Shown: positions 1 to 64,000 of the stretch, piece by piece
Layout of the letters: every line of letters begins with the position of its first letter
Position numbering within the stretch: position 1 is the first letter of the stretch
Assembly (NCBI GenBank): GCA_036172245.1
Contig: JAYWIR010000074.1
Location: 186,001 to 250,000 of the forward strand
Length of the DNA stretch: 64,000 nucleotides
Source: Raillietiella orientalis
Taxonomy: Eukaryota
Direction: 5' to 3'
The notes under the pieces: generated by a model
Told to the model about the DNA's origin: nothing
Database searches by the model: none
The model's input: only the letters and a program-made list of their open reading frames with translations
Program-made: the position numbers and the translations under genes

Positions 1-415
1 CCTCGCCGGGATGTTTCAGAGGAATGGTAATGTTCCCTGTTACAATCCCATGGTGAGGACGACCATCGCCCTCTTCATCACCGCCATACTTGTGCGGTGG
101 TGGAAAATGAGGAAAGCCAGAAGAGCCGCACCACCGATGGAGATCCTACAAGGGCTCCTGAAGAGAGAAATCGAGATTAGAAACTGTGGGAAAATCCAAG
201 CCTGGACGTACCGATTCATCCTGAAGAGGATAAAAGACGACGCCCGGGACCAAACAGCAGGAAACCCACCATGGGTGCAGAACTTGTGAGAACCCAAGGA
301 CTTCGTAGTGGTAAAAAAAGTGCTAATGGTATGGATGAGATTGTAGTGTGAATGTTTTTATAGATAAATTTCAGAAAAATAAATTTACCCCACCCCTCGT
401 GGGACTCGGGGAAAA
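1..415 (+). mobile_element. 3' fragment of lineage C LINE (end of ORF2, 3'UTR, AATAAA-hairpin terminus)
   Basis: Closely similar to 38985-39401; ORF 11-289 matches the C-terminus of lineage C ORF2; ends AATAAATTTACCCCACCCCTCGTGGGACTCGGGGAAAA. Confidence 0.9.
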
Positions 416-1639
416 CTGCCGAGTCGGCGATGGGGCGACTGCATGCAGCGTGCTTTTGCTCGTCGCGACGCTGCTTTTTACGGCTTTCGTAGCCTTTGCA
501 GTGGAGCCTGCGCTACAGTGGGGCTGTCCGGAACTCGGAAGGGACAACGGAAAGGGGCAAGAAGTCTTCGCACTGTTGCGATCTTCCTGTTTTCCTACCT
601 TTCTCTCCAGGGTGTTACGGAGATTTCCTGGTTCCTGGCTCGGAGAGGTGCCTGCGAGTTTGGCAGAGAGGGAAGGCACTGCACGCGTCAAACGCTCGCA
701 CCCCTTTTTAATTTTCTTCCACGCCGTGACTTTCCCCTTTCGGGACGTTGCGGGCGGGGATGCTTTCCTTTCATCCACGGATCGCTCGTCGTTTTTTGCG
801 AGTTTTTGCGGACGACGTTTTTTATTTGCCGCTGCGGCTTTTCTTGCAGTGGTCTCTTGAACCCGACGAATTTCCGCTGCGGCTCTTTTTCTTGCAAGTC
901 CCGGGCACTTTTTGATTTCGTGCCCGGAATCTTTGCAATAGCGGCATCTTGGAGAGGGGCACTCTTTAATTCGCTGCCCCTCCTTGCCGCACTGCTCGCA
1001 CGCGCGAGTCTGGCCTATGAACCACAGGTGAACGACCGTGCCGTTCACCTGCAGCTTCTCAGGCACAACACGCCTGTTCGCGACGGTGATCCGTGCGGAG
1101 GCTTTTCCAATGTGGACATAGGGGAAATCCTTTAGAGGATTTGGCCTCCCCCACAGAGTGTGCACGGTGGCGAACTTCGCCTGCACACTTACGACATCGC
1201 GGTCGGAGATTTCAGGTTCGATGTCGCACAATTGAACGACAAAAGAGTCGTGCATCGCGGTAGGTAGGACTTCCTTGCCATTGATGGTTAACGGCGTACG
1301 GAGAAGGCGCTGCACAAGTGCTGCGTTCTTGCACCGAATCTTGGTATATTCCATCCTGCCAGCAGGCATTATGGCAAGAAGTTCCTTCTCGCGAACGCCT
1401 ATCCGTACGAGCTCATCATTGAGCTCACGACCTATTCTCCCGTTAAGTGGCACACTGACCTTATAACGGAGTGCAGGCATGTATGCTGATGACACATATG
1501 CCTGGAACTCCGCATCGCAGGGTCCTGGTCTTTTGGAGGTAACGGCGGCGTAACTCCTCACCGGGGGCGAGGAAACCATTACGGAGGATGCGGCCACTTC
1601 AAGTGCAGCTGAAGTGCATCCAGTGGCTTGCTCCTCCAC
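416..1639 (-). pseudogene. LINE ORF1 (nucleic-acid-binding protein with two zinc knuckles), truncated at SPTRQ
   Basis: ORF 371-1639 has CEQCGKEGQRIKEC and CRYCKDSGHEIKKC; the residues after SPTRQ are read from the antisense C terminus. Confidence 0.85.
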
Positions 1640-1778
1640 ACTATCCTGTGTACTGGCGATGTTGCACTATGCTACTTGTCAGATTGCACAGTTACACACA
1701 AGTGCGAGCAAAAACGCAGGCACAAAGTTGCCCGATCGTTGGCGCGGACAGACGCGGAAACACGTCTGCACTGTACGA
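416..1778 (-). mobile_element. 5' part of lineage A LINE (5'UTR + ORF1), cut by the C insertion
   Basis: Paralog of 39402-40762; GACGTGTTT motif at 1761-1766; joined to host APE sequence at ~1779. Confidence 0.9.
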
Positions 1779-2091
1779 GCGCAAGAGATCGAACGGATCT
1801 CCGGAGGGCGGCAATAGTACTGGTGTGGGAGAGCGAAAAGTTGCGCTGTCGCCTACCTGCTTCGGCCAGCCGTCGAGGCCGCGGCTCGGGGCGTGCAGTT
1901 CGACGATTACGGTCGTGTCGGCCAGCTGACTCTCAGGTGGTCCGACTCGATCGATCTGATCGTCAGGAACGTGTACGCACCGAGCGGCGCGGAGGATGTG
2001 GAAAGAGGTTTTTCTTGCTCCATCGCGACTGGCTGACCGAAGCAGGCGTGCGGAATGCTTATGTGGTTGCAGGCGATTTCAACGTTCGCCT
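1779..2091 (+). mobile_element. APE fragment of a lineage D host element (QEI...NVYAP...GDFN)
   Basis: Aligns with 45472-45801; resumes at 10426 after the B' insert. Confidence 0.85.
2076..2091 (+). repeat. 16-bp target-site duplication, left copy (ATTTCAACGTTCGCCT)
   Basis: Identical copy at 10426-10441. Confidence 0.9.
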
Positions 2092-2238
2092 TCATACGAG
2101 TCGGACGTGATTTCTTGTCGCTCCGTGGTTTCGCTGTTTGGTTGTGTTTGTGCATCCCACTGCACATCCCCAAGCAGTGAACAACGCAAAGTGTAAGACC
2201 TCGAGTCTGTAGTTCAGGAACTTTCTGCAGCTGGAGTG

Positions 2239-3430
2239 ATGGCGAGAACGTGTGCGAGCCGTGCGCCACCGACCAGGAGCATTGTGGACGTGGCTGCTTC
2301 TGCAGTCGTACAAGGATTCCTCTCCGACTAGGCGGACATGCAAGCCTATGCAGCCCAGGCCTACAAGCCTGCTGCCTGCTTTAACGTAAGTGTAGTAGGT
2401 AAGGCTGGGGAGGATTTCGAGGGTGAACTGTACCGTGTGGGAGTGCGAGAAGAGGACCTCATAGCACTGATGCCTGTTCCAGCATTGGGCTATGTGAAGG
2501 TTTGATACAAGCAGTCTGCACTTGTGCAGAAACTTCTCCGCACTCCTTTGTCCATCCGCGGAAATGAAGTTTTTCCTTCCGCGATGGACGAGTCTTTTGT
2601 CGTTGTTCCCTAGGACGTAGAGCCGGAGATCAACGACAAACAGTTGATGGACGCGTTGGCGAAATTCGCAACCGTTCATGCGGTGTGGAGGAAGGAGAGT
2701 TCCTACAGGAAATTCCCTTCCGCACACACAGGATTTGCTGCGGTTATGGTAACTGTTTCTAACTGCCGCACGCTGCCTACCACGCTACAGGTCATCGGCA
2801 CGGACGTTCACCCGTGGTTCGTTGGCAAAACTCGCGCGTGCGAGCAATCCGGCAAAGAAGGGCATCGGGGTAAAGAATGCCCTTCCCCGAAGTGCCGCTC
2901 CTGTAAGGAGTCCGGGCACGAAATTAGAAAGTGCCCGGACATAAACAAAACAAAGAAGGCTGCTAGAATCCGGGGTGCTAAAGAGTGCGCAGAGGAGAAA
3001 ACAGCATCCTCAAAAAAAAAAAAACTGGGAGGCTCGCGGAAGACCGAAGATAAAAACGGCCCGAGCGAGGTCTCAAAGTTGGCTCCCTTAGAATCAAAGC
3101 CCCAAAAAAGCAATCGCGCGGCAAGGAAGCCATTTAAAAAAGGGAGAGAAGGCTCTGCGCGTACCGTTACTGTCCCAGTAGCTGATCACGGAGACGCTAC
3201 TTGCGAAATGGGATCAGTAAAACCAGTCGCTCCGTGCGACAAGGCGAAAGAAGCACACGCGAAAGAAAATTGCGTGGTAACCGTCTCCTTGAGAGCTCTT
3301 TACATTTTGGAGGCTTCAGTCGGAAACCTCACGCAGGCGTCTGCAGGTCCGTCGAAAAAAGCCGACAAAAGCAGCGCTGATTTGCCTCAAAACACGCAGC
3401 AACCAGCTGCATGCTCCCCAAGAAGACAGA
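2239..3430 (+). pseudogene. B' ORF1, degraded and interrupted
   Basis: ORF 2644-3693 has KFATVHAVW and knuckle CRSCKESGHEIRKC; stops and frameshifts upstream; start approximate. Confidence 0.75.
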
Positions 3431-6400
3431 TTGCCCCAAGTCCCACAAGGGGTGGGGTAAATTTATTCTTCTATAAAAATACACTTCTTACATTCGCACT
3501 CTCATTCACTCAATGCAAACACTTTGCACTTGGGAGTCCTTGGGTTGCACTGGAGTTCTGCTTTTCAGGGAAGGAATCCAGTTGGATGGTCCCGGGCGTC
3601 GTCCTCGATCCACTTCAGCATGAATCGGTATGTCCAGCCTTGGATTTTCCCACAGTTTCTAATGCCGATTTCCCTCTTCAGGAGCCCTTGTAGGATCTCA
3701 GTCGGTGCTGCGGCTCTTCTAGCTTTCCTCATTATCCACCACCGCTCAAGTATGGCGGCGATGAAGAGGGCGATGGTCGTCCTTACCATGGGATTGTAAC
3801 AGACAACATTACCATCCCCATAGAGCATCCCGGCGAGGATCTCCATTACGGACCTGGTGATGAGTCCGATGATCCTTTTCAGGATCAGTCAGTCATGCAG
3901 CAATGTATGACACGTCAAGACGTGAATTCCCGTGTCGTTGTGTCCCCATGCCTTGCAGTCTCGATCATCCCGCCTTTTGGTATAGTATTGCATTCGCGAC
4001 CCACTCTGGATTCCTCCATGATAAAACATCAGGAGGTCACCCTGAGTCCTCGGCGGATGGTCATCCCTCCAGAGCATCGTGCCATTCGCTAGCAGGTTGA
4101 TCCGGTCACTACCGTAGCGATGAGCGGCTTCCTGGAGGGCACTGATGTCACGGTCTTCTTCCCGAATTAATCTTCGGAAATTTATTTCGAATACCCTCGA
4201 CCACGCGAAGTCGTTGCGGTTGAGCCACACGTCGAAAGTCATGTGGGTGAACCTTCCTAACATCATCTCTAGATACCCAAGTATACGAGCGTGATGTAGG
4301 TACCCTCCTCGCCTCCACTCCTAAATTCGTTGTAGGGTAACTCTGGACCGCTGGTGGAACCAGCTCCTCGTGTCAGGCGGGACGGGAAGCATCGAAGGGA
4401 TCACCAGGATGGACTCGACCTGCCAGAGTTCCCAACTTCTCGGCACGATCTTGATTTTGTGCTTTCGCACCAGGCGTTGCTTCCTCGTCCACGTTGGGTC
4501 GATATGTTTCCATTCGCATGCTCGGCCTAGCAGAGCAGTCATCAGGCCTTTCGAGTTCTTCAACAACAACGCGTATTCCCTGTGCGCCGCATAGGGCCAG
4601 TCATCCCAGTGGGTGGCAATGTCCAGGATGTGTCGCGTATCCATGATTTCTATGAAGTGTGCAAGCGACTTCATCCCGAAACCGCCTTCTTCCCAGGGAC
4701 GACAGAGGGGTTTTAGTCGAACTCTTGGGCCATAGTCGCCACAGAGTGTTTTTCTCTGCAGCTTGTCGAACTTCCTCGTGGTGTCCTTCTTCATCCTTTC
4801 GAAGGCCGCCCCGAAAAGCACTTTTGGAAGGAGTACTTTGTTCCATATGTTGGCCTTTCGCTTCATTCCAAGGTCCGTTCGGGTGTACTTAGCTGCTTCC
4901 TTGGCCCTTTTTCCTAGGATCTCGGACCACAATAGCTTCGACGCGGAGACGTCGCCAATGTAGACACTTAGGTACATGGCATTGTCCACAGTTCGCAATC
5001 CCTTTCTCCCTAGAGCGAAGAGATCGAGGATTTCAACGGGCAAGAGCTGGAATTTCTGGGCGTTGATCTTAAGACCGACGCCTTGATCCATCAGGTCTAC
5101 CACTTCCAGAAACGCTCGTTGATTTCTCTCTACCTTGAAAAAGAAGAATAGATCATCAGCGTATGTTAGATGGGTAAGACGCTGGCCATCGATTGTTATA
5201 CCTTGCAGTCGTCCGCTCTTCTCGATAAAGGACGGCAACGCCTTCATGTAGATAAGGAACAGCATCGGACTTTGCTAATCGCCCTGCCGGACTCCCTGTG
5301 CCATCCAGATTGCTGCCGTCTGCTTGCCGTTGATTTTGATTAGGCAGTACTGGTTCTGGGGTACCACCCTTACGAAATTGCTGAAGTGTTTTGGATGGCC
5401 TACCTTCTCCAGAATCTTCAGCAGCATCCCATGGTCGATGGAGTCGAAAGACTTTTCCATGTCAGCGAATACCAGCGCCAGGTTCTCGCCGACGTATCGG
5501 CTGAGTCCGACGGTGGCCTGGGCACACTTGACATTGCCCGACATGTGACGTCGAGGGACTGCACACGTTTGGACCGGAGAGATGAGCTTCGACATGACCC
5601 TGCCTATGCGGATGGACCAGATCTTCGCCAACCACTTGGCTCCGGAGTTCAGGATTGAGATTGGCCTTCATTGAGCGATCTGTGTTGGGTCGCCTCCTTT
5701 AGGCAACATTTCCATCATACTCTAGTAGGAGGAATTAGGTAGTCTTCCTTCTTCACGGATGCAGAGGGTCAACGGGTGGAGCAAGCGCAGGTAGGCATGC
5801 AGGTACCGCTTGTAGTGCGTGATAGGAACAGTGTCAGGGCCCGCCGCTACATCCTTGCGCAGTTGTCGAAAAGCAGTCTTCACCTTATCTTTGGAGAATT
5901 CCTCCTCCAGTTTGTTCCGCTGGAGGTCGTCCGTCTTTTTCTCGAGATAGCTCAGAAAGCCTTGTTGACTAGAGCGACAAAGATGTTGTCGCCTGAAGTG
6001 TTTGGTGTAATCCCTGTGAAAGGCATCCACGATATCTTCGGTCGACAGTCGCTATTGACCGTCATACTGAATGCAGAAGATATCCGTTGCCAGGTTTCTC
6101 TTCTTTCGCACGCCTACCTCCTCTTTTATGTTGTTTAAGACGTTCCGACTCTTGTACTGATCGAAGTCCTTTGAGAGTGAGCGATCTTGGATGTTCAGCT
6201 CCCGGTACGCCTCCTGCCTCAAGCGCCTATCCTCGAATTGCATATTTGCAAACAGGTGTATCCTGTGTTTTAAGCTGTGCCAGTCGGCAACTCTTCTGAT
6301 TTTTGTGGTCTTTAGAATCGTCTCCAGGACATCCTGATATCCAGGATGAGTCTCGAACCAGGCGGGCATGCTAATGAGCGCCGCCCTAGTGCCTTGCCTC

Positions 6401-6700
6401 CGCCGAGCATTCTCCGTTCTTAAGGAAAACCGTTCTAACGGGTGATCGGACAGAGTGATCACTGTGTCTCGAAAACCCTGAATGCGCCGCAACATCCTTG
6501 AGCAGTTTTGCAAAAGCAGTCTTCACCTCGTTTTCGGAGAATTCCTCCTCCAGTCTATTCCGCTGGAGGTCGTCGGTCCTCTTCTCGAGATAGCTCAGAA
6601 AGGTTTGTGGACTAGAGCGACAGAGATGTTGTCGCCTGAAGTGTTTCGTGTAATGCCTGTGAAAGGCATCCACGATATCTTTAACGACTGTCGCTCTTGA
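3431..6700 (-). mobile_element. Lineage C LINE, 5'-truncated (end of APE, RT, 3' end), with an internal duplication
   Basis: GVRQGD, YADD, DMEKSFD in ORFs 4321-5265 and 5275-5631; C-type terminus at 3431-3467; ~6487-6700 repeats ~5845-6060. Confidence 0.88.
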
Positions 6701-9700
6701 TCGCGCAGGAGGAAAGCTACTTTGGCGGTGTGGCGACGCGCGTACGTGCGGCGTCGCGTTACTCTTAAGAGGAAAAATTGCGGAAGCGGTGAGTAGTGTT
6801 CGCTCCGATGACGACGGAGGGGTAAGCCAGCTTGGTATCAAGTGGTCTGAGTCCATCGATGTCTTGGTGACGAACATCAGCTCGCATAGTGGCTCGCGCT
6901 ACCTCGAAGATAGAATTGCGCTATTCGAGGATGTGAAATGCCACTGGCTCAACAACTCCGGCTCCCAAGTAACGCACCTCGTCGCAGGCGACTTCAACGT
7001 CTACCTGCTATCCGACGAATGGAGCTGCCCGAGGTAGCGAACGTCGGCCATCGAGATGTGCGCGTCAGTACGCGCTATCAATTTGATGGTCCGCGTACCT
7101 GAGATGGATAGGTCACCGGATCACACCTTCCTCGATGACAACCTGCACGCTCGTGTGGAAAGAAGAGGAAGATTGTCGTCCGCACTTTGTGATCATAACA
7201 GGTTGAAGTTCGAGCTCCTTCCGCCAGGCAAGGGGCCTCCGCTGAAAAACTGGAGGATGTCGGCAAACTGGCTTAACCATCCGGAGGCGACGGATCATCT
7301 CCGTCAGTACCTCCGGACCTTCGTCATCCGCGAATTCGCGGACTGGGATCATTTGAAAAGATCAGACCGCAAGTTCTGCGAACCGTTTCTCTTGCACCGG
7401 CTCCCGCAAGGATTTTGAGAAGGGGTCGCCAACAGCAGTACTTTCCTGCAGGCGCGCACCTTTTCCAGAAGCGCTGAACTCAGCCAGCTAGCGGAATACA
7501 AGTCGAGAGCCGAGCGACAGATCTGGCAGTCTGGAACATCTTGCTTGCTCGGCGAAAAAGGCCTGGAGTGCTCGACACCAGCCGGTATTCGCCGCATCGT
7601 AAGGCGTCAATACTCCTCCCTATTCGTGGTAGCGCATACGGAAAATATTTTTTCGGAGATACTTATGTTCCAGGATGCTCTCGTTGTTAGGGAAGAGGAA
7701 CGCGCATGTCTCGACGAGTCCTACACAGCAGAGGAAATTTCCTCCGCTATTGCGGGACTCCAGAGACGAAAAGCACCAGGTGAGGACGGGCTACCCGCGG
7801 AGTTCTATCAGAGCTTCTCGACGGAACTCGTCCCTCCGGTGTTTAGTCTCTCCCGTTGATGAGGGTCTCGGGGGATGTCCCCAATTCCTTCCGCTCAGCG
7901 AGGGTGCGTCTCCTGCCGAAAGGTGGAGACGAACGCCATCTCAACAACTGGCGTCCGATCATCCGGGTGAACTCGGACGTCAAGTTGTTCTCCAAGATGT
8001 GAGTTGCGCACCTAGGGAGAATCGCGCAGTCCTTGGTAAGCCCAGAGGAGACTTACGCTGTTCCCGGGCGGTGCAAGGAAGCAAACCTCCTGTTTCCCGT
8101 ACCTGGATGCAGCTGCAGGAGCGCGTTGCGCAGCCACGCCGATACGTGTCCAAGGCCGCTGCAAAAGGCACACGGTATCGACAGAAGCGTAAGGAGGGTA
8201 CGCCTGGTGCCTTGACGGTCGCAGTCGACCTGCACAAGGCGCTCGATTGCGTGAACCAAAAGCTCTTATTAGAGCTCCTGGAACGCCTAGGTCTCCCGGC
8301 GTATCTCCTGAAGTACTTACGCGCTTGCTGCCGCCACGCGCTAACCTGCATTTCTTTTAGCGGCTGCCACGTGTACGGTATTGCTGTGCGTAGGGGCATC
8401 ACACAGGGTGACAGCTTAACCTCGTTGCTCTTCAGCATCTTCTCCGAGCTGGTGCTGAGGGCGTACAGGCTGTCGCTGGAGTACCTGCCAAGCTCCTGTT
8501 CGCGTACGCCTGCCGTGGCTGCCTATGCAGACGACCTACTTCTTCTGCACCCCATCTCCACACCGGCAGCCAGTGTCGAAGATTTATTCGAACTGATTCG
8601 TCGGGGAGCGGGCGTGAGTGGAAACCGGAAGAAGAGCGTCGTCGTACCTGTAGGAGCGTCGTGGGAGGGGCAGTCCAACTAAATCCGCCTGGGGATCCTA
8701 ACGGCAGGTTATTTCCAGTACCTTGTAGTTCCGCTGCGCAACCTGGGTTCTGCCGAGGCGTGGTGGGACTGCCTTCAAAGGGCAGAGTTGGCAGTCAGCC
8801 CGTTCCCTAACGGCAAGTTCACCTTGCCGGAACAGGCAGCTATTTGGAACACCTTCGTGGCTCTTCTCGTTCGACCCCTGTTTTTCTTCTTGGACCCCTC
8901 CCTACACGGCTAAAGAGCTGTCAAAACGCCTGCAAAGGAACGCACTCTGGGGTCCGGCGCGATCCAGGATCGTCCTGAAAGACCTCGCGGCTCCACGTCG
9001 GGATGCTGGGCTTGGCATCCTTACGATGGAGAGAATCGGACTGCAAGTGCAGTTCCGGATGCTCGCACTGTGTGCTCAGCTATGGACATTCCCCCTGTGT
9101 GCGCCTGCGCGCATACTCCTAAGAAGGTGTGCAGGCTGTGAAGGACTTCATTCCTTGGTGTCTGGCATGCGTTACAGGAAACAGGGATTTGGCTTTCCTC
9201 TGAGGCAAATCGCCTCCCTATTGGAAGCCAATGCGTGGATTTCCTGCTGCCCGATGAACTACAATGCTTGGCGGTATGAGTCCATTGATTGTTGGGCTGT
9301 ATCGTTAGGAATAAGCCGTGAAGATCTTTGCCCCCAACGTCGATTTCAGCCTCAATCCCTTGCTGGACGAGGTGAAGTTTTCCTCCCTGGCCTCCACGCC
9401 GCTCGCCGAAGCACTGTCTGCACTCAAGGATCGAGATGAGAGTAGCCAGCCGGCGAAGTGGGTGTTCTCTCGCACCATTGCAGGTAGAACAAAACCAGTT
9501 GGCAAATAAGCCAAGAGCGAGCTTGCAGTTGCCGCCACTCCTCGTGCAGCACCAAAGGTATTACTTCGGTGAGAAGAAGAACTAGGTGTAGCTTTCGAGG
9601 AAATTACAATACCTATTTGGTGTTTGGACGGTTCGGTGTTTTTCTTTGCATGAAAGCAATACGTTTTGCTCTTCTTGCACTGAGGCTTGCGCTACAACGA

Positions 9701-10112
9701 GCGGTGCCACCGAGTTTACGGTGGTGTGGCTTCTTACTACTGTGCCCGGTGCGGGGCGACGGAGTCGTTCCCGCACCTTGTTATGCATTGCAGTGCCCTC
9801 CAGCAACTCTGGCGGTGGCAAGCAGCATCTTTTCGGCTTCCGGGGGACATTGATCGAGAAGTGCTACGACGCTTCTTCCAGCCACAAGGACTTTCAATGG
9901 CTGCGACGATTTCCACTGTTGGGTTCATCCGCGCCATCGTCACGGTCCGAGACGTGCTGGAGAACACTGGACAGCAATGTTGTGTCACCAGGAAGGCAGC
10001 TGACTTCATCAGTTCGGCAGCTTAGTGGCGAAACTTATATGAAGACACAACGGAGGAGCTAACCTTTATCCATCGCCGGATCACCAACGGCTTCGAACGA
10101 CGAAATCTGTGA
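6700..10112 (+). pseudogene. B' ORF2 (APE-RT-zinc finger), many lesions, N-terminus missing
   Basis: AGDFN, PGEDGLPAEFY, DLHKALD, GITQGD, AYADD, CARC...PHLVMHC; closely parallels B1 ORF2. Confidence 0.88.
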
Positions 10113-10425
10113 TCCGCCCTCATTTTATTTTTGATTGTTTTTTTTGTTCTGGCGTCCTTTTTCCCATACGCTCCGCAGTTCTTTTGGAGCTAGAACTTTT
10201 GATTTTACCGTTGACTGCGGAGCAATCTCAAAGTTCCCTAGCCGACTCCTCCCATTTACAATTTTTTTTTTTTTTTGGACTCCCTTCAGTCGTCCATGTT
10301 CTTCCGTTTTCCTGGCCTGCATGACAGGGGTGAATCTCCGCTGCATGTTTTCCAAATGCATTGCTGGGAACAATTGTTTAAGGCACGTTTATGTCAATAA
10401 ACGTATCGACGTGACCGGGTGAAAA

Positions 10426-10441
10426 ATTTCAACGTTCGCCT
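10426..10441 (+). repeat. 16-bp target-site duplication, right copy
   Basis: Identical to 2076-2091; the host APE frame (FNVRLKPD) continues after it. Confidence 0.9.
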
Positions 10442-12295
10442 GAAACCAGATGTGCCGAATCCCGAACGCGACCCGGTCAACGGAGTGTGCATGCCTTTGC
10501 ACACCAGTAATTTCTTGGCCAGTGCACCGGGGATGGAAGACAGCATTGACCACGCGGAAAGACTTCGATTGCGTCGACGAGAATGTCCTTCTGGAGCTTC
10601 TGGAACGCTTGGGCTTCCTGGCCTCATTAGTGGCCTATCTGCGCTCCTGCTGGCGCGACGCGCTTATCAACGTTTCTTTCAGCGGGCAGACCGTGCACGG
10701 CGTGCCGGTGCGGCGTGGGATCCGGCAGGGAGACAGCCTGAGCCCCTTGCTCTTCAGTACCTACTTTGAGTTGGTATTGAGAGAGTACCGGGGAACTTTG
10801 GCGCACCTGCCGCACAACTGTGCCGGTACGGCGGTTGTTTTAGCGTACGCGGACAACCTTCTGCTGCTGTTCCCTATGTTTATCCCGGCTTTGGAGTTCT
10901 TCGACCTGCTGCATCGGGAAACCGGACTTCCGGTGAACAGGGCGAAGTCGCCCGTGATGCCAGTTGGTGCGGCGTGGGCAGGGCAGCAGGACTGGGCCCG
11001 TTTGGGGATCCTTAGGGTAAGGTACTGCAAGTAGCTTGGTGTGCCGTTCGGGGACTACTCCTCTGCGGAAGTGTGGTGCGGCAGCCTCTAAAAAGTAAAG
11101 ACGGCGATCGGCCGGTTCCTCGACGGCAGGTTTTTCCTGCCTGAACGGGCCGCAGTTTGGAACACGTTTGCGGCTCCTCTCCTCCGTACCCTGCTTGTTG
11201 TTTGCCATACGTTCGAACGGTAGTGCCTGGTTGCAGGAAACCGTTCGAACGTGGGGACAGTTCGGCATTCAACGCTCCCAACAGGAACGTAGGTTTCTGT
11301 TTGAGGGTTCGAGAAGTTGCACGCTTTGTGAGTTCCTGGAGGATCCAAAGAAGAGAGCGTAGGCATGAAGAACCCCTTTTTCTGCTGCGATGCCCTACCT
11401 GATGGAAGATGTGGACAGCGATGTTGCGGCGAAGTGGGAGGTTACAGTAACAATCTAAGGAAAGGAGAAGAAGATGGGAGTGTGGAATACGAACAAGTTA
11501 ACAGACGCTGCAACCCCGAGTACGCCTTCCAATGAACTTCCATGCTGTTGCGCGCTGCTCGACGTTCCCATTGAACGTTTGAAGTGGCCCAAGGTAGTGA
11601 TGAACACCTCCATCTCCTTCTTAAAATAACAGCAGTCGGCATTTCTGTTGCAGTACTGAAGGCTCTCCTGCAACGTCCGCCGACACCACTGGACCTGGGG
11701 AGTGGTGGACCCCGATTGCGTCAGGTGTACGGAACGGGTTCCCTCTTCCACCTGCTTGTGGATTGTGTTGCCCTTCGGCCCCTTGGGTTTCGCTTTGCAG
11801 CGGCCATCCGAATCCCCTGCCGCAACCCCACGCTCTGAAAGCCCTCTTCGTTGCCGACGCCCTTCGGCCTGCGGCCTCGTTGGCAGCTTTGTGCTGCCTC
11901 CGCGGGATCGTCGATGCCTGGAGCATTGCGACGCGAGGACCACACGACCAGAGTGCCATCCACCCAGCCTCCCAGTTTCTGAGGAGGGCGTCCAGATGGC
12001 CTCACCTGCATCCAGGAATACAGAAAAACCTTCTCGGCATCCTTCAAAAGATGCAACGGCCCCACCAGCAACTGTGATCCTTTCCCTTACCCTCCCAACT
12101 TTACTTTCCTTTTTTGTTTTGTTTTTTGTTTTTCTTCCTTTCCCCTGCTGCCGTGCTGGACCGTACCGTTCTGCGAACCGATGACCCGATAGGCTCTGTG
12201 TTTCTTCGTGCGTGCCTGGATCAATGGTTCAGCCACTGCACATCTTTGTAAATGTTCATTTTAGAATAAACTCTTCGGCGAAATCCGGGTGAAAA
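10426..12295 (+). mobile_element. Remainder of the lineage D host (internally deleted APE/RT, C-terminus, 3' end)
   Basis: Matches ~45786-45913, then ~47010-47670, then ~48030-48128; GIRQGDSLSPLLF; 3' terminus at 12265-12295. Confidence 0.85.
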
Positions 12296-15200
12296 TCGAA
12301 TGCTCCATGCATATTTACTGCTACTGCAAAGGCTACCGGCCTTTGTCCCGTCCTTCAGCAGTGGCGCTCGCAGTCGACAGGTCTTGCAGCTGTTTGGCTG
12401 TCCGTTCCAACGCGCTCTTGCAGCTGCCACCAGGTGCACGCGAAAAGAAGGTTCGCATCCATGGATATACCCGATACAGCGTAAGACTGCTCCGGGCTTA
12501 CCACGGAATCCGCGACTCCCCCGTAGGCGCGTGACCCACAGCTTCGAAAACAACCTGACGTCCGTATTCACTAACATGATCGGACGCCTGTTGTTGAGAT
12601 GGCGCAGATCTCCTCCTTTCGGAAGGAGACGCATCCTCGCTGAGCGGAAAGAAGGGACATCGCCCGTCACCCTCATCAGCGTCGAGAGTCTGAGCAGCAG
12701 TATGGCGTGTTTCGTCTTGAAGCTCTGGTAGAACTTCGCGGGAAGCCCGTTCTCACCTGGCGTCTTTTTTTTCTTGAGTCCTGCGATGGCGGAAGAAATT
12801 TCCTTTGACGTGAAGGGCTCGTCGAGACGGGCGCTTACCTCCTTGCCGATGCCGTGTGCACCCCGCGGCAGAAGCAGCTCCGAGAGGATTCTCTCCATGA
12901 TTGATTTGGGGTAGAGCGAGGAGAAGTGACGCCTTAGTGTTCGCCGTACTTCGGCAGGAGCGATGCATTCCAGTCCTTGGTAGTCGAACACAATAGCCGC
13001 TCCAGACTGCCAGACCTGGCGCTAGGCCCTTGCCTTGTACTCTGCGAGGTGCCGGACTTCCGCACGTCTAGAGAAGGTGCGCGTCTGCAGAAATTCTGAG
13101 ATAATGGCCACCCCTTCTCCAAAGCCGCGCGGTAGGTGGTACAGGGGTACCCGGTTGCAAAACTCACAAACCGATCTTTTAAGATGGTCCCTGTCTGCAA
13201 GCCGCCGGATGGCAAAGCCGCGAAGAAACTAGCGAAAATGCTCCGCCTCCTCTGGACGACTGAGCCAATCTGCCTGCATTCTCCAAACATTGTTCGGAGG
13301 TCCCTTGCGCGATGAAAGTAGCTCGAACTCCAGGCTTTCATGCTTCGATAACGTAGACAACACCCTGACTCTCCTTCCCACTCGTGAGAGTAGGTGTTCA
13401 TAGAGGTTGACGTGATCTACGCTTCTTTCCAGTCCAGTCTCGCCGGCTTCCTAGTTACGCGCTTGCACCGACGCGCGTGCCTCCATAGCCGCGACCGTTC
13501 CGCCTGGGACCTCGTCTCGTCGGAAAACAGGTGGACGTTGAAGTCCCCTGAGACGAGACGCGCCACTTTGGCTACAGAGTTCCTGAGCCATTGGCTCTCC
13601 AGTTCGTCTAAAAACTCGATTCTTTCGGCGCGCCGAAGAAAGCCGCTCGGCGCGTAGACGTTCTTCAGGACGAGGTCGATTGAATCTGACCACTTGAGTA
13701 CAAGTTCGACTATTCGCCCTTTCTCATCAATTCGAACGCTACACTCCGCTCTTGCCATCCTACTGTTAACGAGAAACCCGACTACGCACGATTGTGCGGA
13801 ACCTTCTCGCCAGTACAGGGTGACACCCGCGCGCTGTTGAATTTCAGCAACCTCCGCGTGGGAGATGTGATGCATCTCCTGAAGGATCGCCAAGTCGAAA
13901 TGTTGCAGGGGGTCTAACACGCCGCGCCTCTTTCCGTCCCTGCGCAGCACGTTTACGTTCCAACAAACTACGCTGAACCGACGAAAAGATGCGACTTCCT
14001 GAATTAAGGCTGGGAAGGTGAGCACAGGTTTCTCGCCTTGTCCGGCGTGCGGTCACGAGACAGAACGGCAGATCTTGAAGACTGTACATCTCCATTCGAA
14101 GCCGCCCTGCTGGTTGGCGGGAGCTCTGAGGTGAGGCTTATCCCCTCCTCTTTGCTTTGCGGCAACAATTCCGCCTCGGCAACCAGGGGCTAGCGGGTCT
14201 TCGGGAGGAAATTGCGCGGTTTCGGGCGGGTTTCGTGCTGTGTGCTCATTCTGTCGGACTCTGGATCAGAATCTGACAATCGAGCGCTTGCCAGGCGCTG
14301 CTTCTGTTTCCCGGAATTAGGGAAATTATTTTCTGCCTGTTTCTTAGCGCTTTCTGCTACTACGGCTGGGACTTTCGCCCTTTTTACCGCAGCAGCAGCT
14401 TCCCCCTCCATCCGCGAGAGGACGACTGCACAGGAGGAAAGGATCGCAATCTTTTTGGGGGATGGTTTCTCGGGTTTTTTTCGGCCTCTCACGTTCACAC
14501 AGAGCTGCAAAGACCTTGACGGTTTCTTTTCAATTACCTTTCTCACCTGCATCCAGCCGTTTTCCTTCGCATCGCAGTTATCTTTGCCCTCCTGAGATGG
14601 CGCTGCGTCCGCGGATGTAAGAGGCGCTGCCTTGTCTGCCTCTTGAAGTGCTGAATCCGCGCAGGCGTAAGCGACTCCCTTAGCGATCGCGGGAGGTGCT
14701 GCCTCTTTCAGAACGATGGATTCGCGCGTTGCGTTTGCGACCGCTGGAGGCACTGCCCTGGCGTTTGTGCTCGCCTGAGCAGTTTCTTCCATGGCCGCAG
14801 TAGGCGCTGCGTCCGCGCGCGAGGGCTGCGGGTTTGCTGGCTGTTTCGTTGTGGCACTCGGCGCCTGGGGCTCCTTGGCCGCGGTAGGTTTAGCCTGCAC
14901 GGTGTTCTTTGCCCACGGGCGCGATTTTCCCGTATCGGGTGAGCGACCGCATTCCTCGCCACTTGCCGAGGCCTTGATAGGAGGCTTCGCAGTCGCGATG
15001 CCGACAGTGGGAGGATTCTTGCCCTTTGGCGCACTCTCTGCTGCTTTGAAAAATTCGCTGCGAGGTCTCGGTAAAATTTGGCATTCTTCGCGAGCTCCCG
15101 TCGGCACGGTAGCCTGAGGCTTCGCCGCTACGAGTATTTTTAGGTTTTTCTCCCCTTTTTTGGAGAGGGGAGGAAGAGTTTTCTGCGCATGCTCGCTCGA

Positions 15201-16155
15201 GGTTTTCGAAACGCTCTCCGAAGTTTTGAGGTTTCTTTCCCTCGATTCGCGGCGTTTATTTCGCGATGCGAAACGCGCTTCTTTCTTTCACTTTTGTTTT
15301 TTAAAAAGAGTTCCGGGCACTTTTTTTTTGTGTGTCCGGGCTCTTGGCATTAACGACAAGTGGCCGAGGGACACTTAGTAAGGCGGTGACCCTCCGGCCT
15401 GCATTCCGCGCACACAAGCGTTTGCCCCGCAAACTAGTCATTCCATCCACCTGCAGTCACGTGAGCATTGCCCGGTGATCCGCTGTCGTCAATCGCACTT
15501 GCGCGATCCCGCTGTGGTGGTCTTCGAAACCCTCAGCAGGGTATGGCAACCTTCAAAGCGCGTGAACAGAGGCGAATTTTTCAAGTGCCTCCAAGACCTG
15601 GCGGTCTGTAAGGAACTTGCTCACTCCACTCAGCCGGACAACGAACGATTGATCCGCAGTGGCGGCAAGTATTTCCTGCCCACGAATAAGCAGCAGCGTG
15701 TGCAGCAAACGCTGCGTAAGGAGAGCGTCCTTACTGGACACCGCCCAGTAGCCGCAACCACTCATGGACATGATGGACTCTAGCTGGCCTTTTTGAACTC
15801 CAATCCGTTGGAGTTCCTGGCCAATCTCGCGCCCATCCCGCTCAGGCATAAGCACACTTACCTTATACCTGAGTGAAGGCGTGTAGCCATTTGCTACATA
15901 CGTTTGCATCTCAGGGCTATCGAGCGAAGGTCTCATGGTAGCCGCGAGGGCAGCTACCTGGGCGAAGGTCCTAGCCGTCGGCGAGGACATGGCTCCTTGC
16001 CAGCAGCCGAAAACGCCATCTAAGGAACAGGTACCGTCCCTTTCTTGCGGCAGCTGTTCCTCTTTGCTGCCATTGCAGCACAGAAGCACAGCAGAGCCAA
16101 AACACACAAGAGTCAGCATACCGCGGAGCGACGGAAAAGCACGTCCGTACGCGGC
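12296..16155 (-). mobile_element. Lineage G LINE, 5' part (ORF1 ~15990-14190, APE, RT N-terminus), cut at the HKAFD-equivalent motif
   Basis: GACGTG at 16140-16145; SLRYKVS ORF1; WNVN, LQEMH, NVYAP, GDFN in ORF 13417-14025; PGENGLPAKFY in ORF 12221-12991. Confidence 0.85.
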
Positions 16156-18266
16156 AGGCGCTGATGCGTGAGACGGGAGATGTTCCCGCTTCTTTCCGCT
16201 CAGCAAAGGTGCGGCTCCTCACGAGAGGCGAGGATTTGCGCCACCTCAGCAACTGGCCTCCGATCACCTTGGTTAATTGGGACGTCATGTTGTTCTCGAA
16301 GTTATGAGTCGCGAGGCTGGGGAGCGTCACAAAGTCCTTGGCACACGTATGCTGTTCCGTGGCGGTCCATGGACGCGAATGTCTACTTCGCGCGAACATG
16401 GTTCGAGTTGCAGCAGAGCGTTGCAAAGCAGAGTCACGCAGCCAAAATCGCCGCTTCCAAAGGTAAGCGGCGGTGTTCAAGGCACGATGCAGCGCCAGAA
16501 GCCTTCGCAGTCGCCGTAGATTTCTGCAAAGCGTTCGGCAGCGTAAACCAGGACCTCCTACTAAAGATTCTGGGACGCCTAGATTTCCCGACGCACCTCA
16601 TCGCCTACTTGCGCTCCTGCTGGCGCCACGCGTTATGCTGTATCTCTTCTAGCGGGCGCCACATGTACGGCGTTCCCATACGGCGGGGTATCGGGCAGGG
16701 AGACAGCTTAAGGCCCCTGCTCTTCAGCATCTTCTTTGAGTTTATGCTTAGGGCGTACAGGCTGATGCTGGCCAACCAGACGAGCTCCTTCTCGGGAACT
16801 CCGGCCGTGGCCGCATATGCTGACGACCTTCTCCTGTTGCTGCCCATGTCCCCCCTGGCGTCCAGGCTTGAAGACTTCTTCGAGCACATTCGTCGGAAGA
16901 CGGACGTAAGCCTCAACAGGAGCAAGCGCTCCGTTGTTCCGGTGAACGGAAAGCGAGTTACTGCTTTCGTTGCTGCCCCTCTTTCGGCACACCAGCATAG
17001 GGTTTGTCTCCCAGCTGAGGCAGCTGTCCTTACTGCTGGAAGCCCAATCTTGGATCTCCTGCCGCCCCATGAACATTAATGCATGGCGGCAGGAATCTTT
17101 TTCATCGTGGGCAGCTTCCAAAGGAACGCCTCTTCAAGATCTTGGACGCCTGCGACTTCTCCTTAGACATAAATAGGACGAAGTCATGCCGGACAAGAAG
17201 AAGTCGGATCGCCTGACCGCCACACCACTCGCCGCAGCGCTGTGTGCCCTCAGGGCAAGCAACGAAAATTGCCTACCTGCGAAATGGGAGTTCTTCTGCA
17301 CAATAGAGGGAGTAAGTAAGCTCCTTGGCGGCTTGAAGACAAAGGAGCTGGTGGAAACTGCCACTCTTCGTAATCGGCCGAAGGGCCTGCTTCGGTGGAG
17401 TGAACATTTTAGTGTAACCACCGAAGAGATAGTGGTTCCCCCCGTTTGTCTGGACAACTCCGTGTTTTGCTTAAAATGGGAACAAGATGTGCTGCTCTTT
17501 CTACACTGAGGCTTCCACTGTAATCAGCAGCGAGGCATCGTTTCCAGAGGAGCTGCTCTGCCAAACTGTTCGAGGTGCGGAGAGATCCTGTCTTTTCCGC
17601 ACCTCTCATTGGACTGCGGTGACCTCCGTGAACTGTGGCGGTGGCTGATTTCAGCCTTTTCGCCGCAGGGATACACTGTCAATGATGTGCTGCGGCGCCT
17701 CTTCAGGAGGAATGGATTTTCGGTAGGCGCGAATGTCGCAACCATGTGTTGCATTCGCGCCATCGTGAAGGCCCGCTACGCCCTGGAGGTGTCAGCGCAG
17801 CGAAGGGAGTCTCACCGGTTTGCAGCAGAATTGATGCAACAGGCTGCTAGGTGGCCTTATCTTCGTGACAAGGTCAAAAAGGACATCGACGCATCCATCG
17901 CCGGTTTACAGACTTCTAGGAACGGCTTAATCCGGTGATCACTTCGTCCTGGAGCTTACCCATACCCCTTCTCCGCTCGCTCTGCTAAACTGCCAGTGCG
18001 ATTACTTTTATCCAAGTGCGAACCATAGCGATCCCAAAGTCCCTTGTCCCGGCGTCCACCATTGATTCCTTTTTATGTTGTTTCTCTTTGTTTGTGTTTC
18101 TAGTTCCCCCACACCGTTCTGTGTTATTCTGACCTGCGTGCCAGCAATGTTCTATTGATGCTTGTTCCGTCGTCGGCTGGGTCCATGGGTTCCAGCTGGT
18201 TCATTTTATATAATTCTTTTTGTTTATATCATATGAAATAAACGCCCAGGCGTGACCGCGTGAAAA
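16156..18266 (+). mobile_element. Lineage A-type LINE (A'), 3' part (RT, zinc finger, 3' end)
   Basis: GIGQGD, AYADD; C-terminal region similar to 29824-31000; terminus at 18237-18266. Confidence 0.85.
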
Positions 18267-18278
18267 ATCTCTTGCGCT

Positions 18279-19638
18279 CACACAGGATAGACGTGTTTTT
18301 CCATCTCTCCGCATTCGCGATTAAGCAAATTTGTGCGTGCGCTTTTGGTCGCATTTGTGTGTTTATCATAAGTCGAACCAGCAGCGTTTTGCAGCATGCC
18401 CACTGCTCAGAATGGTGTTGAGTTGCAAGCCGTTGAATCCACTCCTACTGGTCTGGAAGCGGCTGCATCCTTCGTGACGGTTTCCTCGCATTCGGTAGAA
18501 ACCTACGCCGTTGTCTCCTTCCAGGAAGCAGGAAACTGCGATGCAGAGTTGCATGCTTATGTGGCATACGGCTACATGCCCGCACTCCGTTATAAGGTCA
18601 GTGGGCCCCTTAACGGGAGGACCGGGCGTGAGCTCAACGATGAGCTCGTCTGGATCGACGTTCGGGAGGAGGAGCTCCTTGCCATTATGCCTGCGGGCAG
18701 GATGAAATACACCAAGATACGGTATAAAAACGCGGCACTTGTGCAACGCCTTCTCCGTACTCCGCTGCCCATCGGTGAAGACAAGGTCCTGCCTTCAGGG
18801 ATAAACGACCCTTTCGTCGTCCAATTGTGCGACATCGAGCCAAAAATCTCCCACCGCGATGTCGTAAGTGTACTGGCAAAGTTCGCCACCGTGCACGCTC
18901 TGTAGAGGAGACCAAATCCTTTAAAGAATTTCACCTCTGTGCACATTGGAAAAGCCTCCGCACGTATCACCTTCGCGAGCAAACGTGTTGTGCCTAAGCA
19001 GGTGCAGAATAACGGCACGGCCGTTCACCTCTGGTTCATGGCAAGGATAGCGCATGCAAGCAATGCGGCAAGAAGGGAACCGAATGAACAAATGTTTAGC
19101 TCAGACATGCCGCTACTGCAAGGAAACCGGGCATGAAATCAAAAAGTGTTCGGTGCTTGCAAAGCAAAGGGCAACAGTGGAAGTTCGTCGCGTTCAAGAG
19201 ACCAACGCACGAAAAACAGCTGATTCCAAGAAAAAACAGTGTCTGCGGAGTCTTGGCAAAAGAGCCAAGCAATACGCCGCAAAACAACCGGCGTCCCCGC
19301 CCGCAACGCCCTGAGAAGGAGAAATCACGGCAAAAAAGCCAAGGAAAAAGAGGCAGGAGGGCCTCACGCATGCCGTACATGCTCTAGTTGTCGTACTGCG
19401 AAGCATCTCTCCAAACCAGGAACGGGAAGATTTGCGAAGACTCTCGATAGGAAAGGTAGGAGAGCAGGAAGATCGCCACACAGCGAAGACTTCCAGCTCC
19501 AACCCGCTATCAATTCCCTAATCGGCAAAGTCCCACTCGAACGCAGGGTCCCCTGCGGAGGCTACAAAACCCGTAGCAAGACTAGGCGCGCTGCGTAAAA
19601 GCACGCTGCAGGCAGCCTCCCCTTCACGGACTCGAAAA
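18279..19638 (+). mobile_element. Lineage A-type LINE (A''), 5'UTR + ORF1, cut by a C insertion
   Basis: GACGTGTTTTT at 18290; ORF 18396-18905 is homologous to A ORF1 (YMPALRYKVSGPLNGR). Confidence 0.85.
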
Positions 19639-22600
19639 TTTTCCTCTAGTCAGACAAGCAGTGGGGTAAATTTATATTCCATTTTTTAAAACACATTCAT
19701 TACAGAATCACATTGACACAACATACGCACTTTACATCCCTGTGAAGTCCTTTGGGATATTACAAGTTCCGCTTTCAGGATGGGTTTCCTGATGTTTGGT
19801 CCCGGTCTTCGTCTTCAATCCTCTTCAAGATAAGTCGGTAGGTCCAGGCATGGATTCGTCTACAGATCCCGATGCCGATCTCCTTCTTGATGAATCCTTA
19901 AAAGATCTCCATCAAAGGTGCGGCTCTCCTGGCTTTCCTCATTCTCCACCACCGCACAAGAATAGCGGTGATGAAAAGAGCAATGATCGTCCTCACCATG
20001 AGATTGCAACAGCGAACATTACCATCTCCCTGAAACATTCCGATGAAGATCTCCATTACGGATCTGTTCGTGAGTCCGATGATCCTTATCGGGATCAGCC
20101 AGTCATGCAGCAATTTGGGACACGTCAAGACGTGAAGTCCCGTGTCGTTGTGTCCCCATGCCGTGCAGTCTCGATCTTCCCGTCTTCCGGTATAGTACTG
20201 CATTCGGGACCCACTCTGGATTCCTCCATGATAAAACATCAAGAGGTCACCCTGGGTGCCCAGCGGATGGTCACTGTTCCAGAAAATCGTGCCATTCGCG
20301 AGCAGGTTGATCCGGTCACTACCGTAGCGATGGGAGGCTTCCTGTAGGCCACTGATGTCACGGTCTTCTTCCCGAATTAATCTTCGGAGGTTTGTTTCGA
20401 ATACCCTCGACCACGCGAAGTCGTTGTGGTTGAGCCACACCTCGCGGGTCATGTGGGTGAACCTTCCTAACATCATCTCTAGATACCCAAGTATACGAGT
20501 GTGATGTAGGTACTCTCCTCGTTTCCACTCCTGGATTCGTTGTAGGGTAACTCTGGACCGCTAGTGGATTTAGCTTCTCGTGTCCGGCGGGACAGGAAGC
20601 ATCCAAGGGATCATCAGGACGGACCCGTCCTGCTAGAGTTTCCTACTTCTCGACACGATCTTGATTTTGTGCTTTCGCACGAGCCGTTTCTTCCTCGTCC
20701 AGCATGGTTCGATTTTTTTCCATTCGCCTGCTCGGCCTAGCAGCGCAGTCATCAGGCTTTTCGAGTTGTTCAACAACAACGCGTAGGCCCTGGCCGCCGC
20801 ATTCGGCTGGTCATCCCAGTTAGTGGCAATGTTGAGGATGTGTCGCTTATCCATGATTTCTATGGAGTGTGCAAGCGACTTCATCCCGGAAACGCCTTCT
20901 TCCCTGGGAAGACACAGGGGCTTTAGTCGAACTCTTGAGGTATAGTGGCTCCACAGTGTTTTTCCCTGCAGCTTGTCGATCTCCCTCGTAATGTTCTTGT
21001 TCATCCTCGCGAAGGCCGCTCCGGAGAGCATTTTTGAAGGAGTACTCCGTTCTATATGTTGTCCTTTCGCTTCATTCCAAGGTCCGTTCGGGTGTACTTG
21101 GCTTCTTCCTTGGCCATTTTCCCTAGGATCCTGGTCCACAATACCTTGGACGAAAGTCGTAGCCAATGTAGACACCCAGCAACTTGGCATTGTCCACCGT
21201 TCGGAATCCTCTATCCGCTAGAGCGAAGAGATCGAGGGTTCCAACGGGAAAGAGCTGCCTTTCTGGACGTTGATCTTCAGACCCAGGTCTTGATCCATCA
21301 GGTCTACCACATCCAGAAACGCTCGTTGATTTCTCTCTCCCTTAATAAAAAAGAGTAGATCATCAGCGTATGCCAGATGGGTAAGACGCTGGCCATCGTT
21401 TGTTATGCCTTGCAGTCGTCCGCTCTTTTCGATAAAGGACGACAACGCCTCCATGTAGATAACGAACAGCATCAGACTAAGCGAATCGCCCTGCCGGACT
21501 CCCCGTTCCATCCGGATTGCTGCCGTTTCCTGGCCGTTCATTTTGATTCGGCACTTCTGGTTCTGGAGTACCACCCTGACGAAGTTGCTGAAGTGTTTCG
21601 GAAGGCCTACCTTCTCCAAAACCTTCAGCAGCATCCCATGGTCGATGGAGTCGAAAGCCTTCTCCATGTCAGTGAACACCAGCGCCAGGTTCTCGCCGAC
21701 GTATCGGTTTAGTCCGACGGTGGCCTGGGCACACTTGACATTGCCTGACATGTGACGTCCAGGGACTGCACACGTTTGGACAGGAGAGATGAGCATCGAC
21801 TTGATCCTGCCTAAGCGGTAGGACAAGATCTTCGCCAACCACTTGGCATCGTAGTTCAGGATTGAGATTGGCCTCCATTAAGCGATCTGGGTTAAGTCGC
21901 CTCCTTTTGGTAAGAATCTCATCCTACTCTCGTAGAAGGAATCAAGTACTCTGCCTTCTTCTCGGATGCAGAGGGTCAACTGTTGGAACAAGCGCAGGTA
22001 GACATGCAGGTACCGCTGATAGTGCGTGATGGGTACACTGTCATGGCCCGCCGCCAAATCCTTGAGCAGTTTTCCAAAAGCAGTCTTCACCTCGTCTTCG
22101 GAAAATTCCTTCTCCAGTCTGTTTCGCTGGAGGTCGTCGGTCCACTTCTCGAGATACCTCAGAAAAGCCTGTTGACTATTGCGACAGAGATGTTGTCGCC
22201 TAAAGTGTTTCGTGTAATGCCTGTGAAAGGCATCCACGATGTCCTCGGGCGACTGTCGCTCTTGACCATCGTACGAAATGCAGAAGATATCTGCTGCCAG
22301 ATTTCTCTTCTCCTGCACGCCGACTCCCCCTTGTATGTTTTTGAAGACTTTTCGACTCTCGTACTGATCGAAGTACTTTGAGAGTGATCGATGTTGGATG
22401 TTCAGCTTCCGGTACGCCTCCTGACTCGAGCGCCTATCTCCGAATTGTATATGTGCAAACAGGTGTATCCTGGGTTCCAAGCTGTCCCAGTCGGCGACTC
22501 TTCTGATTTTTGTGGTCTTCAGAATCGTCTCCTGTACCTTTTTATGTCCAGGATGTGTCTCGAACCAGGAGGGCATGCTGATGAGCGCCGCCCTGGAGCC

Positions 22601-22900
22601 TTGCTTCCGCCGTGGATTGTCCGTTCTTAGGGAAAACCGCACCAACGGGTGATCGGACAGAGTGGTCAAAGTCTCGAAAACCCTGATTGCGATTCCCTAG
22701 TTCGGTGCTGTGGAGTATGTGATCGATCGGCTTGTGACTTGCTGTTCGCCATACCAGTCCGAACTCGTCCGATAGTCGCCGATAAGCCGTCCTACTTCTG
22801 GCGTCTTGGCAATGAATGATCTCATCCAATAAGTTGAGATCACCAGCAACAATCACCACGTCCTTGGGGCGACCTTTTCACGGAGTGCTGCATGCAGCGC
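19639..22900 (-). mobile_element. Lineage C LINE, 5'-truncated (partial APE, RT, 3' end)
   Basis: AGDLN, IDH, LSDH, DMEKAFD, GVRQGD, AYADD in ORFs 21218-22859; decayed C terminus at 19639-19675. Confidence 0.88.
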
Positions 22901-22904
22901 AGTG

Positions 22905-22995
22905 TTCGGAGGATGCCGGCAGACTGGTTGTTTTACCCGGAGGCGGCGGAGCACCTTCTTTAGTACCTCCGCGACATTGCCAGAATTGAGCTTGC
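22905..22995 (+). mobile_element. Short post-APE fragment (RMPADWL...PEAAEHL), probably the rest of A''
   Basis: Translated by eye; matches WRMPADWL/PEAAEHLR in other copies. Confidence 0.6.
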
Positions 22996-25130
22996 TTCTC
23001 ACTTGTTTGCGCCGGGGCGCTCATACTTGCAAATAGAACGATATTCTGTTGTTCAACTGGTGGTTTAGCCACGCAAGAGTACACAGCAACAAGCGTGCCG
23101 GGTCATCGCTCCGCTGTTCGGTACGGTCAACCATATCAGCAGAGGGGGCTGGGACAAAACAAAAAGATATGAATCATAGTAAAAACTATATGAAAATAAG
23201 ATCTGGAGGACACGGGAGAGGATCACAGTCTGCTGCGAGGCCGTACCATTCTTTCCAGAATGTCTGCAAGCTGTTCTTTAATAAATGAATTTAGATGGGT
23301 CCATCCGCTCGCCGTCCTCATAATTTCGACTTAGCATTGGACGGCAGTCTTATCGCGTGGTACTCCAGTTGCCTTGCACAAAGCAACCACGCTTCCAAGA
23401 AAGCAGCACATGGCTGCTAACGATGCCGCTGACCAAAGTCCGTCGCAAACGAAGATGGACCAAATAGCGTCTCTGGGGTTGCTACAGAATTTACCTATTC
23501 CCGAGGCAATGCGGTTCCAAAGGGGCCGAAGAGAAACGCAATCCATAAGGAGGAGGAGGAGGGAATTATTTTCCCCCACCTCACACAATTAGGGTTAAAC
23601 GCTCCCCATGTCCAATGGTGCCGGCGGGCGTTGCAAGGAAGTCCCCAATGCAGCAACAGTAATTCCGATTCCTGCCACTTAAGGAAAAGGGTGGAGGGTT
23701 TTATTAGCACCGGAGGCCAATGTATTTGTTCCGTCGGAACTTTTAGAAGCTCACCTTAGCGCAAAAGTTCAATAGAGGTTTTAGTCCAAGAAGAAGCATC
23801 GTACAAAATTCCCGTTTTCCACTTTCTGATCTTTTTCTCCCTACCGGAGATTTTTATGAACACCTTCTATTTCACTGCAGTGTTTCTGTATAAATATTCC
23901 TTAAGCAAAGACAGCAATGCGGCGAGGGGAGTTTTTCTCGCCCACGATCGTTTTTGGGGATGCTTCAGAATCTCACGGAGCGCGAGGCGGTCGTTGCGAG
24001 CAAACAGTTGCCTTCCATCTTGTCCGGCGCGGTGCTCGTTGCTTGTCGTCCACGAGTAAACGGTTTCCTGGAGCCAAGCGGTTCCGTTAACGGGGTGACA
24101 GGAAAGCCATCCTACGTTCATGCTCATCAAATTAGAGACTCTTCGTAGCTGCAACCCGCAGTGACAGACTTGACGGCGACGACGAAGCGCAAGAAAGGAT
24201 GACAGTCCCACCTTGCCTGTAGCCTTTTCGACGAGAAGACGTGCAAGCTCGCACCAGCTGCTCTAGCGTCAGGAGGCCAAGACCGCCGTGCCGACGCGGA
24301 GCGCTCAAGTCCTCAAGCCGGAATCAGACACACCCATTACACCATAGGGCAATCCTTAGGAGATCCTTCGTCCGCTTTTTAGTTTCTGTGGTAAAGGGAC
24401 ATACAAAAGCAGGAAATGGAGGAGGAGCGCCGCGAATGCGTTCCACACCGCAGCCCGTTCCGGCAGGAAAAACCTGCGGCTTTGGAACGGGCCGATCGCC
24501 GTCTCTACCTTTTGAAGGCAGCTGTACCACGCATTCAAAGGGAGATCATCACCCATCGGTACACCGCGGTACTTGAAGTACCGTATCGTGGTGATCACCA
24601 AACGGACCCAGTCCGGCTGCCCTGCCCACGCCGCACCAACTGGCACCACCGACTACTTCTTTCCGTTAACATGTAATCCGGCCCCACGGCTAAGTAGGTC
24701 GGAGAAATCAAGGATCTTCTACGCCGGGGTGTATCTAGGTTTCAGGAGCAGAAGATTGTCGGCATGGGCTGCTACGACAAGGGTGTCCGGGCACGAGCTC
24801 GGCAAGGGGGCCAAAGTGACCATGTGCAATCTCAGCACCAACTCAAAGTAGCTGCTAAAGAGCAGCGGACTCAGGCTATTGCCCTGTCGTATGCCCCGCC
24901 GTACCTTACGCCGTCCACGGTGTTTCCTGAAAAAGATCTGTATGATCGCGTCGCGCCAGCAGGATCGCAGGCAGGTCAGCAAAGAAATCGGAAAGCCCAA
25001 GCGTTACAAGAGATCCAGCAGGAGCCTCTGGTCAAAACAGTCGAATGCGTCAAGCAAATCGACAGCGACTGAGAGGGCTCCTTTCCCTCCTTAACTATCT
25101 TCTATTTTGGCTTGGACATTTCCGAAGTCC
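22996..25130 (-). mobile_element. Lineage H (D-related) LINE, old 3' part (RT, zinc finger, decayed 3' end)
   Basis: GIRQGNSLSPLLF, AHADN, LHWGLPCNARRHHW; decayed terminus CGCCCCGGCGCAAACAAGTGAGAA near 22996-23020. Confidence 0.75.
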
Positions 25131-25139
25131 GGTTAACTA

Positions 25140-27660
25140 TCCTGACCCTTTTCTATTGGAGCGCAGAAAAGGTACTGGCGAGGAACAGGAGGGCATCCAT
25201 GCTCCGCCCGGGAACCCAGAAGCATCTACCTCGTTAGGGTGAAACTGGAGTTCCGTGGCTACGGCGCCAACACAAGCGGCTACGGCTGAGTTGTAAGCCT
25301 ACCTGGAGGAAGGGTACAATTTCCCTCTACTCTACAAAGTAGGCAACCTTAACTCTTTTGAGAGTGCGCGCGCTTTCTCGAAAGCGATGCACTCCCTCAA
25401 AGTACCCCAGGAGGAGCTCTTGGCGATGACCATCAGGAGTGCTGGACAGTACGTTAAGGTGATTTGCAAAGAAGCAAGTGTTGCCCAGCGTCTTCTTCGT
25501 ACACCTGTTTTTTGGGGGAAACGCCGGCTCCTCCTTATCACGGAGGATAGATCTGTCGTGATCCATCTCCTCGGAATCACCTTCCGGATAGCCAAAGAGG
25601 CTTTCCGAGAATAATTAATTAAATTTGGAACCCTCCACGCGTTGTGAAAAAAGCCGACTTCATTTCGGGAGCACGATTTGCTAAATTGCGGACTGGCTTC
25701 CGCGCGAATCACGGTTTGCGAGGGTTGCTCTTTACAGAAAAAGCTGGAGGTCAACGGCGTCCCCGTTGACATCTGGTAAGTTCGGAAGCCGCATTTATGC
25801 GGGCATTCCAGCACTTGAGGTCACCTGAAAAAAAGGTGCCCCCACTTGCCGTGCAAGCAATGCAAGCAACCCGGGCACACTCTTGCGGTGTTCTTGCAAA
25901 ATGAAGTCCGCGTCGCGTCCTCATAGAATGCGAAGAAGCGCGCGGCCAGAATATAAAATGTTCAGGGAGCCCAAGAGAGACCCACAGCTAAAAAGATAAC
26001 TATCGTGCCCGAAGTGAAGGTCAGCTCCGAGATCCCGCAAACCTCGGAGAAGGTCAAGGAGAACGGCCAGGAACCTGGATGGCAGGTAGTAAAATCCAAG
26101 AGGCAGAAAAGCCTCAAGGAACCAAAAAGAAATCTCGCGAAAAGCAGCGAGATATTGCCGCGTCGCGAAAAGATCAAACGCTGCTTTCTCGTCATCAAAC
26201 GCATTCCTGCGGTCGAAAAGAGCGGCAAAATCGCTCTCGTCGCTGCCGACTTTCGGCCCTCCGGCAAATTAATGCCGGAGGATATCGACCCGGCAGTGGC
26301 GTCCGTCGTCTAACGCATGCTCGAAGACGTCGCTTTTGAGCGAGCGGAGGAGCAGCTGGCTGCGTCCTTGTACCGTCTTGCCAAATCCGCGAAGAAGGCC
26401 TTAAGGTCTCGATCAAGAAGTCTTATATTCCGAACTCTGACGTAGAGGGGGAAAACACAGCCTGCGGCATCGCGGCCTCCCGCCCGAAGGCCAGACGCAC
26501 GAAGAAGGCTACCTGCCAAATTATCCCGTTCGTGGAAAAGGGAGAGATAATCGAGGGAAGCGAGCGTGCGAAGAAAGTAGACAACTCCGGGGACTATCCT
26601 CGAGAGGTAACCCTACTCTGCGACCCCGGAGAAAGGGAAAGGATAGAGTCTGTGCACCAGGTGCTTCAAGTGCCTCTGATGGCCGCGGTCCCCTTACTCG
26701 TTCCTCCCTTCTGTCCCTTGACAGGTGCTGCAACGTTAAGATCCCAGCCTTTAAGCCGGGAATCGCCTCTTGCCGCCGCCTGCGAATTGCCTGTTGGAAC
26801 GTCAACGGGCTAAGCGTCGACGGCAAGAGACGAGAAGTGGCCTCCATCCTGGCATCGTTCGATCTGGTGGTGCTGCAAGAGATACACACTATCTCCGCGC
26901 ACCAAGCAACGGAGATCGAGCGTATCTCGGGTGGACGGCTGATGTGGCGTTGCGGCACCGTTAAATCTTTGGTGTCGCGTTCCTGCTTCGGCCAGCTGTC
27001 GAGGCTGCAACAAACGGCGCATGGTTCGATAGTGCCGGTCGCGTCGGGAAGTTGAACATCAGGTGGTCCGAATTCATCGATCTGGTCATTACCAACCTCT
27101 GCGCACCAAGCAGCAGCGACGCGCTAAGGGCAAAGGCAAGGAGAGATCTCTACCTTACCCTGAGGCGCGAATACCTGGACGAAGCGGGAGTTCGCAAAGC
27201 GCACCTAATCGCATGTGACTGTAACCTTCGCCTGCTGCCAGTTGCGTCCGACACACTTCGGCACCGCGTGAATGAGCTGTGCACAGAGATCCACACGCGC
27301 AACTTATTTCCAGGAGATCCGGAAATGGCCGAAAGCATAGATCACGTGTTTCTTGACAAGCACTTATGCTGACGCGTGGGCAAACGCGGAAAGTTACCGT
27401 CGGAACTGTCGGACCATTACCGGATCGTATTCGAGGTGCGCCCACGCGATAGGGTTCCCCCGTTATCTCTGTGGCGCTCACCGGGAGACTGGATGGAACT
27501 TCCGGAAGCCGCGGAGCATCTCTGCGGATTCATACGGGGTTTCAGCTTGCAGACGCTTCAGGACTGGGGTCGCTTCAAGCTCTTGGTCCGGGAGTTTTGG
27601 GACGAGTTCCCTATGAATCTCCTGCCTACAGGGTTTGGTGAAAGCGCTCGTAACAAGAGA
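25140..27660 (+). mobile_element. D-related LINE fragment (D2): decayed ORF1 + APE
   Basis: LYKVGNL / EELLAMTIRS like 43880-44000; WNVNG, LQEIH, IDHVF, LSDH at 26795-27420; boundaries approximate. Confidence 0.75.
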
Positions 27661-29490
27661 TGACACGCTCTCCTTCACCAATGAAAGTGGGGGCATCCGC
27701 TCCCACGGAATCCGGGGCACTTGCCCTATCGGAATCGGGCGCAACCGCCCCCTCGCAAACCTCTTCGCCATTGGCGAGGAGTTGGAGTGACGTCGTTGCT
27801 GCACCATGCTTGGATGCAGTAGCGGAGCAGACTGCCTAAAAGGACAGCGGCTACAAGCCTTCTCTGACCTATAAGGTAGGCAGTGTGTTTGATGAAAAAA
27901 TTGCACGCTCCTTCGAAATGGAGCTGCAAAGGTTGAACGTGTGAGAGGAAGACCTTTTAGGCCTATCCGTCCTCAGTGGTGGCCAGCGAGTTGAGCTGAC
28001 ATGCAAAGAGGAGAGTCCGGCGCAGCGACTGCTGAACACCCCTCTTACGGTGGACGGCCGCAGGATCTTCCCTGTGACGGAGTACCGCTCAGTCGTGGTC
28101 CACCTCATGGGCGAATTACTCCGAATGGACAAAACTAGCGTCCATGATGAGTTATCGAAGCATAGTAGTCTGCACGCGTATTGGGCCAAACCCAATGTCT
28201 TCCGAACGTACGGAAGGCTATTCAGTGGAATGGCAGCAGTCCGCGTCACCCTACCAGAAAATGGTGGGCTTCCACACAAACTGAATATCGGCGAAGAAAT
28301 AGTCGATGTTTGGTACGTGGCTAAGCCCAAGTATTGTGGACATTGCAATGCAACAGGGCATCTAAAAAAGCGGTGCCCTAACATCCAATGCCACTTATGT
28401 GGAAATAAGGGCCACATCCGTAAGGTGTGCAAAAGAAGAGAAATATCGTCCCCATCCGCTGCCAAAAAGGCAAAGGGGAAACGCACGGGAGAGACGCATA
28501 AACAGAAACAGGCTGTAAACCCCCAGACGCCAGTCCCTATGCCCTCAAAGCAAACGTCGGTTGAGAACAATTCCGACGACGCTGGTGAGGGCGAAGGCTG
28601 GCAGACGGTACAGCCCAGAAGAAAGCCCAGGAGTCCCGAACGAAGCGCGGAAAAAACAAAAACGCAGCGCGAAAATCCGTGCCGCGAGAAAGTTCGCGAT
28701 TGGTCGGTAAAATTAGAGCGTGCGGAGGCACTCCATGCCTCCATCAGGGGAGCAATCTGCCCACTTGCGTCCGCCGAAGCCGCGACGGTCGATGACGAAT
28801 CTTCTGGGGAAACAGAGGGGGAACCGCGCGCCGCGCTCGACGCGATCGAAGGGCCGCCTTCCAGCAGGCGGTGGAAGAACTCGAGGCAGAACTGCAAGGC
28901 CGTGAGAAGAACTTCCGAAAAGGCTGACGAAGGCAGGCCGCGAGGAAGGTTCCGGATGCACGTGACGCCCAACCGGATGCCAGAATTGCGTCCTCATTAA
29001 CATAGGCGCTACCAAACAAGACAAGACGCGAGTCCCAGAATCCCAGAAGGCGCATAGGGATCAAGAAGGAGGAGCATCAACTGGCACCCGAGGGGGAAGC
29101 CGGCAACGTAAGAGCCGAGAGTAGGAATCTCATTTCTCGACACCGTGCAGCTGGCGACCCCCATGGAGGAGGATGTCCAGGTGGGTGAACCCCTACTTCC
29201 TCTACAAGGCCCCGACGACGACTCGTACTCCATGGAGGAAAGAGAAGCGATGCGCGGCGAACCCCCTCCTCTTAGCGTCCCGCCCGACAAGGTGGCGGGA
29301 GCCCCATTGCCAATTTCCCAGGATTAACACCTCGAATCGCCTGTTGATGTAGGATCCGCGTAACCTGCTGGAACGTCAACGGGCTGCGCGATGACGGCAA
29401 CAGGCGGGACACAGCCGACACCATGCGTGACTTCGACCTGGCACTCCTGCAGGAGATCCACGTGATAACCGCGGAGAACGACCAGAAGAT
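27661..29490 (+). mobile_element. Lineage E host, part 1 (ORF1 + start of APE)
   Basis: Knuckles CGHCNATGHLKKRC and CHLCGNKGHIRKVC in ORF 28050-29000; WNVNG...LQEIHVITAE up to 29490. Confidence 0.85.
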
Positions 29491-29823
29491 TTCTCACCCG
29501 GTCACACCAGGGCGTTTATTCCATATAACATAACCTAAAAAGCAATTATACAAAATAAACCAGTTAGGAAACAAACTCCCAACTGACGACTGAACAAGAA
29601 TGAAGAGATTATTACTGGCACGGAGGCCAGAGTAACAGTTTTGCGAACGGTGTGGGGGGGCGTGGAACACAACGAAACCAGATTAAAATAAAAACAATGA
29701 ATAAGGAGGACGGGATAAGGTACTTTGGGATCGCTCTGGAAGACACGGGGATAAAACCACGGGCACCGGAAATTTTACCGAGCGAACGGAAATGGGGTAT
29801 GGGTGGGCGAGAGGTCGCAGGGG

Positions 29824-32800
29824 TCACCGGATTACGCCGTTCTCCTAGGTGTGTAAACCGGTGATGCATGCCGGTGATGTCCTCATTTACCTTGTCACGA
29901 AGATGAGATCACCTTGAAGCCTTCTCCATGAATTGAGCCGCAAGCAAGCGAGCCTCCCTTCGCTGCGCTGACAACTCCAGGGCGTAGCGGGCCTTCAGGA
30001 TGGCGCGAACGCAACACATAATTGCGACAATCGCGCAAACCGAAAGTCCATTTCTACTGAAGAAGCGCCGCAGCACATCAATGGCAGTGCCTCCATGTAG
30101 CATGATGGCCGAAGTGAGCCTTTCCCACAGTTCCAGGAGGTCACTGCAGTACAGCAAAAGTTGCGGAAAATACTCGATCTCTCCGCACCTTAAACAGTTT
30201 GGCAGAGCAGCTCCCCCGGAAACGACGCTTCGCTGCCTATTACAGTGTAATGCACAATGTAAAAAGACCAGCACATCTTGTTTTCGCTTTACGGAGAACA
30301 CAGAGCTGTCCAAACAAACAGGGGTAACCACTATCTCTCCGGGGGGCACACTTGAATGATCGCTCCACCGAAGATGGCCCTTCGCCCGATTCCGAGGAGT
30401 GGCGGCTTGCACCAACTCCATTGTCGTCCAGTTGCCGAGGAGCTTAGTGACTTCCGCTATTTTGCAGTAGAACTCCTATTCCGCCAATAGGCAACCGTCG
30501 TAGCTTGCCCTGAGGGCAGACAGCGCTGCGGCGAGTAGTGTGGCGACCAGACGATCCGACAACTTCTTGTCCTGCATGACTACGTCCATTTGATGACTGA
30601 GGAGAAGTCGCAGGCGTCGAAGATCTTCCGGGCGCGTTCCTTCGAAAGCTGCCCACGATGAAAAAGATTCCTGCCGCCATGCATTCGTGTTAATGTCGCG
30701 GCAGGAGATCCAGCTTTGGGCTTCCAGCAGTGAGGAGAGCTGCCTCAGCGGGAAGCCAAACCCTATTCTGGTGTGCCGAAAGTGGGGTAGCAACGAAAGC
30801 AGTTCCTCGCATCCTGTGCAGCGCCTCAGTATAAGGCGTGCGGCTAAGCACCAAGGCGTGCACCACAGCCTCGCACAGAGCCGCAGCATGCGAAACTGCA
30901 CCTGCAGTTCGATGCTGTTTAAGTCGAGGATGCCCAAGCCTGCATCCTGACGCGGCGCCACCAAGTCTTCAAGTCTAACACGGGATCTTGCAGTGCCCCG
31001 CAACGCTTTGCGTAGAAGGCGCTGCGCCCAGACTTTGACTTCCACGGGGGGTGGACAAACAAAAAACAGGGGGCGGAAGAGGGGAACAACGAACGTTTTT
31101 CAGATGCAGGCCCGTTCCGGCAAGACGAACTTGCCTCCTGAAAACGGGCTAAGTGCACGCTCTGCCTTCCGAAGGCAATCCGACGACGCTTCTGAGATGC
31201 AGAAGTCGCCCAACGGCACGCCAAGGTACCTGAGGTACCTGCCCGTTGGCATCCCCTGGTCGATCCAGACGGATTTCTCCTCCCACGTTGCACCCACCGG
31301 AACAACCATACACATACTCCTGTTAACGTTCACGCAAGCACCGCGACGAATCAACTCGAAGAAGTCTTCAAGCGATGTCGCCGCTTTGGACATGGGCAAC
31401 AGGAGAAGCAGGTCGTCGGCATAGGCTGCCACGGCCGGCGTACCTGGACAGGAGCTCGGTAGGTTGGCTAGCGTCAGCCTGTAAGCCTCCAGCGCCAATT
31501 CAAAATAGATGCTGATAAGCAGCGAACTTAAGCTATCACCCTGCCATATTCCTCGTCGTAATGGCACGCCGTACACGCGACAGCCACTAAAAACAATGGA
31601 TGTAATCGCGAGGCGCCAGCAGGAGCGCAAGTACGCCCACAGGGATGCCGGTAGACCCAGACGTTCGAAAAGCTCCAGAAGAAGCTTTTGGTTCACGCAA
31701 TCGGAAGCTTCGTGCACATCGACTGCAACCAACAAGGCTCCCGGTGTCTCCCTTTGCGTCTCGCGCCTCCGTCGGTGAGAGATCGAAAGCGTCGCTTCCG
31801 CACGACGAACCACCGCCAGACTATTCTGCAATTGCAGCTATGTGCGGATGAACAAGAGATTCGCGTCCATTGACCTCCCGGGAACAGTGAACTTCTGCTC
31901 CGGACTTACCAAGGATTCCGCGATCCTACCCATCAGCGCCACCGAAAGTTTCGAGAATAGCTTGACATCCGAATTCACTAATGTGATCGGACGGCAGTTG
32001 TTCAGTTGGCGCAAATCACCGCCTTTCGTCTGTAGACGCACCTTGGCTAAGCGAAAGGAGGCGGAAACATCGCCCAAGTCTCGCATCAGCGACGAGAGTT
32101 GGAGCACCAGGGGGATGAGTTCCGCCGCAAAACGTTGAACGAATTCCGCGGGGAGCCCATCTTCCCCTGGCGCGTTTCGTCTCTTGAGCCACGAGATGGG
32201 CGAGGAAATTTCCTCTGCCGTGAAGGGCTCATCAAGACGCGCGCGTTCCTCCTCGTCTACAACAGGTGCATCAATCGGCAAAAGCTGCCGGGAGAGGCTG
32301 CGTTTCGTCGGTGCCTCTGCATACAGAGAAGAGTGAAAGCGCTTGACTATCCGTCGCACGTAGGCTGGAGCAGAGCATTCCAGTTCCTGGTCGTCGAGCA
32401 GAACTGTCGCCCCTGACTGCCAGACCTGGCGCTCGGACTTGGCCTTGTACTCGGAGAATCGACCAACGTCCGCGCGCCCTAAAAAGGAGCGGGCATGCAG
32501 AAAATCTCTGCTGTTGGCCACGCCCTCTTCGAAGCCGCGCGGAAGCTGTTGCAAGGGAAACCGGCAGCAGAACTCGCGGACCGATCTTTTCAGATCGTCC
32601 CAGTCCTCAAGCTCACTCATGGCAAAGCCGACAAGCTACTGGCGAAGATGCTTAGCAACCTCCGAGTGGCTTAGCCAGTCTGCCGGCATCCTCCAAAAAC
32701 AGTTTGGAGGCCCCTTGCCTGGCGGGAGCAATTCGAACTCGAGCCTGTTGTGGTCTGAAAGCACGGACGGCACGGGACCTCTCCGACCCACGCGACAGAG

Positions 32801-33416
32801 CAAGTGTTCATCAAGGTATACGTGGTCCGGCGTTGCTTCCATAGCAGGGTCGCTAGCGAACAAGTTGCACGGGTGCACGGACGCGCACATCTCTTTTGCT
32901 TGGAACTTTTCCCTTTTGTGTGATCTATTCTCGGAAAGCAGGTGGACGTTAAAGTCCCCCGCAATGAGATGAGCCACAGTAGGGTGAGATCGAGTGAACC
33001 ACTGGCTTTGAAGGGTACCGTATAAATCAATCCTTTCGGCCCATCGTCTCAGCACCGCTCGGCGCGTACACGTTGGTTACGACAAGGTCGATCGATTCGG
33101 ACCACTTGAGTACAAGCTGTCCCACTCGGCCTTCCGTGTCGAAACGAACGCTGCGCACCGCTCCCGCCAAAGTTCCTCGCACGAGGAAAGCGACGCCGCA
33201 CGTACTTGCAACGCCGCACCTATAAAGCAGGGTTCCGCCAGCGCTCCGTTCGATTTCGGCAGTCTGCTCTTCGGAGATGCTGTGAATCTCCTTCAGGAGC
33301 GTCAACTCGAAGGCGCGCAGAGCGTCAGCCACTAGTCGCCTTTTATCCTCGTGTTGGAGCCCGTTGACGTTTCAAGACGTTACGGCAACACGACGAGAAG
33401 ACGCGATTGCCCTCAT
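29824..33416 (-). pseudogene. Lineage A ORF2 (APE-RT-zinc finger), frameshifted
   Basis: NVYAP, AGDFN, LSDH, PGEDGLPAEF, GIWQGD, AYADD, CLRCG in successive ORFs. Confidence 0.88.
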
Positions 33417-34075
33417 CACGGCTGGGAAAGCGGGGCCGTGGTGCTCGCCTCACCCGGCGAGCGGACAGTAAGCAGCACGACGGGCTGGAGGGCGCGGTCC
33501 TCACCGGCCTAAACTGTGCTGCACGTAATCGGGTGCTCTTCCCCGGGTGCAGAACCTGTGGGTTCCGGGTTGAGCACTAGCCGTTCCGCGGCGAGTGTGT
33601 CACGACTCAGGGCTTCAGCCCTGCGGGCGCTCGCTCCCGCGCGAGTTACGCGTCGTTCAGCTGCGATATCGGACTCCTTTGCGGAGTCTGATGCTCGCAC
33701 GATCGACGTGCGCTTTCATCCGTCCAATTGCACCAGAATGGTCTTCTCGGCGGTCACAGAAGCAGACTTGCACGCGTTGAAGGCGCTGGCTTTTTCCTTG
33801 GAAGAGGCACAAGCCGCGCGTGTTTTCGTATTCCCGCGACTGCTTTTTCCTTTGGAAGAGCTCAGGGATGGATGTTGCGGAGCTATTTTCGGACATATTT
33901 CTTTCCTCCTTTCCACAACCTTCCATTCGCCTTCGCGATTCTCGGAGGTATCCGCGACAGTAGTTGCGGAAACCTCCGGGATTCTCGCTGAGTTCTCTGG
34001 GGGCGTTGCTTTCGCTACGCCTTTGAAAGGAGGCAATGCAGTCACCTTCTTGACAGTCGGGAGATTGCTCCTCTC

Positions 34076-34090
34076 CTGCCGAGTCGGTGA
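34076..34090 (+). repeat. 15-bp TSD, left copy (CTGCCGAGTCGGTGA)
   Basis: Right copy CTGCCGAGTCGGCGA at 39402-39416, one C/T mismatch. Confidence 0.88.
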
Positions 34091-34299
34091 ACTTTTTTCG
34101 CGGCTCAAAGTATTGTGCGCTCGACAATTTAATCAGTTAATTGTGCTCGTGTGTGCCCGGAGAGTGGAAGTTTTCCAGACGAAACTACAAAAGAAGCGGC
34201 GAGGAGAACGCGGCAAAAGACCTGCAGTGGTCCCGTGCAGCAAGACCAGCTGCCAGGATGCAGGCACATAGAGGAGGAGTGGAGAAACCGTCGTCCCCC

Positions 34300-35991
34300 A
34301 TGGAAGCCATGGAGGTAACGTGCGGCAACGGCGAGGCGGTGGCAGGCATGCCGAGGATCGCGCCCGTGGCGGGCTTTGCTGCGCCTGCGGCGGCGATGGC
34401 AAGAGTAGTGCCCGCGGCGGGGAAGGTCGCGCCTGAGGCGGCGATGCCGAGGGTGCCTCCCGCGGCGGCAACGGTGGCGACGTCGAGAGTTGCGCTCGCA
34501 GCGGCTGCGTCCCAGGCAGGACGCGCGGGCGTCCACGCGGTCCAGAGCGAGACACCATCTTGTTCGGCTGCGGCGGCGTAGCCCTTTTCCTATGCGTCGG
34601 TGGCGGCTGGACAAGCGAGTGTCCACCCACCAAGAAAATTTGGGAAGCCGCTATGCGGTAAAGTCCAAAAGGTGTATCGGCCGATCGTGGAGTTAGGGCC
34701 GAATGTGAAGCCCATCATTTTCAAGACTGGGCTCATCAAGTTCAATAATATCAGGGAGGTTTATCTGTCCCTCGATAAAATGGACATGAATTTTGATCGC
34801 ATACAGGCAATCATACCAGCAAACAACGGGTTAACAGTCTTCACAGACTCTGAAAAGATTAGAGAGCGACTGATCCAGAAGGGGATCAATATACAAGGGA
34901 GGATGTTTTGTGGTGTTGGCAAGATGCCATACACAACCGTGTTTCTGATCGGCATCTCCATCCTCACACCGGAACTAACGGTTTAGAACTTTTTGGTGCA
35001 GTATGGGGAAGTTCTGGACCTTGAATTCTAGAACTTCTCTGAAAATATATTATGTATCGAAATGATCGCCAAAACGAAGTTGAAAGAGGGAGCTGTGTTC
35101 CCTGGATTAGCCGTTCTTGACGAACAATCCCAAAGAGTGAACGTGCGTTACCGGCAACAACCGATATTCTGCACCGGGTGCAAGCAGTTTGGCCACATGG
35201 CCGACGCTTGCCCAACGTGTCGTTGTTTCCGCTGCGGCAAAGTAGGACATCAAGTCCAAAACTGTCCGCAGCCGGAGGTGAGCTCCTTCTGCAAGAAACA
35301 CGGACATGCCAAATGGAGCTGTCCGGAGTTTGCAAACTGCAGAAGGATTCGAGGTCTCTCTCCCGTGAGAGAGAGAAACACCAAGGAGGCGGAACAGCCT
35401 CAGAAGGCAGGAAGGCCGAAGAAGGTGAAAGAAGTTGTCCCGGTATCGGAAGACGGCTTCATACAGGTTGGGAAGAAAGGAAAGAGGAGGATGCTCGTCA
35501 AGGAGCAAAAAACCCCACTTATCCTACAAAGTGAAAAGCAAGAAGGCGAGAAGATGGAGGTAGCGCAGGAAGGCGCGAAAGAGGAAATAGCCGAAGCCAC
35601 TTCGGTGTCGCAGGAGGCCCTGCAATCTACGGAGGAGTTGGCATCACTGGCTAATGAAGTCCTAGAGTTGCAGAGCGGTCCCCAGCAAGAGAAAATCTTG
35701 CAGAAGATCTGCAATGCACGGGAGAAGGTCAACAAGGTTGTGAAGGTCACCGAGCACGAAAAGCTAGAGGAACAGCTTCTGGACGTAAAGGCGAACTTTT
35801 GCGCCAAGTTCCAGATAGAGACGCTATCTCGAAAACTAATCGCGCGGGCTGAACACTGGACGGCGGAGGCGGAAGTAACCGATTTCCCCGGAACAGAGAG
35901 TGACGCCGGCAGCGAGGAGCCCGCTGCTACTTCATTGTCTGGAAGAGCACGCTCTCTCAGACATAAGAAGCTCAGGAAGGGCAAGAAATAG
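34300..35991 (+). pseudogene. C ORF1: Ala-rich repeats, three zinc knuckles; contains stops
   Basis: CTGCKQFGHMADAC, CFRCGKVGHQVQNC, SSFCKKHGHAKWSC in ORF 35062-35991; start approximate. Confidence 0.8.
34345..34505 (+). repeat. Degenerate 48-bp (16-aa) coding tandem repeat, ~3 units
   Basis: ATGCCGAGG / ATGGCAAGA / ATGCCGAGG at 34348, 34396, 34444. Confidence 0.7.
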
Positions 35992-36004
35992 GACTTCTCC
36001 TTTC

Positions 36005-39000
36005 ATGACCTCTCCCCTATTGACCGCCAGGAGGCTGCAAATAGCCTCCTGGAATGCAAACGGTATGGTCGACCAAGGAATAAGAAAAAGGATTGTGCGG
36101 ACCATCGCACAACAAGACATAGTGTGCCTGCAGGAGACCCACAAGATGGGTCTCGAGATTATTCAGGAAATGGAACGGCGATTCAACGGGCAGAATTTCG
36201 TCAGCGAGGGAGAACGGAACACGCAAGGTGTGGCGGTGCTAATCAAGAACAACTTGACCCCAACTATTCTGGAAGTGTTCTGTTCCTATCCCGCACGAAT
36301 CATCGGCGTGCGACTGGCCTGATCCGCTACTGTTCATCTCATCCTGGTAAACGTGTACGGGCCGCACAGGCTAAAACATCGTTGTGCGCAGGCGCTGCAT
36401 GCAGCACTCCGTGAAAAGGTTCCTTTCCAAGGACGTCGTGATTGTTGCTGGCGATCTCAACATCTTGGATGAGATCACTCACTCCGAAGACGCCAGAGGA
36501 AGGACGGCGTATCAGCGGTTATCCGACGAGTTCAAACTGGTGTGGCGAACTGCAAGTCACAAGCCGATCGATCACGTCCTGCACAACACCGAACTTGGTA
36601 ACCGCATCCAGGGTTTTCGAGACATTATGACCACGGTGCCCGATCACCCCCTAGTGCGGTTTTTTCTAAGAACGGAGAATCCTCGGCGGAGGCAAGGTAC
36701 CAGGGCGGCGCTCATCAGCATGCTTGCCTGGTTCGAAACCCATCCCGGAAATCAAGCTGTCCTGGAGACGATTCTGAAGGCAACAACAATCCGAAGAGTC
36801 GCCGACTGGGACAGCCTGAAACACAGGATACACCTGTTTGTAAAGATGCAGTTTGGAGATAGGCTCTTGAGGCAGGAGGCGTACCGGGAGCTGAACATCC
36901 AAGATCGCTCACTCTCAAAGTACTTCGATCAGCACGAGAGTGGGTACGTCTTCAAGAACATCAAAGGGGAAGTCGGCGTTCTGAAGAAAAGAAATCTGGC
37001 AACAGATATCTTCTGCATCCAGTACGACGGCCAAAGGCGCCAGTCGTCTGAGGACATGGTGGATGCCTTTCAAAGGCATTACACGAAACACTTTAGGCGA
37101 CAACATCTTTGTCGCTCTAGTCAACAGGCCTCGAGAAGAGGACCGACGATCTCCAGCGGAACAGACTGGAGGAGGATTTCTCCGAAGACGAGGTGAAGAC
37201 TGCGTTTGGTCAAGTACGCAAGGACGTGGCAGCGGGCCCTGACAGCGTACTCTTCACTCACTATCAGCGGAAATTGCATGCCTACCTGCGTTTATTCCAC
37301 CAGTTGACCCTCTGCATCCGCGAAGAAGGAAGACTTCCACAGTCGTTCTACGAGAGTCGGATGAGATTGTTGCCGAAAGGAGGCGACTCCACCCAGATCG
37401 CCCAATGGAGGCCAATCTCGATCCTAAACTCCGATGCCAAGTGGTTGGCGAAGATCTGGTCCAACCGCTTAGGCAAGGTCATGTCGAGGCTGATCTCTCC
37501 GGTCCAGACATGTGCAGTCCCTGAACTTCACATGTCGGACAATGTCAAGTGTGCCCAGGCCACCGTCAGACTCAGCCGATATGTCGACGAGAACCTTGCG
37601 CTGGTGTTCACTGACATGGAGAACGCTTTCCACTGCATCGACCATGGGATGTTGCTTAAGGTTCTAAAAAGCTAGGCCTTCCGGAACACTTCAGCAACTT
37701 CGTGAGGGTGGTACTCCAGAACCAGTATTGCCGAATCAAAATCAACGGCCAGGAGACGGTTGCAATTCGGATGGAACGGGGAGTCCGGCAGGGCGATTCG
37801 CTAAGTCCGATGCTGTTCGTCATCCACATGGAGGCGTTGTCGTCCTTTATCGAGAAGAGCGGACGACTGCAATTCATAACAATCGATGGCCAGCGTCTTA
37901 CCCATCTAGCATGCGCTGATGATCTACTCTTCTTTACCCAGGGAGAGAGAAATCAACGAGCGTTTCTGGATGTGGTAGACGTGATGGATCAAGGCCTGGG
38001 TCTAAAGATCAACGCCCAGAAAAGCCAGCTCTTGCCCGTTGGAATCTTCGATCTCTCCACAATAGCGGAAAGAGGATCCCGAACGGTGGACAAGGTTAAG
38101 TACCTGGGTGTCTACATTGGCGACCTCTCCGCGTCGAAGCTATTGTGGACCGAGATCCTAGGGAAAACGGCCAAGGAAGCAGCCAAGTACACCCGAGCGG
38201 ACCTTGGAATGAAGCTAAAGGCCAACATATGAAACGGAGTACTCCTTCCAAAAGTGCTCTTCGGGGCGGCCTTCGCGAGGATAAACAAGGAAACCACGAG
38301 GGAGTTCGACAAGCTGCAGAGAAAAACACTGTGGGGCAACTATCGCCCAAGAGTCCGACTAAAACCCCTGTGTCGTCCCAGGGGAGAACGCGGTTCCGGG
38401 ATGAAGTCGCTTGTACACTCCATAGAAATCATGGATACGCGACACATCCTGGACATTGCCACTCACTGGGAAGACGGTGCAGAGTTACCCTTCAACGAAT
38501 CCAGGACTGGTAACGAGGAGGGCACCTACATCACACTCGTATACTTAGGTATATAGAGATGATGTTAGGAAGGTTTACCCACATGACTCGCGAAGTGTGG
38601 TTCAATCACAACGACTTTGCATGCTCCAGGGTAACCAAAACAAACCTCCGAAGTCTAATTCAAGAAGAACACAGTGATATTAGTGCCCTCCAGGAAGCCG
38701 CCGGTCGCTACGGGAGTGACCGGATCAACCTGTTAGCGATTGGCACGACGCTCTGGAGGAGTGACCTTCCGCCGGGCACCCAGGATGACCTCCTGATGTT
38801 TTATCATGGAGGAATCTAGAGTGGGTCCCGATTGCAGCACTACACCGGAAGAAGGGAGGATCGAGAGTGCACAGCATGTGGAGACATCGACATGTGACTT
38901 CACGTCTTGACGTTTCCCACATTGCTGCATGACTGGCTGATCCTGAAAAGGATCATCGGACTCTCCACCAGGTCCGTAATGGAGATCCTCGCCGAAATGT

Positions 39001-39275
39001 TTCAGGGGGATGGTAATGTTCCCTGTTACAATCCCATGGTGAGGACGACCATCGCACTCTTCATCACCGCCATACTTGTGTGGTGGTTGAAAATGAGGAA
39101 AGCCAGAAGAGCCGCATCACCGATGGAGATTCCACAAGGGCTCCTAAAGAGGGAAATCGGCATGAGAAACTGTGGGAAAATTCAAGCCTGGACGTACCGA
39201 TTCATCCTGAAGTGGATAGAAGACGACGCCCGGGACCAAACAGCAGGAAACCCACCATGAGTGCAGAACTTGTGA
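36005..39275 (+). pseudogene. C ORF2 (APE-RT), frameshifted
   Basis: SWNANG, CLQETH, NVYGP, GDLN, IDH, WRPISILNSDAK, GVRQGD, ACADD, KYLG. Confidence 0.9.
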
Positions 39276-39401
39276 GTACCCAAGGACTTCATAGTGGTAA
39301 AAAAAGTGCTAATGGTCTGGATGAGATTGTAGTGTGAATGTTTTTATAGAAAAATTTTAGAAAAATAAATTTACCCTACCCCTCGTGGGACTTGGGGAAA
39401 A

Positions 39402-39416
39402 CTGCCGAGTCGGCGA
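39402..39416 (+). repeat. 15-bp TSD, right copy
   Basis: Pairs with 34076-34090. Confidence 0.88.
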
Positions 39417-40762
39417 TAGGGCGACTGCATGCAGCGTGCTTTTGCTCGTCGCGACGCTGCTTTTTACAGCTTTGGTAGCCTTTGCAGAGGGGCCTGCGCT
39501 GCAGTGGGGCTTTCCGGAACTCGGAGGTGACAAAGGAACGGGGCAAGAAGTCTTCCCACTGTTGCGATCTTCCTGTTTTCCTACTTTTCCCTCCAGGGTG
39601 TTACGGAGATTCCCTGGTTCCTGGCTCGGAGAGGTGCATGCGAGTTCGGCAGAGAGGGAAGGCACGGCACGCGTCAAACCCTCGCGCCCCTTTTTAATTG
39701 GCTTCCCCGCCGTGACTTCCCCCTTTCGGGGCGCTGGGGGCATGGATGCTTTCTTTTCATCCGCGGATCGCTCGTGGATTTTTGCGAGTTTTTGCGGACG
39801 ACGTTTTTTATTTTCCGCTGCGGCTTTTCGTGCAGTGGTATCTTGAACCCGACGAATTTCCGCTGCAAGTCTTTTTCTTGCAAGTACCGGGCATTTCTTG
39901 AATTCGTGCCCGGTATGTTTGCAATAGCGGCATCTTGGAGAGGGGCACTCTTTCATTCGGTGTCTATCCTTGCCGCACTGCTCGCACGCGCGAGTCTGGC
40001 CTATGAGCCACAAGTGAACGACCGAGCCGTTCACCTGCAGCTGCTCAGGCACAACACGCCTGTTCGCAAATGTGATCCGCGCGGAGGCTTGTCCAATGTG
40101 GACAGAGGGGAAATCCTTTAGAGGATTTGGCCTCTTCTACAGAGCGTGCACGGTGGCGAACTTCGCCAGCACACTTACGACATCGCGGTCGGAGATTTCC
40201 GGTTCTATGTCGGACAATTAAACGACAAAAGAGACGTGCATCGCGGTAGGTAGGACTTCGTTTCCATTGATGGTCAACGGCGTACGGAGAAGGCGCTGCA
40301 CAAGTGCTGCGTTCTTGCACCGAATCTTGTATATTCCATCCTGCCAGCAGGCATTATGGCAAGGAGTTCCTCCTCGCGAACGCCTATCCGGACGAGCTCA
40401 TCATTGAGCTCACGACCGATTCTCCCGTTAAGTTGCTCACTGACCTTATAACGGAATGCAGGCATGTATCCTGATGACACATATGCCTGGAACTTCGCAT
40501 CGCAGGGTCCTGGTCTTTGGGAGGTAACGGCGGCGTAACTCCTCACCGTGGGCGAGGAAGCCATTACGGAGGATGCGGTCACTTCAAGTGCAGCTGAAGT
40601 GCATCCAGTGGCTTGCTCCTCCACTCTATCCTGTGTACTGGCCATGTTGCACTATGCTACTTGTCAGATAGCACAGGAACACACAAGTGCTAGGGAAAAC
40701 GCAGGCACAAAGTTGCCCGATCGTTGGCGCGGATAGACGCGGAAACACGTTTGCACTGTACG

Positions 40763-41492
40763 AGCGCAGGATATCGAGAAAATCGCAGGGTGTCGTTTGT
40801 TTTGGCAATGCGGCTCTCGCAACACCTGTGAAGTCGCGTTTTTTATGAAGCCAGCAGTCGCTTCCATCGTCAAAAACGTACGATTCGACAGGGACAGTCA
40901 TGTTGGCCAGCTTATCCTCAGGTGGTCCGACTAGCTCGATTTTGTCTTGCCTAATGTGTACGCTCGGAGAGGAGGACGCGGGTACGGACAACGTTCCCGT
41001 TTCCTCGAAAGCCTGAAGCGCGACTGGCCGGCGGATACAAACGTACGCAAGGCACATCTGATCGGAAAGGATTTCCACATCCGCCTGCTCTCAGGTGTGC
41101 CTTGCAGGCAAAAAGACGCAAGCAATGAGTTGTGCGCCGCTATGCGTACGCGCAACTAGCTAAGGGACCTACCGGAAATGGCTCAACGCGTAGACCGCGT
41201 CTTGCTTCACGCCGACCTGTGCTCAAGGGTTGGCAGACGAGGGAAACTTCCGTCGACGCCATCGGACCACTTTCGGTTGTTAATCGAGATTATGCCACGC
41301 GACCAAGGGCCACGATCCAGGGCGTGGCGCATGCCAGGGGACTAAACGCGCATCTTCGGTGCGGCGGAACATCCCGTCAGTTCTTGAGAGGCGTCAACCT
41401 CCGCAACCTCAAAGACTGGGACGGCATGAAGGTCTCGGTCCGCGACTTCTGCGAGGATTTCCCTTTGTACTGCCTGCCCAGGGAATTTGCAG
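40763..41492 (+). mobile_element. Lineage E host, part 2 (rest of APE up to the PRGFG-equivalent linker)
   Basis: Picks up where 29490 stops; collinear with 63050-63773. Confidence 0.85.
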
Positions 41493-43599
41493 TTGCCACT
41501 CGGGTACGCCCGGGGCGTTTATTAATAAAAAAACCTTTACAATCGCGGTACCAGGCCCCGCTCACGCCCTTATACACGGAACCTACCGGGAGGCCGGGAC
41601 GCAGCCCGGCGTGGCACTCACCGGCAGCAAAATGGGATGGGGAAAAACAAAAGTATAAATAAAAACGCTAACAAACAAAAGTGTTTGGAAGGCAGGGAAG
41701 GGATCACTGTTCGCTGAGAGGAGGGCCCATACGTTGAAGGAAGTCATCGAGATCCATCCGTATGTTCCCCAGTTGGGGCCATCCAGCAGCTCTTCGCCAG
41801 AAGCGTTGGGCATATGGGATGATATCCCTCGCGCGTTGACCCACTCCTTCCTTGTTGGTTTCGCTTCATGCCGCCACGATGCATCGGAGGCAGCACAAGG
41901 CTGCGATGGCTGTTTCTGGCTTCAAGGCGTGCTTCACGAAGAGGGGCCGAAGAACGTCTCTAGGGGAACTGCCCGTAGGGAGACCGAGAGTCGTCTCAAA
42001 CCGTTCCCAAAGAAGACGAAGGGCAGCACAGTGCACAATAAGGGGAGCGATTCCCGCTCTCCGCACCTGACACACGCAAGATCCACAACTCTTCTTGTCC
42101 AGTGGCAGCATCGTGCGTTGCAGGGTAAACCCCAATGCAGCAACAGCGACGCCGACTCTCTCGACTTAAGGGGAAGGATCCTGGACTCCTGAAGAAGCGG
42201 GGGCCACTTCAGCACATCCATAGAGATATCCAGCAGCTCGCCCCATCTTCTTAGTTTTCGCGGCTAGACGCTCGGGGTCGTGGCGTCCGCCAGTTGACCC
42301 ATGGTCCAGCCGCTCATTCTTTTCTCCCGTCCCTCGATGCAGCAGGAGACTTGCCACCTTGGCGTCCGACTGCTGTCAAAAGCCCTTCTCAGGAAGGGCA
42401 GCGTCGTAGCTAGGAATGTTGTCTCTGCCCACGTGCTTCTAGCTGGATTCTCCAGGAGATTCCTCAGAGTGCAGCGGGCGTAGGGGCCGCATCGGAGACG
42501 ATTCCACGTTTCGTGGCTTCTCTGGTTCACCAGAGCCCACGTTCCGATGTTCTCCTCCAGCCAGGCGGAGGAGTTGGCGGGGCAGCAAACCATCCAGCTG
42601 TTCTCCATGGCCAACGATGCCATGCGCCCGAGCTGTAAACCACATCCTCTGATCTTCCGGACGGAGCACAGAAGAAAAGACGCAAGTCCCTCGCACCGGG
42701 ACACACGACTGGCGATGAGGCGAGCCGGAATGGACCAGGGGGTGCTCCACATCTTTGCTGCTATGGCCAGGGTACGCCATCGCAGCTATTTCTACACGTG
42801 CTCCAACGTCAGGCGGCTTAGTCCGCCGTCACGATGGGGAGCGCACAGGTCCTTCAAGGGGAGTCAGGGCCTCCCCTTGGCCCAAAGAGCGATGGGAAGG
42901 AAATCCTTCATCCTCTTTTTAACAACTCCTAGGGCGGGGCAAACAAAAAGCAAGGGGCGGAGGATGGAGGCTGCAAAAACGTTCCAAACCAAGGCTCGCT
43001 CCGGCAAGCAAAATTCGACTCCCAGGTACGGGCCGATCGCCGTTTCGACTTTTTGTAGGCAGCTGGACCACGCTTCCGCAGGGGACAAGTCCTTCAACGG
43101 CACACCAAGGTATTTGATGCAGCTCGCCGTGGGGATCCCCAAACGGACACATTCCTGCTGCCAAGCCCACGCCGCACCGACTGGCAGCACCGACAACTTC
43201 GTCTTGTTCACCTGCAGTCCGGTCCCGCGGCTGAGCAGGTCGAAGAAATCTCCGACCGCCTTCTCCGGGGTGTACATAGATTACAGGAGCAGAAGATCGT
43301 CGGCATAAACACTTACGGCGGGCGTGCCGGGGCACGAGCTCGGCAAGGGGGCCAAAGTCACCCTGTACGCTCTCAGCACCAACTCAAAGTAGGTGCTGAA
43401 GAGCAGGGGACTCAGGCTATCTCCCTGCCTGATGCCCCGCCGCACCGGCACGCCATGCACCTTCTGACTGCTGAAAGAGACGGAAATTATCGCATGGCGC
43501 CAGCAGGAGCGCAGCTAGTTGATCAAGGAGGGTGGGAAGCCCATACGACCCAGGAGCTCCAAGAGGAGTTCCTGGACTACACAGTCGATCGCCTTGTGC

Positions 43600-46500
43600 G
43601 CTCTAGGGCGGACGTGTTTTCTCGTTGCTCCTCGGGCCAGAAAGTCGTCGTGTGGTTCGGGAAGCCCGCTGGGCCAGGAAGCAGCGGCAACGCCGCCCCC
43701 AGAGGCGATATAGAGCCAGGGGGCGGCGGCAACGTCGCCTTTAGAGGCGATGGAGGTGGGGGCATCCCCCCCACAGAATCGGTCCCCGCTGCAGCGCGGG
43801 TGTGGATCGCCGTTGTGTCGGCGCCATCGCCTGCAGCCGCGGCGGAATTGTCGGCCTATGTAGAGAAGTACAACCCCTCATTGTTCTACAAGGTAGGCAA
43901 TCTATATTCTTTAGAGAGCGCAACCGCCTTCTCGAAGGGCATGCGCGCTCTCGATATGAAAGAGGAGGAGCTTAGCGCTATGACCATCCGCAGCGGGGAT
44001 CAGTACGTTGAGGTCATCTGCAAACATGCAGAGCTGGCCCAACGACTGCTTGAAACCCCCGTTGTGATAGGAACACGCAGGCTCCTCCCTATTACGGCGG
44101 ACCGCAGCATGGTGGTCCACCTCTTAGGTGTTACCGTGCGGAAGCGCAAGGAACAGGTTCGCGCCCAGTTGGAGGAATACGGAAAGGTCCACGCGCAGTG
44201 GAAGAAAGTTAGTCCTTTCGAGGACTACAAGGGGCTGCAACACGGTCTCACTGCTGCGCGCGTGAGCGTTCGGGAGGGCTGCACTCTTCCCCACAAACTG
44301 GTGGTCGAAGGCGAAACCGTCGACCTCTGGTATGTGGGGAAGCCGAAATACTGTGGCTTCTGCAATACGTCGGGCCACCTCAAAAAGAGGTGTCCTAATG
44401 TGCAGTGCCAAGTATGTGGCACAATGGGCCACACGAGGAAGGTGTGCCCAAAAGCAGCAGTGCGGGTGGTTGCCAAGAGAAACCTTAAAAAACGCGCCCG
44501 GCTTCTGCAGAAAAGGCTGGCGGCGAAAGCTGCCGCGAAGGCTGTGCCACCCGCTCCCAAGACCCAGGCCGCACCCCAGACCCCTGCGACCAACGCCGAA
44601 AAAGTTGAGGCAGCCGGACAGGAGACTGGTTGGCAAGTGGCAACTGCCAAAAAATTAAAGAAGGAGAGGAGGATGGAAAGGAAAATCGCCTACCAACAGA
44701 AGAAGAAAGAGAAGGGTAGCGCGATAATTAAAGAGTGCAGCGTCGTTGTCGAACGCGTTCTCGATGTTGCCGAACGCTGCCGGAAATAACTCGCCGCTGC
44801 CGACGAGCTCCGTTCTGTTGACACAGTCAACAGCGAGGAAAGCGAGCCGGCGGCGGCGTCCGTCATCCACACCACCATCGATGACGTAGCCTTCGCGCGA
44901 GCCGCGGAGGAGCTGGCAGCCTCGTTGCAGCCATAACCCTCCAAGGCTGGCAAGAAGGCCGTAAGGCGTCCGGCCTCCCCTCAGGAGTCCCTTACTTCCA
45001 CCCCCGAGGTGGATGCCGGAAGCGCAGCCTCCGTTTCCACGGCAAAGCGCAAGAAGGCTTACGTAAGTCCACAAAGCCAAGGAAGCTCGTATTCCCCGTC
45101 GAAGGGGAAGAGATGGGTTCCGCAAGCGAGGGTGCCATGAGCGTGGGAAACTCTCGGGACCCGTCGCCCGGGAGACTCCCACGCGCGGACACGGAGGGGA
45201 TGGAGGGGGGGTGGAGGCCGCACAGGTGCCTCAGGTGCCTGAGAAGGCAGAAACCCCCATGGATACCCCGCCCGCCTCGCAAGAGGAAGGCTCCCCACAC
45301 CTGAATCTTCCCAGCAGTAATGCCGGAAATCTCCTGCCGCCGTCGTCTACGCAACGCCGTTTGGAACGTGAACGGCATCACAGACCCCGGCAGGAGACCA
45401 GACATGGCCGCCCTTCTGGAGTCCTACGACCTCGCGCTGCTGCAGGAGATCCACGTGATCTCTGCAGAACAAGCGCAAGAGATCGAACGGATCTCCGGAG
45501 GGCGGCTACGGTACAGGTGTGGGAGAGCGAAAAGTTGCGGTGTCGCCTACCTGCTTCGGCCAGCCGTCGAGGCCGCGGCTCGGGGCGTGCGGTTCGACGA
45601 TAACGGTCGTGTCGGTTAGCTGACTCTCAGGTGGTCCGACTCAATCGCTCTGATCGTCACGAACCTGTACGCACCGAGCGGCAAGGACCTGATGAACAGG
45701 AGGGCGAGGAAAAAGCTTTTCCTTGCCCTCCGGAGAGACTAGCTGACCGAAGCAGGCTTGCGGAATGCCCATCTGGTTGCAGGCGATTTCAACGTTCGCC
45801 TGAAACCAGATGGGCAGAATCCCGAGCGTGACCTGGTCAACGAGGTGTGCATGGCGGTGCACACCTGTAACTTGTTGGCCAGTGCACCAAGGATGGAAGA
45901 CAGCATTGACCAGGTGTTTCTTGACGAGCACCTGTGCCCTCGCGTGGGCAGGCGCGGCAAGTTACCGTGCGAGCTGTCCGACCATCGCCCGCTAGTCCTC
46001 GGGATCCATTAGCGCGACAGGAGCCCCCCCTTGTCAGCGTGGCGTCTCCCAGGGGACTGGCTGAAGCTCTTAGACGCGGCGGAACATCTCCGCACATTCA
46101 TAGGGAGCTTCAGGCTGCGGACACTCAGGGATTGGGACCGCTTCAAGCGGTCGGACTAGGAGTTCTGCGATCAGTTCTCTCTGCCCCGCCTACTCACGGG
46201 TTTTGGGACCGGGGTCCGTAACAAAGGAGCCTACCTGCAGGCCCGTCGTTACGCCAGGACCCCCGACATGCGCAGGCTGGCAGAATACAAAGCGGGAGCC
46301 GAGAGGCAAGCCTGGCAGTCCGGATCGGCCAGCTTACTGGATGATCAGGGCCATGAGCATTCGGCACCTGCTCAAATCCGCCGCCTGCTGCGGAGTTACT
46401 ACTCCTCCCTGTATTCCAGGGCACCTCCAGAGAGGAACGTTTACGACTCCTGCTTCAGGAAGGCGCTTCAGCGATCGGAAAGGAGCAGAGAAAGACCCTC

Positions 46501-48125
46501 GACGAGCCTTTCACGATGGACGAGATCCTCTCGGCCATCGAAAAGCTCAAGAGGCGAGAGGCTTCAGGGGAGGACGGCCTGCCCGCGGAGTTTTATCAAA
46601 CTTTCGCGGCTGAGCTTACCCCCCTGGTACAGCAACTCACCTTGCTGATACGCGAAACAGGTGACGTTCCCGCCTCGCTTCGTTCGGCAAAGGTGCGGCT
46701 GCTCCCTAAGGGAGGAGATCTGAGGAGCACGATCAACTGGCGTCCCATCACAATAGTGAATGCGGACGCCAGGTTGCTAGCAAAGGTTTGGGCAGAGCGT
46801 TTGGGACGGGTTGCCAACATCTTCATCAGCCCAGAACAGACATATGCTGTTCCCGGGCGAAGCATGGAGGCGAACCTGTTCCGCGCTTCCACCTGGCTAG
46901 AGCTCCAACATGAAAGGAGCTTGGTGTGCAGCCGGCATTCCGGTGCGTGCGCCGGCAGGGGGTTGGATGGTCGGGAGGGGGAGGGAGCCCTTGCGGTCGC
47001 AACCGACTTGCGGAAAGCATTCGATTGCGTCGACCAGAATCTCCTTCTGGAGCTTCAGGATCCCTTGCGCTTCCCGGCCTCATTAGTGGCCTATCTGCGC
47101 TCCAGCTGGCGCGACGCGCTTTTCAACGTTACATTCAGCGGGCAGACCGTGCACGGCGTGCCGGTGCGGCGTGGAATCCCGTAGGGAGACAGCCTGAGCC
47201 CCTTACTCTTCAGTACCTACTTTGAGTTGGTACTGAGAGCGTACAGGGGAACTCTGGCGCATCTGCCGCACGACTGTGCCGGTACGCCGGCCGTTTCAGC
47301 ATACGCGGACGACCTTCTGCTGCTGCTCCCTATGTCCACCCCGGCTTCGGCGGTCGAGGAGTTCTTCGACCTTCTGCATCGGGGAACCGAACTTCCGGTG
47401 AACAGAGCGAAGTCTTCCGTGATGCCAGTTGGTGCGGCGTGGGCAGGGCAGCAGGACTGGGTCCGTTTGGGGATCCCCACGGTGAGGTATTTCAAGTACC
47501 TTGGTGTGCCGTTGCGGGACTACTCCCCTGCAAAAGCGTGGTCCGGCTTCCTCCAAAAAGTGGAGACGGCGATCGGACCGCTCCAAGGCGGCAGGTTTTT
47601 CTTGCCTGAACTGGGTGCAGTTTGGAACACGTTCACGGCTCCTCTCCTCCGCCCCTTGCTTTTTGTTTGCCCCTCCACAGAGAGAATAAAAAAGCGGACA
47701 AATGACCTCCTTGGTATCGCCCTTTGGGGCAACGGGAGGGCCCGAGATTGCTTAAAGGACTTGTGCGCTCCTCGTCGGGATGGTGGTCTGGGCCTCCTGA
47801 CGCTGGAGCGGCTTTAGCTTCAGCTCCAGTTCCGCTTGTCGGCATTCGTTCCAGAGTTGTGGTGCACCTGTTGGTGCATCCCTGCACGTCTCCTTCTTCA
47901 GCAAGCCACCGGCAAGACGGGACTGACGTCGTTTCTTGCACTCCGTCGCCGCGTGAACCGATGCGGACTCCAGCTATGGAGGGTGGCTGCGCTGTATCGA
48001 AAAAACCCAGGATTGCTCACCTGTCGCCTGTTGAACGGTAGCGCCTGGTTGCAGGAAAGTGTTCGAACGTGGGGACAGTTCGGCATGCAACGCTTCCAAC
48101 AGGAACGAAGGTTCCTGTTTGGGGG
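43600..48125 (+). mobile_element. Lineage D LINE (D1), 5' end intact, 3' end deleted
   Basis: GACGTGTTTT at 43611; knuckles CGFCNTSGHLKKRC and CQVCGTMGHTRKVC; ORF2 from 45320 with WNVNG, GDFN, DLRKAFD, AYADD. Confidence 0.9.
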
Positions 48126-49584
48126 TTGCACGAGGGACCTTTGTTGAAGTCTTCTTTCCTTCATTACGGTTCCTCACTTCGCGTGGCGCCGTAAATGGAG
48201 ATTGTGCTCCATGGCCATCTTTGAAGCCATTAGCGTCTTTGGACGGGAGCACTTTCGATGGCTCCGACACGCTCGTCATGGACGCTGCCTTCGGAAGGGC
48301 TTTTAATCCCTTCGTTGGCATGGCATCCGCGCCAGTCGAGAGCTTGCTCTCCGATTGCGACGGCGTGAGATTTTTCTCCGCTTTCGCGGTGTTGGATCGC
48401 GACGCGGATTTTTTTTTTCCGACTTTCGAAGTCGACACGGCACAACCCTTCTTACCCGATTTGGGCTTCTCAGCCACTGCAGGAGGTGAAGGAATGGATC
48501 TGACGGTACTGGAAGTGTCCTTACCGCCGTTGTCCATTGGCGTCCCCGCCGGTTGCTCGAACTCCGAGAGAGCCGGGCGTGCTTGGGAAGGACAGCTATT
48601 GCGCCTAGGGGGACTTACCATTGTTTCGGATTCCCCGCACCCTTTCTTTTGCGGCTCCCCTGCCGCGAGAGGGGGCGCGCAGGGCTTCGCGTGCGAGGTT
48701 TCCTGCTGCTTTGGGGCGACATTCCGCCTCGCGATTTTTCGGAATTTCTGCCGTGGGGTCTCCAGGTTTTTCGCAGATTTTTTCTTTTTATCCGCGCTTT
48801 GTTTTTTAAAATTGAGCTCCGCGGCTGCCTTTTTTCGCAAAAGATCCGGGCAATTTTTCAATTGAAGCCCGGATAGTTTGCAATAACGGCATTTTCTAGA
48901 GGGGCATTTATCCAAACAATGCTCCTCCTTCCCGCATTGCTCGCACGTTCTTACTTTGCCCACGAACCACAGGTGAACGACCGTGTCTTTCACCTGTAGT
49001 TTGGTGGGCAGCAGACGGCGGTCCGGCATTGTAAGCCGGACTCCAGCGACTCCGCTATGTATGGACGGGAAGTCCTTGAGGTTGCTACGCATCCTCCACA
49101 GCGCATGGACCGTGGCGAATTTCGCCAATGCGTTCCGAATATCAATATCGCAGATTTCCGACTCGATGTCGAAAATCTCCGCCACAAATGAGTCGTCCTT
49201 GGCGGCCGGGAAGACCTTCTGGCCACGGATCGACAACGGGTCAGTTCATCGTTGAACTGATTTCCGTCGCGCGCAGAAAGAAAGCCACTCACCTTATATC
49301 GGAGAGCAGTTCTATAGCCTTGGGCTACGTATGCCCGCAACTCCGACTCGTCGAGTGGTTTCCCTTTGACGGCTGCTGTGGCAGCAACGTCAGCAAAACT
49401 CCTCTCCAGTGTCGAGAAAGACGAAGTGGAGGCGGCCGTCGGTTCCGCGATTGCAGATCCGAATGCTGTTCCTACAACTTGGGTAGCTTCGGGTTGGGTC
49501 GACATCGTCGTCAAAATGTACGACGCCAAGATGAACCGGATGAAAGCACAGAGACGAAAGCGAAGAAAAACACGTCCGCACTCG
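48125..49584 (-). mobile_element. Tandem lineage B copy (B2): 5'UTR + partial ORF1
   Basis: Highly similar to 53927-55499 apart from a deletion near 49240. Confidence 0.9.
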
Positions 49585-49592
49585 ATTGAAAT

Positions 49593-49622
49593 TTATCACC
49601 CGGTCACGCCGGGGCGTTTATT
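49593..49622 (-). terminator. LINE 3' terminus: AATAAA + CCCGG-CGTGA-CCGGG hairpin + short A tail (best-preserved example)
   Basis: Minus strand AATAAACGCCCCGGCGTGACCGGGTGATAA; homologs at other element ends; function inferred. Confidence 0.7.
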
Positions 49623-49905
49623 AATAATAATAAACTGGTCAGGGACAATGTCCCCAACCAACAGAACGACAGAGAACATAGAAAAATTACCGCCACGCAG
49701 GCCTGGTAAACAAACCGCTCGCAGCGTGGGGGGAATGAGGGGAAACAAACAAAAATCAAAAACTGGAGGGAAGGGAAAAGGTTTTTTGGTTAGGCTCCGT
49801 ACTCACGGGGATTTAAACGATGAGCACCTCAAATGTTCCGGAGCCTATGGGGACGCGGGTGTAAAAAGAAAATACAAATTTAGTTTATGGAGGGTAGGGC
49901 AATGA

Positions 49906-52900
49906 TCACCGGGTTGGCCGCTGATGAGGGTGTGTAAACCGGCGGTGTATTGCGGCGAAATTCCTCTTTGTCTCCTCTATCAAATGAGGCCATCTAGCGG
50001 ATGCTCCCATGTAGAAGGATGCTTTGCTGATTACCTCTTGGTACTGTCCGTTGATTACCAACGCCTGGCGGACGGAAACTATCGCGCGTATGCAACCGAT
50101 GGTTGCAATCCTTGCGCTTACTGAAAGCCCGCTCGGCGTGAAGAATCGTCGCAGCAAGTCTCTTGCGGTGTCCACGGGATGCAATAGTGCTGTTGCCAGC
50201 CTACGCCACAGTCCTTGTAGGACACCGCAGTCCAGAAGTAGGTGCGGAATCGACTCCTTCGATCCGCACCGAACGCAGTTCGCAGACGCAAGTCCCCCGG
50301 AGTCACGATGCCAACGCTCGTTGCACTGAAAACCCCAGTGAACGAAAAGCAGCACGGCTTGTTTCCAAGCAAGGGGGAGCAGCGAACTGTCCATACACTG
50401 TGGAGGGACTACAAGTTCTTCGGGGGTGACAGCAAGTTCTTCTGCCCACCGGAGAAGTCCCTTTGCAGTAGCACGAGGAGTGGCGGCGTCCGCCAACTCA
50501 CTTGTCTTCCAGGTGCCAAGGAGTTTGGTTCTTCCCGCTATCGTGCAGGAAACCTCCCACCTCGCCGGTTGGTAACTGTCGTTTCTTGCCCTGAGGGCAG
50601 ACAGCGCTGCGGCAAGAGGCGGGGCAGCCAGGGTAGAAAACTTCACCTCGTCCTGCAGTACTTCTTCCAAGGATCGTGGAAAAAATTGGCGCAGGGGGCG
50701 AAGATCTTCAGGGCGTATTCCTTGGAACGCCGCCCAGGATTCAACAGACTCCTGCCGCCAAGCTTCAAAGTTCATTGGGCGGCAGGAGATCCAAGAGTGT
50801 GCTTCCAGAAGTGCGGTCAACTGCCGCAATGGAAACCTGAAACCCCGCTTCCTGTATTGAGTGCCCGGCAAAAGCGAGAGAAATCCTCCGCTGCCGGCGC
50901 ATCTCCGCAGGAGAATGCGAGCTGGCACACACAGGGGGGAGGTCCATAGCTGGGCACACAGTGCCAGCAGTCGGAACTGCACCTGCAGTCCGATTCGCTC
51001 CATTGTCAGGATACCCAAACCAGCATCCCGACGCGGAGCTGACAAATCTTTAAGGCGGATCCTGGATCTCGCCGGACCCCAGAGAGCGTTCCTGAGCAGG
51101 CGCTTAGCCCGCTGTTTTGCCGCATAGGGGGGGTCCAAAACAAAAAACAGGGGCCGGAGGAGGGGGGCCACAAAGGTGTTCCAAATAGTCGCCCGTTCCT
51201 GCAAGGTAAACTTGCCGTTAAAGAACGGGCTGATGGCCAACTCTGCTTTCTGAAGACAGTCCGCCCACGCTCCGGCTGCGCCGAAAGCGCCCAACGGAAC
51301 GCCAAGGTACTTAAAGTACCCGCCCGTGGGGATCCCCAGGCGGATCCAGTCGGACTGCCCCTCCCACGACGTACCCACAGGAACGACCACGCTCTTCTCT
51401 CTGTTCACGCTCACGCCCGCTCCTCGACGAATCAGGTCGAAGAAATCCTCGACACTGGACGCCGGGGTGGACATGGGGAGCAGAAGAAGCAGGTCATCAG
51501 CGTAGGCGGCCACGGCAGGCGTTCCCGGGCAGGAGCTTGGCAAGGGAGACAGCGTCAGCCTGTATGCTCTTAGCACCAACTCAAAGAAGATGCTGAAGAG
51601 CAACGGGCTTAAGCTGTCGCCCTGTCGGATGCCCCTACGAACGGGAATACCATACGCGCGGCAGCCGCTAAAAGTGATGCAGGTTAGCGCGTGGCGCCAG
51701 CACGCGCGCAAATACAGCAGGAGTTGCGCCGGGAACCCAAGGCGTTCCATAAGCTCCAAAAGCAGCTTCTGGTTTACGCAGTCGAACGCCTTGGGGAGAT
51801 CGACCGCGACCGCCAAGGCACCTGGCGTTCCCTCCTGCCGTCGGCGCCTGTTCTTTTTGCCTGCGGCAGTGACTTTCGCAGCAGCCTGGCTTTGCTGCGC
51901 CACAACTTCCTGCAGCTGCATCCATGTACGCGCGAAAAGGATGTTCGCCTCCATGGATCGTCCCGGAACCGCGTAGGTTTGTTCCGGGCTCACCACAGAT
52001 TCCGCGATTCTTCCTAACCGCGCGACTCACAGCTTGGAAAACAACTTGACGTCCGAGTTCACCAAGGTGATCGGACGCCAGTTGTTAAGTTGGCGCAAGT
52101 CTCCGCCTTTCGGCAGGAGACGCACCTTCGCTGAGCGGAAGGAATCAGGGACATTCCCGGATTCACTCATCAGCGTCGCGAGTTTCAGCATCAAAGGAAT
52201 GAGCTCCACTGCAAAGCACTGATAAAACTCTGCAAGAGCCCATCCTCGCCTGGCGCCTTTCGTCTCTTCAGCCCAGCGATGGCGGACGAAAATTCATCCG
52301 CCGTGAAGGGCTCGTCGAGACGTTCGCGTTCCTCCTCGCCGACAACACGAGCATCCTGAGACAGGAGTATCTCAGAAAGAATATCCTCCGTCGGGGAATC
52401 CGCGTAGAGCGAGGAGTAGTAGCGTCTCACAATGCGGCGTACTTCGGCTGGGGCCGAACATTCCTGGCCTTTGTCGTCCAACAGGCATGCTGCTCCGGAC
52501 TGCCAGACCTGGCGCTCGGCCCTCGCCTTGTACTCTGCGAGACGCCCGACATCCGCGCGTCTCGAAAACGTGCGGGCCTGCAGAAAGTCTCTCCTGTTGG
52601 CCACGCCCTCTCCGAAACCGCGTGGAAGCCGGTGCAAGGGGAATTGGCAGCAGAACTCGCGGACAGATCTTTTGAGATCGTCCCAGTCCGCAAGTTCTTG
52701 AATGGCAAAGCCTCGGAGGTATCCACGTAGATGCTCCGCAGCCTCCGGTTGGCTAAGCCAATCTGCCTGCATCCTCCAGTTTTGCAACGGAGGCCCCCTG
52801 CCTGGCGGAAGGATCTCAAACTCCAACCTGTGGTGGTCAGAAAGCCTAGTCAACAATCTTCCTCTCCTGCCCACACGCGAATGCAGGTTTTCATCGAGGA

Positions 52901-53498
52901 AAACGTGATCGAGCGATCTTTCCATTCCAGGTTCGCTGACCATCAAGTTGGCGGCGTGCACGGACGCGCACATCTCGATGGGCAGCGCGCGTTCCCTCGG
53001 GCGGCTCCAATCGTCGGAGAGCAGGCGGACGTTGAAGTCCCCAGCGACGAGGTGCGCCACTTGGAAACCGGAGTTATTGAGCCAGTGGCTCTGCACCTCA
53101 CCAAAGAAAGCTACTCTTTCTTCGAGGTAGCGAGAGCCACTCGGCGCGTAGACGTTCGTAACGACGAGATCGATGGACTCGGACCACTTGATGACAAGCT
53201 GGCCTATCCGTCCGTTGTCATCGAAACGAACACTGCGCACCGCTTCCGCCATTTTTCCTCTTACGAGGAACGCGACGCCGCACGTGTGTGCGCCGCCGCA
53301 CCGCCAATGTAGCGTTCCGCCTGCGCGCTCCTCGATTTCGGCTGCCTGCTCGTCGGAGATTACGTGAATCTCCTGCAGCAACGCGAGGTCGAAGGGGCGC
53401 AGGGCGTTGGCTACTAATCGCCTCTTCTCGTCGTTCTGCAGTCCGTTCACGTTCCAACACGTTACGGACAGACGACGAGAAGACGCGATTCCCCGCAT
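49906..53498 (-). pseudogene. B1 ORF2 (~1200 aa APE-RT-zinc finger); one frameshift (~52235) and one TGA (52027-52029)
   Basis: ORFs 52191-53498, 52027-52209 and 49906-51996 join into one protein: WNVNG, LQEIH, NVYAP, GDFN, LDH, SDH, WRPITLVNSDVK, GIRQGD, YADD, KYLG, CVRC...H...C. Confidence 0.93.
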
Positions 53499-53503
53499 TA
53501 CTG

Positions 53504-55444
53504 CTAAGAAGGTGGCGGCTTTTTGCTCGCTTTATCCGGCGAGCAGACGGCGAGCAGCACGACTGGCTGGAGGGGACGGTCGCCACCGTCCTCTGTCGTG
53601 CTGCATGCATGTAATGCTTCCACGCCAGGCTGAACCCCGTCGGGTTTCGTGGAGACTTCGCGTGGCTTCGCGGCGAGCGTTGCCTGGCTGCCTACTTTTG
53701 ATCGGCGCGCACACGCTTTCGAACGAGTTGTCCTCTTCTCGGTGATCGGAACGGCATCCATTTCGGAGTCCGACCGGCGCATGTTCGATCGGATTTCGGC
53801 CTTCCGCGAAGCAGTGACAGGTTCTGCTGGATTGACAGCTGTCCTGTTTTCGTTTTCCGTCACCAGGGCATCGCTTTTGGTGACGGCTGCTTTCCCGGCG
53901 CGCGCGTTTTCCGCGTGCTCACGCGCAGTTGCACGAGGGACCTTTGCTGAAGTCTTCTTTACTTCATTACGGTTCCTCACTTCGCGTGGCGCCGTAAATG
54001 GAGATTGTGCTCCATGGCCATCTTTGAAGCCATCCGCGTCTTTGGACGGGAGCCCTTTCGATGGCTCCGACACGCTCGTCATGGACGCTGCTTTCGGAAG
54101 GGCTTTTAATCCCTTCGTTGGCATGGCATCCGCGCCAGTCGAGAGCTTGCTCTCCGACTGCGACGGCGTGAGATTTTTGTCCGCTTTCGCGGTGTTGGAT
54201 CGCGACGCGGATTTTTTTTTTGCCGACTTTCGAAGTCGACACGGCACAACCCTTCTTACCCGATTTGGGCTTCTCAGCACTGCAGGAGGTGAAGGAATCG
54301 ATCTGACGGTACTGGAAATGTCCTTACCGCCGTTGTCCATTGACGTCCCCGCCGGTTGCTCGAACTCCGAAAGAGCCGGGCGTGCTTGGGAAGGACAGCT
54401 ATTGCGCCTAGGGGGACTTACCATTGCCCCGGATTCCCCGCACCCTTTCTTTTGCGGCTCCCCTGCCGCGAGAGGGGGTGCGCAGGGCTTCGCGTGCGAT
54501 GTTTCCTGCTGCTTTGGGGCGACATTCCGCCTCGCGTTTTTACCGAATTTCTGCCGTGGGGTCTCCAGGTTTTTCGCAGATTTTTTCTTTTTATCCGCGC
54601 TTTGTTTTTTAAAATTGAGCTCCGCGGCTGCCTTTTTTCGCAAAAGATCCGGGCAATTTTTCAATTGGTGCCCGGATAGTTTGCAATAACGGCATTTTCC
54701 AGAGGGGCATTTATCCAAACAATGCCCCTCGTTCCCGCATTGCTCGCACGTTTTTACTTTGCCCACGAACCACAGGTGAACGACCGTGTCATTCACCTGT
54801 AGTTTGGTAGGCAGCAGACGGCGGTCCGGCATTGTAAGCCGGACTCCAGCGACTCCGCTGTGTATGGACGGGAAGTCCTTGAGGTTGCTACGCACCCTCC
54901 ACAGCGCATGGACCGTGGCGAATTTCGCCAACGCGTTCCGAATATCAGTATCGGAGATTTCCGACTCGATGTCGAAAATCTCCACCACAAATGAGTCGTC
55001 CATGGCGGCCGGGAAGACCTTCTGGCCACGGATCGACAACGGGGTGCGCAGCAAACGTTGCACAAGTGCAGCGTCTTTGCAACGCACCTTGAAATAGCCC
55101 ATGTCTTTTACGGGCATAATGGCGAGAAGGTCCTCCTCCCGCACGCCAACACGGGTCAGTTCATCGTTGAACTGATTCCCGTCGCGCGCAGAACGAAAAC
55201 CACTCACCTTATATCGGAGAGCAGGTCTATAGCCTTGGGCTACGTATGCCCGCAACTCCGACTCGTCGAGTGGTTTCCCTTTGACGGCTGCTGTGGCAGC
55301 AACGTCAGCAAAACTCCTCTCCATTGGCGAGAAAGACGAAGTGGAGGCGGCCGTCGGTTCCGCGATTGCAGATCCGGATGCTGTTCCTCCAACTTCAGTA
55401 GCTTCAAGTTGGGTCGACATCGTCGTCAAAATGTACGACGCCAA
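53504..55444 (-). CDS. B1 ORF1, 646 aa, nucleic-acid-binding protein with two CCHC knuckles and a long low-complexity tail
   Basis: Open frame; CEQCGNEGHCLDKC and CRYCKLSGHQLKNC. Confidence 0.9.
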   Translation of the reverse strand: MASYILTTMSTQLEATEVGGTASGSAIAEPTAASTSSFSPMERSFADVAATAAVKGKPLDESELRAYVAQGYRPALRYKVSGFRSARDGNQFNDELTRVGVREEDLLAIMPVKDMGYFKVRCKDAALVQRLLRTPLSIRGQKVFPAAMDDSFVVEIFDIESEISDTDIRNALAKFATVHALWRVRSNLKDFPSIHSGVAGVRLTMPDRRLLPTKLQVNDTVVHLWFVGKVKTCEQCGNEGHCLDKCPSGKCRYCKLSGHQLKNCPDLLRKKAAAELNFKKQSADKKKKSAKNLETPRQKFGKNARRNVAPKQQETSHAKPCAPPLAAGEPQKKGCGESGAMVSPPRRNSCPSQARPALSEFEQPAGTSMDNGGKDISSTVRSIPSPPAVLRSPNRVRRVVPCRLRKSAKKKSASRSNTAKADKNLTPSQSESKLSTGADAMPTKGLKALPKAASMTSVSEPSKGLPSKDADGFKDGHGAQSPFTAPREVRNRNEVKKTSAKVPRATAREHAENARAGKAAVTKSDALVTENENRTAVNPAEPVTASRKAEIRSNMRRSDSEMDAVPITEKRTTRSKACARRSKVGSQATLAAKPREVSTKPDGVQPGVEALHACSTTEDGGDRPLQPVVLLAVCSPDKASKKPPPS

Positions 55445-55480
55445 GATGAAGCGGATGAAAGCACGGAGACGAGAGCGAAG

Positions 55481-55491
55481 AAAAACACGTC
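55481..55491 (-). promoter_or_regulatory. Conserved 5'-end motif GACGTGTTTTT (candidate internal promoter element)
   Basis: Recurs close to the 5' end of ten elements in the window; function inferred. Confidence 0.55.
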
Positions 55492-57810
55492 CGCACTCGA
55501 TTGAAATCTCCCGCTATCAGGTGAGCCTTTCGTACATTGGTATCCGCCAGCCAGTCACGCTTCAGGGTTTCTAGCAGCCAGGTGAGGTAGCAATACCCTT
55601 GTTTGCCGCTGGGGCAATGCACGTTTTTGACGATTAGGTCAATCGATTCGGACCAGCTCAGAATCAGCTGACCGATCCGAGCGTCCTCATCAAACCGCAC
55701 GCCCTTTACGGCAGCGTCGATGGCTGGCTTGACAAAGAACGCGACCCCGCAGGTGTTGCGGACGCCGCACCGCCAATACAACCGACCCCCCGCGATCGTG
55801 TCGATCTACTGGGCGTCTGCCGCGGTGATCACATGGATCTCCTGCAGCAGGGCCAGGTCGAGCTCACGCAGGGTGTCGGCCGTATCTTGTCTGTTGCCGT
55901 CGTCGCGCAGCCCATTGACGTTCCAACAGGCCGCGCGAATTCGACGGCGCCTGGCGAGCCCAGCTGTTAGCCCTTGGAAAACGGCGATGCGGCGTCCGCC
56001 ACCTGCTGGGGCGGGACGCTAGCAGGAAAGAGAAAGGTGACAGGTACTGAAGGCACCTGTTCCTCCTCCTCCATCGGTGGCGGCGCGTCGGCCGGATCAC
56101 CGGGAGGTGTAGTCACGCCTATCTGTTCGCCCTCCTCCATGGGTTCGGGCTGCTCAGGTATCGCGACTGCAGGGAGGACTTCGCCCCCTGCTCATGTCCT
56201 CCATGGGGGTGGCCGACTTGACGGCTTCCGGGTGTGGGTGTTCCCCCTCTGGGATTTCCATGCTGCCGCTTCCTTCCAGCTTTTCCTCCTCGCTGGTAGA
56301 GGGGAGGCGCCTCCTGGGTTTCTGGGACTTGCGTCCCTACTTCCTGGGGGGTGCCTCCGAGGAGAAGGATGAGCTTTTGGCCCCCAGGTCGCACTCACCT
56401 GCGGGGGCCTTCTTCGTCGGAGCTGACCTGCGTACGCCCTTGCGCGACGGGGTTTCGCACTCGGCGAGCGTTGCTGCGAGCTCCTCCTCCGCTTTCTCGA
56501 AGCCCGCGTCTTCGCCAGCGGCGACGGTTGCCGCGGGCTGCTCCGCGACCTTATCGAGGGCGGCGTCATCGCTGTTTTGCGGACATTGCCGCGGGCGGCC
56601 TCGGCAGGAACGGCTAAACTTTCCAGTGCCACCGAGCATTCGCGGAGTTGTTTCTTTGAAAGCGGTGCAGCTTTTTTCTTTTTGCCGACAGTTTTCTTCT
56701 CCGACTTTTCTCCTGCCATCACTTTCTTTGTTTTTCCTTTTCTGGCCTGAACCAGCTGTTAACCCTTCTCCATCCCCGCGTCCACGGGAGCTCTTTCCTC
56801 CGACGCCTGCACGGGAGGAAAGGAGGCTGTCAGTTGGGAACGGCCATTTTCGCGAACTACTCTTTCTATTAGCTTTCCACGTTTTCCCTGCGCCTTTTTG
56901 GCGGCAGGGGGCACCGGGATAGGGCGCTTTGGGCACACGCGCCGAACGTGACCCTTTTCCTCGCATAGGAGGCACACAATGTTCGGGCACCTTTTTCGTA
57001 GATGCCCTACTGCATTTCAGTAGCCACAAAATTTGCGTTTCACCTCTTACCAGAGGTCCACCGCTTCTTGGCAGACCTCCAGCTTGTGGGGAAGCGCACC
57101 ACCCTTTTTTACGGTGATACGCGCCGCAGCTCGACCTCCGAAAATGCTATTGTAGCCTTGGAAAATCGTGGACTACGGCCACAACGCGTGCACTTCTGCG
57201 TGCTTTTCTAACTGCTCGCGAACCGCTGACCTAGTCATGCGATTGGAGATCCCAGTGAGATGGACCACCACCGAGCGGTCCATCGTCACCGGCAAGATCT
57301 TTCAACCATCAACGATCAGCGGGTCGGTGATCAGGCGTCGGGCAAAGGTGATATCTTTGCATACCACCTCGACCCGCTGCCCGTCGCTGAAGACAGAGAG
57401 GCAGTTAGGATTTTTTTCGAAGATATTGGCGTTCTGCAGCGCCTTCTTAAAGGCGTGTGCAGTTCGCGCATCAAAAAGGTTGCCTAACTTTTAGACTAGC
57501 GAGGGTTTATACCCCGCTTTCTTGTAGGCTTCCATCTCAACCATGGCTTTCACGCTAGGCGCGGCCACCATGGCGCTCCATGACCTCGGCGTCGCCGGGG
57601 ACGATTCCGGGGCGGATGCTTCTGATTCAGTAGGCTGTGGGGACGAACTAGCCTACCCCACGCCTACTTATATCGCGGTGTCCTCTGGCAACGCTGCCAT
57701 CGGACACCGACGATGTGCACGCACAAACCACTCAGCAAAAAACCACTCGCCTTGCCACGCAGGCGGAGCGCAAAAAAAGCACGTCTTCTCTCCACAGAGG
57801 GGATTTGGAG

Positions 57811-58392
57811 TTGCCACCCGGGTACGCCCGGCGCGTTTATTTATAAAAACTCTACAATCGCGGTACCAGGCCCCGCTCACGGCCTTATGCACGGGACCTA
57901 CCGGGACGCCGGGACGCAGCCCGGCGTGGCACTCCCCTACAGCGAAAGGGGATGGGGTAAAACAAAAATAAACACAAAAACGCAAACAAACAAAAGAGGT
58001 TGGAGGGAAGGGAAGGGATCACTGTTCGCTGAGAGGAGGGCCCATCCGTTGAAGGAAGCATTCGAGGTCCATCCGAATATTCCCCAGTTGGGGCCATCCA
58101 GCAGCTCTCTGCAAGAAGCGTTGGGCTTCCATCTCGGCAATGGCTTCTACGCTAGGCGCGCCCACCATGGCGCTTCATGACCTCGGCGTCGCTGCGACGA
58201 TTCCGAGGCGGATGCCCCTGATCCAGTAGGCTGTGGGGACGAACAAGCCTCCATACGCCTACTTTCATCGCGGTGTCCTCTGGCAACGCTGCCATCGGAC
58301 ACCCACGATGTGCACGCACCAACCACTGAGCAAAAAACTACTTGCCTTGCCACGCAGGCGGAGCGCAGAAAAAGCACGTCCTCTCTCCACAA
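57811..58392 (-). mobile_element. ~580-bp internally deleted lineage F derivative with both termini
   Basis: 58127-58392 matches the F 5' end (57527-57797); 57811-58126 matches the F 3' end (41493-41811); flanked by 13-bp target copies. Confidence 0.88.
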
Positions 58393-61318
58393 AGGTGATT
58401 TGGAAAAGGGTCTTGCTACAAAAAGGCGTATTTGCACGCCCGTCGTTTCGCAAGGACCCCTGACGTCCGTCGCTTGGCGAAATACAAAGCCGAAGCCGAG
58501 CGTCAAGCATGGCAAACAGGACCGCCCAGCGTGCTGGACTATTTGGACCAGGAACACTTGAAGCCGGCTTCGATACGTCGCCTCTTGACGGATTTTACTC
58601 CTCTCTTTACGCAAGGGCACCTGCGGAGTAGGACGCTTCGCGGCGCCTGCTCCCAGATGGAGCCACGGCCATAGGGGAGGAGGAAATAAAAAGCATCGAC
58701 GAGCCTTTTACGTCCGGTGAAATCATCACCGCGATTAAAAGGCTTGAAGGGCGTAAGGCGCCTGGGGAGGACGGCCTGCCGGCGGAGTTCTTTCAGATCT
58801 TCGTCGCAGAGCTGACCCCCCTGGTGCTCAAATAGACATCGCTGATCCGACACCAAGGCGATATTCTTTCCTCGTTTCGGTCAGCCAGGGTGAGGCCCCT
58901 TCCTAAGGGAGGAGACCTCAGGAAATTAAGCAACTGGCGTCCGATCACGATAGTGAACACGGACGCCAAGTTGCTGGCCGGACTGTGGGCTGCGCGACTG
59001 GAACAGGTAGCTGACAGCTTCGTCAGCCCGGAACAGACGTACGCTGCTCCCGAGCGAAGCATGGAAGCGAACCTGTTCTTCTCCAGCACTTGATTCAACC
59101 TTGAACAGGAAGAAAAAGAGAAGAAAAAAGAACAAAATGACTACAAACCTAATTTGGGAACGCCAGCACGGCAAACAAGGGACTGCCGGGAAGGGAAGGG
59201 TGCTTTAGCGAGCGCAGTCGATCTCCACAAAGCTTTCGACTGCGTGGAACAGGAACTCCTTTTGGAGCTCCTAGATCGCATAAGCTTCCCGAACCCTTTA
59301 GTGGCTTACCTGCCCGCCTGCTGGCGCAACGGAATCATTAAGGTATCTTTTAGAGGACAGCATGTGTTCGGCGTACCGGTGAGGCCCGGCATCCGGCGGG
59401 GCGACAGCCTGAGTACCCTACTCTTCAGCACCTATTTCGAAGTGGTGCGGAGACCATACAGGGTGACATTGGCTGCCCTGCCAAGCTCGTGTTTAGGTAC
59501 ACCGGCCGTACGCTCACGATCTTTTGCTCCTGCTGCCAATGTGTGCCCCGGCTTCGGCAGTCGAAGATTTCTTCGAATTGTTGAGCCGTGGGACAGGACT
59601 ACAGGTGAACAGGACGAAGTCATCGCTGGTTACTGTTGGTGCTACGTGGGCAGAACGACCTGATTCGATCCGCTTGGGGATCCACACGGACAGGTACTTC
59701 AAGTACCTCGGCGTTCCGTTGGGAGACTTCTGTCAGTCAGAAGCCTGGTCAGTTTGTCTCCAAAAAGTGGAGTAAGCGATTGGCCCGTTCCTGGAAGGCA
59801 AGCTATACTTTCCGGAACGGGCCGCGGTGTGGAACGCGATCGCAGCCTCCCTCCTTCGCCCTCTGCTTTTTGTTTGCCCCGTACCCGGTGAACTGAAAAA
59901 AAGAACAAAGGACCAACTACGCATTGCCCTGTGGGCGGCAGGGGGCCTCGTGTGCCTTTAAACGATTTGTGCGCTCCACGTCGGGACGGAGGTCTTAGCG
60001 TCCTCACGATGGAGCGAATGGAAACACAGCTGCGGTGGCGCACTCTAGCCATCGTAGCGAAAATGTGGAACACCCCTTGATGCGTTTCAGCGCGCCTTCT
60101 TGCTAGATGTGTGTCCAAGACTGAAGGACTTGCGTCTTTTCTTCTGTGATACGGCCGGAAAATAAGAAGATGCGGACTTCTCCTGGGACGCATGGTTACC
60201 CTGGCAAAGGAGAACGGGTGGATGGCCTGCAGCCCCGCCAACTCCAGCGCATGGCTGGAAGAAACATTTGGAACGTGGGCAAAGATGAAACACATCAGTG
60301 GAGAATGCTGCAACGGCCTGCGCTCCGGCATCTAAACCCGCTGCACGCTGCGGAACATGATCGAGTGTCCAGCCAGAAGCACTTGGGCGGAGATGACTCC
60401 ACTGGCAACGGCTCTGCCCTTCCTACGAAGGGCGCTTCATAACAGCCGCAAGCCGAGATGGCAAGTCTCCTGCCGGATAGCGGGCAAAGAGAAGGATCTG
60501 ACTGGGTGGACCATAAGGGAGCTGGCTAACGCCGCGACCCTAAGAGTTCACCCGCATGGACTACGAAGATGGGGCGAGCTGCTTGGCATCACGACGGATG
60601 ACCTAGAGTGGCCCCCGTCGTTAATTGATTCATCCATCGTTTCCCTGAAGTGGCAGAATTCGGCGCTGTTGTTGTTGCACTGGGGTCTTCCCTGCAACGC
60701 GCGCCGCCACCACTGGACGTGGGGGAATGTTAAACAGAACTGTGCAGTGTGCGGGGAGAAGGAATCCCTCCCCCATCTGTTAGTAAACTGCACTGCCCTC
60801 CGGCCCTTTTTGGAACATTTTGCTACGAACCTTTCAATGCCGAAAGGCAGCACCCCCAGAGACGTTATGAGACTCCTCTTCGTGCGACACGCCCTGACAC
60901 CAGCCTCAGCCCTGGCAGCACTTTGTGGCCACCCAGGGATTGTGGCCGCGTGGAGCGCAGCCAGCAGAGGAAGCAGCGACAGGGATCCCATCGTACACGC
61001 TGGTCGATACCTGCGAATCGCGATCGGCTGGTCCCATCTGGGAACAATGCAGAGGGACATCGAGGGCATCCTCGAAAGGATGGTCTCTTCCTCCAGCGGG
61101 CTGTGATCCCTTCTGGTCCCTCCAAATAATTTCTTTTCGTTTATTTCTTTTATTTTTCTTTTTGTTTTTACCCCGTACCCCCTCCGCTGCCGAGGGAAGT
61201 CATGCCGGCATGCGAGTTGGCTTCCCATCAGGTCCAAAGAACTATTTACCGTAGCGGGGCCTCTTACCGCGAAAACATAGTGTTTAGCAATAAACTTCCC
61301 GGCGTGACCGGGTGAAAA
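58393..61318 (+). mobile_element. Lineage E host, part 3 (linker, RT, zinc finger, 3' end)
   Basis: Resumes at the GFG linker; WRPITIVNTDAK, DLHKAFD, KYLG, CAVC...H...C; terminus 61289-61318. Confidence 0.85.
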
Positions 61319-63773
61319 CTTCCCCGCGTCCTCTTCGTCAACAACGATGAGTTAGAGTTCCGTAGTTGCTGCACCATCCCGGCTGCAGTAGCGCAGCAGA
61401 CTGCCTTCAAGGACAGCGGCTACAAACCGCCGCTGATCTACAAGGTAGGCAGTGTGTTCGATGAGAAAATTGCACGCTCCTTTGAAATGGAACTGCAAAG
61501 ACTGTATGTGAGGGAGGAAGACCTCGAGGGCTTCTCCGTCCTTAGTATGGGGCAGCGAGTTGAGCTGACTTGCAGAGAGGCAAGTCTAGCGCAGCGCCTG
61601 CTAAACACCCCCATTACGGTGGACGGCCGCAGGGTCTTCCCTGTGACGGAGGACCGCTGCGTCGTGGTCCACCTCACGGGCGTATCACTCCGAATGGTCA
61701 ACACCAGCGTCCATGAGGAGTTGTCAAAACACAGTAGAGTGCAAACTTTGGGCCAAACTCAATGTCTCCCGTACGTACGGAAGACTATTCAGTGGGATGG
61801 CCGCTGCCCGCGTCACACTACCTGAAAATGGTGGGTTTCCCCACAAACTAAATATCGGCGAAGAAAAAGACGATGTTTGGTACGTGGGAAAGCCCAAATA
61901 TTGTAGCCATTGCCATGCTACAGGCACTTAAAAAAACGGTGCCCTAACATCCAATGCTACTTATGTGGAAACAAGGGCCACATCCGCAAGGTGTGCCCAA
62001 GAGGAGAAATCCCGGTTTCTCCCGCTGCGAAAAAGGCAAAGGGGAAACAAGCGGGAGAGACGGATACCATTAAACAGGCCGTAAGGAGCCAGATGCCAGT
62101 CCCTAAGCCATCCCAGCCAACGTCATTTAAAAGCACTCCCGACGACGCTGACGACAGCAAAGTCTGGCAGACGGTACAGCCCAGAAGAAAGCCCAGGAGT
62201 CCCGAACGAAGCGCGGAAAAAACAAAAACGCAGCGCGAAAATCCGTGCCGCGAGAAAGTTCGCGATTGGTCGGTAAAATTAGAGCGTGCGGAGGCACTCC
62301 ATGCCTCCATCAGGGGAGCAATCTGCCCACTTGCGTCCGCCGAAGCCGCGACGGTCGATGACGAATCTTCTGGGGAAACAGAGGGGGAACCGCGCGCCGC
62401 GCTCGACGCGATCGAAGGGCCGCCTTCCAGCAGGCGGTGGAAGAACTCGAGGCAGAACTGCAAGGCCGTGAGAAGAACTTCCGAAAAGGCTGACGAAGGC
62501 AGGCCGCGAGGAAGGTTCCGGTTGCAGGTGACGCCCAACCGGATGCCAGAATTGCGTCCTCATTAACATAGGCGCCACCAAACAAGACAAGACGCGAGTC
62601 CCAGAATCCCAGAAGGCGGATAGGGATCAAGAAGGAGGAGCATCAACTGGCACCCGAGGGGGAAGCCGGCAACGTAAGAGCCGAGAGTGGGAATCTCATT
62701 TCTCGACACCGTGCAGCTGGCGACCCCTATGAAGGAGGAAGTACAGGTGGGTGAAACTCCCCTTCCTCTGCACGGCCCAGACGAAGACTCGGTTCACATG
62801 GAGAGGGGAGAAGCGGTGCGCGACGCACCCCCTTCCCCTAGCGTCCCGCCCGACAAGGTTGCGGGAGCCCTATTGCCACTTTCCCAGGATTAACACCTGG
62901 ACTCGCCTGTCGCCGTAGGATCCGCATAGCCTGCTGGAACGTCAACGAACTGCGCGGCGACGGCAACAGGCGCGATACGGCCGACACCCTGCGCGACTCC
63001 GACCTGGCGCTTCTGTACGAGATTAACTAGATCACCGCGGAGAACGCCCTGGAGAAGGAGAGGATCGCAGAGGGTCGTCTGTTTTGGCAATGCGGCGCCC
63101 GTAACACCTTTGGCGTCGCCCTTTTTATGAAGCCAGCAGTCCCCGCCTTCGTCAAGGACGTACACTTCGACAAAGACAGCCGGGTTGGCCAGCTCATCCT
63201 TAGGTGGTCCGACTCCATCGACCTTGTCTTGACCAATGTGTACGCTCCGAGCGGCGGATGCGGGTACGGGTAACGTTCCAGGCTCCTCGAAACCCTGAAG
63301 CGCGACTGGCTTGCGGATACATACGTACGCAAAGTGCATCTGATCGGTGGGGATTTCAACATCCGCCTGCTCTCAGGCGTGCGTTGCGGGCTAAAAGACG
63401 CAGTCAACGAGCTGTGCGCTACTATGAGCACGCGCAACTTGTTGAGGGACATACCGGAAATGGTCCAAAGCGTAGACCACGTCTTCCTTGACGCCGACCT
63501 GTGCCCACGGGTCGGCAGACGAGGGAAACTTCTGCCGAGGCTATCGGACCACTTCCGTTTGATAATCGAGAGTATTCCACGCGACAAACGACCACCATCC
63601 AGGACGTGGCGTATGCCAGGGGACTGGGAGCGCATCTCCGGTGCGGTGGAATATCTCCGCCAGTTCCTGAGAGGCGTCATCCTCCGCAACCTCGAAGACT
63701 GGGACCGCATGAAGGTCTCGGTCCGCGATCTGCGAGGAGGTCCCTCTGCACCGCCTGCCCCGTGGATTTGGTG
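61319..63773 (+). mobile_element. Second lineage E copy (E2): 5'-truncated ORF1 + APE
   Basis: Collinear with 27750-29490 + 40766-41492; GGDFN, VDHVF, LSDH. Confidence 0.88.
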
Positions 63774-64000
63774 TTGCCACCCGGGTGCGCCCGGGGCGTT
63801 TATTGAAACTCTACAAAAACGTGGTACGAGGCCCCACTTAAGGCACCACAACACCGTACCTGCCGGGACGCCGAGATGCAGTCCGGCGTGACGCTCCTCG
63901 GCAGTGGAGGGGACTTTGGGAGGAAACAAAAAGAAATAAACTAAATATAAACAAAAGAAGTTTGGAGGGAGGAGTAGGGATCACTGTCCACTAGGATGAG
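63774..64000 (-). mobile_element. 3' end of another lineage F element, running out of the window
   Basis: Minus strand AATAAACGCCCCGGGCGCACCCGGGTGGCAA; 3'UTR similar to 57811-58030. Confidence 0.85.

Follow-up and report, generated by a model that had tools for sequence, protein, structure and literature searches.

A 34-kb LINE nest that is probably one decayed E-family element colonised by sibling LINEs at family-specific targets

The window, a stretch of 64,000 bp, consists almost wholly of LINE pieces, which cover 63,960 of its 64,000 bp. Within it a 5.5-kb LINE of the E family spans ∼34 kb, with seven related LINE insertions lying inside E and inside each other. E is present as three pieces on the forward strand, whose contents we give in the ORF2 codon numbering of the B1 frame. 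The first (27661–29489) is 5'-truncated and carries ORF1 with a CCHC knuckle and the start of ORF2 (APE codons 6–66). The second (40763–41491) holds APE codons 62–307, with a copy of the A target duplication (TSD) at its start and a copy of the F TSD (41480–41491) at its end, while the third (58393–61318, codons 304–1183) runs from the other F TSD copy (58393–58404) through the linker, RT and C-terminal CCHC to a 3' end made of AATAAA plus a hairpin, without poly(A). The pieces total 5,461 bp, counting one TSD copy fewer per site, and their ORF2 codons follow on without a gap.

The first interruption of E is occupied by A, which lies antisense (minus strand) and is itself divided. Its 3' part (29490–34087) comprises the end of ORF1, the whole of ORF2 and the 3' end, with 7 lesions in 1,202 codons, and its 5' part (39402–40762) comprises the 5' end and ORF1. 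Between them lies C (34088–39401, plus strand, 5,314 bp), a member of a distant LINE family inserted antisense within A ORF1, which carries an internal deletion of 250 bp at 38475 and 3 lesions in 630 codons. The two TSD copies flanking C (34076–34087 and 39402–39413) match at 12 of 12 positions, and the A frame continues across C. The copies flanking A (29479–29489 and 40763–40773) match at only 6 of 11, a score with P about 0.03 for the mismatches at 17% decay and likewise about 0.03 for chance matches, and the right copy resembles a D-type flank (13/15 to D'). Given this weak TSD and its D-like right copy, the 5' half of A could come from another locus.

The second interruption is more complex. 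F, antisense in E on the minus strand, is discontinuous: its 5' part (55501–57797) runs from the 5' end through ORF1 and the APE up to the GDFN codons, its 3' part (41492–43603) runs from the KAFD motif of the RT through the 3' end, and about 411 codons are missing between them. D1 (43604–48124, plus strand) interrupts the KAFD codons of the F RT in antisense orientation, with an intact 5' end but lacking its last ∼990 bp, and is fused to B2 (48125–49585, minus strand), a B copy reduced to its 5' 1,461 bp, which is 96–97% identical to B1 and has a ∼110-bp internal deletion. The junction between them (48124|48125) shows 3 nt of microhomology. A single deletion there, of at least ∼6,555 bp, took the centre of F together with the D1 3' end and the B2 3' part, and so accounts for all three missing parts together. 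B1 (49593–55500, minus strand) is full length at 5,908 bp and lies in the same sense as F at the APE GDFN codons. It is separated from B2 by a 7-bp regenerated target (49586–49592) identical at 7/7 positions to the F flank at 55501–55507, making B1 and B2 tandem copies at one site. ORF1 of B1 is open, and its ORF2 contains one frameshift (∼52235) and one TGA (52027–52029).

Beyond F, a 12-bp target copy (57798–57809) precedes mini-F (57810–58392, minus strand), an internally deleted F in tandem with F that retains 267 bp of the 5' end and 317 bp of the 3' end (90.3% and 89.6% identical to F, respectively). The middle target copy matches the outer two at 10/12 and 11/12 positions, and the outer copies match each other at 9 of 12, as expected at this decay (P=0.33). 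One further junction was not counted: D1's A site (45481) is joined to a B/A-type 3' end in a contig, with 28 letters on the short side.

The E reading frame is stop-free across both the A junction and the F plus mini-F junction, so that, with C in A, the frame continues in all three cases tested in the nest. An earlier note on this DNA had stated that host frames resume at each TSD; this holds for those three insertions but fails inside F, where the deletion intervenes.

Abutting the E 3' end is E2 (61319–63772, plus strand), a second, 5'-truncated E copy. E2 is uninterrupted at the A site, as had been claimed for its APE as a whole, but is itself broken at 63773, the nucleotide matching the F site of E, where it meets an F-type 3' end. 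A 564-bp tract of E (28598–29161, plus strand) is 99.1% identical to E2 62164–62727, and three in-frame ORF1 stops are common to both. The tract contains 5 mismatches in 564 positions compared with 209 in 1,166 outside it (p=6e-32), its flanks are 82% identical, and a scan of 12 copy pairs revealed no other tract like it. On the sequence evidence, it may reflect either gene conversion between dead copies or a merge during assembly.

Assembly error, in which similar copies were merged or misjoined, could account for this tract and perhaps also for the D1|B2 junction or the block order. The region is repeat-only, the tract is sharp-edged and 99% identical, and the three runs examined consist of short contigs; none of these spans the nest, and no 41491–58405 joint occurs among 15 of 36 joints listed. 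We nevertheless think it very improbable that error explains the nest, because most copies differ by 7–25%, five differences persist within the tract itself, and TSDs and frames close over inserts of 11–17 kb, features that one would hardly expect misjoins to recreate.

Our preferred reading is that the nest is a single decayed E-family LINE, with APE and RT and an L1/Tx1-type build, colonised by sibling LINEs at family-specific targets, and we hold it with reasonable though not high confidence. In treating E as one element in three pieces, the earlier note is borne out by collinearity, gapless codons, frame, trees and lesion density, and its coordinates were right to a few bases. E groups with F in both APE trees that contain F (support 97) and in two of three RT/C-terminal trees (97 and 96), the pairing being unresolved in the RT 585–715 tree (supports 69–70); no second E-type RT for comparison lies within the window. 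We also considered E piece 3 as a continuation of D0, and ruled this out: the codons in common differ, and D0 groups with D1.

All three pieces thus likely derive from one physical copy. Since the targets are fixed, however, two E copies could recombine via a guest that both carry and give the same junctions. E would then be a mosaic of at least two E copies, with guests at fixed sites recombining to rebuild an in-frame host, and the two parts of F possibly joined likewise. The A TSD at 6/11 with its D-like right copy fits such a history, as does the 564-bp tract, taken as an exchange between E copies, and deletions have fused unrelated pieces at 48125, 6699, 16947 and 22900. We also found no TSD of E itself at the E ends (best match 6/16). 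The 5' GGACGTG motif kept by E's guests is absent from the left end of E, so we take that edge to be a truncation or deletion junction. On the other side, E pieces 1 (APE part) and 2 are equidistant from E2 (83.6% and 83.4% identity), lesion density is even over the three pieces (1 in 56, 4 in 241 and 10 in 871 codons), the divergence of the outer F TSD copies is what decay predicts, and A and C retain both ends, with a 12/12 TSD in the case of C. We therefore consider a mosaic E unlikely, while noting that an in-frame junction is no proof of a single host copy where targets are fixed and where DNA has been deleted or copied between elements.

What best explains the nest is family-specific targeting, with A, B, C and F each reusing one nucleotide across hosts and D one motif. 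The A junctions fall at one nucleotide in E and D' (5' junctions in register), and those of B at one nucleotide in F and D' (3' ends in register, with TSDs of 7 and 16 bp); C inserts at the identical nucleotide in A and A'', and F in E and E2. D uses the KAFD motif in both F and G; the end visible in one host is the opposite of that in the other, and the two lie ∼15 bp from each other. This evidence amounts to 2–4 events per family within the window, and the chance of a coincident site is ∼3e-4 for one pair. Targets lie in part outside conserved blocks, given that their conservation percentiles range widely: 95 (B), 85 (G), 69 (D), 50 (F), 39 (H) and 36 (A). None of 14 events is an insertion into the body of the element's own family, 12 of the 14 are antisense, and 7 of the 8 nest elements keep their 5' end.

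Third-position excess in A/A'' (p=3e-4), C/C'' (p=1e-4) and E/E2 ORF1 (p=0.01) implies that host and guest lineages were active while they diverged. The excess is absent between E piece 2 and E2 (p=0.33), so this stretch would permit a duplicated E+F composite; the ends of F and F'' have diverged more than E and E2 have (77% vs 83% identity; mismatches p=0.045, gaps p=3e-4, in a gap-prone UTR). Similarly, A/A' (92.9%) and C/C' (93.8%) are equally diverged, so A' and C' may represent a single composite that has undergone duplication or conversion. Both observations, the second in a comparison that also lacks codon bias, are what would be seen if a permissive region had accumulated LINEs without targeting, with recurrent junctions that descend from a few old composites multiplied by segmental duplication or co-retrotransposition. 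We give this little credence, since sites recur in hosts of different families (E/D', F/D' and F/G) that are 55–69% alike and diverged under selection, and since the B TSDs differ in length.

Under the targeting model that we favour, the APE of each family would nick its own short target inside ORFs of other families, and, by target-primed reverse transcription, its RT would copy the element RNA starting at the common AATAAA-hairpin 3' end. Tx1L-EN is an APE known to nick in a sequence-specific way, cutting its target almost exclusively (PMC1950540). The 7–16 bp duplication would regenerate the target, allowing a second copy to land in tandem, as for F/mini-F and B1/B2; tandem copies around a TSD are described for SINEU-3 (PMC4494074). 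Every new copy would supply fresh targets, so that nests deepen. Afterwards, the loss of at least 6.6 kb fused D1 to B2, and the 564-bp tract would have been copied between E and E2. The deletion, the tract and targeting as the cause of the nest were all missing from the earlier account.

The target codons hint at a further level of organisation. At the B site, D1, D', F and E2 have GAT-TTC-AA and E piece 2 has GAT-TTC-CA, with GAC in B1, Bp, A and G; at the A site, D, E and F have CAR-GAG-AT-like codons and A, B and G have GCY-GAA-AT. D0 has GAC at the B site yet belongs on the D side. We tentatively raise the possibility, which we rate below even, that the families target one another in a closed network, the endonuclease of each recognising a site in rival LINEs while codon choice protects its own lineage; the loops would run from B to D, D to G, and G to the B-related J. 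If true, this would be a rock-paper-scissors LINE community building its own genomic island, with several naturally retargeted APE endonucleases.

Nests serve as clocks. By containment, E is older than A and F, A is older than C, and F is older than D1 and B; B2 predates the deletion that cut it. The order is only partial: A versus F, F versus mini-F, and C, D1 and B2 among themselves are unordered. Decay follows in direction, as the earlier note had expected of divergence, with lesions per 100 codons falling with nesting depth from 1.28 to 0.81 to 0.44, but depth contrasts are significant only where B1 is included (outer versus inner decay without B1, p=0.11). The guest is less decayed than its host in 5/5 pairs in the nest and 7/9 in the window, the two reversals not being significant; of the nine pairs, F versus B1 alone is significant (p=0.005). 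B1 is indeed the least decayed copy, with 2 lesions in 1,207 ORF2 codons, but is not uniquely innermost, as had been proposed, given that C, D1, B2 and B1 all form the third tier; judged by its intactness, it probably arrived last. Thus containment gives a sound partial order, while divergence is a weak clock in a record blurred by the deletion and the copied tract.

The nest has its closest counterparts among LINEs already known to nest or to target specific sites. Zepp of Coccomyxa C-169 and ZeppL-1 of Chlamydomonas are L1 LINEs that form clusters made up of nested LINE copies only, of 1.5–42.3 kb in Coccomyxa (PMC3446292), and a nesting mechanism aimed at existing copies is described (PMC8226300); the window is likewise a LINE-only nested cluster. 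Zepp/ZeppL clusters are also typically centromeric, with one on each chromosome. Zepp arrays, by that description, are mostly 3' ends of one element, whereas here 5' ends are generally kept and at least seven lineages enter other families, mostly antisense and never the body of their own. Tx1-clade LINEs favour sites within other transposons (Tx1 in Tx1D, Tx1-Mar in Mariner-N4_AMi, and Tx1-8_Crp and Tx1-4_AMi in LTR elements; PMC4494074); like our elements, they are of APE type, insert in one orientation at a given site and can stand in tandem around a TSD. The targets listed there comprise DNA and LTR transposons as well as RNA genes and microsatellites, in contrast to the sibling LINE coding sequences targeted here, where hosts are also guests. 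Many-copy nests and insertion into other TEs are also reported for the poplar centromeric LINE Celine (PMC11288735) and for nested plant LTR elements (PMC6911290); as described, Celine has a unique TSD per copy, and the LTR elements favour 3' UTRs and rarely coding regions, unlike the one reused site inside ORFs per family seen here. We found no report of LINE families aiming at fixed sites in other LINEs in literature outside subscription journals, Repbase, the primary Zepp papers and supplements.

As to the class of element, zf-CCHC is found in ORF1 of C, E, E2, D1 and B1, C alone passing the Pfam cut-off. The N-terminal APE of ORF2 matches PF03372 (E=1.5e-13), its closest solved structures are L1-EN and L1-EN chimeras, and in B1 the catalytic motifs WNVNG, LQE, GDFN, DH and SDH are all found. 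The RT, with YADD and a C-terminal CCHC, gives RVT_1 matches, with zf-RVT under the cut-off, and no RNase H match was obtained among 56 ORFs scanned. These elements thus show the L1-group (L1/Tx1 type) traits of ORF1 knuckles, N-terminal APE, YADD-bearing RT and no RNase H, together with the Tx1-clade trait of target preference with TSD (by nucleotide for A, B, C and F, by motif for D). A poly(A) tail is typical of L1; here, nine pattern-found 3' ends have 0–5 A after the AATAAA-hairpin motif. Among solved structures, R2-type and L1 RTs score nearly equally against the RT, which is far from all sampled sequences: 2 of 11,380 matches reach 1e-30, and the others among 150 listed are 24–39% identical. 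Searching metagenomes with the protein query P0001 gave seven loci, all distant (22–35% identity, with one 28-residue segment at 61%).

Rfam gave no match at gathering score, and the 3' hairpins at 10 ends mostly folded no better than shuffles (z –2.08 to +0.32). CpG is not depleted (CG observed/expected 1.00), and hence there is no methylation or RIP-type signature. Of 63 aligned stops, those at Trp columns comprise 12 TGA, 5 TAG and 5 TAA, and recurrent stops occur in unrelated copies too, so reading of TGA as Trp is not supported. The stretch is present in one of three sequencing runs listed (0.29 of words), with no RNA run among those listed. Close relatives with different landing sites, among them the nearly intact B1, offer a test system for APE target change, and B1 is matched by ∼99% identical contigs in public run X1.

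The nest inside E, a LINE lying in three pieces on the forward strand (27661-29489, 40763-41491 and 58393-61318), is real, as is its partial order of insertion, and its chief interest is the targeting that produced it. The earlier note had described one E element whose reading frames resume at each TSD, an observation that as a whole is partly confirmed. The pieces sum to 5,461 bp and span ORF2 codons 6-66, 62-307 and 304-1183 (numbered in the B1 ORF2 frame), and the frame is continuous through both E junctions, and where C lies in A, once one TSD copy is removed. Identity to the second E copy, E2 (61319-63772), is 83.6% for the APE part of piece 1 and 83.4% for piece 2, and lesions (stops plus frameshifts) are even across the pieces (1/56, 4/241 and 10/871 codons). 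Since the window holds no second E-type RT, trees were used to place piece 3. Both APE trees in which F is represented join it to E (support 97), and the RT 720-930 and C-terminal trees put piece 3 with F (support 97 and 96), while the RT 585-715 tree leaves the placement of E and F unresolved; being only 63-73% identical to F, piece 3 is not F.

Codon cover, frames, trees and lesions thus hold the three pieces together as one family. That they are a single physical copy is, on the sequence, likely but unproven, given that the TSD of A (29490-40762) matches at only 6/11 with a D-like right copy, that neither a TSD nor a 5' motif was found at E's own edges, and that fixed target sites make mosaic E copies possible; to speak of clean TSDs was an overstatement. 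E abuts the 5'-truncated E2 at 61318/61319 without a target copy, and its left edge (27660/27661) lies 15 bp beyond the F site of D0, a D copy. The host of E may have been E2 or D0, one flank having been deleted afterwards.

E and E2 also share a copied tract (28598-29161 and 62164-62727), in which 5/564 sites differ, against 209/1,166 outside it (p=6e-32), the only one of its kind among 12 pairs scanned. Three in-frame ORF1 stops, upstream of both ORF1 ends, are common to the two copies within these 564 bp, so the sequence was already decayed when copied, whether by gene conversion or by an assembly merge.

Frames do not resume inside F (41492-57797), the guest of E that holds D1, B2 and B1. 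The 5' part of F stops at the codons of the APE motif GDFN, where B1 starts; 3' of B1 stands a 7-bp copy of this target, then B2. The 3' part of F starts at the codons of the RT motif KAFD, adjoining the intact 5' end of D1, which ends at codon 935, joined to the middle of B2 ORF1 at 48124/48125. One deletion of ~6,555 bp (987 of D1, ~1,233 of F and 4,335 of B2) covers all three losses. Both parts of F are of one family, since mini-F (57810-58392) carries both ends at 90%. The simplest reading is a single F copy, a tandem pair of F copies cut by a larger deletion being a possible alternative.

Lesions per 100 ORF2 codons are 1.28 in E, 0.58 in A, 1.18 in F, 0.48 in C, 0.76 in D1 and 0.17 in B1. 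The expectation that divergence follows nesting order is borne out in direction, the host being more decayed than its guest in 5/5 pairs in the nest (7/9 in the window), but F versus B1 is the sole significant one among these pairs (p=0.005), and the divergence clock was overstated. Pooled from outer to inner, the tiers carry 1.28, 0.81 and 0.44 lesions per 100 codons (outer versus inner, p=0.005; without B1, p=0.11). B1 is indeed the least decayed copy, with a slight bias in its favour possible because it served as the reference frame for lesions; comparison with the outside protein P0001 gives the same two lesions only. Three contigs of run X1 cover B1 at ~99%, one of them with a 1-base insertion at the B1 frameshift and extending 28 letters into the F flank (bridging threshold 31); the run is possibly related to the source sample and lends no independent support to the insertion order. 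The sole ORF2 stop of B1, TGA in place of a Trp codon (52027-52029), recurs in its nearest relatives Bp and J (8000-8002 and 16305-16307), although their RTs diverged under selection. This recurrence may come from parallel hot-spot decay or from inheritance of a read-through or of a split ORF2.

Guests enter at repeated sites. Both in E and in D', A has entered at one and the same nucleotide behind the APE motif QEIH. B occupies the GDFN codons of F and of D' (TSDs 7/7 and 16/16), C a single ORF1 position in A, A' and A'', with a similar one used in Bp, and F the linker of E and E2; D is found at KAFD in two hosts, F and G, viewed from opposite ends. Chance coincidence for one site pair is ~3e-4. 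Twelve of the window's 14 host-guest insertions are antisense, and in none of the 14 (counting H, whose host, an 86-bp fragment, is uncertain) does a guest lie in the body of its own family. The insertions are clearly independent where host families differ, and an excess of third-position differences points clearly to independence for A/A'' and C/C''; E/E2 offers a weaker case and A'/C' none. A target copy separates three tandem pairs (F/mini-F, B1/B2 and A/A''), with none between E and E2. Most probably, the APE of each family nicks its own target and target-primed reverse transcription follows. Conserved blocks do not hold all the targets. In L1-EN, target choice is shaped by a beta-hairpin (PMC1950540); it aligns to a stretch that varies between the families here, which offers a lead to what may determine the site.

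The window LINEs resemble the target-specific LINEs of the Tx1 clade in their working (a likeness of behaviour) and form clusters as Zepp does; the other features of Zepp looked for in the window were not found. Celine and nested LTR elements were further nest systems compared. Sibling LINEs with fixed sites in one another's ORFs are undescribed in the literature searched, outside the primary Zepp papers.

By self-comparison and Pfam, LINEs lie wall-to-wall across the window, covering 63,960 of 64,000 bp by our own assignment, at 55% GC and with no CpG depletion found. ORF1 carries CCHC knuckles, and ORF2 an APE, an RT and a C-terminal CCHC. By tree the families fall into {A, B, G, J} and {D, E, F, H}, C standing far apart from both, and the RT of B1 has one full-length close relative, a metagenome protein (56%). 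Most families have a common 5' motif (8 matches in the window) and an AATAAA-hairpin 3' end without poly(A) (9 matches: 10426, 12296, 18266, 29490, 41492, 49593, 57810, 61318 and 63773). This ~30-nt end, AATAAA plus a GC hairpin, and the 5' GGACGTG motif recur in families only 55-75% alike in ORF2 and may make cross-mobilisation between families possible.

A second, cleaner three-tier nest lies at 1777-12296, where D' holds Bp (TSD 16/16, frame resuming) and Bp holds a C copy; D' in turn has G as its host and G has J, both in antisense orientation. D' has an internal deletion whose end falls at the KAFD codons (10554), the D target site, perhaps the trace of a cut that was repaired or of a self-insertion since lost. 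J (16150-18266) is chimeric: in its RT it matches B1 at 72% and A at 67%, and in its C-terminal part it matches A at 82%, the two parts meeting at a deletion near 16947. H (22997-25215) seems mosaic, F-like in RT 585-720 (74%) and D-like beyond (69%); the decayed 3' end of H sits near codon 281 of an APE fragment and antisense to it, possibly at a further target site. Two copies, 93% identical, of an A 5' half joined to a C 3' end lie at 1-1792 (in a D host) and 38987-40777 (in E), their similarity continuing ~15 bp into the flank; this composite may have been duplicated, converted or co-mobilised. Inside the C copy, beside the deletion junction at 6699, is a direct duplication of ~220 bp (88%; 5842-6061 and 6485-6703).

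Follow-up and report, generated by a model that had tools for sequence, protein, structure and literature searches.

rDNA, telomeres, small RNA genes and microsatellites each have target-specific LINEs, and so do a few transposons. R1, R2 and further LINE lineages in 28S rDNA each occupy a precise site of their own, and this specificity is attributed to the endonuclease. In the ingi/RIME pair of Trypanosoma brucei, the short derivative of RIME type consists of the 5' and 3' ends of an autonomous LINE. Other transposons serve as targets in the Tx1 group, where Tx1 inserts into the piggyBac-type Tx1D and Tx1-Mar into Mariner-N4_AMi, and Tx1-8_Crp and Tx1-4_AMi target LTR retrotransposons (PMC4494074). 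In the same account, target choice is set mainly by the endonuclease, and tandem copies of Tx1-Mar and SINEU-3 that sandwich a target-site duplication (TSD) are explained by sequential insertion (PMC4494074). The clusters formed by the L1 elements Zepp in Coccomyxa ('Chlorella') and ZeppL in Chlamydomonas are said to come from insertion into existing copies (PMC8226300, PMC3446292, PMC9940879).

The element described here as F, found in a stretch of 64 kb that was analysed as a whole and is referred to as the window, shares features with each of these systems. As in the Tx1 group, another transposon receives an APE-type LINE at one constant position and in one constant orientation, targets differ between related families, a TSD lies between tandem copies and a short non-autonomous partner (mini-F) occupies the same site. 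However, in place of the DNA transposons, LTR elements and RNA genes named in the part of the Tx1 account used here, the target of F is protein-coding, a conserved ORF2 motif of a sister LINE. The locus resembles the Zepp and ZeppL clusters in being a LINE-only island of nested elements, but those arrays are described as mostly 5'-truncated 3' ends whereas F and mini-F keep complete 5' ends, and the parts of the Zepp and ZeppL accounts used here give neither a base-level target nor the separate lineage-specific sites found in the window. Like R1 and R2, several LINE lineages divide a common multicopy target among them, each with an exact site of its own; unlike the host gene occupied by R1 and R2, the targets here are the elements' own relatives, and each insertion disables a competitor. 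Mini-F combines the 5' and 3' ends of a LINE in the way known from ingi/RIME, and a single copy of it was seen. Full-text literature searches, whose scope did not extend to the primary accounts of Zepp, found no description of a LINE that has the coding motifs of another LINE as its target. We read F as a target-specific APE LINE, a known kind of element, with what would be a new class of target.

Composition of the window

The window has a GC content of 50-60% along its whole length. A Pfam scan gave a match in 13 of its 35 long ORFs and the families were all LINE-typical, namely RVT_1 (7), zf-CCHC (3), Exo_endo_phos (2) and zf-RVT (2). When G, which is the best-preserved element, was used for a tblastn map with its three ORFs (ORF1 of 669 aa, APE-linker of 446 aa and RT of 706 aa), LINE pieces were found to cover the window end to end on both strands, and this map displays a nested LINE-only cluster. 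The APE and RT ORFs of G match Exo_endo_phos and RVT_1 in Pfam. Among solved structures, the best match of the APE-linker ORF was human L1 ORF2p (E = 1.2e-12), and the RT matched R2Bm and L1 ORF2p about equally (E = 3.6e-13 and 7.3e-12). The closest named proteins in the protein searches were six plant L1-type ORF2s with 24-28% identity, and the one close relative was a metagenome protein (P0001, 56% identity). The elements thus show the features of the L1 superfamily, that is, an ORF2 with APE, RT and zf-RVT, an ORF1 with CCHC and nearness to L1 ORF2p. The Pfam families, the tblastn map and the L1-type relatives together identify the window as a eukaryotic island in which L1-like LINEs are nested in one another.

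No Rfam family matched anywhere in the window. Poly(A) tails are absent from the copies of F, E, G and H, which end in GGCAA, AAAAC, ATA and AGA, respectively; Zepp, by contrast with F, has a poly(A) tail. Scanning of metagenome contigs with the F tail gave four loci, all of them chance matches within unrelated GC-rich coding sequence, and viral contigs gave none. Among prokaryote genome contigs scanned with the RT of G there were 14 pattern matches, none of them related. The features on which the following sections draw are collected in Table 1.

Table 1. Positions of hosts, inserted elements and target sites in the window
Feature	Coordinates	Strand	Remarks
Host E, part 1	27660..29491	+	5' region, ORF1, APE aa ~1-66; broken by H at 29492
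H	29492-40765	-	At APE aa ~62 of E
Host E, part 2	40766..41479	+	APE from aa ~62 to the L-P codons immediately ahead of the target
13-bp target copy 1, AGGGAATTTGCAG	41480..41492		Codons R-E-F-A, decayed from R-G-F-G
F, 3' part	41493..43598	-	Terminal tail, 3' UTR, RT from KAFD-equivalent codons (HKAID) to ORF2 end
Later insertions and deletion inside F	43599..55500		E3, G', the 8-bp TTGAAATT and G nested in F
E3	43599 to ~48081	+	At KAFD codons of F
G'	~48112-49585	-	At GDFN codons of F
8-bp TTGAAATT	49586-49593		Sandwiched by G' and G
G, near-intact	49594-55500	-	At GDFN codons of F; tandem with G'
F, 5' part	55501..57797	-	APE aa 3 to ~170 (up to GDFN), ORF1, 5' UTR, 5' terminus CTGTGGAGAG...
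13-bp target copy 2, AGGGGATTTGGAG	57798..57810		Sandwiched between F and mini-F
Mini-F, internally deleted F	57811..58392	-	582 bp; both termini complete
13-bp target copy 3, AGGTGATTTGGAA	58393..58405		E reading frame resumes here
Host E, part 3	58406..61319	+	Rest of linker, RT, 3' UTR, tail AATAAACTTCCCGGCGTGACCGGGTGAAAAC
Second host E2, E lineage	61320..63760	+	ORF1 and APE up to the L-P codons; 5'-truncated by ~100 nt
Target 13-mer of E2, CGTGGATTTGGTG	63761..63773		Codons R-G-F-G, register as in E
F2, diverged F-lineage element	63774..64000	-	Last 227 nt; runs off the window
Empty homologous site in E3, ACGGGTTTTGGGA	46196..46208	+	Example of an empty site
Other empty site	7407-7419	+	
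Other empty site	27628-27640	+	
Other empty site	13117-13129	-	
Other empty site	32527-32539	-	
Other empty site	52610-52622	-	

F and mini-F in the hosts E and E2

F encodes both APE and RT, as is typical of target-specific APE-type LINEs. In the tblastn map its ORF1 lies at 57661-56930, its APE (aa 3-178) at 55994-55464 with E = 2e-44 against the APE of G, and its RT (aa 79-682) at 43595-41770. One deletion near 48081-48112 has eliminated aa ~178-446 of the F APE and aa 1-78 of the F RT and has also taken away parts of both E3 and G'; this F copy is therefore without its own linker and retains the N-terminal half of the APE. The 3' UTR of F is ~330 nt long and the tail, read on the minus strand, consists of AATAAAC, a short GC hairpin and GTGGCAA. 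The hairpin was no more stable than shuffled sequence when six 3' ends were folded (z -1.71 to +0.54). Nine copies of the 3' tail were also aligned, and the alignment held too little variation for covariation.

Mini-F is an F element with an internal deletion. Its 3' 316 bp are 88.7% identical to 41493-41811 of F and its 5' 270 bp are 90.0% identical to 57527-57796, and the deletion leaves the N-terminus of ORF1 fused in frame with ORF2, of which the last ~35 codons remain. As mini-F carries both termini of F, the two separated parts of F belong to one lineage. For the relationships among lineages, trees were made of 12 RT copies and 10 APE copies, all from the window. F was sister to E in the RT tree (support 0.997) and to E plus E2 in the APE tree (support 0.955), where E2 grouped with E (support 0.952), showing that F lands in its own closest relative. 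The 3' UTRs of E and F are 70% identical.

The preliminary description had placed F antisense at the linker of E, with a 13-bp target that brackets F and mini-F and recurs in a second host at the identical register. All four 13-mers were found exactly where it had located them, with the three at the E locus in the order TSD-F-TSD-mini-F-TSD. Its phrase that the target is seen four times holds for the number of copies; three of them share one locus, so the independent hosts come to two. The 13-mers at 41480, 57798 and 63761 each directly adjoin the same element end, TTGCCACYCGGGTRCGCCCGG. This 21-mer, with <=3 mismatches allowed, had 3 matches in 64 kb against 0.00 expected from 100 shuffles. 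All three F-type 3' ends (3/3) are antisense in an E-lineage host and start right after the first base beyond the R-G-F-G codons, in the same register of the L-P-R-G-F-G codons, and in E2 it is CGTGGATTTGGTG that is followed by such an end. The 13-mer alone occurs at chance frequency (24 matches with <=3 mismatches, shuffle mean 20.0, with 24 of 100 shuffles reaching 24), and the signal therefore lies in position and not in frequency.

At the E locus the pairwise identities of the three 13-mers are 11/13, 11/13 and 9/13, for which the chance at a fixed place is about 1e-5 for >=11/13 and about 1e-3 for >=9/13. Agreement of this degree is consistent with the age of the elements, given the 89-90% identity of F and mini-F. 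Alignment to the uninterrupted E3 showed that the left part of E (to 41492) ends at E3 position 806 and the right part (from 58393) resumes at 837, with 43 nt in E where E3 has 30, a surplus of exactly 13. As E becomes collinear with E3 once a single 13-bp copy is kept, the view that the 13 bp behaves as a target-site duplication of host sequence is supported. Across the site the frame of E reads LPREFA / R*FGKG..., matching the LPRGFGEGV of other lineages. The duplication is 13 bp long for F and mini-F alike, both at the E locus.

As E and E2 adjoin (61319/61320) and carry F-type ends at the same base, the junction might have been inherited, with one F insertion in an ancestral E and the E plus F composite copied afterwards by segmental duplication or gene conversion. 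In a similar vein, a centromere atlas preprint interprets identical TSDs found in common as the product of one integration and subsequent host recombination (10.64898/2026.09.17.752431). We regard such an origin as unlikely. Joint duplication predicts equal decay of host and insert, but E and E2 differ at 124 of 730 columns (17.0%; 83-84% identity, with 84.4% over 589 nt for part 2 of E against E2), whereas F and F2 show 157 matches and 69 mismatches in 226 aligned columns with 15 further gap columns (30.5% mismatches, ~70% identity), a significantly higher divergence (Fisher p = 1.8e-5). Besides, the mismatches between F and F2 spare the tail, with 2 in the terminal 31 nt and 67 in the other 195 columns (p = 0.0013), a pattern that fits divergence as active lineages with a constrained tail and not decay after joint duplication. 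E2 begins ~100 nt into the E sequence directly behind E's own 3' tail, which has the look of a separate 5'-truncated retrotransposition, and the H insertion present in E has no counterpart in E2. The same pattern recurs in other lineages, where young inserts occupy hosts that differ strongly, the H inserts being 93-95% alike and their two hosts 63% alike. Since F and F2 have diverged more than E and E2, and since E2 is 5'-truncated and without the H insertion, we take E2 with F2 as a separate event and not as a copied composite. Independent copies of the F lineage thus occupy the same nucleotide in a fixed orientation in a small sample of two diverged hosts. The third F-type event, mini-F, shares its locus with F, and the number of independent hosts in the window remains two.

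Target choice and the proposed course of insertion

We consider it highly probable that F is a target-specific L1-like LINE which lands at the R-G-F-G codons of the LPxGFG motif of its sister E, in the linker between endonuclease and RT. In the proposed course of insertion, the nick made by the F endonuclease would separate G from A in 5'-GGATTTGGAG^AAGGG-3' (GGAG^AAGG) on E's sense strand, and the freed 3'-OH would prime reverse transcription from the non-polyadenylated end of the F RNA (AAUAAAC, short hairpin, GUGGCAA). The second strand would be cut 13 bp upstream, between CCC and AGG, and the outcome would be an F antisense to E and flanked by the 13-bp TSD. The sense strand of E was probably the first to be cut, because the cDNA of a minus-strand element is the plus strand joined to ...GGATTTGGAG-3'. 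As the 13-mer would be regenerated on both sides at each insertion, the site would be open to a second insertion, and this would explain the tandem in which the internally deleted mini-F stands beside the full F with a TSD between them. Mini-F itself presumably moved as a mini element.

The specificity is probably supplied by the endonuclease rather than by an RNA guide or chromatin, and by analogy with R1 and Tx1-type elements, lineage-specific endonuclease recognition appears to be its most likely source. No microhomology was found between the F tail and the primer end, and no motif was shared among the nick sites proposed for the other lineages. Alternatively, F may be site-specific while the 13-mer travels as target sequence on the F RNA, acquired by co-transcription with the host LINE as in rDNA elements and used for annealing; in a related version, an RNA guide within the F UTRs would choose the site. 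By sequence alone, a 13-bp TSD and a single carried copy in each element would look the same, and co-transcription with the target has been discussed for R2 and SINEU (PMC4494074). However, transcription of E would not yield F RNA because F is antisense to E, and the F 3' end GGCAA is unable to pair with the primer end TTTGGAG. Moreover, the longest exact complementarity between the mini-F UTRs and the 50-70 nt on either side of the target was 8 nt, which 233 of 300 shuffles equalled, so that complementarity between the UTRs and the target does not go beyond chance. A carried target piece or a guide in the UTRs is thus improbable.

Recognition by the F endonuclease may also be viewed against the distribution of occupied sites. 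Eight LPxGFG sites were present in the window, of which the two occupied ones both belong to the E lineage and the six empty ones to other lineages. The empty sites at 7407 (GGATTTTGAG) and 13117 (GGCTTTGGAG) are each one base off GGATTTGGAG^AAGGG, so either the recognised sequence extends further or those copies were unavailable when F was active. The upstream GCCTGCCC is common to both occupied hosts, and candidate recognised bases are CTGCCC upstream of the site and the GGA codon. The LPxGFG motif is conserved within this group only and was unaligned in the plant L1-type ORF2s.

Recurrent landing sites of the other lineages and their meaning

Ten recognisable 3' tails were present in the window, eight of which adjoin an identifiable coding position of a host LINE, seven at sites seen at least twice. 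The main-group tails (9/9) have AATAAAC, a hairpin and GTG in common, behind which come 3-6 bases specific to the lineage. G and a second element, c7k, are sisters in the RT tree (support 0.976), and their 3' ends lie in sense orientation directly before the ATTTCAA of GDFN codons, within F as well as within a host at 10426. The same motif carries a 5' junction in a third host (2093). The antisense insertions of E3 and its sister c10k (support 0.972) lie at KAFD codons, one host being F and the other lying at ~12296. For H, a second 5' end at 1780 lies in the same register of an E3-like host, and both H insertions are antisense. Apart from these, an element on a separate branch with a different tail (F') is inserted antisense ~20 codons upstream of LPxGFG. 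The window therefore holds at least four different recurrent sites, each tied to one lineage or sister pair, and within it the targets track phylogeny.

This recurrence bears on the view that targeting is only regional, for instance to centromeric chromatin or to the LINE island as such, with the match in base and orientation arising by chance. Any insertion into a window made entirely of LINE sequence falls in a LINE, and in the part of the literature used here Zepp and ZeppL clusters are ascribed to insertion into copies already present, and a target at base level is not named (PMC8226300). But a random second insertion at the same base and in the same orientation of a host of ~6.3 kb has a probability of ~8e-5 for one pair, and regional targeting would leave at least four lineage-bound sites to coincidence, which makes it highly unlikely. 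A DIRS-like reading of F, the 13 bp and mini-F as split direct repeats was ruled out, as F encodes APE and RT, the 13 bp is duplicated host sequence and no recombinase family was present among the 35 ORFs in the Pfam scan, while DIRS/Ngaro-type elements have a tyrosine recombinase, no APE, no TSD and split direct repeats of the form A1...B1-A2-B2.

With base-level targeting by F as the preferred reading, we lean towards viewing the window as a guild of sibling L1-like lineages, each homing to a different coding motif of the others in the manner of homing-type hyperparasites. The sites of this putative guild would be LPxGFG for F, GDFN for G and c7k, KAFD for E3 and c10k, and APE aa ~62 for H. 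If so, loss of the targets by mutation would not come easily, since the endonuclease and RT of the victims are encoded there, and the guild would provide a mechanism at base level for LINE clusters that nest in themselves as Zepp does, a type of cluster for which a role as centromere has been proposed. A sister lineage's conserved coding motif would then represent a new class of LINE target, and its use would explain at the base-pair level how LINE-only nested islands grow without harm to host genes. It would further entail a testable conflict between siblings, in which synonymous escape at the target codons is set against retargeting of the endonuclease, and the related endonucleases with their differing 10-15-bp specificities would form a natural series for studying specificity change in APE-type enzymes. 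The backward landing at the same base of a short conserved coding motif in two copies of the E lineage suggests that retrotransposons exploit one another's genes as sites of insertion.

Antisense and in-sense insertions at coding motifs of host LINEs

The endonuclease (APE) codons A-Q-E-I-E, at aa ~62, were found to carry the LINE H in antisense and in identical register in two hosts, one of which is E, the LINE that also harbours the antisense LINE F. The two hosts are just 63% alike and the H copies are 93-95% alike, and the tail of H reads ...GGGTGAGA on the minus strand. Independent re-targeting shows more cleanly in H than in F.

The catalytic GDFN codons of the endonuclease are occupied in three hosts by the sister lineages G and c7k, which lie in sense immediately 5' of ATTTCAA. 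The tandem copies G and G' are separated by the 8-bp TTGAAATT (49586-49593), and a longer duplication, of ~16 bp, is suggested by the element that starts at 2093 for the lineage to which it belongs. In the reverse transcriptase (RT), the KAFD-equivalent codons have received both E3 and c10k, again sister lineages, in antisense. The H-K-A-I-D codons of F adjoin the 5' end of E3, and G-A-F-D[GA] of a minus-strand host adjoins the tail of c10k; a duplication of ~14 bp is implied for these insertions.

Coordinates of LINE insertions and termini in the window
Feature	Position	Strand or setting
H in E	29492-40765	minus
Second H, 5' part	1-1780	minus; host starts 1781
G/c7k insertions and junctions at GDFN	49586-49593, 49594-55500, 10415-10433, 2040-2110	
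E3/c10k junctions at KAFD-equivalent codons	43585-43616 and 12285-12310	
F'	23001-25215	antisense in host linker
Far more distant LINE family	4408-6690, 21242-22696, 35032-38475	both strands, nested
Mini-F	57811-58392	
Full-length 5' ends	57797, 58392, 55500, 49585, 40765, 1780	minus
Full-length 5' ends	43599, 2093, ~18269	plus

Linker insertions and element ends

The element F' forms a separate RT branch with a differing tail (...GCGCCCCGGCGCAAACAAGT). It lies on the upstream side of LPxGFG at a distance of ~20 codons, between ...IARIELAS and the place where the D-W codons are expected. A far more distant nested LINE family shares about 25% RT identity with G. E itself is joined at its 5' end, in sense, to the host LINE K, and the junction lies downstream of the GFG codons of K by 20 bp (27628-27660). 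The E tail adjoins the truncated 5' end of E2, the second host of the E lineage, with no duplication visible at this junction (61319/61320).

At a distance of 9-21 nt from the terminus, full-length 5' ends of different lineages have in common the motif G/A-ACGTG-(T/C/A)TTTT, a candidate internal promoter or initiator. Because the 5' end of E at 27660 lacks this motif, E may be slightly 5'-truncated.

Deletions and the state of the lineages

Mini-F, the internally deleted F of which a single copy was seen within the window, has the last ~35 ORF2 codons fused in frame behind the ORF1 N-terminus, with a 3-nt overlap at the deletion junction. At 48081-48112 the RT of E3 (+), at aa ~434, is joined to ORF1 of G' (-), at aa ~533. 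The likeliest reading of this junction is a deletion in which the middle of F was lost together with parts of E3 and G'.

Three long open frames of 669, 446 and 706 aa are present in G (49594-55500), and its ORF1 and that of the neighbouring G' have 96-97% DNA identity. The G lineage looks recently active, in contrast to the decayed F and E.
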